30,814 bases of DNA from positions 1-30,814 of the IMG/VR virus record IMGVR_UViG_3300032247_001180. The stretch is one strand, 5' to 3'. Position numbers and translations under genes: made by a program. This document shows, piece by piece, positions 1 through 30,814 of this stretch. This DNA is from a virus. Its lineage: Duplodnaviria; Caudoviricetes. A model generated the notes under the pieces. That model worked only from the letters and a program-made list of their open reading frames with translations. It did not search any database and was not told the DNA's origin. Each line of letters opens with the position of its first letter. The stretch's first letter is position 1.

Positions 1-2
1 AG

Positions 3-1421
3 ACCACAGGTGTCAGGGTCTGGAACTCCTCACTGTTCGGCTCCAACTTCTCCACCTACAACGACTCGGTCGACACCACCTACTCCACCGACTGGCTGAG
101 TCTGCTGCGAGCGAGCTTCTATCACTCGCAGCTCGCCCCGTCGTTGGTCGTGATCGCCCTGGGCTCCAACGAGACCGCCGGAACCGACTTCACCTCCAAG
201 GTGTCGACGATGGTCACCTCCATCACGACGGCGCTCGGCTACAGCCCGTCGTTCGCACTGCTGATCCCGCCGTCCAATAAGCAGCAGACAACCGACGCCG
301 CCTGGGCCACTCGCCTGACCGAGCTCTACGCCACCGCCGCTACCAACGGCTGGGCGGTCTGGGATTGGGCAGAACTTACTGGTTCAGTAAAAACAGACCC
401 ATTTGGGTGGACCGATGACCAGCTCCACCCTGTCGATGCTGGCCACGTCGCCGTAGGTGATTTTGCAGCAAAAAAAGCTACAGAAGGAATTTCAACATTA
501 TCGGCTATTGAAGATCTTAGAACGTATGTCGATTTAGCGGACAATACTTTTTTGGCTTTAGCAGTCCCAAGATCATTGCTCAGCGCAAAAGGTGATATTC
601 TTACTCGTTCTTCTACTTCGGCTACTGTTCGAACTGTAGGTACAGATGCTCAAGTTTTGATAGCAGACTCTACTTATGGAACTGGACTCAAATGGGCAAA
701 TATTGTAGACGCAAACATTGGGGCAGGCGCGGCAATAGCGCCTAGCAAAATAAGCGGAACTGCTGTTGTTACAAATGACGCAAGATTGTCTGACAGTAGA
801 ACACCAACCGATGGATCAGTGACAAACGCTAAAGTTGCAACTGGAGCAGCAATTGATCCGTCAAAAATCAGTGGAACTGCTGTAACTAATAACTTAATTG
901 CTGGTTATCTAGGGACTACTACTTCTTATATCGAGACAATACCGAGGTTTGTTGTTGCAAACGCAATTACTATTCCATCTGGAACAGTTTGGTTGACGTT
1001 TTTAACCCCAATGTGGGATTTGGCAGTTACATCAATTACGGTGGTAGTGACATCAACCCCAACCAGCATTACGTCGTGTTTTGCAGGAATATATACATAC
1101 GATGGAACGACAATTACACTGGCAGCCTCAACTCCTTCATCACCAATAAATACAACCTGGCTTGGGACCACTGGCGCAAGGTCAATCACCCTTTCAAATT
1201 CTTACACAATGACCGCAGGAACACGTTACGCAGTTGCAATACTTTCAAATCACACTGGCACACTTGCTGTTAACGGGACAAACGTTGGAATTTTGACTAC
1301 GCCCGTCGCTCCAAGATTATCAGGAACAATCACTAATACTACTCTTCCTTCTTCTGCTTCAACGTCTTCTAGTCCAGCGATATCAGCAGTGGCTGCTCAA
1401 CAATGGGTTCGAATGTCGTAG
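3..1421 (+). CDS. 5'-truncated virion/tail-associated protein with N-terminal SGNH/GDSL hydrolase-like domain and Thr/Ser-rich beta-type C-terminus
   Basis: The frame is open from base 3 (TTGVRVWNSSLFGS...), so the 144 start is artificial. SGNH block III (VVIALGSNE) and block V (DQLHP) motifs are present, plus an internal repeat GAAIxPSKISGTAV. It sits directly upstream of the tail genes. Confidence 0.65.
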   Translation, partial: TTGVRVWNSSLFGSNFSTYNDSVDTTYSTDWLSLLRASFYHSQLAPSLVVIALGSNETAGTDFTSKVSTMVTSITTALGYSPSFALLIPPSNKQQTTDAAWATRLTELYATAATNGWAVWDWAELTGSVKTDPFGWTDDQLHPVDAGHVAVGDFAAKKATEGISTLSAIEDLRTYVDLADNTFLALAVPRSLLSAKGDILTRSSTSATVRTVGTDAQVLIADSTYGTGLKWANIVDANIGAGAAIAPSKISGTAVVTNDARLSDSRTPTDGSVTNAKVATGAAIDPSKISGTAVTNNLIAGYLGTTTSYIETIPRFVVANAITIPSGTVWLTFLTPMWDLAVTSITVVVTSTPTSITSCFAGIYTYDGTTITLAASTPSSPINTTWLGTTGARSITLSNSYTMTAGTRYAVAILSNHTGTLAVNGTNVGILTTPVAPRLSGTITNTTLPSSASTSSSPAISAVAAQQWVRMS

Positions 1422-1467
1422 ACGTCTTAAATTTTTTAAATTCTAGAATTAAACAAAGGATTAAAGA

Positions 1468-2016
1468 ATGCTCAAGCTTATTGTTTACGGAGAAGAATTC
1501 TACAATGAAGAAACTGGAGAGTTTAACTTTAACGATGAGTTTGTTTTACTGCTTGAGCATTCTTTAGTCTCACTGTCAAAATGGGAGTCAAAATACAAAA
1601 AATCGTTTTTAAGTAATAATGAAAAAAGTTTAGAAGAGACGTTTGGTTATGTTGAGGCAATGATAATAAATGAAGAATATCCAGAAGATATTTTGAACCG
1701 CCTTAAACAAAACCACTTTGATGAAATAAATGCTTATATAGAATCTAGTGAATCTGCTACAACATTTAGTAATAATGCCCAAGGACCACAAAGAAGAAAT
1801 AGTGAAGTAATAACATCAGAATTAATTTATTATTGGATGGTAGCGTTCAATATCCCATTTGAATGCGAAAAGTGGAATTTAAATAGACTTTTTACATTAA
1901 TACAAATTTGTAACATAAAGAATTCAAATCCTAAAAAAATGTCTAAAAACGAAATAATGGCAAGAAACAGCGCTTTAAATGAACAAAGAAAAGCTGCTTT
2001 AGGAACAACAGGCTAA
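1468..2016 (+). CDS. Conserved phage tail-module protein, probable tail assembly chaperone
   Basis: 182 aa with AAAGGA RBS; located two genes upstream of the tape measure gene. Function is inferred from position. Confidence 0.55.
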   Translation: MLKLIVYGEEFYNEETGEFNFNDEFVLLLEHSLVSLSKWESKYKKSFLSNNEKSLEETFGYVEAMIINEEYPEDILNRLKQNHFDEINAYIESSESATTFSNNAQGPQRRNSEVITSELIYYWMVAFNIPFECEKWNLNRLFTLIQICNIKNSNPKKMSKNEIMARNSALNEQRKAALGTTG

Positions 2017-2056
2017 GATCTACAAAATCGTTTTAACTTTTAGAAAGGAGTTTGTT

Positions 2057-2434
2057 TTGATAAAAGTAGAGTCAAAAGGCTCCTTTGAAAAAACCGAAAA
2101 GTTTTTATATGAAATGCAAAAAGCAGAGGTTTTTAAAATTCTTAACCAGTATGGTAAAGAAGGAGTTGATGCTTTAGCTTCTGCTACACCAGTTGACAGT
2201 GGTTTGACTGCTAGTTCATGGGAGTATGAAGCTATCTATAAAAATGGTCGGTATTCCATCATATGGAGTAATACAAATGTTAAAAGCGGGATTCCTGTCG
2301 CGGTATTAATTCAATACGGGCATGCTACTGGAACTGGCGGTTGGGTTGAGGGGACCGACTACATAAACCCATCAATAAAACCACTTTTCGATAAAATAGC
2401 CGAAAATGTTTGGGAAAGGGTGAAAAATGCCTAG
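2057..2434 (+). CDS. HK97 gp10-like / tail completion (neck) protein
   Basis: TTG start with AGAAAGGAG RBS; contains TPVDSG and IQYGH..GTGGWV.G..YINP motifs typical of gp10-like proteins. Confidence 0.6.
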   Translation: MIKVESKGSFEKTEKFLYEMQKAEVFKILNQYGKEGVDALASATPVDSGLTASSWEYEAIYKNGRYSIIWSNTNVKSGIPVAVLIQYGHATGTGGWVEGTDYINPSIKPLFDKIAENVWERVKNA

Positions 2435-5400
2435 TATTGATAACCGCGTTGTTCGAATGGATTTTGATAATAAAAAATTTGAACAGGATGTAAAAACAAC
2501 AACCACAAGTTTAGACAGACTTAAAAATAGTTTAAAATTTGAAGGCGCAACCGATGGTTTAAAAAATATTGGGCAAGCTATTAAAGATGTTACTTTTGAC
2601 CCAATAACCGCGTCAATAGAGCGTGTTCGACAAAATGTTTCAGTAGCTAGTGTTGCTATTATTGCGTCAATTATGAACATTACAAATCGTGTTGTTAATG
2701 CTGGAATTCAAATGGGTAAGTCTTTGACTGTCGCCCCACTTATGGATGGTTTCAAAGAATATGAAACCAATATGGGGGCAATTCAAACGGTTTTAGCTAA
2801 TACAAGTAAAGCCGGAACCACATTAGATGATGTGAACGCGGCTTTAGATGAGTTAAACGTTTATTCAGATAAAACCATTTACAACTTTGGCGAAATGGCT
2901 AAAAACATAGGCACATTTACTGCTGCTGGCGTTGATCTAAAAACATCGGTTAGTTCTATAAAAGGTATAGCAAACGTCGCCGCAATGTCTGGGTCTACAT
3001 CAGAGCAAGCGTCAACGGCTATGTATCAGCTTTCTCAAGCAGTATCTAGTGGAACTGTAAAACTCCAAGACTGGATTTCAGTAAGAAATGCTAGTATGGG
3101 CGGAAGGGTTTTCCAAGAAGCGCTTTTTAATACAGGTAAAGCTTTAGGCACAATAGAAAACGCAAACATAAATACAACGTTTGACGAGTGGACAGCTTCT
3201 GGCACAGATTTTGCACATTCGTTAGAACAAGGCTGGCTTACATCAGAAGTCTTGACTAAGACTTTAAGTGCTTTTACTGGAGATTTAAACGAAGAGCAAT
3301 TAATAGGTCTTGGGTATACAAAAGATCAAGCTGCAGAATTTATGGTTCTTGCAAAAAATGCTTCTAATGCTGCGACGGTTGTAAAAACATTTGGGCAATT
3401 AGCAGAAACAGTAAAATCCAACATTGGGTCTGGATGGTCCTCAAGTTTTAGAATTGTTATAGGAGATTTTGAAGAAGCAAAAACATTATTTACTGCAATG
3501 AACAATGCGGTAAATAATATTGTTGGCCCAATGACTGACGCAAGAAACGCAATGCTTCAGGCCTGGAAAATGTTTGGCGGAAGAACCGTTTTACTCCAGG
3601 GTCTAATATACGCGTTTCAAGCGATAGCGTCAGTTGTAAAATCTGTTTCTATGGCGTTTAGAGACGTATTTCCAAAAAAATCACTGCCAGAACTTCTTCA
3701 GTTAACTAAAAATTTTAAAGATTTTACTTTAAGTTTAAAACCAAACGAAGAAACATTAAAAAATATAAGATCTGTCGCAAGAGGCGTTTTTAGTGTTTTC
3801 TCAATTGCTATAACAATAGTGACTAGTCTTGCAAAAGTTGTTTGGAATTTAAGCAAGGCAATAGGCGGATCTTCTAAAGTTTTACCGATTCTTGCAAAAA
3901 TTGGCGATTTTCTTTTCTATTTAAAACAAGGCGTAGATCAAGGTGTCGTTGGATTTTTAGCTAAATTGGGCGATAGCCTTTCTGGAATAGCATCAAACGC
4001 TATAACAACAGCACTTGATTTCATACAAAACATATTTGGAAGAATTGGCGGAAGAGCTTCTCAAGCTGGAGAAGGAGTTAGTAAACTTGGTTCTATATTT
4101 GGATGGCTTGGCGAGCAAATTAGTAAAATACCAGACATTCTTAAGAAAACGTTTAGCAAAGAAAATTTTAATACGTCTATAGATATACTTAACGTTGGAA
4201 TATTTGCGTCATTAGTAGGCGTGTTAGCTCATTTCTTTAAGCGTATTTTAGCGTTTGATTTTGGAAGTGGGTTTATTAAAAAGTTAACTGGAATGTTTGA
4301 AGAACTCGGAAAAACGCTTGCCGCTTTCCAACTTAAAGTAAAGGCTGATGCTATACGCTCGATTGCTATATCCATAGCTATTATGGCTGGATCTTTACTT
4401 ATTCTTTCTATGATTGATTCTGAAGCACTTCAAAAAGCTTTAGTTGCCATGGCTTTAGTATTTGGTCTTATGGCGGGTATGATGAAGTTTCTTGAGTCTA
4501 TAGCAAAAGATAAAGGGCAAGCAACGGCAATTTTAAAGACGTCAATTGCTATGGCTGCTATTGGTGTATCAATGATGTTTTTAGCAGGTTCTTTGAAAGT
4601 GTTTGCGTCTATGAGTTGGGCGGAATTAGCAAAAGGATTTACTGGTTTAATTTTATCTATAGGCACACTTGTACTTGCTTTAAAATACATGCCAGAAAAA
4701 ACAAAATTGTTCTCAACTGGTCTTGGTATATACTTTATGGCTAAAGGCGCAAAAAAATTTGCTGATGCAGTTCAAACATTTGGCCGTATGTCTTTGAAAG
4801 AACTTACGCAAGGTTTACTTAGTCTTTCTATAGTGATGACACTTCTTATTGGCGTAATTGAAGCATCTGATCAAAAAAAGATGTTACAATTTGGAGCTGG
4901 CATTTTTATTTTTGCATACGGAATAATGGAACTTGTTGGCGCTATTTGGCTAATGGGTAAAATGGACACGCATACACTTATCCAAGGACTTTTTGGTTTA
5001 ACTGTTATTCTTGTCGGGCTTTCAGTAGCATTGCAAGCATTCCCTCAAGACATGGATAAAATTGGTATCGGCATGTTAGCAATAGGCGCAGCAATAGGCA
5101 TTATAACTGCGGCTATATTAGTTATCGGTTCAATGGGTCTTGGGAATTTGATTCAAGGCTTAGTAGGAATCGCTGCGGTCTTAACTATTTTAGCTGTTGC
5201 TGTAAAAGTTTTAGACACGGCTATTGTTGGCGTTGAAGCTATTGTCCAATTAGCTGGAGCTTTAATGGTTATGGCCATAGCAATAAAAGTGTTTGGGTCT
5301 ATGTCTCTTGGAGATTTGATAAAGGGTCTTATTGGAATGGCTGGGGCTATAGGCGTTGTTGCTTTAGCTTCTTTAGCGGCATTGCCTGCTCTCCCAGCAA

Positions 5401-6851
5401 TTATTGGTTTGGCCGTTGCATTTGGTATTCTTGGTATAGCTATTGCCGCGATAGGTATTGGCGCTATGCTTCTTGCCAAAGCAATTGATATGATTGTTAA
5501 ATCTGGTGCAAACGGCGTTTCTGCTATTGGCGGTTTACTTGGTTCTGTAATCTCCAAAATAGGAGAGTTTGTTGGCGCTTTGTTTACTGCTTTCATGGGA
5601 ATAGTCAAAAAGTTCTTTGTTATGCTTCCAGAGTTGTTTAAAAAGCTTTTAGGAATAATAACAGGTTTTATACCCGGAATAATAACGTTTGTTTTAAACT
5701 TTGTTGTCGCTATTCTTAATGCAATAAGGCAAAATCTTCCTGAACTTGTTTCTGCTGTAATAGAAATAATCGCAACGTTCATAAATACAATTGCCGCTAA
5801 TTTAGGTCTTATCATAGCTGCGGGAACAAATCTTATTGTAGCATGGATTCGAGGAATGGACAATGCCTCGCAATTAGTTATAGACGCAGTAACTGATTTA
5901 ATTGTTAATTTCTTAACTTCTCTTAAAGATAGTGCGTCAAGAATTATTGAAGCTGGAAGAAAGTTAATAGTCGCAGTTATTGAGGGTATGGATAAGGCTA
6001 TAACAGATCCAAATGATGGTATAGTCCCAGCTATTAGGACAATGATAGTACACTTTATAAACGCTGTTGCAGACAGTTATGGCGATATTATTGATGCTGG
6101 TGTTAAAGCAGTCGTTAAGTTTTTAGATGGCTTAGGTAAAAACGCTCAAGAAATTAGCGACGCTGCTGGAAAATTTATACTAGACGTTTTAACTGCTTTA
6201 GAAAAATCAATTGAAACATATGCTCCTCAAATTCGAAACGCGGCAATAAAAATTGGTTTGGCCATTATTGATGGAATGACGTTTGGTTTGGGTACAAAAG
6301 TCTTAAAATTCATGGGTCTTATTGATGACACCGGAGCAAAAGCAATAGATGCCGCAAGAGCATCAGTTGACGCGCACTCCCCGTCTAGAGCATTTATGGA
6401 AATTGGAAAAGATATGATGGACGGTTTAACTATCGGAATTGCTAGAGACTCAAGTGTCGTTAATGCAACTCGTCGTGTTGGAAGCGATGCAGTCAAAGCA
6501 TTAAACAGCTCGTTATCTTTACTTGCTTATAATTTAGGAGATGTTAGTGAGTTCAACCCAACTATTACCCCAGTGTTAGATCTTTCAAACATTCAAAATG
6601 GGAGTAAACTAATGAATAATATGTTTGGCTCTCCAATAATTGGCGCAAACCTTTCGTTTGGAAAAGCATCTGCTATATCTGTTGCTGAAAATCAAAATCA
6701 AAAAAATACCGCGGTGAAAATTTCCCCACAAGTAAATGAAATCAAATTTGAGCAAACAATAAATTCTCCAGTGGCTCTTACTACAAGTGAAATTTATCGT
6801 AACACAAAGACTCAAATTTCAATGGCTAAAGAGGAGCTACGGTTAGTATGA
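2427..6851 (+). CDS. Tape measure protein
   Basis: 1474 aa, Ala/Gly/Ile/Leu-rich amphipathic repeats; tape-measure N-terminal motif DKTIYNFGEM..IGTFTAAG and C-terminal HSPSRAF motif; followed by baseplate genes. Confidence 0.93.
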   Translation: MPSIDNRVVRMDFDNKKFEQDVKTTTTSLDRLKNSLKFEGATDGLKNIGQAIKDVTFDPITASIERVRQNVSVASVAIIASIMNITNRVVNAGIQMGKSLTVAPLMDGFKEYETNMGAIQTVLANTSKAGTTLDDVNAALDELNVYSDKTIYNFGEMAKNIGTFTAAGVDLKTSVSSIKGIANVAAMSGSTSEQASTAMYQLSQAVSSGTVKLQDWISVRNASMGGRVFQEALFNTGKALGTIENANINTTFDEWTASGTDFAHSLEQGWLTSEVLTKTLSAFTGDLNEEQLIGLGYTKDQAAEFMVLAKNASNAATVVKTFGQLAETVKSNIGSGWSSSFRIVIGDFEEAKTLFTAMNNAVNNIVGPMTDARNAMLQAWKMFGGRTVLLQGLIYAFQAIASVVKSVSMAFRDVFPKKSLPELLQLTKNFKDFTLSLKPNEETLKNIRSVARGVFSVFSIAITIVTSLAKVVWNLSKAIGGSSKVLPILAKIGDFLFYLKQGVDQGVVGFLAKLGDSLSGIASNAITTALDFIQNIFGRIGGRASQAGEGVSKLGSIFGWLGEQISKIPDILKKTFSKENFNTSIDILNVGIFASLVGVLAHFFKRILAFDFGSGFIKKLTGMFEELGKTLAAFQLKVKADAIRSIAISIAIMAGSLLILSMIDSEALQKALVAMALVFGLMAGMMKFLESIAKDKGQATAILKTSIAMAAIGVSMMFLAGSLKVFASMSWAELAKGFTGLILSIGTLVLALKYMPEKTKLFSTGLGIYFMAKGAKKFADAVQTFGRMSLKELTQGLLSLSIVMTLLIGVIEASDQKKMLQFGAGIFIFAYGIMELVGAIWLMGKMDTHTLIQGLFGLTVILVGLSVALQAFPQDMDKIGIGMLAIGAAIGIITAAILVIGSMGLGNLIQGLVGIAAVLTILAVAVKVLDTAIVGVEAIVQLAGALMVMAIAIKVFGSMSLGDLIKGLIGMAGAIGVVALASLAALPALPAIIGLAVAFGILGIAIAAIGIGAMLLAKAIDMIVKSGANGVSAIGGLLGSVISKIGEFVGALFTAFMGIVKKFFVMLPELFKKLLGIITGFIPGIITFVLNFVVAILNAIRQNLPELVSAVIEIIATFINTIAANLGLIIAAGTNLIVAWIRGMDNASQLVIDAVTDLIVNFLTSLKDSASRIIEAGRKLIVAVIEGMDKAITDPNDGIVPAIRTMIVHFINAVADSYGDIIDAGVKAVVKFLDGLGKNAQEISDAAGKFILDVLTALEKSIETYAPQIRNAAIKIGLAIIDGMTFGLGTKVLKFMGLIDDTGAKAIDAARASVDAHSPSRAFMEIGKDMMDGLTIGIARDSSVVNATRRVGSDAVKALNSSLSLLAYNLGDVSEFNPTITPVLDLSNIQNGSKLMNNMFGSPIIGANLSFGKASAISVAENQNQKNTAVKISPQVNEIKFEQTINSPVALTTSEIYRNTKTQISMAKEELRLV

Positions 6852-7789
6852 ATGTGACATCAATTGAGTTATGGTCTAATTTAGATTATAGTTCTGGAGC
6901 TACTCCTAAAAAGCATGCTACTTTGTCATTATCCCAGGTTTCATACACAGACAGTTATCTTATTAAATCTGTGTCTGGGTTAGACAACGCAGATATATCG
7001 CCTCATTACTATGGGACTGGAAATGGTATTCTTCTTGGCTACCAGTATTATTCTATGGTTCCTCCGCCTAGAGTTGTCACGTTTTTAATAAAACTAAACC
7101 CACAATCTGAAGAAACAGTAGGGTCTTTACGAGACGAATTGACAAAGATGATATCTTACACAAGACGTGGCACCATAGAAATAAAATTTAAAAATGGATC
7201 GACTCATGTAGCTAGTTTATTTGGGTTGGTTACAAAATTTGAATCTAATATTTTTACTTCAGATGCAGATGTTCAAATAACGTTTACATGCGACTACCCT
7301 TTTTTAAAATCCCCAACATTCACTGAACTTATTTCTGGCACTCCTGCTGCTACTTCAACGTTTGAGATTAATGATACTCTATCTACTGCGCCTCATGGAG
7401 TTAGAATGGAACTTGAGTTTACTGCGAATGTAAATGCATCAACACCATTTACTATTCAGGGCATATCAGGGCAAACTGTGGCGCCTTTTGTTATAAGATA
7501 TGATTTCAAATCGTTTACGTCATCAGGCAAAAAAACAGTAGACACTTTGTATATTAATACTGAAGAAGAAAACAGATCTATATATGTTGTGAGAACAGTT
7601 ACCGTAGTTTCTACAGGAGCACTTGACACAACAGTTTCACCAAACCCAGCAACAACATATTTAGCAGACAAACTTGACGCAAATTCTATATGGCCTATAA
7701 TATTTCCAGGGTCAAACTCTTTAGGGTTTTCAAATTTGAATTTCAAATGGAATTCAGTAAAATATAAACCACTTTACTGGGGGATATAA
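6848..7789 (+). CDS. Distal tail (Dit)-like minor tail protein
   Basis: Overlaps the tape measure stop (ATGA); contains QITFTCDYPF and WPIIFPGSN motifs typical of siphovirus tail components. Confidence 0.75.
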   Translation: MNVTSIELWSNLDYSSGATPKKHATLSLSQVSYTDSYLIKSVSGLDNADISPHYYGTGNGILLGYQYYSMVPPPRVVTFLIKLNPQSEETVGSLRDELTKMISYTRRGTIEIKFKNGSTHVASLFGLVTKFESNIFTSDADVQITFTCDYPFLKSPTFTELISGTPAATSTFEINDTLSTAPHGVRMELEFTANVNASTPFTIQGISGQTVAPFVIRYDFKSFTSSGKKTVDTLYINTEEENRSIYVVRTVTVVSTGALDTTVSPNPATTYLADKLDANSIWPIIFPGSNSLGFSNLNFKWNSVKYKPLYWGI

Positions 7790-7790
7790 T

Positions 7791-8945
7791 ATGGATATTT
7801 TTAGTCTAGACGAAGATGCTTACACTAATGGTAAATTAATTTCTGGTATAGAGAGTATTTTATGGGTAGAACGTTATGCTGACGCTGGCGAATTCAAAAT
7901 AATTGGAACACCAAAAAAAACGTTTATGGATGATCTTGCTCTTGGAACGTTAATATCCCATAGCGATACAACCAGTGTTATGATGGTAGAAAACCATAGT
8001 ATAGACGAAACAAAAGATGGCGATATAAAAATAGAAATTACTGGTAGAACTATAGATGCTATTGCAATGGAAAATCGAATTATTGCATATAATGCGCTTA
8101 GTCCTCCGCAAACACTTCAAAAATATGTTGATCTTCCACTTGGTTTATTTATAAATTATGCCTCAGACCCTTACTATGCTAATAGACCTTCAAGTTGGGG
8201 CCAAATAGAACAAATAGTATATGGTTATCTTATTGCTGATTACGATCCTGAAAACGACGCATTTCCATATGGGAATCTAAATATTAGGTCTATACCATCA
8301 ATGAGAACGGGCGATCCAGTATTATACAGATATAAACTTTCAGCCCCAAAACTTGGAAATGTTTATGAAATAGTTAAAAAACTATTAGACGCTACAAAAT
8401 CAGGGATTAAAATTGAACGCCCAAATACAAGCCATAGTACTTTAGATTTTGTTATACACCAAGGTTTAGATCTGTCATCAAAAGTTCAGTTCAATTGGGC
8501 GTCTGGAGATTTAGAAACTGCTAGATATCTTTGGACAAACAAAGATTTTAAAAACGCAGCTTATGTAGGAAGCGACAGTTTTGGGATTAGAGTAATTCCT
8601 CCTCTTACTACAGGATGGGGTTTAAGATTTACGTCTGTAGATATGGGCGATGTAAGCCAGTATTATTCAGACCCAAACGCTTTAACAACAACAGAATATT
8701 CTAATTTAGAAAGTATTTATACTTCTGCTGGTAAAACGGAAATCGCTAAATATAAAAGCGGGTTTTTTATGGACGCTACCGTTTCTAAAAATGCTAGTTA
8801 CCAATATGGCAACGACTATAATATTGGAGACATTGTTTACGTTATTGGTAATTATGGCGCTGAAACAAAAATGAAAATAACAGAATTCGCTAGAACTATT
8901 GATAGCAGCGGAGAAAGTGGGATACCAACTTTGTCCCCTATTTAA
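7791..8945 (+). CDS. Minor tail protein (siphovirus Gp37-like / Tal position)
   Basis: N-terminal ESILWVERY..AGEF and C-terminal YQYGNDYNIGDIV motifs; follows the Dit-like gene. Confidence 0.78.
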   Translation: MDIFSLDEDAYTNGKLISGIESILWVERYADAGEFKIIGTPKKTFMDDLALGTLISHSDTTSVMMVENHSIDETKDGDIKIEITGRTIDAIAMENRIIAYNALSPPQTLQKYVDLPLGLFINYASDPYYANRPSSWGQIEQIVYGYLIADYDPENDAFPYGNLNIRSIPSMRTGDPVLYRYKLSAPKLGNVYEIVKKLLDATKSGIKIERPNTSHSTLDFVIHQGLDLSSKVQFNWASGDLETARYLWTNKDFKNAAYVGSDSFGIRVIPPLTTGWGLRFTSVDMGDVSQYYSDPNALTTTEYSNLESIYTSAGKTEIAKYKSGFFMDATVSKNASYQYGNDYNIGDIVYVIGNYGAETKMKITEFARTIDSSGESGIPTLSPI

Positions 8946-8957
8946 AGGAGAAAGGAA

Positions 8958-9311
8958 GTGAGTGAACCCAATTGGGTAATTGCTATTATAGCCGTTATTC
9001 TTGGTGCTGGCGGTATAGGAGCTTTTATTCCTCTTTTAAAATTAAAACAAGATAAAGAGTCGTCAATGGTCTTTGGGTCTGAAGCAGCTGTAAACTCTTT
9101 AACGATTGCTTTGCAGCAATCTGATATTAGGGTAACTATATTAGAGGAAGAAAACAAAAACCTTAAAGCTCTTATAAAGCAGTTGAGAGATGACGTAGAC
9201 GCTAGTAAAGTTGCGGTTAATAATTTGACTAAAACTTTGAACGATACTAAAGCAAAATTAAATTCCGCGCTTGCTAACACTACTCATGGAACAAAAAATG
9301 GAGAAATATAA
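8958..9311 (+). CDS. Membrane-anchored coiled-coil protein (lysis/tail-adjacent)
   Basis: GTG start with RBS; N-terminal hydrophobic helix followed by heptad repeats; precedes the holin. Confidence 0.65.
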   Translation: MSEPNWVIAIIAVILGAGGIGAFIPLLKLKQDKESSMVFGSEAAVNSLTIALQQSDIRVTILEEENKNLKALIKQLRDDVDASKVAVNNLTKTLNDTKAKLNSALANTTHGTKNGEI

Positions 9312-9697
9312 TGACTGAAACAAATTCTTACGAATATTCTGGAAACGATTTTCAGATAAAAGACTATTTCATGAGCAATAAAGTTTATGATTTCCTTAAA
9401 TTCTTAGTCCAGATAGCTCTTCCTGCTTTTGGCACTTTATATTTTACTTTGGCTTCAATATGGGGTCTTCCTGCAGCAGAACAGGTTGTTGGGACTATTG
9501 TGGCGTTAAGTACGTTTTTTGGTGTTGTGCTGCAATTAAGTAAAAAATCGTATAACTCTAGCGAGGGTCAGTACGATGGATCTATAAACATACAAGAGCG
9601 TGAAGACGGAGTTAAAGTTTATTCGTTAAATTTAAACCAGGACACAAGTGTTTTAGATTCTAAAAAAAATGTGAAGTTTAAGGTCGACGGGGCCTAA
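9311..9697 (+). CDS. Holin (Dp-1-like family)
   Basis: MSNKVYDFLK..VQIALPAFGTLYFTLASIWGLP..EQVVGTIVALSTFFGVVLQLS with two TM helices matches the Dp-1-type holin signature. Confidence 0.85.
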   Translation: MTETNSYEYSGNDFQIKDYFMSNKVYDFLKFLVQIALPAFGTLYFTLASIWGLPAAEQVVGTIVALSTFFGVVLQLSKKSYNSSEGQYDGSINIQEREDGVKVYSLNLNQDTSVLDSKKNVKFKVDGA

Positions 9698-9706
9698 CTT
9701 TTTATT

Positions 9707-9735
9707 TCGCACAAAAAACAACTTGTATAATGAGG
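9707..9735 (+). promoter_or_regulatory. Conserved promoter-like motif, copy 1
   Basis: TCGCA-caaaaaACAacttg-TATAATGAGG. Confidence 0.8.
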
Positions 9736-9752
9736 CTACGAAAGGAAAACTG

Positions 9753-10022
9753 TTGACCAAGTCAAAAAGCAATCAGATTGACCAAGCGATCAATAGCGCG
9801 CTGCAGAATTTGCAGAACGTTGAGATCAATTCAGATGAGTACTTCCAGACTATGACCGCTGTTGAGCGGCTCTATGCGCTTAAGAATGAGAAAAAGCGCG
9901 TGAGCCCTGACACCGCGGCCATTGTCGGCGGAAATCTCATTGGGATCATCATCATCGTCGCGTATGAACACGCGCACGTGATCGTGAGTAAGTCGTTCAA
10001 CTTGCTGCTTAAGACAAGATGA
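9753..10022 (+). CDS. Cassette ORF: 89-aa protein with C-terminal hydrophobic segment
   Basis: TTG start after CTACGAAAGGAA RBS; the track start at 9723 lies inside the promoter motif; GC-richer codons. Confidence 0.75.
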   Translation: MTKSKSNQIDQAINSALQNLQNVEINSDEYFQTMTAVERLYALKNEKKRVSPDTAAIVGGNLIGIIIIVAYEHAHVIVSKSFNLLLKTR

Positions 10023-10038
10023 CAGACCAAAAGTAGTA

Positions 10039-10088
10039 AAAACATAGAAGTCGTGTAAGATATCAAACTTACACGGCTTCTATGTTTT
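10039..10088 (+). terminator. Long hairpin closing cassette 1
   Basis: 21-bp stem AAAACATAGAAGTCGTGTAAG / CTTACACGGCTTCTATGTTTT (one G-T pair) with an 8-nt loop. Confidence 0.65.
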
Positions 10089-10127
10089 ACAACGCCTATA
10101 TTTTTTCCATTTTTGTTAAAAACTAGT

Positions 10128-10216
10128 CTCTATTTTGCGGTCTAAGCGATTTTAAAATGATAAGTGGTATGATTCTGTCATAATAGTAGTAAAATTGCTT
10201 AGAAGGCAAAATAGAG
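10128..10216. repeat. Long imperfect inverted repeat
   Basis: CTCTATTTTGC-gg-TCTAAGCGATTTTA ... TAAAATTGCTTAGA-ag-GCAAAATAGAG. Confidence 0.8.
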
Positions 10217-10241
10217 GGCAATGGGAAGAAACGGGTGTTTT

Positions 10242-10270
10242 TCGCACGTTTTGCAAGCCTTATAATGAGG
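10242..10270 (+). promoter_or_regulatory. Conserved promoter-like motif, copy 2
   Basis: TCGCA-cgttttGCAagcct-TATAATGAGG. Confidence 0.8.
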
Positions 10271-10292
10271 ATCAACCACGAAAGGAAGTACT

Positions 10293-10412
10293 ATGGCTGC
10301 TAAATTCTACCGGACTTGTTTCTGGATCGTCACCGGCGTTATCGCCGGGTCGATGCTGACACTGATCGGGAGTAAGGCACTCGCCGAAGAGTTCGCTTCT
10401 GAAGAGAAGTGA
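10293..10412 (+). CDS. Cassette ORF: 39-aa single-TM peptide (MAAKFYRTCFWIVTGVIAGSMLTLIGSKALAEEFASEEK)
   Basis: Translated by hand; CACGAAAGGAA RBS; lies between a promoter motif and a hairpin; below the ORF-track size cutoff. Confidence 0.8.
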   Translation: MAAKFYRTCFWIVTGVIAGSMLTLIGSKALAEEFASEEK

Positions 10413-10415
10413 TCC

Positions 10416-10452
10416 AAAAGATAAAGACCCTTAAACAAGGTCTTTATCTTTT
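10416..10452 (+). terminator. Conserved-loop hairpin/terminator
   Basis: AAAAGATAAAGACC-CTTAAACAA-GGTCTTTATCTTTT, a perfect 14-bp stem. Confidence 0.8.
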
Positions 10453-10480
10453 CGCAGTTTTTACATGCATCATAATGAGG
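10452..10480 (+). promoter_or_regulatory. Conserved promoter-like motif, copy 3
   Basis: TCGCA-gtttttACAtgcat-CATAATGAGG. Confidence 0.8.
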
Positions 10481-10503
10481 TAAAACTACGAAAGGAACAC
10501 AAA

Positions 10504-10605
10504 ATGGACTTCATCAAATCGTTGCTCTTCATTGGCTGCGCGACAACTGTCGTGCTCAGCGTGAAGAAGGCGTTTGACGCGTTCACCGAAACGCCTGAGC
10601 AGTAA
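10504..10605 (+). CDS. Cassette ORF: 33-aa hydrophobic peptide (MDFIKSLLFIGCATTVVLSVKKAFDAFTETPEQ)
   Basis: Translated by hand; CTACGAAAGGAA RBS; cassette context. Confidence 0.78.
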   Translation: MDFIKSLLFIGCATTVVLSVKKAFDAFTETPEQ

Positions 10606-10611
10606 CGCTTC

Positions 10612-10648
10612 AAAAGAGAAATACCCTTAAACAAGGTGTTTCTTTTTT
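10612..10648 (+). terminator. Conserved-loop hairpin/terminator
   Basis: AAAAGAGAAATACC-CTTAAACAA-GGTGTTTCTTTTTT. Confidence 0.8.
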
Positions 10649-10652
10649 TTTC

Positions 10653-10681
10653 TCGCAGAAATAACAAGGTTCATAATGAGG
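10653..10681 (+). promoter_or_regulatory. Conserved promoter-like motif, copy 4
   Basis: TCGCA-gaaataACAaggtt-CATAATGAGG. Confidence 0.8.
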
Positions 10682-10761
10682 AGTAGATAAAATGCTACGC
10701 ATTGTTGAAAAACTAAATTATCGATCTTCAGACGCATAGTCTGCAGAGCTTCTCTTTTTTT
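10678..10761 (+). ncRNA. Candidate small RNA (cassette without a convincing ORF)
   Basis: 5' GAGGAG can pair with CTTCTC just before a T-tract; internal hairpin CAGAC-gcata-GTCTG; only a 15-codon ORF is present. Confidence 0.35.
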
Positions 10762-10778
10762 CTAAAGAAAGAAGGGTT

Positions 10779-10904
10779 ATGTTCATTTACAAAGAGCCAA
10801 AACATTACGGGTTTTTTAATTTTCTGTTAGATATAATAATGATAGTAGCAACGGCTGGCCTTTGGTTTATTTGGATTATTATACGAGAAATTAGGAAAGG
10901 ATAA
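10779..10904 (+). CDS. 41-aa membrane protein (MFIYKEPKHYGFFNFLLDIIMIVATAGLWFIWIIIREIRKG)
   Basis: Translated by hand; purine-rich RBS; TAATG stop/start coupling with the next gene. Confidence 0.75.
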   Translation: MFIYKEPKHYGFFNFLLDIIMIVATAGLWFIWIIIREIRKG

Positions 10905-11632
10905 TGAGCAATTTTTCAGAAATTTTCAAAACAGCAGCAAATATTATGAGACAAAACTCGCCTTTGATTTTAACCGCAATTGGTGTTAGCGGTTCTATTA
11001 GCACTGCTTATTTAGCAGGTAAAGCATCATTTGAGGCTGCTCACGTATTGGCTGAAAATAATGCAGAAGATGCTCCAATAAAAGATAAGTTTGATATGGT
11101 CTGGGATCTTTATATTCCAGCAGCTATTTCAGGCGTTATAACTGTTGGGTGCATTATAACCGCGAGTAGGGTAAGCGCAAAGAGAACCGCAGCCGCCTAT
11201 TCTTTGGTTAGTCTTACGGAAAAAGCGTTTTTTGAGTATAAAGAAAAAGTCTCTGAAAAGCTAGGAGAGAAAAAAGAATTAGAAATTCGTAATGAGATTG
11301 CCCAGGATTACGTTACAAATAATGCCCCAAGTCAAGTTTTAGTTACTGGTTCTGGAGAAGTTCTTTGTTGTGAACTCTTTACTGGGCGTTATTTCTATAG
11401 CGATATGGAAAAGCTACGCAAAACTCAAAATGATATAAACGCAAAGCTTGTTACAGATTTGTTTGTTCCTTTAAGTGAGTTTTATTACTTAATCAATTTG
11501 CCTTACACAACACATTCTTCGTCTATTGGTTGGGAATCCTCAAAATTGCTTAATCTTGAGTTTTCTAGTGTATTTTCAGAAGACAACAAACCTTGTTTGG
11601 CTTTTGATTACAATTATACAAAGACAATATAA
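10904..11632 (+). CDS. Conserved phage protein (DUF6353-like), paralog A
   Basis: N-terminal SPLILTAIGVSG segment, LYIPA motif and AAAY..YKEKV.EKLGE; similar to 13339..14196. Confidence 0.7.
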   Translation: MSNFSEIFKTAANIMRQNSPLILTAIGVSGSISTAYLAGKASFEAAHVLAENNAEDAPIKDKFDMVWDLYIPAAISGVITVGCIITASRVSAKRTAAAYSLVSLTEKAFFEYKEKVSEKLGEKKELEIRNEIAQDYVTNNAPSQVLVTGSGEVLCCELFTGRYFYSDMEKLRKTQNDINAKLVTDLFVPLSEFYYLINLPYTTHSSSIGWESSKLLNLEFSSVFSEDNKPCLAFDYNYTKTI

Positions 11633-11661
11633 TCGCAAGTTTTACAAGTGTCATAATGAGG
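11633..11661 (+). promoter_or_regulatory. Conserved promoter-like motif, copy 5
   Basis: TCGCA-agttttACAagtgt-CATAATGAGG, directly abutting the upstream TAA. Confidence 0.8.
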
Positions 11662-11687
11662 TAATCCACTACGAAAGGAAATACGAA

Positions 11688-11858
11688 ATGGAACAGGAAC
11701 TCGTCACCGCGGCTGAGACCGTCGTCAAGTCCCGCAACCCCATCGTCATCGTTTGCGCTGCATCTGCAGCCGCTGCGGTGACGGCTGTTGCGGTCTGGCG
11801 CCGTCGTCGAAACCGCGACGAGGAGGAGATCGACCAGATCAACGCTCCCAAGAAGTAG
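11688..11858 (+). CDS. Cassette ORF: 56-aa single-TM protein with Arg cluster (MEQELVTAAE...WRRRRNRDEEE...)
   Basis: ATG after CTACGAAAGGAA; very GC-rich relative to flanks; true start lies within track ORF 11526..11858. Confidence 0.8.
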   Translation: MEQELVTAAETVVKSRNPIVIVCAASAAAAVTAVAVWRRRRNRDEEEIDQINAPKK

Positions 11859-11864
11859 AGCTTC

Positions 11865-11901
11865 AAAAGAGAAATACCCTTAAACAAGGTATTTCTTTTT
11901 T
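11865..11901 (+). terminator. Conserved-loop hairpin/terminator
   Basis: AAAAGAGAAATACC-CTTAAACAA-GGTATTTCTTTTTT. Confidence 0.8.
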
Positions 11902-11923
11902 CTAAACAAACTAAGGAGATAAA

Positions 11924-12355
11924 ATGCTTAAACGAGAAATAACCTATGAAGACTTTAATGGAGAAAAAGTCAGCGAGTACTTCTATTTCAATTTGTCAAA
12001 AACCGAGCTTATCGAGCTTGAGCACGAGTATGATCGTGGGTTTGCCGCGAATATAGAAGCAATTGTTGAGGCTAAGAGCACAAAAGAACTTATTGCAGAG
12101 TTCAAAAAGCTCATTCTTATGTCTTACGGAAAAAAATCTGAAGATGGAAAACGATTTATAAAGAGCGATGAACTTCGTGAAGAGTTTTCACAGACTGCGG
12201 CTTTTAATGAGCTGTTTATTCAGTTAGCAACTGATGAGAATGCTGCTGCTATATTTGTCAATAGTATTGTTCCTAAGGATATGGCTCAGTCTATTGAAAA
12301 GCAGAAAACGACTGCTGAGTTAGCATTAGAGCAGACTAAAACCGAAACTGAGTAA
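11924..12355 (+). CDS. Conserved hypothetical phage protein
   Basis: 143 aa, AAGGAG RBS. Confidence 0.75.
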   Translation: MLKREITYEDFNGEKVSEYFYFNLSKTELIELEHEYDRGFAANIEAIVEAKSTKELIAEFKKLILMSYGKKSEDGKRFIKSDELREEFSQTAAFNELFIQLATDENAAAIFVNSIVPKDMAQSIEKQKTTAELALEQTKTETE

Positions 12356-12384
12356 ACGCAAAAAAAACATCTTTCATAATGAGA
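12356..12384 (+). promoter_or_regulatory. Conserved promoter-like motif, copy 6
   Basis: ACGCA-aaaaaaACAtcttt-CATAATGAGA, directly abutting the upstream TAA. Confidence 0.75.
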
Positions 12385-12408
12385 TAAACTACAAAGAAAG
12401 GAAACGAA

Positions 12409-12657
12409 ATGATTGAACTTGTCAAATTCGCAACTACGGCGGTAACTAGTTCTGGTTTTGGAACTTTGGCGTCAGTAACCTTTGCGCGTATTGTTCCCGC
12501 AGCTAATCTTTCCAGATATGGTAAGGTGGTAATGTGGGTGACAAGTACGGCAACTGGCCTGGCACTTGCAAAGGCAACAAAACCAGCAACAGATGAATAC
12601 ATCGACGAAGTTGCTGAAGTAATTCAACAGATTCGCTACTACGGATCAAGTAGGTAA
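12409..12657 (+). CDS. Cassette ORF: 82-aa Ala/Thr-rich, probably membrane-associated protein
   Basis: AGAAAGGAA RBS; cassette context. Confidence 0.75.
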   Translation: MIELVKFATTAVTSSGFGTLASVTFARIVPAANLSRYGKVVMWVTSTATGLALAKATKPATDEYIDEVAEVIQQIRYYGSSR

Positions 12658-12660
12658 TCG

Positions 12661-12696
12661 AAGAGCATAAGATATTTAAACATATCTTATGCTTTT
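12661..12696 (+). terminator. Conserved-loop hairpin/terminator (different stem)
   Basis: AAGAGCATAAGATA-TTTAAACA-TATCTTATGCTTTT. Confidence 0.78.
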
Positions 12697-12721
12697 TTAA
12701 ATTCATAATAAAAGGAGAATA

Positions 12722-13330
12722 ATGGATTACCCGAGCAATTCAAATAGGAAAAAAGAAGAAAATCAAAAACCAAAGAAAGATATTGAAAAAGTAGTATCTA
12801 CGGAAGTAATAGTCCAAAAAAAGACAGTTTCCGATCGCTTTAAGAATATCTTTATTGGCGGAGAATTCAAAGCGTCAATGCGTTATATTTCTGCCGAGGT
12901 TCTTCTTCCAGCGTTTCGAAATATGATTGTCGATGCAACTACGAAGGGTATTGAGCGTGTTATTTATGGCGAATCAGCGCCAAAACTACCGCGAAGTAGT
13001 ATGCAACCAAGAATGTCGTATAACACTCCAGTAGACCGTTCTTACAGTAGGTTTGCAAGTCCTACGCCTCAGACTGTATCTAGAAATAGACGATACGATG
13101 TAAGTAACATCGTTCTTGTTTCTAGAGAAGAAGCAGAAACGGTTCTTGAGCGTTTAAGCGATATTCTTGGGCAATACGATGTAGCTTCTGTTGCAGATCT
13201 ACACCAACTTGTTGGCCTTCCATCAACGTGGGTGGACAATAAGTGGGGTTGGTCTTCTCTTAGATATGCAGATGTAAGACAAATACGTGAAGGCTTTTTG
13301 CTTGAACTTCCGCAAGTAGAACCAATTTAG
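12722..13330 (+). CDS. Conserved hypothetical phage protein
   Basis: 202 aa, AAAGGAG RBS; C-terminal SVADL..LVG...DNKWGW motif. Confidence 0.75.
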   Translation: MDYPSNSNRKKEENQKPKKDIEKVVSTEVIVQKKTVSDRFKNIFIGGEFKASMRYISAEVLLPAFRNMIVDATTKGIERVIYGESAPKLPRSSMQPRMSYNTPVDRSYSRFASPTPQTVSRNRRYDVSNIVLVSREEAETVLERLSDILGQYDVASVADLHQLVGLPSTWVDNKWGWSSLRYADVRQIREGFLLELPQVEPI

Positions 13331-13338
13331 GAGATAAA

Positions 13339-14196
13339 ATGAGTATAATTCCCGCCCCTATTACGCAAGGTATTTTTAGATCAGCGTTGGTTATTCAGAA
13401 GCATGCTCCTGCTATTTTATTTGGTTTGGGGGTGACTGGTGTTGCTACTAGTACTGTTCTAGCGTGTAAAGCAACATTGGAACTTCAGGATATTCTAGAT
13501 GAGATGCGTCAAGAACTAGACATGGTTCTTTACGATACAAACGATGTTGATAGTAAAGACGTTGCTTACGTCTATGCTAAAAACATTGCAAAGATAACAA
13601 GGCTTTACGCTCCAGCAGTAACTGTTGGCGCTATTTCAATTGGCGCTTTAACTGGATCGCATGTTGTCTTGACTCGTCGAAATGCTGGTTTGACCGCAGC
13701 ATATGCAGCTCTTTCAACTGCTTACGAAGAATATCGGCTTAGGGTGAAAAGCGAACTCGGAGAAAATAAAGAAATTGAGATTTATAAGGGGTATAAGCCA
13801 GAGGTGTTGAAAGCTGGAGAAGAACCTCAAACAATAACCACAAACCCGATTAGTGAGACATCGCCTTACGCAAGATTCTTTGACGAGTACAGTATTAACT
13901 GGGTTAAAAATGCAGAAATGAACCGACTGTTTATTCAGTGCCAGCAAAATACAGCAAACCAAATTTTGATTACAAAAGGGCATTTGTTTCTAAACGAAGT
14001 GTACGACATGCTTGGTTTAGACAGAACTAGTGCTGGCGCTGTTGTCGGCTGGGTTATTGGCGACAGAAATCATGTCGGCGATAACTATGTTGATTTTGGC
14101 ATTTTCTCTGAGAGAAATTCTAGGTTTGTTAACGGTTGGGAACGAAGTGTGCTTCTCGACTTTAATGTTGACGGCGTTATTTACGACAAAATTTAG
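13339..14196 (+). CDS. Conserved phage protein (DUF6353-like), paralog B
   Basis: KHAPAILFGLGVTG, LYAPA, GHLFLNEVYDMLG and LLDFNVDG motifs. Confidence 0.72.
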   Translation: MSIIPAPITQGIFRSALVIQKHAPAILFGLGVTGVATSTVLACKATLELQDILDEMRQELDMVLYDTNDVDSKDVAYVYAKNIAKITRLYAPAVTVGAISIGALTGSHVVLTRRNAGLTAAYAALSTAYEEYRLRVKSELGENKEIEIYKGYKPEVLKAGEEPQTITTNPISETSPYARFFDEYSINWVKNAEMNRLFIQCQQNTANQILITKGHLFLNEVYDMLGLDRTSAGAVVGWVIGDRNHVGDNYVDFGIFSERNSRFVNGWERSVLLDFNVDGVIYDKI

Positions 14197-14205
14197 GAGA
14201 TATAA

Positions 14206-14889
14206 ATGGATATTAAACTTATTGTAAACCAGAAGTGGGTGGTCCCGGCGGTTGTCGGGGCACTCTCTTTTACTGCAGGTTTTGGGGCAGGTATTATCGT
14301 GAGTAAGCGAAAAGAATCTGAAAATGAATTAGTTGAGGAAGATCCGCAAATGACTATATTTGATTTTTTTGATCAAGAAAATAGTTTTGACGAATCTAAA
14401 AAAGCGCATCCTTCTAATTACGTGGAAGAAGTTTTTACAGAAGAACCCGTTATTGATGACGAAGAAATTCCTGAAATAACAGTTAATAAGAATGTTTTTT
14501 CTGGAGATCTTAGTTTTTGGGACTACGACGTTGAGCTTCAATACCGAAACGATGGCCAGCCATATGTTATTCATTACGATGAGTTTATGAATAACGAAAC
14601 AAATTATCCACAGGAAACACTTACTTATTACCGTGGAGATGATATTGTTGCAGACCAACAGGATTCTCCGATCTATAATTATGCTTCCTTGATGGGTGAG
14701 TTGCGATTTGGGCATGGGTCAAATGACCCAAATGTTGTTTATATCCGAAACGATCAAATCCATATGGAATGGGAAATTCTTCTGCATGAAGGCTCTTATT
14801 CTTACGAGGTTGCTGGTATAGACAAACTCGAGGAATATGAGGCAGATGATATTCGCCATGCTAATGACCGAAAATTTAGAATGGATTAG
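14206..14889 (+). CDS. Acidic hypothetical protein with N-terminal TM anchor
   Basis: 227 aa, AGGAG RBS; hydrophobic segment at about residues 11-32. Confidence 0.72.
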   Translation: MDIKLIVNQKWVVPAVVGALSFTAGFGAGIIVSKRKESENELVEEDPQMTIFDFFDQENSFDESKKAHPSNYVEEVFTEEPVIDDEEIPEITVNKNVFSGDLSFWDYDVELQYRNDGQPYVIHYDEFMNNETNYPQETLTYYRGDDIVADQQDSPIYNYASLMGELRFGHGSNDPNVVYIRNDQIHMEWEILLHEGSYSYEVAGIDKLEEYEADDIRHANDRKFRMD

Positions 14890-14891
14890 CC

Positions 14892-15416
14892 ATGGACGAG
14901 CCACTTGAGAATTTATATTTCAATTGGCTCTACTCACAAGTTAGTGATGCGTACCCGCCGGCCTTGTACCGTACTAGTCTTTTAGGAGAACTCCATAAAA
15001 TAGAATATTTATGGTTTATTTCTGGAGATGATAACAGATATGAAGACGGCTTAGAATTGAGAACAGAGTTTCTGCAGGAAACAGGATATGATTATGAGTA
15101 TTCATTTTTTGCAGAAGGATGTAGTGTTCTTGAGATGTTAATTGCTTTCTCCCGTAGAGCCTCGTTTCAAACAGAGGAAAGTCCTCGGGAATGGTTTTGG
15201 ATAATGGTTGACAATTTGGGGTTACTGGAATTAGATAATTCTGTTGACACAAATTGCAAAGCTTTGAGAGAAATAATCAATGTGTTTATTTCCAGAACGT
15301 ATGGCAGCAACGGAAGCGGTGGATTGTTTCCGTTGCGCCATACGCTCAATAATCAAAGAAAAGTTGAAATATGGTACCAATTCAGTGAATATTTACACGA
15401 ACTAAAAAATACCTGA
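14892..15416 (+). CDS. Conserved hypothetical phage protein
   Basis: 174 aa, tightly packed in the operon before the polymerase gene. Confidence 0.72.
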   Translation: MDEPLENLYFNWLYSQVSDAYPPALYRTSLLGELHKIEYLWFISGDDNRYEDGLELRTEFLQETGYDYEYSFFAEGCSVLEMLIAFSRRASFQTEESPREWFWIMVDNLGLLELDNSVDTNCKALREIINVFISRTYGSNGSGGLFPLRHTLNNQRKVEIWYQFSEYLHELKNT

Positions 15417-15426
15417 AAGGAGGCTT

Positions 15427-18400
15427 GTGGATTTCTATCAAATTAGTTTAAAAGAAGTTAAGGGTGGACCTCCGCAGCTTTACCCGGACTGGACGGTTGG
15501 CAGGTCAAAAGACCTAATGGTTCGTGGCCGTTCTTTTTACGCAGTATGGGATGAAGAAAGAAACCTCTGGTCAACTGACGAATATGATGTTCAACGGTTA
15601 GTAGACCAAGATCTGCATAGATATAATGCAGAACATAACAATGAATATAAGGTTCAAAGTTTGCGTTCGTACAATACCCAAGTATGGAGCAAATTTAGAA
15701 GCTTTATGCAAAATATTAGTGATAATAGTCATCCTTTAGACGAAAACATTATATTTGCTAATTCAGACGTTAAAAAGTCTGATTACGCAAGCAAACGTCT
15801 ATCATATTCTTTAGAGCCAGGAAACCATGCTTCTTGGGACGAACTTATTAGTGTTTTATATTCTGAAGAAGAAAAGACAAAAATAGAATGGGCTATTGGC
15901 GCAATCGTTTCTGGAGACTCTAAATTTATCCAGAAATTTCTTGTATTTTATGGACCAGCAGGAAGCGGTAAATCAACGGTTCTAAATATCATACATAAAA
16001 TGTTTGAAAGTTATGTTGCGACGTTTGACGCAAAAGCATTAGCAAGTAATAATAACTCTTTTGCGACGGAGGTATTTAGATCAAACCCGCTAGTTGCTAT
16101 TCAGCATGACGGCGATTTGTCTAAGATTGAAGACAACACGAAGTTGAACTCAATTATTTCTCACGAAGAAATGACAATGAACGAAAAGTATAAACCTAGC
16201 TATACAGCTAAGGTTAACGCATTTTTATTTATGGGAACAAATAAGCCAGTCAAAATTAGTGACGCAAAGTCTGGTATAATTCGAAGACTCATTGACGTTC
16301 ATCCTACTGGCGCAAAAATAGAACCAAACCACTATAATTTGCTTATGCAGAGAATTGATTTTGAGTTTGGAGCTATTGCCCATCATTGTCTTAAGATATA
16401 TCAAGAACTTGGCAAAAACTATTATAATTCATATAAACCTCTAGAGATGATGCTCCAGACTGATGTGTTTTATAATTATGTAGAATACTGTTTTGATCTA
16501 TTTAAGAAACAAAACGGCGTGTCACTTAAGCAGGCTTACGAATTATATAAAGACTTTTGCCATGAAACAAGCCTTGACCGTTTGCTGCCGCAATACAAAT
16601 TCAGGGAAGAACTTCGAAATTATTTTGAATATTTTGACCAGACTAAGGAGGTCGACGGAGTTATGGTTAGAAGTTATTACTCTGGTTTTAAAAACCTTCA
16701 AGCGCCAACACCTTTTATATTAGACAACTCATATTTGATAAAAGTTGATTCTAATATGTCTGCGTTTGATGTTATTTGCGCTGAACAACCTGCTCAATAT
16801 GGAAAAGAAAGTGGTTTCCCTGGAACAAAGTGGGCGAACGTTTCAACAAAATTATCAGACATCAACACATCAAAACTTCATTTTGTAAAAATTCCAGAAA
16901 AACATATTGTCATAGATTTTGATCTTTGTGACGAAAACGGAGAAAAGGATCTTAACAAGAATTTAGAAGAAGCTTCAAAATGGCCGCCAACATACACTGA
17001 ATTGAGTAAAAGCGGTTCTGGAGTACACCTTCATTATATTTATAGTGGCGATGTAACTGAACTTAGTTCTGTGTATGATGTTGGTATTGAAGTAAAAACT
17101 CTTCTTGGCGACAGTTCTCTTAGGAGAAAGTTAACAAAATGCAATAATCTAGAAATAGCTGTATTAAATGGTGGTCTACCAAAGAAAGAGAAGACTATGC
17201 TCGAAAATAAAAGTATTCAGACAGAGAAAAGCCTTCGCGATTTAATCGGAAGAAATTTACGTAAAGAAATACACCCTGGGACAAAGTCGTCAGTTGATTT
17301 TATCCATAAGATTTTAGAAGACGCTTATGAAAATGGCGTCAGCTATGACCTTCGGGATATGCGTTCGGAAATTCTTTCCTTTGCGGCAAGAAGTACAAAC
17401 CAGTCAACAGCAGCTATAAAGACTGTCCAAACTATGAAGTTTGTTAGCAATAAACCAATGGAAGAAAATGAAGACGAAGATAAGCCTTTGGTTTTCTTTG
17501 ACGTTGAGGTTTACCCTAACCTGTTTGTTATTTGCTGGAAATATGCTGGAGAAGCTGATGTTGTTACGATGGTAAACCCGACTGCTAACGAAGTAGAGCA
17601 GCTTTTTGCCATGCGTCTTGTTGGGTTTAATAACAGGCGTTACGATAATCATATTCTTTACGCAGCGTTTCTTGGATACACAAACGAAGAACTTTACAGG
17701 TTGAGCAGTCAGATCATTGCAAATAATAACCGAGTTTTGTTTGGGGAAGCTTATAATCTATCTTATGCGGATATTTACGATTTATCGTCCAAGAAACAAG
17801 GTTTGAAAAAGTTCCAGATTGAACTTGGCATTCATCATATGGAAATGGATTATCCTTGGGATCAGCCAGTTCCAAAAGAATATTGGGACCTTGTTGTTAA
17901 ATATTGCTCCAACGATGTTGTTGCAACAGAAGCGGTATTTAATAATAGGTCTCAGGATTTTGCTGCAAGGAAAATTTTATCAGAAATTTCTGGGCTTACC
18001 ATAAATCATACGACTCAGAATCATACAGCAAAAATTGTTTTTGGGGATGATAAAGAACCGCAAAGCAAATTTATTTACACCGACCTTAGTGAGCAATTTC
18101 CTGGATATAAATTTGATGGAAAGGAAAGTATTTATCGAAATGAAATCACTGGAGAAGGCGGGTACGTATACGCTGAAAGTGGGGTCTATCAAAACGTCGC
18201 CGTTTTGGACGTTGCGAGTATGCATCCGACGTCCATTGAACAGCTCAATATGTTTGGACCATACACAAAGAAGTTTTCAGAACTCAAAGAAGCGCGTTTG
18301 GCAATTAAGCATAAGGAGTACGACAAAGCCTCTAAGCTACTTGACGGTAAGCTCGCCAAGTATTTGGATGGCAACGACGAAAATGCTGAAGGTCTATCGT

Positions 18401-19122
18401 ACGCTCTAAAAATTGTTATTAATATTGTGTACGGTTTGACCAGTGCAAGTTTCCCAAATCAGTTCAGAGACAATCGTAATAAAGACAATATTGTTGCAAA
18501 ACGTGGCGCTTTGTTTATGATTGACTTGAAGCATTTTGTTCAGGAGAAGGGTTTTTCTGTTGCTCACATTAAGACGGATTCTATTAAAATCCCAGAAGCA
18601 ACTGAAGAAATAATAAACGAAGTGATTGAATTTGGGAAAAAATATGGGTACGAGTTTGAGCATGAGACCACATATTCCAAGTTTTGCCTTGTAAACGATG
18701 CTGTTTACATCGCAAAGGATGGACAGAATTGGGTCGCTGTAGGAGCTCAATTTCAGCATGCATACGTTTTCAAAACGTTATTTACAAAAGAGGAACTTGT
18801 GTTCGATGATTTTTGTGAAACAAAAAATGTTACGCAAGGGTCTATGTGGCTTGAGTTCCCAGACGGAACAGAGTTGCACGTAGGAAGAACTGGAAGTTTT
18901 GTGCCCGTTCTTTACGATGGTGGAACTCTGTGGCGTGTAAAAGACGGAAAGAAATATGCAGTAACTGGAACGAAGGGGTATCAATGGCTTGAGCGTCACG
19001 CAGCAATTGGACGGCTTGAACTTGATACTGAGTTTATCGATTACTCATATTTTGAGCAATTGAAAGATAATGCTGAAAGCGCTATAAATTATTATACCTT
19101 ATTAGACAAATTTGTAATGTGA
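15427..19122 (+). CDS. Fused SF3 (D5-like) helicase / AEP primase-polymerase / 3'-5' exonuclease / family B DNA polymerase
   Basis: GTG start with AAAGGAGG RBS. Walker A GPAGSGKST and FMGTN; Prim-Pol motifs VIDFD and SKSGSGVHLHY; ExoI FFDVEVY, ExoII GFNNRRYD and ExoIII YCSNDV; PolB motifs DVASMHPT, KIVINIVYG and KTDS. Confidence 0.9.
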   Translation: MDFYQISLKEVKGGPPQLYPDWTVGRSKDLMVRGRSFYAVWDEERNLWSTDEYDVQRLVDQDLHRYNAEHNNEYKVQSLRSYNTQVWSKFRSFMQNISDNSHPLDENIIFANSDVKKSDYASKRLSYSLEPGNHASWDELISVLYSEEEKTKIEWAIGAIVSGDSKFIQKFLVFYGPAGSGKSTVLNIIHKMFESYVATFDAKALASNNNSFATEVFRSNPLVAIQHDGDLSKIEDNTKLNSIISHEEMTMNEKYKPSYTAKVNAFLFMGTNKPVKISDAKSGIIRRLIDVHPTGAKIEPNHYNLLMQRIDFEFGAIAHHCLKIYQELGKNYYNSYKPLEMMLQTDVFYNYVEYCFDLFKKQNGVSLKQAYELYKDFCHETSLDRLLPQYKFREELRNYFEYFDQTKEVDGVMVRSYYSGFKNLQAPTPFILDNSYLIKVDSNMSAFDVICAEQPAQYGKESGFPGTKWANVSTKLSDINTSKLHFVKIPEKHIVIDFDLCDENGEKDLNKNLEEASKWPPTYTELSKSGSGVHLHYIYSGDVTELSSVYDVGIEVKTLLGDSSLRRKLTKCNNLEIAVLNGGLPKKEKTMLENKSIQTEKSLRDLIGRNLRKEIHPGTKSSVDFIHKILEDAYENGVSYDLRDMRSEILSFAARSTNQSTAAIKTVQTMKFVSNKPMEENEDEDKPLVFFDVEVYPNLFVICWKYAGEADVVTMVNPTANEVEQLFAMRLVGFNNRRYDNHILYAAFLGYTNEELYRLSSQIIANNNRVLFGEAYNLSYADIYDLSSKKQGLKKFQIELGIHHMEMDYPWDQPVPKEYWDLVVKYCSNDVVATEAVFNNRSQDFAARKILSEISGLTINHTTQNHTAKIVFGDDKEPQSKFIYTDLSEQFPGYKFDGKESIYRNEITGEGGYVYAESGVYQNVAVLDVASMHPTSIEQLNMFGPYTKKFSELKEARLAIKHKEYDKASKLLDGKLAKYLDGNDENAEGLSYALKIVINIVYGLTSASFPNQFRDNRNKDNIVAKRGALFMIDLKHFVQEKGFSVAHIKTDSIKIPEATEEIINEVIEFGKKYGYEFEHETTYSKFCLVNDAVYIAKDGQNWVAVGAQFQHAYVFKTLFTKEELVFDDFCETKNVTQGSMWLEFPDGTELHVGRTGSFVPVLYDGGTLWRVKDGKKYAVTGTKGYQWLERHAAIGRLELDTEFIDYSYFEQLKDNAESAINYYTLLDKFVM

Positions 19123-19130
19123 GGAGTGTT

Positions 19131-19355
19131 ATGTTTGAAGAAACCGAAGAGCTTTATGACGTTATTTCACTTGACGGTTTGATGTTCGAGTCTTGGGAGG
19201 AGAATGAGGACGTTATAATCCGCCCAAGACTCGAAGAAAATGGTTTTTATGCTATAGAGTTTGAAAACTGTGCTGTAGACAAATTTGGTGTTATCACCAG
19301 AGTTGTGACTTGTATTGATTTTAATGGAAATTTCCGCAAATTTATTTACGGTTAA
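19131..19355 (+). CDS. Small acidic hypothetical protein
   Basis: ATG at 19131 follows GAGGAG and is preferred over the track start at 19119. Confidence 0.65.
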   Translation: MFEETEELYDVISLDGLMFESWEENEDVIIRPRLEENGFYAIEFENCAVDKFGVITRVVTCIDFNGNFRKFIYG

Positions 19356-19370
19356 ACAAAAGGATAAAAA

Positions 19371-19835
19371 ATGCCCGAAGCAAATACATTTATGATTGAA
19401 AACGCAAGAATTATATTTAGGAATTTTGAGGGTAAGGAGGGTCAGTACAATAGAAACGGCGACCGAAACTTTGCCGTTGTTATCCCCGACGAAAAAACTG
19501 CTCAGGATATGCTTAAGGACGGTTGGAACGTTAAATACCTTCAGCCTAGAGAAGAAGGAGATGACCCCACTCCTTATATCCAGGTCGCAGTTAGTTACAA
19601 AAACCGGCCTCCGCGTGTTGTGATGATGACAAGTATGGCTAGGACCATTCTGTCAGAGGACAACATCGAGATCCTTGATTGGGCTGATATAAAGTCATCG
19701 GATCTTATTTGCCGTGCCTATGAGTGGGATGTTAACGGTAAAACTGGTGTTAAAGCATATCTTCAGTCTCTTTTCGTTACTATCGAAGAAGATTATCTTG
19801 AGCGTAAATATGCGGTAAACGACCAAGAGGAGTAA
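19371..19835 (+). CDS. Probable single-stranded DNA-binding protein
   Basis: NARIIFRNF.G...YN..GDRNF and GVKAYLQSLFVTI motifs, acidic C-terminus, adjacent to the polymerase. Confidence 0.65.
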   Translation: MPEANTFMIENARIIFRNFEGKEGQYNRNGDRNFAVVIPDEKTAQDMLKDGWNVKYLQPREEGDDPTPYIQVAVSYKNRPPRVVMMTSMARTILSEDNIEILDWADIKSSDLICRAYEWDVNGKTGVKAYLQSLFVTIEEDYLERKYAVNDQEE

Positions 19836-19836
19836 T

Positions 19837-20124
19837 ATGTATCCGTACGATTTAACCCGGAATGCAAAGTTATTTGTTGCGGATTATATAAATAAAAAAA
19901 ATGAAGACGTGCATGAAATAGATCCTATAAAATTAGGAGAGCTTTCGATTGTTTGGTTTTCAAAAACAATAAACAATTGGGCTGCATTTATTGCGACTAA
20001 TATACCAAATGGTATTTATTACGAAGTTGGCTCTATTTCTAACAAAAATAATATTTATTTAAAAGAATATAAAATGACAGATAGTATCATTATAAACGAT
20101 ATAGAAAGTGAAACAAATGATTGA
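19837..20124 (+). CDS. DUF6275-like phage protein
   Basis: IVWFSKTINNW.A.I.T..PNGIYYEV motif. Confidence 0.65.
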   Translation: MYPYDLTRNAKLFVADYINKKNEDVHEIDPIKLGELSIVWFSKTINNWAAFIATNIPNGIYYEVGSISNKNNIYLKEYKMTDSIIINDIESETND

Positions 20125-20518
20125 TTATAACAATAAAACTCTTCAGAATGCAACTGATTCTGATCTTCCGTTTAGCCAGTTTGTCCGTACTCCTTTTTCG
20201 GTTGAAGCATTAATTATCACCGAGGAAAATATCGAGTCGGTTGCTCGACTGGTCGGGACTGTCAGGGTTAAAAATGATGAAAAGTATATTGCTTTGGACC
20301 GCCGTGTTGTTCCTAATATCAGCCGTGCTTATATCGGCTGGTATCTCACTCGTCTTGGAGATAACCTTCGCTGTTATTCTCCTAAAGTGTTTATGGAGCA
20401 GTTTGAGCCTATGCCAGACACGATGATTGTTCATTTTGATTTCAATAATGCTACGGATGAAGATCCTGGTTTTGTTGAAGCAACTGAGGACACTCTCAAC
20501 CAGATCACTTTTGAGTGA
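20117..20518 (+). CDS. Hypothetical protein
   Basis: ORF overlaps the upstream stop; start is ATG 20117 or GTG 20108. Confidence 0.7.
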   Translation: MIDYNNKTLQNATDSDLPFSQFVRTPFSVEALIITEENIESVARLVGTVRVKNDEKYIALDRRVVPNISRAYIGWYLTRLGDNLRCYSPKVFMEQFEPMPDTMIVHFDFNNATDEDPGFVEATEDTLNQITFE

Positions 20519-20525
20519 TAAATCG

Positions 20526-20683
20526 CCTGTGAAGGAAAACACAGGAATCTGAAAAAGCACGAAACGTGTATTTCAGAGGGAAAAAAACCCGTCGTTTATA
20601 CACCCTAAGGGAAGGGGGTTTAAACGGAAGAGGCGGATTGCGTAGTAATGACTAACCCTTCTAGTCAAAGCTACGCAATCCGC
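20526..20683 (+). ncRNA. Candidate structured RNA upstream of tRNA-Leu
   Basis: Consecutive hairpins CCTGTG/CACAGG, TCTGAAA/TTTCAGA, CGTTTA/TAAACG and a perfect 13-bp GCGGATTGCGTAG/CTACGCAATCCGC; no ORF. Confidence 0.45.
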
Positions 20684-20687
20684 ATAC

Positions 20688-20771
20688 GCTCGGATGGCGA
20701 AATTGGCAAACGCAGAAGACTTAAAATCTTCCGATGAAAACATCTTGCGGGTTCGAGCCCCGCTCCGAGCA
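20688..20771 (+). tRNA. tRNA-Leu (TAA)
   Basis: Acceptor GCTCGGA/TCCGAGC; anticodon arm GAAGA-CT TAA AA-TCTTC; long variable arm; T arm GCGGG-TTCGAGC-CCCGC; CCA not encoded. Confidence 0.93.
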
Positions 20772-20772
20772 C

Positions 20773-20801
20773 TCGCAAAAATAACAAGTTTTATAATGAG
20801 A
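20773..20801 (+). promoter_or_regulatory. Conserved promoter-like motif, copy 7
   Basis: TCGCA-aaaataACAagttt-TATAATGAGA. Confidence 0.8.
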
Positions 20802-20895
20802 TAGACCACCTATAAGAACTAAGGTTTTATAACTCGTACTTAGTTACGCTACGGCGGGTACGGCCCATACTTATACGTGGTTTATCTTTTTTTTT
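20799..20895 (+). ncRNA. Candidate multibranch small RNA driven by motif 7
   Basis: Closing stem AGATAGACCAC-c-TATAAG / CTTATA-c-GTGGTTTATCT; inner AACTAAG/CTTAGTT and CGC-TACG-GCG (UNCG tetraloop); ends in T9. Confidence 0.6.
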
Positions 20896-20917
20896 ATTTA
20901 TACCCGAAAGGAGCAAA

Positions 20918-21070
20918 ATGAAAACCCGTAATATTGGAGACTGGCTTTTGCCATTGATTTTTGTTGTGGTTGTTATTTTGTTTATGAATTTTTGGTCGGA
21001 TAAAACCGATCGAGAAATTGACGAGTATATCAAACAACATCCACAGTCAACAATGCTGGAAATGAAATAG
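20918..21070 (+). CDS. 50-aa single-TM protein (MKTRNIGDWLLPLIFVVVVILFMNFWSDK...)
   Basis: Translated by hand; GAAAGGAG RBS. Confidence 0.75.
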   Translation: MKTRNIGDWLLPLIFVVVVILFMNFWSDKTDREIDEYIKQHPQSTMLEMK

Positions 21071-21072
21071 CC

Positions 21073-21101
21073 TCGCAAAAAATACAAGCTGTATAATGAG
21101 A
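21073..21101 (+). promoter_or_regulatory. Conserved promoter-like motif, copy 8
   Basis: TCGCA-aaaaatACAagctg-TATAATGAGA. Confidence 0.8.
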
Positions 21102-21146
21102 AGGAGTGTATATATATCTATGATATTTATACACCTTTCTTTTTTT
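21099..21146 (+). terminator. Hairpin plus T-tract immediately after motif 8 (attenuator or tiny RNA)
   Basis: AGAAGG-a-GTGTATA-t-ATATC / GATAT-t-TATACAC-CTTTCT followed by Ts. Confidence 0.6.
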
Positions 21147-21174
21147 CTGTCAACCAACGATTAAGGAGACTCAA

Positions 21175-21501
21175 ATGGCAGAAAGTCAATACAAGAAGGA
21201 TCACATGCTGGTGCAGGTTCGTACGCTTCATCACGAGAACTTGACTAGTATTGCTAATAAATACGGAATCACGATCCGAAGCCTCGTGGACTTCATCTTG
21301 TCGGCGGCACTTTCCGATGCTGGAAATGCCGACGAGATCGGCAAGATCCTTAGGGATCGTCAGCGGAGTATCGATATCGCTACCTCGATGGGCAAGACGA
21401 AAAAGCTCATCGAACAGGAGCGTGAAAGGGCAGAAGCGCGCATTTCCAAACTCGAGGCAAGACTGGCCGAGTTGCAAGCAAAGTCGTCTGAGCGACTCTA
21501 A
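21175..21501 (+). CDS. Probable ribbon-helix-helix-like DNA-binding protein with C-terminal coiled coil
   Basis: Beta-strand MLVQV then helices HHENLTSIANKYG-ITIRSLVDFILSAAL; heptads LIEQERERAEARISKLEARLAELQ; AAGGAG RBS; GC-rich codons. Confidence 0.55.
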   Translation: MAESQYKKDHMLVQVRTLHHENLTSIANKYGITIRSLVDFILSAALSDAGNADEIGKILRDRQRSIDIATSMGKTKKLIEQERERAEARISKLEARLAELQAKSSERL

Positions 21502-21514
21502 ACAGGTCTTTAGG

Positions 21515-21696
21515 CTCAGAGCGTCCCAGGGAAACCTGGGGGTAGGCGCTGAGGGATACCGACGGGTAGATCCTCTGAAAAACTAGAATCGCTGGCATAC
21601 CCATTCTAGTTTAGTCTATAGAGTATGCAACTGGACAGATTGATCATCTGATCTGGGGGATAGTTGGGGGATTGATCACCCCCCGGCTATTTTTTT
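21515..21696 (+). ncRNA. Candidate structured RNA ending in an intrinsic terminator
   Basis: CCCAGG-GAAA-CCTGGG, TACC-GACG-GGTA, AACTAGAAT/ATTCTAGTT and CAGAT/ATCTG hairpins, then ATAGTTGGGGG/CCCCCGGCTAT plus a T-tract. Confidence 0.5.
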
Positions 21697-21770
21697 GCAC
21701 CTATAGCTCAGTTGGTTAGAGCAGGCGACTCATAATCGCTCGGCCCCAGGTTCAAGTCCTGGTGGGTGCA
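21697..21770 (+). tRNA. tRNA with CAT anticodon, probably Ile2 (lysidine-modified, reads ATA); elongator Met not excluded
   Basis: Cloverleaf with acceptor GCACCTA/TGGGTGC; anticodon arm GGCGA-CT CAT AA-TCGCT as in bacterial tRNA-Ile2; C4-G69 and C5-G68 pairs. Confidence 0.85.
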
Positions 21771-21774
21771 CTAT

Positions 21775-21871
21775 ATGGTAAGCTAAGCTGGGTCCAGTTA
21801 GTTAAGAAAAACCTGCTCGGCGATGAGTTAAGGCCTTCCTTATGGGCTAAGGTTTTTTGCTTACCATTTTT
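21775..21871 (+). ncRNA. Candidate multibranch structured RNA downstream of tRNA(CAT)
   Basis: Closing stem ATGGTAAGC/GCTTACCAT; inner AAAAACCT/AGGTTTTT enclosing two small hairpins. Confidence 0.45.
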
Positions 21872-21900
21872 CCAAACAACCACATAACAAGGAGATTGAA

Positions 21901-22203
21901 ATGAGTGACAACGTAATCGCAGCAACCGCATATTGCGATATGTGCGGGTTGGAGTCTCTGCTTGACGACTACAACAAAGAGTTGTTTGTTAATGGTATTG
22001 TTCTTTGTTTTGATGGTTATTATGGGGCGTTCCATGATAACATCGACAAAACTCCAAGAGCAAACTTGTGCCATGATTGCACTGCAACAATTTGGCGAAT
22101 GATTCCCAAGTTTTCAAAATTTGGCGCGAATCTTCACGCAGATTTGAACGCTGCAATGCCAAAGTACTCCGCAAGTTCATCTTGCTGCGAGTTCAGTAGT
22201 TAG
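21901..22203 (+). CDS. Cys-rich putative Zn-binding protein
   Basis: CDMC ... CHDC pairs; AAGGAG RBS. Confidence 0.7.
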   Translation: MSDNVIAATAYCDMCGLESLLDDYNKELFVNGIVLCFDGYYGAFHDNIDKTPRANLCHDCTATIWRMIPKFSKFGANLHADLNAAMPKYSASSSCCEFSS

Positions 22204-22209
22204 CAGTTC

Positions 22210-22282
22210 GCCCCTATAACTCAATAGGTAGAGTAGCGGCCTTTTAAGCCGACAGTTCTAGGTTCAAGTCCTAGTGGGGGCA
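22210..22282 (+). tRNA. tRNA-Lys (TTT)
   Basis: Acceptor GCCCCTA/TGGGGGC; anticodon arm CGGC-CT TTT AA-GCCG; T arm CTAGG-TTCAAGT-CCTAG. Confidence 0.9.
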
Positions 22283-22286
22283 CTAC

Positions 22287-22363
22287 CCGGAAGTAGCTCA
22301 GTTGGTTAGAGCGCGATTCTTATACAGTCGTGGTCGATGGTTCGATCCCATCCTTCCGGACCA
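22287..22363 (+). tRNA. tRNA-Ile (TAT), CCA encoded
   Basis: Acceptor CCGGAAG/CTTCCGG plus ACCA; anticodon arm CGATT-CT TAT AC-AGTCG; T arm GATGG-TTCGATC-CCATC. Confidence 0.88.
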
Positions 22364-22464
22364 AGCATAGATGTATTCAACTTCCGCCGGTTGAATTTCT
22401 ATGCTTTTGAAGCTGGGTCTCAGTCTAAACAGGTTCCGCCACCTATAGACTGAGGCCCGGCTTC
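22363..22464 (+). ncRNA. Twin hairpins with identical TCCGCC loops
   Basis: AAGCATAGA..ATTCAAC-tTCCGCCg-GTTGAAT.TCTATGCTT and GAAGCTGGGTCTCAGTCTA..AGGT-TCCGCC-ACCT.TAGACTGAGGCCCGGCTTC. Confidence 0.5.
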
Positions 22465-22503
22465 TTTCACACTTATTATTTTTTTTACACTGAAAGGAAA
22501 GCC

Positions 22504-22662
22504 ATGCAAGATATTATTGAAACATTAGTACGTCAGCATGATGAGCATATGAAGCACGCGTACAAACTTTTTCTAGAAGGGGAAGAAGTCGCAGAGTTAT
22601 GGGCGTACGGCGCCGGCCTTCAACACGCAATACGCACTTTACAGGACGCTTTTTTCGCATAA
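22504..22662 (+). CDS. 52-aa hypothetical protein (MQDIIETLVRQHDEHMKHAYKLF...)
   Basis: Translated by hand; GAAAGGAA RBS; its stop codon lies inside promoter motif 9. Confidence 0.7.
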   Translation: MQDIIETLVRQHDEHMKHAYKLFLEGEEVAELWAYGAGLQHAIRTLQDAFFA

Positions 22663-22683
22663 ATCACAAGGCGCATAATGAGG
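22655..22683 (+). promoter_or_regulatory. Conserved promoter-like motif, copy 9
   Basis: TCGCA-taaatcACAaggcg-CATAATGAGG. Confidence 0.8.
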
Positions 22684-22708
22684 ATTAACATCTAGGAAAG
22701 GAAGTACC

Positions 22709-22840
22709 ATGGGATTCATCATGGACGTACTGAACTCAGTGATCGATTTCCAAGTCAAGTATTGGCTCTGGGGATTCGTTCCGCTGATTGCATTTTACGT
22801 CGTGTTTGGAGTCATGTATTACTTGAACCGAAACAAGTAA
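22709..22840 (+). CDS. Cassette ORF: 43-aa single-TM peptide (MGFIMDVLNSVIDFQVKYWLWGFVPLIAFYVVFGVMYYLNRNK)
   Basis: Translated by hand; GGAAAGGAA RBS; cassette context. Confidence 0.8.
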   Translation: MGFIMDVLNSVIDFQVKYWLWGFVPLIAFYVVFGVMYYLNRNK

Positions 22841-22843
22841 TCC

Positions 22844-22878
22844 AAAAAGGAAACCCCTTAAACAAGGGTTTTCTTTTT
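22844..22878 (+). terminator. Conserved-loop hairpin/terminator
   Basis: AAAAAGGAAACCC-CTTAAACAA-GGGTTTTCTTTTT. Confidence 0.8.
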
Positions 22879-22897
22879 TATTATATTTAGGAGTTTT

Positions 22898-23323
22898 ATG
22901 CAAACATTTCTTCCGTATGATGATTTCAATAAATGCGCAGAAGTATTGGACATACGTAGACTTGGAAAACAGCGCGTTGAGACGTACCAGATCATGAATG
23001 TATTAGCAGGTTTGAATACTGGGTCTGGGTGGGTAAACCATCCTGCTGTAAAAATGTGGCGGGGGCATGAAGAATATCTTTTGTATTACCAAGAATCAAT
23101 AGTAAAAGAATGGTCCATTCTTGGATACAAAGATACATGTCTAGAAAAAACAAAAATGTCGTTTTCAAATATAAAAACAAAAATGTCAAAACCAGAATGG
23201 CTTGGTCTTGATATTTTGCACGCTTCTCATCGAAGTAACCTGTTGAGAAAAAATAAAGATTTCTACGGATTATATTCGTGGAAAGAACCAGATAATATGC
23301 CATATTATTGGCCAGTTAATTAA
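22898..23323 (+). CDS. Pyrimidine-dimer DNA glycosylase (endonuclease V / MSMEG_6728-like family)
   Basis: MQTFLPY...LD.RRLGKQRVE.YQI, HPAVKMWRG, PEWLG...HASHRSNLLRK and YYWP motifs. Confidence 0.82.
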   Translation: MQTFLPYDDFNKCAEVLDIRRLGKQRVETYQIMNVLAGLNTGSGWVNHPAVKMWRGHEEYLLYYQESIVKEWSILGYKDTCLEKTKMSFSNIKTKMSKPEWLGLDILHASHRSNLLRKNKDFYGLYSWKEPDNMPYYWPVN

Positions 23324-23331
23324 GGAGAAAC

Positions 23332-23544
23332 ATGGATACTATCACATATGAAACCACGCCTTGCCTGCATTGCAATAAAACATCAGAAGTAACAGTGTCT
23401 AAAGACGCTTTAGATGCTTGGCTTAACGGTATGTATATTCAAGACGCATTTCCTGATGAGTCTGCAGATACACGTGAACTTATTAAAACTGGAATGCACT
23501 CAGAATGTTGGGATGAAATTATGAACAAGGAGCTTTTTCGATGA
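23332..23544 (+). CDS. Small Cys/His-containing hypothetical phage protein
   Basis: CLHC...IQDAFP..SAD.RELIKTG.H.ECWD; AAGGAG RBS. Confidence 0.75.
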   Translation: MDTITYETTPCLHCNKTSEVTVSKDALDAWLNGMYIQDAFPDESADTRELIKTGMHSECWDEIMNKELFR

Positions 23545-23720
23545 ACAATTGGTATTTGTTAATAATTATTTCGCTCGGTTTTTTTAACAGCATGATTGTA
23601 GGGTATATGCTTGGTTTGAACCGAGGTTATAAAATCAGTAACGAAATTGAAGAAATGCAAGCGGACGTTAATTATAATGCTGGTTTTGTTGACGGGATGA
23701 GCGCTGCAAATGAGCTTTAA
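23541..23720 (+). CDS. 59-aa membrane protein (MNNWYLLIIISLGFFNSMIVGYMLG...)
   Basis: Translated by hand; ATGA overlap with the upstream gene; AAGGAG RBS. Confidence 0.7.
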   Translation: MNNWYLLIIISLGFFNSMIVGYMLGLNRGYKISNEIEEMQADVNYNAGFVDGMSAANEL

Positions 23721-23726
23721 TACCCC

Positions 23727-23755
23727 ACGCAAGATTTACCTAGTATATAATGAGG
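23727..23755 (+). promoter_or_regulatory. Conserved promoter-like motif, copy 10
   Basis: ACGCA-agatttACCtagta-TATAATGAGG. Confidence 0.75.
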
Positions 23756-23780
23756 TACTACTCTAGACGAAAGAGGGAAA

Positions 23781-23915
23781 ATGGAAATACTGCATGATTT
23801 TCTTAATCTGTTTCTGGAACTACTCGGGGCGCTTTTGGTCCTGATCGTTCTGATTCCGATTATGCTGCTCATTGCCGTAATCAACTTTCTTGATAACGAC
23901 AAAAAGAAGAAGTAG
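23781..23915 (+). CDS. Cassette ORF: 44-aa highly hydrophobic peptide (MEILHDFLNLFLELLGALLVLIVLIPIMLLIAVINFLDNDKKKK)
   Basis: Translated by hand; GAAAGAGGG RBS; cassette context. Confidence 0.8.
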   Translation: MEILHDFLNLFLELLGALLVLIVLIPIMLLIAVINFLDNDKKKK

Positions 23916-23918
23916 CTC

Positions 23919-23955
23919 AAAAGTTAAAGCTCTTTTTACAGGGGCTTTAACTTTT
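23919..23955 (+). terminator. Hairpin/terminator, loop variant
   Basis: AAAAGTTAAAGCTC-TTTTTACAG-GGGCTTTAACTTTT. Confidence 0.78.
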
Positions 23956-23957
23956 TC

Positions 23958-23986
23958 TCGCATAAATCACAAGGCACATTATGAGG
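23958..23986 (+). promoter_or_regulatory. Conserved promoter-like motif, copy 11
   Basis: TCGCA-taaatcACAaggca-CATTATGAGG, nearly identical to copy 9. Confidence 0.78.
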
Positions 23987-24013
23987 ACTAACCAACAACA
24001 AGGAGGAAGTAAA

Positions 24014-24127
24014 ATGGTGAAGAAGATCAAGAGGGCTTACTACGAAGTGCGTTTTATGAACGCATCTGAACGTGGTGACCTGGCAGATTCATTCATCTAT
24101 TTTCACAAGATGAAGAGTTGTCTTTAA
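24014..24127 (+). CDS. Cassette ORF: 37-aa basic soluble peptide (MVKKIKRAYYEVRFMNASERGDLADSFIYFHKMKSCL)
   Basis: Translated by hand; AAGGAGG RBS; cassette context. Confidence 0.75.
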   Translation: MVKKIKRAYYEVRFMNASERGDLADSFIYFHKMKSCL

Positions 24128-24131
24128 ACTC

Positions 24132-24168
24132 AAAAAGGAAAACCCCTTAAACAAGGGTTTTCTTTTTT
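24132..24168 (+). terminator. Conserved-loop hairpin/terminator
   Basis: AAAAAGGAAAACCC-CTTAAACAA-GGGTTTTCTTTTTT. Confidence 0.8.
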
Positions 24169-24196
24169 CGCAGGTTATACACGTTATATAATGAGG
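24168..24196 (+). promoter_or_regulatory. Conserved promoter-like motif, copy 12
   Basis: TCGCA-ggttatACAcgtta-TATAATGAGG. Confidence 0.8.
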
Positions 24197-24222
24197 TATT
24201 AACCACTACGAAAGGAAACAAA

Positions 24223-24381
24223 ATGTTTCGAACCATGAAGGGTGCGATTAGCGCGACCGCTGAAGGGGCCAAGTTCGGCTTCGTCACGTTCGTGTTCTTT
24301 TCGCTCTGTGCATTCGCGTTCGGAGTCATCAAGTTCGCTTTTAACTTGATGGTGAATACGATCAGTAAGGCAACCCGTTAA
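24223..24381 (+). CDS. Cassette ORF: 52-aa Phe-rich TM peptide (MFRTMKGAISATAEGAKFGFVTFVFFSLCAFAFGVIKFAFNLMVNTISKATR)
   Basis: Translated by hand; CTACGAAAGGAA RBS; stop codon falls in the loop of the closing hairpin. Confidence 0.78.
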   Translation: MFRTMKGAISATAEGAKFGFVTFVFFSLCAFAFGVIKFAFNLMVNTISKATR

Positions 24382-24397
24382 CACGGGTTGTTTTACT
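24364..24397 (+). terminator. Hairpin/terminator, loop variant
   Basis: AGTAAGGCAACCCG-TTAACA-CGGGTTGTTTTACT. Confidence 0.75.
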
Positions 24398-24401
24398 TTT
24401 C

Positions 24402-24430
24402 TCGCACAAAAAACATCCTTCATAATGAGG
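24402..24430 (+). promoter_or_regulatory. Conserved promoter-like motif, copy 13
   Basis: TCGCA-caaaaaACAtcctt-CATAATGAGG. Confidence 0.8.
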
Positions 24431-24459
24431 TTAACATTCACTTAATCGGAGGTAATCAG

Positions 24460-24717
24460 ATGGAAAACCAAGAACTCGTTCAAGCAGAATGCTATAAGGT
24501 CATTCGAAAAGAAGAACGTAGACTGACGGAAAAATATTCGTCAACTCCAGAATCAACCGCAACTGATCTTTACAGGTCAGGCATTGCTGTTGGGGCTGAA
24601 GTTGTGGCGAATATGATCCTTAGTCTTGTCGAGATTTCGGATGCGCAAAGGCAAAAGCTTGTTGCCGAGCTTTCGGGTTTTTACAATCTTAACTTCATCG
24701 AAGTTAAATTTTTTTAA
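24460..24717 (+). CDS. Cassette ORF: 85-aa hypothetical protein (MENQELVQAEC...)
   Basis: ATG after GGAGGT RBS; true start lies within track ORF 24388..24717. Confidence 0.75.
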   Translation: MENQELVQAECYKVIRKEERRLTEKYSSTPESTATDLYRSGIAVGAEVVANMILSLVEISDAQRQKLVAELSGFYNLNFIEVKFF

Positions 24718-24719
24718 CC

Positions 24720-24756
24720 AAAAAGGAAAACCCCTTAAACAAGGGTTTTCTTTTTT
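24720..24756 (+). terminator. Conserved-loop hairpin/terminator
   Basis: AAAAAGGAAAACCC-CTTAAACAA-GGGTTTTCTTTTTT, identical to 24132..24168. Confidence 0.8.
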
Positions 24757-24772
24757 TATATAGGAGGTGATT

Positions 24773-25975
24773 ATGGAACTTATGCCACATCAAAAAGAAG
24801 TGCTTGAACGACTGAGTAATGGGAAAATATTGTGGGGCGGTGTCGGAAGCGGTAAGTCTGTAGTCGCCTTGGCGTACTATACGCAGAAAGAATTGATCGG
24901 AGATATCTACGTTATAACTACTGCAAAGAAAAGAGATTCTTTGGAGTGGCAAAAAGACGCATCAAAATTCGGCATCAGCACTGAACGAGAGTTTTCTGTC
25001 GCCGGCCAGCTGCATATAGATTCTTGGAACAACATTTCAAAATACGAAGATGTTGAGGACGCATTTTTCATATTTGATGAGCAACGTGTCGTTGGAAATG
25101 GGGCTTGGGTTAAATCTTTCTACAAAATAGCTAAGAAAAACCCATGGCTTATTCTTAGTGCAACACCAGGAGATACATGGCTTGACTATATCCCAGTTTT
25201 TGTGGCAAATGGATATTACAAAAACATAACGGAATTCAAGAGGGAACATGTTGTATATGCTCCATTTTCTAAATACCCAAGAATAGATAAATTTTTGGGT
25301 GTTAAGAAATTAGAAGAGCTTAAGCGCGAAGTTCTTGTAGAAATGCCTTATTTGAGTAATTCTACTAGAATACATAAAGACGTGACTGTTTACTACGACG
25401 TTGATTTATTTAAGCGATCATCTGTAGATAGATGGAACGTCTTTGAGGATAAACCGATTCATGATGCATCTGAGTTATTTGCAGTTATGCGTAAGATTGT
25501 TTATTCTGATAGATCGCGTTTAGAAGCGCTTAGAGCATTGATGGAAAAACACCAGAAGCTTATTGTATTTTACAACTATAACTACGAATTGGATATTCTT
25601 AGAGAATTGTACGATACATGGAGCGACTTTTACGAGATAGGAGAGTGGAACGGGCACAAGAAAGACCAGTTACCGAAAAGCGATAATTGGGTTTACTTAG
25701 TCCAATATACTGCAGGAGCTGAAGGGTGGAACTGCACAGAAACAAATGCTATGGTATTTTATTCGTTGACATATTCGTACAAACAATTCGAGCAAGCACA
25801 AGGAAGAATTGATCGACTTAATACACGTTTTTCGGAACTTTTCTACTATACATTTTATTCAAATAGTTTAGTCGATAGAGCCGTAAGACGTGCTTTGAGC
25901 GAGAAACGAGTCTTCAACGAAAGAAAGTGGATTTATGAGAATTTTCCTAATTTTGACGAAAATGTAAAATTATGA
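24773..25975 (+). CDS. SF2 (SNF2-like) DNA helicase
   Basis: Q motif LMPHQ, Walker A GVGSGKS, motif II FIFDEQ, motif III LSATP, motif V AEGWN, motif VI QAQGRIDR; ATG 24773 follows AGGAGG. Confidence 0.88.
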   Translation: MELMPHQKEVLERLSNGKILWGGVGSGKSVVALAYYTQKELIGDIYVITTAKKRDSLEWQKDASKFGISTEREFSVAGQLHIDSWNNISKYEDVEDAFFIFDEQRVVGNGAWVKSFYKIAKKNPWLILSATPGDTWLDYIPVFVANGYYKNITEFKREHVVYAPFSKYPRIDKFLGVKKLEELKREVLVEMPYLSNSTRIHKDVTVYYDVDLFKRSSVDRWNVFEDKPIHDASELFAVMRKIVYSDRSRLEALRALMEKHQKLIVFYNYNYELDILRELYDTWSDFYEIGEWNGHKKDQLPKSDNWVYLVQYTAGAEGWNCTETNAMVFYSLTYSYKQFEQAQGRIDRLNTRFSELFYYTFYSNSLVDRAVRRALSEKRVFNERKWIYENFPNFDENVKL

Positions 25976-26259
25976 AAATTTTTGTATTTAGTAAAAAAGT
26001 TGTTAAAACGGGTATATCGTCTTCTGACCTGCGGGTTTGCAGACTTTATACCCGTTTTAGCATACTTTTTCTTTTTCTAAAAAAAAAAAAAAATGTTTAA
26101 AAACTTTTCTATTTTTTACCGTATTTATACCTTCTTATATTCGCGCGAAAATAAAAAGTGTATAAATAAGGGTTTTTGTAAGAAAGTTTTTGCTCAAAAT
26201 TTATAAAAAATATTTTTCACAAAAAAGTTCAAAAAACAGGTATAACTAAATGAGGTTTT
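25976..26259. other. AT-rich non-coding region with two long imperfect palindromes; candidate replication origin
   Basis: TAAAACGGGTATA/TATACCCGTTTTA at 26004-26059, a palindrome centred on TTCGCGCGAA at about 26099-26191, and an A15 tract. Confidence 0.45.
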
Positions 26260-26757
26260 ATGGAAGAGATTTGGATAGACGTTTACGAGTTTCCAAATTA
26301 TGCTGTAAGTAATTATGGAAGGGTGCGTAACAACGATAGGTCAAAATTAATTAAGTTAAGTAAAACTAAACAAGGCGCAGTAAAAGTAAATTTTGCATTT
26401 CGTGGAAAACAATATACGAGGTCGGTTAAAGTTTTAGTAGCAGAAAACTTTGTAGATGGAAGATCCTATATATTTGATACACCGATTCATCTTGACGGTA
26501 ACCAAGAAAATAATTATTCAGGAAATATAGTATGGCGACCTAGATGGTTTGCGTTAAAATATTCTAGACAATTTGATAGTACTAGTTTATACAACAAAAC
26601 GCGTAAAATATTTGACAAAAAAACAGGAGAAATTTACGATTCATTATTTGATGCTGCAATAGAAAATGGTTTGCTTTGTTCAGCTCTTTTAATAGATATA
26701 GTTAACCAAAACCCAACTTTCCCAACTGGGCAAATATTTGATTGGGTAAAAAAATAA
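26260..26757 (+). CDS. NUMOD4-domain HNH-like endonuclease
   Basis: EEIWIDV.EFPNYAVSNYGRVRN (NUMOD4) and HLDGNQENN...NIVW (HNH-like). Confidence 0.8.
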   Translation: MEEIWIDVYEFPNYAVSNYGRVRNNDRSKLIKLSKTKQGAVKVNFAFRGKQYTRSVKVLVAENFVDGRSYIFDTPIHLDGNQENNYSGNIVWRPRWFALKYSRQFDSTSLYNKTRKIFDKKTGEIYDSLFDAAIENGLLCSALLIDIVNQNPTFPTGQIFDWVKK

Positions 26758-26765
26758 GTATAACC

Positions 26766-26794
26766 ACGTATAAAAAACATGGTATATAATAGGA
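26766..26794 (+). promoter_or_regulatory. Degenerate promoter-like motif, copy 14
   Basis: ACGTA-taaaaaACAtggta-TATAATAGGA with the same 14-nt spacing; upstream of the nuclease-RNAP genes. Confidence 0.55.
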
Positions 26795-26831
26795 AGAACA
26801 CAACGTTTATCTTTTTTTGTCAGGAGGAGCT

Positions 26832-27128
26832 TTGAAAGAGTCAGAGTTTCAAGCAAAATTAATAAAAAAAATAAAAGAGTTATTACCAGGGTGCACAATA
26901 CTTAAAAATGATTCAAATTATTCACAAGGTGTTCCAGATTTAACTATTTTGTACAAAGAGAAATGGGCAATGCTTGAAGTCAAAGCTTCTAAGACTGCTA
27001 AAGAAAGACCAAACCAAAGATTTTACATAGACGAATTAAACAGGCAGTCTTTTGCTTCGTTTATATATCCAGAAAACGAGGAAGAAATTTTACATGAACT
27101 TCAACTCGCATTCAAACCTGGTAGGTAA
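26832..27128 (+). CDS. VRR-NUC domain nuclease (Holliday junction resolvase-like)
   Basis: TTG start after AGGAGG; ES.FQ, GVPDL and LEVK...RPNQ motifs. Confidence 0.8.
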   Translation: MKESEFQAKLIKKIKELLPGCTILKNDSNYSQGVPDLTILYKEKWAMLEVKASKTAKERPNQRFYIDELNRQSFASFIYPENEEEILHELQLAFKPGR

Positions 27129-27654
27129 GCATTCGTTTTTAAGTCCAAGTAATTATCATTGGATAAACTATAGTGATGAAAAACTTGACTCTAGGTTTTT
27201 GGCGTCACAAGCTGCGGCAAGAGGAACGGCTTTACATAATTTAGCGCATGACGCTATTAGGTTAGGTGTAAAGCTATCAAAGTCTGACCCAACTTTGTCC
27301 ATGTATGTTAATGATGCAATTGGGTATAAAATGATGGTTGAACAGCCTTTATATTATTCTGAAAATTGTTTTGGGCACGTTGATACTATTTCATTTAGAA
27401 AAAACGTTTTGCGTATACACGATTTAAAAACTGGAATAACCCCAGCATCGTTTAGCCAATTAGATGTTTATGCTGCTTTATTCTGTTTGGAATATGGTTA
27501 TTCTCCGTTTAATATAAACGTTGAACTTAGGATATACCAAAATAGAAAAGTAGAAGTAGAACAAGGTGATCCAGAAATAATAACAACAATTATGGATCGA
27601 ATTATATTTTTTGATCAAAGAATTCAAATGCTAAAAAATGGAGGGGCGCAATGA
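27094..27654 (+). CDS. PD-(D/E)XK exonuclease (Cas4/RecB-like, DUF2800-like)
   Basis: Start MNFNSH at 27094; HSFLSPS, RGTALH, FGHVD, IHDLKTG and QLDVYAA motifs. Confidence 0.78.
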   Translation: MNFNSHSNLVGKHSFLSPSNYHWINYSDEKLDSRFLASQAAARGTALHNLAHDAIRLGVKLSKSDPTLSMYVNDAIGYKMMVEQPLYYSENCFGHVDTISFRKNVLRIHDLKTGITPASFSQLDVYAALFCLEYGYSPFNINVELRIYQNRKVEVEQGDPEIITTIMDRIIFFDQRIQMLKNGGAQ

Positions 27655-30329
27655 GTACATTTGTAATAGAAGAAGAAAAATATTTAGCGCACTACGGCAT
27701 TCTTAGAAAAAGTGGAAGGTATCCTTGGGGTTCTGGAGGAACGCAAGACGCAAGAAATCGTTCATTTATTAGTACAATCGAAGGGCTAAAAAAAGAAGGA
27801 ATGAGCGAGACAGAAATTGTTAAATTTTTGGATCTTCCTTCTACAACAGTTCTAAGAGCAGTTAAGTCGATAGCTAAAAGTGAAATAAAAGCAGCAGACC
27901 AAGCAAGAGCCTTAAAGTTAAAAGAAAAAGGCATGTCCAATGTTGAAATTGGAAAAGCTATGGGCGGTTTAAACGAGTCTTCTGTTAGAGCATTATTAGC
28001 GCCAAGCGCAAATAGAAAAGCTGACATATTAGAATCGACATCTAATATGCTTAGAAAACAAGTTGAAGAAAAAAAATATGTAGACGTTGGATCTGGTCAA
28101 GAATATCATGTAGGTGTTAGTTCAACACAGTTCAATATTGCTGTAGCGAGGTTAAAAGAAGAAGGCTACACCTTACATCAAATTTATATACCACAGGTTG
28201 GAACAAAAGGTGGCCAATATACTAACACAAAAGTATTGGCTGGAAAGAATGTAACACTAAAAGAAGTTAACCAGAATAGAAGTTTGATCCGCCAAATATC
28301 TGAAAGATCAGATGACGGCGGGATGTCTTATGGTTCTACACTTCCTCCATTAAGCATAAACCAAAACCGTTTGAAGGTAAGGTACGCCGAAGAAGGAGGC
28401 TCAAAGTTTGACGGTGTTATGTACATACGTCCAGGAGTTTCAGATCTTTCTTTAGGTGGTTCTTCTTACGCTCAAGTTAGAATTTTAGTAGGTAAAAGCC
28501 ATTATTTGAAAGGTATGGCGCTTTATAAAGATGATTTACCGGCTGGTATTGATATTGAATTCAATACAAATAAAAGTAATACTGGCGATAAATTAGATGC
28601 TTTGAAAAAAATAAATACAAACCCAGAAGCAGATAACCCATTTGGCGCAATGATTTCTCGTCAAATTTATAAAACTGATAAAAGCGGAAAAAGAATTTTA
28701 ACTTCTGCGGTTAATATAGTAAACGAAGAAGGTTCTTGGCAAGAATGGTCTAAAAACATCTCTTCTCAGGTATTGTCTAAACAGAAACCAAGTTTTGCGC
28801 AAAAACAGTTAGACATGACGTATGAACGGCGTTTAAACGAGTTTGAAAATATTTCTAAATTAACAAACCCTACTGTTAGGAAAAAACTTTTAGAGGATTT
28901 TGCTGAAGAAACAGATTCTGCGGCAGTCCATTTAAACGCTGCTTCTTTACCAAGGCAGTCCACGCATGTTATACTTCCTTTAGAAAATATAACTCCTTCC
29001 CAAGTTTATGCCCCTAAATTTAAAAATGGCGAAAAAGTTGTTTTGATTAGATTCCCTCATGCTGGACCTTTTGAAATACCAGAATTAGTAGTAAATAATA
29101 AAAATGCAGAAGGAAAAAAAATATTAGGTAATGCTAAAGATGCTATAGGAATTCACCACAGTGTTGCTGAAGTTCTTTCTGGAGCAGATTTTGATGGCGA
29201 TACAGTTCTTGTTATCCCAAATAATTCTGGGAAAATAACTAAAAAATCTCCTTTGCTTGGGTTAAAAGATTTTGATCCTAAAACTGCATACCCATATTAT
29301 GAAGGTATGACTGTTATGTCTAAAACTGGGACGCAAAGAGCTATGGGCGACATTTCTAATTTAATTACTGATATGTCTATTAGAGGCGCTTCTAACACTG
29401 AGCTTGCTGCTGCAGTTAGGCATTCAATGGTTGTGATTGATGCTGAAAAACATAAACTAAACTATAAACAGTCTGCCATAGATAATGGCATACCCAATCT
29501 AAAAAGAAAATATCAAGGTTCTACTAGATCAGGCGCAACAACAATCATATCAAAAAGAAAAAAACCTGAAAAAATACCAGACAGAAAACTTAGGCCTTAT
29601 TCGCAAGGCGGACCAGTAGATAAGAAAACTGGTAAGTTAGTTTATGTTCCAACTGGTAAGTTTTACATTGATAGCGCTGGAAAAAGAATAGACAAAACAA
29701 CTAGAATAGAAGCGCTTAAGTTAACCGACAATGCATTAACTTTGTCTTCTGGTACTGATATAGAAAACATTTATGCTAACCATTCAAATAAATTAAAAGC
29801 TTTAGCTAACAAAGCTAGAAAAGAAGCCGTTAATACAAGTAGAGCTGAATACTCTCCTTCTGCAAAGATTGTTTATGCTAATGAAGTGCAGTCTTTAAAA
29901 GCTCAATTAGTTATAGCAAAAAGAAACAAACCTTTGGAAAGACAAGCGCAGATTGTAGCTAATACAATAATAAAAAGTAAGTTAGATGCTATGCCAGATC
30001 TAGACGACTCTGAAATTAAAAAGGTAAAAGCGAATGCTTTGAATGTTGCTAGAGCTAGAACAGGCGCCAAAAAAGTTAGAGTTAATGTATCGCCTAAAGA
30101 ATGGGAAGCAATACAACATGGAGCCATAAGCGACTCCATGCTCCAAGACATCTTAGCTAATGCTGATTTAGATGTTATAAAAGATTATGCGACACCTAAA
30201 GAAACATTAAAGATGTCAGCTACAAAAACAAGTAGAGCTAATGCAATGCTTAACTCTGGTTATACAAGATCAGAAGTAGCAGAAGCTCTAGGGGTTTCTG
30301 TATCTACTTTAGACAAAGCTACTGCTTAA
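27651..30329 (+). CDS. Putative single-subunit two-barrel (double-psi beta-barrel) RNA polymerase with terminal HTH domains
   Basis: GADFDGD catalytic motif at 29181-29201 preceded by VLIRFP; upstream FDG..YI and QVR.....LKGM motifs; HTH-like segments at both ends. Confidence 0.75.
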   Translation: MSTFVIEEEKYLAHYGILRKSGRYPWGSGGTQDARNRSFISTIEGLKKEGMSETEIVKFLDLPSTTVLRAVKSIAKSEIKAADQARALKLKEKGMSNVEIGKAMGGLNESSVRALLAPSANRKADILESTSNMLRKQVEEKKYVDVGSGQEYHVGVSSTQFNIAVARLKEEGYTLHQIYIPQVGTKGGQYTNTKVLAGKNVTLKEVNQNRSLIRQISERSDDGGMSYGSTLPPLSINQNRLKVRYAEEGGSKFDGVMYIRPGVSDLSLGGSSYAQVRILVGKSHYLKGMALYKDDLPAGIDIEFNTNKSNTGDKLDALKKINTNPEADNPFGAMISRQIYKTDKSGKRILTSAVNIVNEEGSWQEWSKNISSQVLSKQKPSFAQKQLDMTYERRLNEFENISKLTNPTVRKKLLEDFAEETDSAAVHLNAASLPRQSTHVILPLENITPSQVYAPKFKNGEKVVLIRFPHAGPFEIPELVVNNKNAEGKKILGNAKDAIGIHHSVAEVLSGADFDGDTVLVIPNNSGKITKKSPLLGLKDFDPKTAYPYYEGMTVMSKTGTQRAMGDISNLITDMSIRGASNTELAAAVRHSMVVIDAEKHKLNYKQSAIDNGIPNLKRKYQGSTRSGATTIISKRKKPEKIPDRKLRPYSQGGPVDKKTGKLVYVPTGKFYIDSAGKRIDKTTRIEALKLTDNALTLSSGTDIENIYANHSNKLKALANKARKEAVNTSRAEYSPSAKIVYANEVQSLKAQLVIAKRNKPLERQAQIVANTIIKSKLDAMPDLDDSEIKKVKANALNVARARTGAKKVRVNVSPKEWEAIQHGAISDSMLQDILANADLDVIKDYATPKETLKMSATKTSRANAMLNSGYTRSEVAEALGVSVSTLDKATA

Positions 30330-30339
30330 GGCGAATACA

Positions 30340-30585
30340 ATGATAGAATCAATGCTTACAACTGTTGACAATCCTTACTCTCCATTTGAGCAATACGAAG
30401 AGTGGTACACTTGGGATAGAAACAAAGGTTATCACACACCAGAGTTTCTTGCACGTATTGCTATAGTATCTGATGAATTGTCACCTTCTGACTACATGAT
30501 GTCTATTGAATACGCAATAGATGAGATAGTAAAAGAGAATGTCTTGGGACTCTACAAAAAGATTACAAGAGAAACCACGGCATAG
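30340..30585 (+). CDS. Conserved hypothetical phage protein
   Basis: 81 aa, MLTTVDNPYSPFEQYEEW..WD..KGY motif; follows the RNAP-like gene. Confidence 0.72.
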   Translation: MIESMLTTVDNPYSPFEQYEEWYTWDRNKGYHTPEFLARIAIVSDELSPSDYMMSIEYAIDEIVKENVLGLYKKITRETTA

Positions 30586-30608
30586 CTTTTAAACATTATG
30601 GCACTGCG

Positions 30609-30674
30609 GTACCCCCTCACCCAGGTTAACTAAATGAATCGTACCCCCTCACCCAGGTTAACTAAATGAATCGT
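30609..30674. repeat. Perfect 32-bp tandem direct repeat (2 copies)
   Basis: GTACCCCCTCACCCAGGTTAACTAAATGAATC at 30609-30640 and 30641-30672. Confidence 0.92.
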
Positions 30675-30814
30675 TTAATAAATACATTTAAATATTTTAT
30701 ATTACTGTATTTTTATTTTTTATGTAGTTTAATATTTTTTTAAAGGAAAGTATTAAACTATTTTTATGTTAGCCACGGGGGAGGGGGTATTCGGATTATA
30801 CCCCCCCTATGCAT

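Follow-up and report, generated by a model that had tools for sequence, protein, structure and literature searches.

Codon dialects of a 1706-like siphovirus fragment probably follow protein output rather than an early/late tRNA switch

Gene layout, promoter-led cassettes and tRNAs

The stretch of DNA analysed here (the window, 30,814 nucleotides) is a fragment of an uncultured 1706-like siphovirus of 38% GC, kin to actinobacteriophage clusters BI, CC and DJ, and all features described below lie on its plus strand. An AT-rich dialect marks the virion and lysis genes of low copy number at 1468..9697, which comprise neck, tape measure (2427–6851), minor tail and holin (9311–9697). The replication block (10904..20518) contains conserved unknown genes, the primase/polymerase (15427–19122) and a single-strand annealing protein (19371–19835), in an intermediate dialect. 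The block at 24773–30585 holds the gene set of the 1706-like supercluster as PHROG matches, i.e., helicase, HNH, exonuclease and an RNA-polymerase-like HTH protein with DxDGD, and a small conserved gene at its right end. The 892-aa RNA-polymerase-like protein (27651..30329) carries DFDGD at residue 513 and a C-terminal HTH, and the annotation of its ReqiPepy6 homologue notes similarity to 1706 gp75, a structural protein. The capsid and major tail genes of this phage lie beyond the left end of the window, as do the terminase/portal block and the protease–capsid fusion found in relatives.

The fused primase/polymerase showed about 62% identity to Gordonia DJ phages (tblastn, 99% cover) and 61% to CC phages, and 251 records have homologues with a coverage of 80% or more at E ≤ 1e-100. 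In three trees the window clade is sister to Streptomyces, Rhodococcus and Gordonia phages (FastTree support 1.0, 0.998 and 0.764). The tree suggests a high host GC content, and the host may be an actinobacterium preferring AAG, ATC and CTS.

A repeated promoter-like motif, TCGCA-N-TATAATGAG, followed by a Shine–Dalgarno site, precedes ten cassette ORFs. Its 13 copies (TCGCAN-N13-(T/C)ATAAT-GAG(G/A)) start at 9707 (9707..9735), 10242, 10452, 10653, 11633, 12356, 20773, 21073, 22655, 23727, 23958, 24168 and 24402, with 13 matches on the plus strand and 0 on the minus strand for a matrix made from these same sites; three of the 13 lead to short stretches with a hairpin and U-run, not to cassette ORFs. 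The motif also occurs in isolates of clusters DJ, CC, BI, AU, AW and FK. A terminator-like hairpin repeat, with a CCCTTAAACAAGG core and a T-run, is present in six copies, at 10402 (10402..10452), 10598, 11851, 22829, 24118 and 24706.

The first cassette ORF (9753..10022, 89 aa, TTG start, phrog_5818) has TTA 0/8, ATA 0/10 and a GC3 of 0.67, and is followed by ORFs of 39 aa (10293..10412; TTA 0/3, ATA 0/3), 33 aa (10504..10605; TTA 0/3, ATA 0/2) and 56 aa (11688..11858; TTA 0/1, ATA 0/4, GC3 0.73). The 82-aa ORF at 12409..12657, a weak phrog_7539 match, has TTA 0/5 and ATA 0/5, yet its GC3 is just 0.33. Further right lie ORFs of 43 aa (22709..22840; TTA 0/4, ATA 0/3), 44 aa (23781..23915, hydrophobic; TTA 0/13 and ATA 1/6, the sole cassette ATA), 37 aa (24014..24127; TTA 0/2, ATA 0/2, AAA 0/5), 52 aa (24223..24381; TTA 0/2, ATA 0/3, AAA 0/4) and 85 aa (24460..24717; TTA 0/8, ATA 0/5, GC3 0.36). 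Two ORFs outside this set had been singled out by the first-pass annotation, and its counts for both hold. The 108-aa ORF at 21175..21501 is in the cassette dialect (TTA 0/12, ATA 0/10, GC3 0.60) with no promoter motif directly ahead, and its 3′ end is overlapped by a Pistol ribozyme (RF02679, 21482..21547; 68.2 bits vs. a gathering threshold of 34.5). The 41-aa ORF at 10779..10904 is in the core dialect, with 1 TTA (1/3) and 4 ATA (4/9), and a hairpin and T-run lie between it and the promoter motif at 10653.

The four tRNAs named earlier were all found by ARAGORN: tRNA-Leu(TAA) with a long variable arm (20688..20772), a tRNA with a CAT anticodon that is likely Ile2 (21697..21771), tRNA-Lys(TTT) (22210..22283) and a tRNA with a TAT anticodon, nominally Ile, that reads ATA (22287..22363; divergent body, C38 in the loop). 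The CAT tRNA, which would read ATA after lysidine modification by the host, matches E. coli tRNA-Ile at 87–91% in 8 of the 8 rows listed and has C4-G69, C5-G68 and G27-U43, which we take to be TilS determinants. tRNA-Lys has a C31-G39 pair next to the anticodon loop, where five of the eight Lys(TTT) tRNAs listed have A-U. The tRNAs seen in the window clade are all for codons ending in A (Leu TAA, Ile TAT/CAT, Lys TTT, Thr TGT, Arg TCT). Because tRNA bodies differ widely among relatives, repeated acquisition is suggested.

Codon tiers in the window and in relatives

The earlier reading by hand, with zero TTA and one ATA in about 560 cassette codons, was borne out by a recount of the ten ORFs (560 codons including starts), which gave TTA 0/49 Leu, ATA 1/43 Ile and AAA 10/40 Lys in the 550 codons without starts. 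The tape measure (TTA 69/154, ATA 66/152) and the RNA-polymerase-like gene (TTA 38/73, ATA 29/59, AAA 78/91) are as heavily loaded as had been claimed. The two dialects proposed are real and in fact form three tiers: the low-copy virion and lysis genes together with the 26260–30585 block have TTA 47%, ATA 49% and AAA 85%, and the replication-block genes, with the helicase counted among them, are intermediate (TTA 21%, ATA 27%, AAA 65%). The anticodons of the tRNAs fit the codons overused in the low-copy genes.

Under non-cassette usage (TTA 34% of Leu, ATA 38% of Ile), the chance of the cassette counts is 1.4e-9 for no TTA and 2.4e-8 for at most one ATA. GC content alone, which the earlier note had raised as an explanation, does not account for them: with core usage shifted to the cassette GC level by a tilt fitted on other amino acids, 14.1 ATA were expected vs. 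1 observed (p = 9e-7), 19.8 AAA vs. 10 (p = 0.001) and 5.7 TTA vs. 0 (p = 0.002), the TTA depletion being weaker (p = 0.03) when the null was taken from replication-block genes alone. AAA is part of the depletion pattern alongside TTA and ATA. The cassette bias reaches across many amino-acid families, with AGA, TCT and ACA, none of them read by any window tRNA, likewise depleted, and a relatives-based score computed without Leu, Ile and Lys ranks 42 window genes by their TTA+ATA share (rho −0.66). Cassette ORFs 12409, 23781 and 24460 score as core-like on other amino acids, yet have TTA+ATA of 0/10, 1/19 and 0/13, a cleanness that could also come from timing.

The comparison with capsid and major tail genes was made in relatives with 64–73% primase/polymerase identity to the window, and this key test rests on them, the window's own genes being off its left end. 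The TTA+ATA+AAA share is lower in the capsid part plus major tail than in low-copy virion genes in all 33 of the 33 related records that hold both, and a set of 32 other loci that overlaps with these records agreed in direction in 27 cases for TTA (2 equal), 30 for ATA and 28 for AAA. In G002, the nearest near-complete relative, which has Lys, Leu and Ile tRNAs, TTA and ATA are absent from the capsid fusion (0/43 and 0/42) and the major tail gene (0/19 and 0/16). Two relatives of 38% GC, G034 and G035, carry the same four anticodons as the window; their last 330 capsid codons have TTA 1/25 and 1/25, ATA 0/26 and 0/23, and AAA 2/22 and 2/22, vs. TTA 11/29 and 9/30 in the protease part of the same ORF (p = 0.003 and 0.015), so that a single transcript is written in two dialects. 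TTA is partly tolerated in late genes of this pair, e.g., 6/22 in the G034 major tail gene and 12/54 in its whole capsid fusion. The codon shift of capsid and major tail genes is also present in tRNA-less relatives. The shift between cassettes and low-copy genes of the window, taken over 59 codons, correlates with the capsid and tail shift of ten clade records (rho 0.47–0.81), vs. rho of 0.17 and −0.04 in two Lactococcus phages.

Among 27 clade records left after near-identical ones were collapsed, many of them partial and with this collapsing as the sole correction for phylogeny, median loads were higher in the 6 tRNA carriers than in the 21 non-carriers for TTA (0.17 vs. 0.03, p = 0.005), ATA (0.24 vs. 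0.09, p = 0.003) and AAA (0.51 vs. 0.25, p = 0.04). An exception is L316, with a TTA load of 0.54 and no Leu(TAA) found.

Protein output and the alternatives

We consider it probable that the codon split reflects the protein output of each gene, an ordinary phage pattern, and not an early/late switch. The output reading is preferred over a temporal switch because relatives keep TTA and ATA scarce in their capsid and main tail genes as well. The cassettes, which avoid TTA, ATA and AAA, would be heavily translated and selected toward host-preferred codons, as would the capsid and major tail genes in relatives, and weakly expressed genes would drift AT-rich. The tRNA set of the phage probably adds decoding capacity for the A-ending codons that are most heavily used, and may speed translation of many low-copy genes with no programme switched on. 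The expression levels of cassettes and core genes, and the charging and use of the tRNAs, are here presumed from sequence, and the rarity of the tRNA-read codons in the host is suggested by their scarcity in capsid genes and by the tree.

Counter-defence, in which phage tRNAs stand in for host tRNAs cleaved by anticodon nucleases and translational selection separately produces the dialects, is unlikely, and is compatible with the output explanation rather than exclusive of it. A phage tRNA-Lys altered in its anticodon stem rescues T5 from PARIS (PMC11464382). The C31-G39 pair of the window tRNA-Lys, a stem difference alone, and G015, which has Lys(TTT) as its only tRNA at a low AAA load of 0.18, fit such a role. 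However, the clade tRNAs all read A-ending codons and their carriage climbs with load, and an Ile(TAT) tRNA would have no usual bacterial counterpart to replace (PMC3575796).

Quite unlikely is a mixed model in which output sets most of the dialect, early genes are under extra selection against TTA and ATA before the tRNAs accumulate, and the tRNAs relax or delay low-copy late genes, the holin for one. It would fit the TTA tolerated in late genes of G034 and G035, the loaded holins of four-tRNA records and the three cassette ORFs that purge TTA and ATA past what the general score predicts; however, the late excess is not carrier-specific. Holin TTA+ATA reaches 12/18, 11/20 and 14/22 (55–67%) in three four-tRNA records, none significantly over background, vs. 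0/17 and 0/25 (0%) in two AT-rich records in which no tRNA was found; two independent lineages account for the loading, and neither G002 (2/19) nor G017 (3/22) shows it. It is very unlikely that, atop expression-linked bias, the four-tRNA set of the most AT-drifted members clocks a few low-copy late genes, the holin foremost, and thereby times lysis and the supply of virion RNA polymerase. The evidence for timing lysis in this way is thin, though the finding would be of much greater interest if true.

The first-pass annotation had proposed a temporal gate, in which host tRNAs read the cassettes at once and replication and virion genes await the phage tRNAs, which would turn the phage from its early to its later programmes. 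Its premises that the cassettes look host-adapted and that the tRNAs match core-loading codons stand; a dependence of virion genes as a class on phage tRNAs is not supported, the capsid part and major tail of tRNA carriers, four-tRNA relatives included, avoiding those codons, and the switch itself is highly improbable. In its favour, GC matching leaves ATA, AAA and TTA as the three most depleted codons, which are the ones that the phage tRNAs serve, the load rises in order across cassette, replication and low-copy virion genes, and some cassette ORFs that are otherwise core-like are free of TTA and ATA. However, the late-over-middle excess is no larger in carriers (TTA medians 0.38 vs. 0.40 with and without tRNAs, 6 vs. 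14 records, p = 0.80; ATA p = 0.71; AAA p = 0.24), AGA shows an equal excess in the window, which carries no tRNA for it, and promoter-led ORFs of G034, from automatic calls, have TTA 4/9 and ATA 3/14. TTA and ATA are not crowded at the 5′ ends of 24 core genes (first 20 codons 28/76 vs. later 430/1132, p = 0.9). Bacterial genomes also generally have Leu(UAA), Lys(UUU) and Ile2 tRNAs of their own.

Recent acquisition of cassette ORFs from a GC-richer donor, with drift to the phage AT bias yet to come, is the least probable reading and unlikely as a full account: a search of the genes called in 38 related records found no homologue (E ≤ 0.001) of nine of the ten ORFs, and repeats bound the cassettes, but BLAST can miss short, fast-evolving ORFs, the vertically inherited capsid gene has the dialect too, and ORF 9753 is old in the lineage (32/38 records; 36 phage isolates) and has the dialect, with a GC3 ranging from 0.26 to 0.86 with lineage.

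Comparison with known systems

In Streptomyces, bldA encodes tRNA-Leu(UAA) and TTA serves as a gate, the gated codons tending to sit near the 5′ end of target genes. The likeness to the window lies in a gene class free of TTA and in the presence of a tRNA-Leu(UAA). In contrast to a rare codon confined to a later programme, however, TTA is a bulk codon outside the window cassettes, spread along genes with no 5′ placement, and is avoided by the most abundant late genes of relatives, with no hint of a few gated regulators.

Like the Lactococcus 1706-like actinobacteriophage supercluster (AM/AU/AW/BI/CC/DJ/EL; Koert et al., 10.1101/842583), the window has all genes forward, the RNA-polymerase-like HTH protein, the primase/polymerase shared with Gordonia DJ phages, a GC content presumably under host level and a TATAAT-containing repeated motif ahead of small, often hydrophobic genes (Vardy motif, PMC9671010). 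It differs as an uncultured sister branch that is far more AT-rich (38% vs. 45–60%), carries a Pistol ribozyme and has Leu, Ile and Lys tRNAs without counterpart in eight scanned actinobacteriophage isolates. The codon figures of Koert et al. are genome-wide averages and give no gene-level dialects. Members of the lineage form a natural series between 38% and 60% GC, along which tRNAs for A-ending codons turn up as load rises, useful for testing the reasons for tRNA carriage. A cheap control also follows, i.e., to check capsid and major tail genes before early genes free of phage-tRNA codons are called a temporal switch.

Kunisawa 1992, Bailly-Bechet 2007, and Cowe and Sharp 1991 are reportedly the works cited for T4-type codon compensation. 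As in two reports that summarise such tRNAs (PMC4032129, PMC4810235), a small set in the window reads overused A-ending codons and genes fall into codon classes; the window differs in having Ile(TAT) beside the likely Ile2(CAT), with bodies varying widely between relatives. For low-GC Rhodococcus phages, PMC13313380 argues that tRNAs do not compensate rare codons exclusively. In codon economics the window resembles the cases of selection on strongly expressed phage genes described by Lucks et al. 2008 (PMC2266997) and for mycobacteriophage Patience (PMC4324244), where the phage likewise exceeds its likely host in AT content and abundant products, unlike the rest of the genome, use host-preferred codons. 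Expression was measured in Patience, whereas it is presumed for the window, and Patience has one tRNA, whereas the window, a 38% GC genome, has tRNAs that match the loaded codons and a bias that also covers small promoter-led cassettes. The window phage would be an unusually sharp instance of known phage codon economics.

Codon usage of the promoter-led cassettes

The window (30,814 bases, 38% GC) carries every called gene on the plus strand. Tail genes come first, then the holin, a replication block whose primase/polymerase has 1231 aa, the tRNA region, a helicase and finally an RNA-polymerase-like protein of 892 aa. The motif TCGCAN-N13-(T/C)ATAAT-GAG occurs in 13 copies, on the plus strand only, 10 of which lead to a Shine–Dalgarno site and an ORF of 33–89 aa; a hydrophobic stretch is present in eight of these ten cassette ORFs, and a repeated terminator-like hairpin follows six of them. 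The codon usage of the cassettes (TTA 0/49, ATA 1/43, AAA 10/40, GC3 0.56) is set apart both from that of the replication-block genes (TTA 21%, ATA 27%, AAA 65%, GC3 0.33) and from that of the low-copy virion genes together with the right-end block (TTA 47%, ATA 49%, AAA 85%, GC3 0.24).

The depletion of TTA and ATA far exceeds chance. Under a GC-tilted null, depletion in the cassettes is strongest for ATA, AAA and TTA, which rules out GC content alone as the cause; these three are the codons of the four phage tRNAs, Leu(TAA), Lys(TTT), Ile(TAT) and a CAT tRNA, if the last is Ile2, as its sequence looks. The avoidance described by the first-pass annotation is thus real, since it survives the tilted null and matches these tRNAs. 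Recent acquisition, another alternative that the annotation had named, was rejected for the ORF at 9753 only.

Lineage, promoter motif and neighbouring elements

The primase/polymerase shares approximately 62% identity with Gordonia cluster DJ phages, with further matches in Rhodococcus, Streptomyces, Arthrobacter, Lactococcus and Faecalibacterium phages; Koert et al. (10.1101/842583) have described this phage group. In trees built after exclusion of near-duplicates and of partial primases with fewer than 830 aligned residues, the window falls within an uncultured clade (support 1.0) whose sister comprises Streptomyces, Rhodococcus and Gordonia phages, from which we infer, by parsimony, a probable actinobacterial host. 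A genome-collection scan for host clues returned 16 loci, none of those placed in the tree falling within the clade of the window, and a tail-fibre search returned 57 proteins with no informative name among them. Contigs from three DNA runs span positions 1–12000, broken at two terminator repeats, and give no useful extension of the left end. One run may be where the window comes from, whereas the lake-water run yielded short pieces only. The four runs listed as containing the phage include no RNA run, which speaks neither for nor against expression. Positions 1–500, at the start of a partial tail-fibre gene with a weak GDSL-like match, reach 59% GC as compared with 38% overall, and this segment was possibly exchanged recently. 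A perfect 32-nt tandem duplication lies close to the right end (30609–30672); after the helicase, an inverted repeat of 37 nt leads into a stretch rich in A/T runs (25993–26260).

A TATAAT-containing repeated motif ahead of small genes is known from the DJ phage Vardy, according to the available text of PMC9671010, and a matrix search found the cassette motif in DJ, CC, BI, AU, AW and FK isolates. Cassettes in relatives were called automatically and divergent motifs were missed, with one site found in Correa and none in the Lactococcus and Faecalibacterium phages. A standard sigma-70 scan of the window does not recover the motif (8 sites vs. 11.3 expected) because 13 nt, instead of 16–18 nt, separate its conserved upstream box from the −10 box. 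Its reader may be the RNA-polymerase-like phage protein, whose C-terminus bears an HTH, or a polymerase aided by an activator. Behind three copies lie short hairpin-plus-U-run stretches (10680–10765, 20800–20895 and 21100–21150) without a convincing ORF, which are candidate small RNAs; an Rfam search of them gave nothing at the gathering score. A common non-coding stretch behind the motif in two related records (G001 and G002) and Avazak is possibly a conserved structured RNA.

A pyrimidine dimer DNA glycosylase (22898–23323; PF03013, 76.5 bits) sits among the cassettes. A Pistol ribozyme (21482–21547, plus strand) overlaps the 108-aa ORF at its stop and precedes the Ile2-like tRNA by 150 nt. 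It is also found in six of seven tRNA-carrying relatives and in four of seven without tRNAs, and is thus a feature of the clade rather than a tRNA partner.

Time or amount of expression

The first-pass annotation had read the two dialects as a temporal switch, with the cassettes translated immediately by host tRNAs and the replication and virion genes dependent on phage tRNAs. Such a gate predicts phage-tRNA codons in late genes, the capsid above all, whereas selection for output predicts cassette-like capsid and major tail genes. Both genes are absent from the window, and 38 related records were rebuilt, with genes called automatically and labelled by homology; PHROGs and one isolate annotation served to check the labels of the capsid fusion and the major tail gene. 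The capsid part (the last 330 codons of the protease–capsid fusion) and the major tail gene fall below the low-copy late genes in TTA+ATA+AAA share in all 33 records with both, tRNA carriers included, which speaks against the switch. One carrier of Lys, Leu and Ile tRNAs (G002) uses neither TTA nor ATA in these two genes. In two records with the four anticodons and the GC content of the window (G034 and G035), the capsid part is likewise poor in these codons (TTA 1/25, ATA 0/26 or 0/23, AAA 2/22), while the protease part of the same ORF uses TTA in 11/29 and 9/30; the G034 major tail gene (TTA 6/22) is a counter-example. An internal Shine–Dalgarno site and ATG lie near the step in these two fusions, and the step fits a difference in output inside one transcript, with a putative internal start. 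Among homologues of the G034 fusion, as in that fusion itself, the step lies near codons 240–300, GC3 is never higher in the front part than in the last 330 codons (31/31 records), and 7 of 11 records inspected have an in-frame ATG with a Shine–Dalgarno-like site at codons 237–280, a hint that scaffold and capsid may be translated from an internal start.

Over 59 codons, the cassette shift correlates with the capsid-and-tail shift of the clade (rho 0.47–0.81, ten records) and shows no correlation with that of two Lactococcus phages (rho 0.17 and −0.04). Codon weights from relatives, with Leu, Ile and Lys removed, still rank the 42 genes of the window by TTA+ATA share (rho −0.66), as they do the 32 non-cassette genes (rho −0.54). 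The most likely account, in which we have good confidence, is therefore expression-linked selection combined with tRNA compensation: heavily translated cassettes, like the capsid and major tail genes of relatives, would be selected towards host-preferred codons, and the four phage tRNAs would compensate for the codon load of AT-drifted low-copy genes.

A counter-defence role of the tRNAs, for which the accessible part of PMC11464382 offers a precedent, may contribute and is compatible with this account. A gate acting as a minor overlay on expression-linked selection is unlikely; three cassette ORFs that nearly shun TTA and ATA (0/10, 1/19 and 0/13) yet are core-like elsewhere argue for it, as do the holins of four-tRNA records, which are loaded with both codons. 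However, the holin enrichment is significant in none of 24 records (lowest p = 0.07). The temporal gate itself is very improbable: although the codons most depleted after GC tilting are those of the phage tRNAs, AGA, ACA and TCT are depleted without a matching tRNA, TTA and ATA do not cluster at gene starts, and the excess in late low-copy over replication genes is equally large in records without tRNAs, a carrier-specific excess being absent even after four records whose tRNA region lies outside the contig (G008–G011) were dropped.

Phage tRNAs and known codon economics

Across 34 clade records collapsed to 27, with Arthrobacter phages left out, carriers exceed non-carriers in TTA (0.17 vs. 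0.03), ATA (0.24 vs. 0.09) and AAA (0.51 vs. 0.25), although incomplete records and common descent weaken this comparison. Such a rise of carriage with codon load corresponds to compensation as summarised in the available portions of PMC4032129 and PMC4810235. Of 57 records from outside the clade, most of them AT-rich, 54 lack these tRNAs in the available stretch despite a median TTA share of 0.37, as expected if those hosts read TTA, ATA and AAA well. The tRNA bodies diverge strongly between relatives, suggesting that the same anticodons were captured repeatedly. The Ile(TAT) tRNA (22287–22363) has no close match in phage records, the best among the matches listed reaching 73–79%; it carries C38, which is A38 in four relatives, and a G–U pair in the anticodon stem, and its charging with Ile is not certain.

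In mostly open-access main-text literature, no study that examines codon usage gene by gene in this lineage was found. Phages with near-complete tRNA sets, in contrast to the four tRNAs here, have late genes proposed to rely on phage tRNAs, as far as the available text of PMC12482277 goes. That high-copy structural phage genes match host codons (PMC2266997) and that a low-GC phage can adapt its abundant genes alone (PMC4324244) is established, on the accessible parts of these sources, and the codon split of the window is a crisp instance of such already established phage codon economics.
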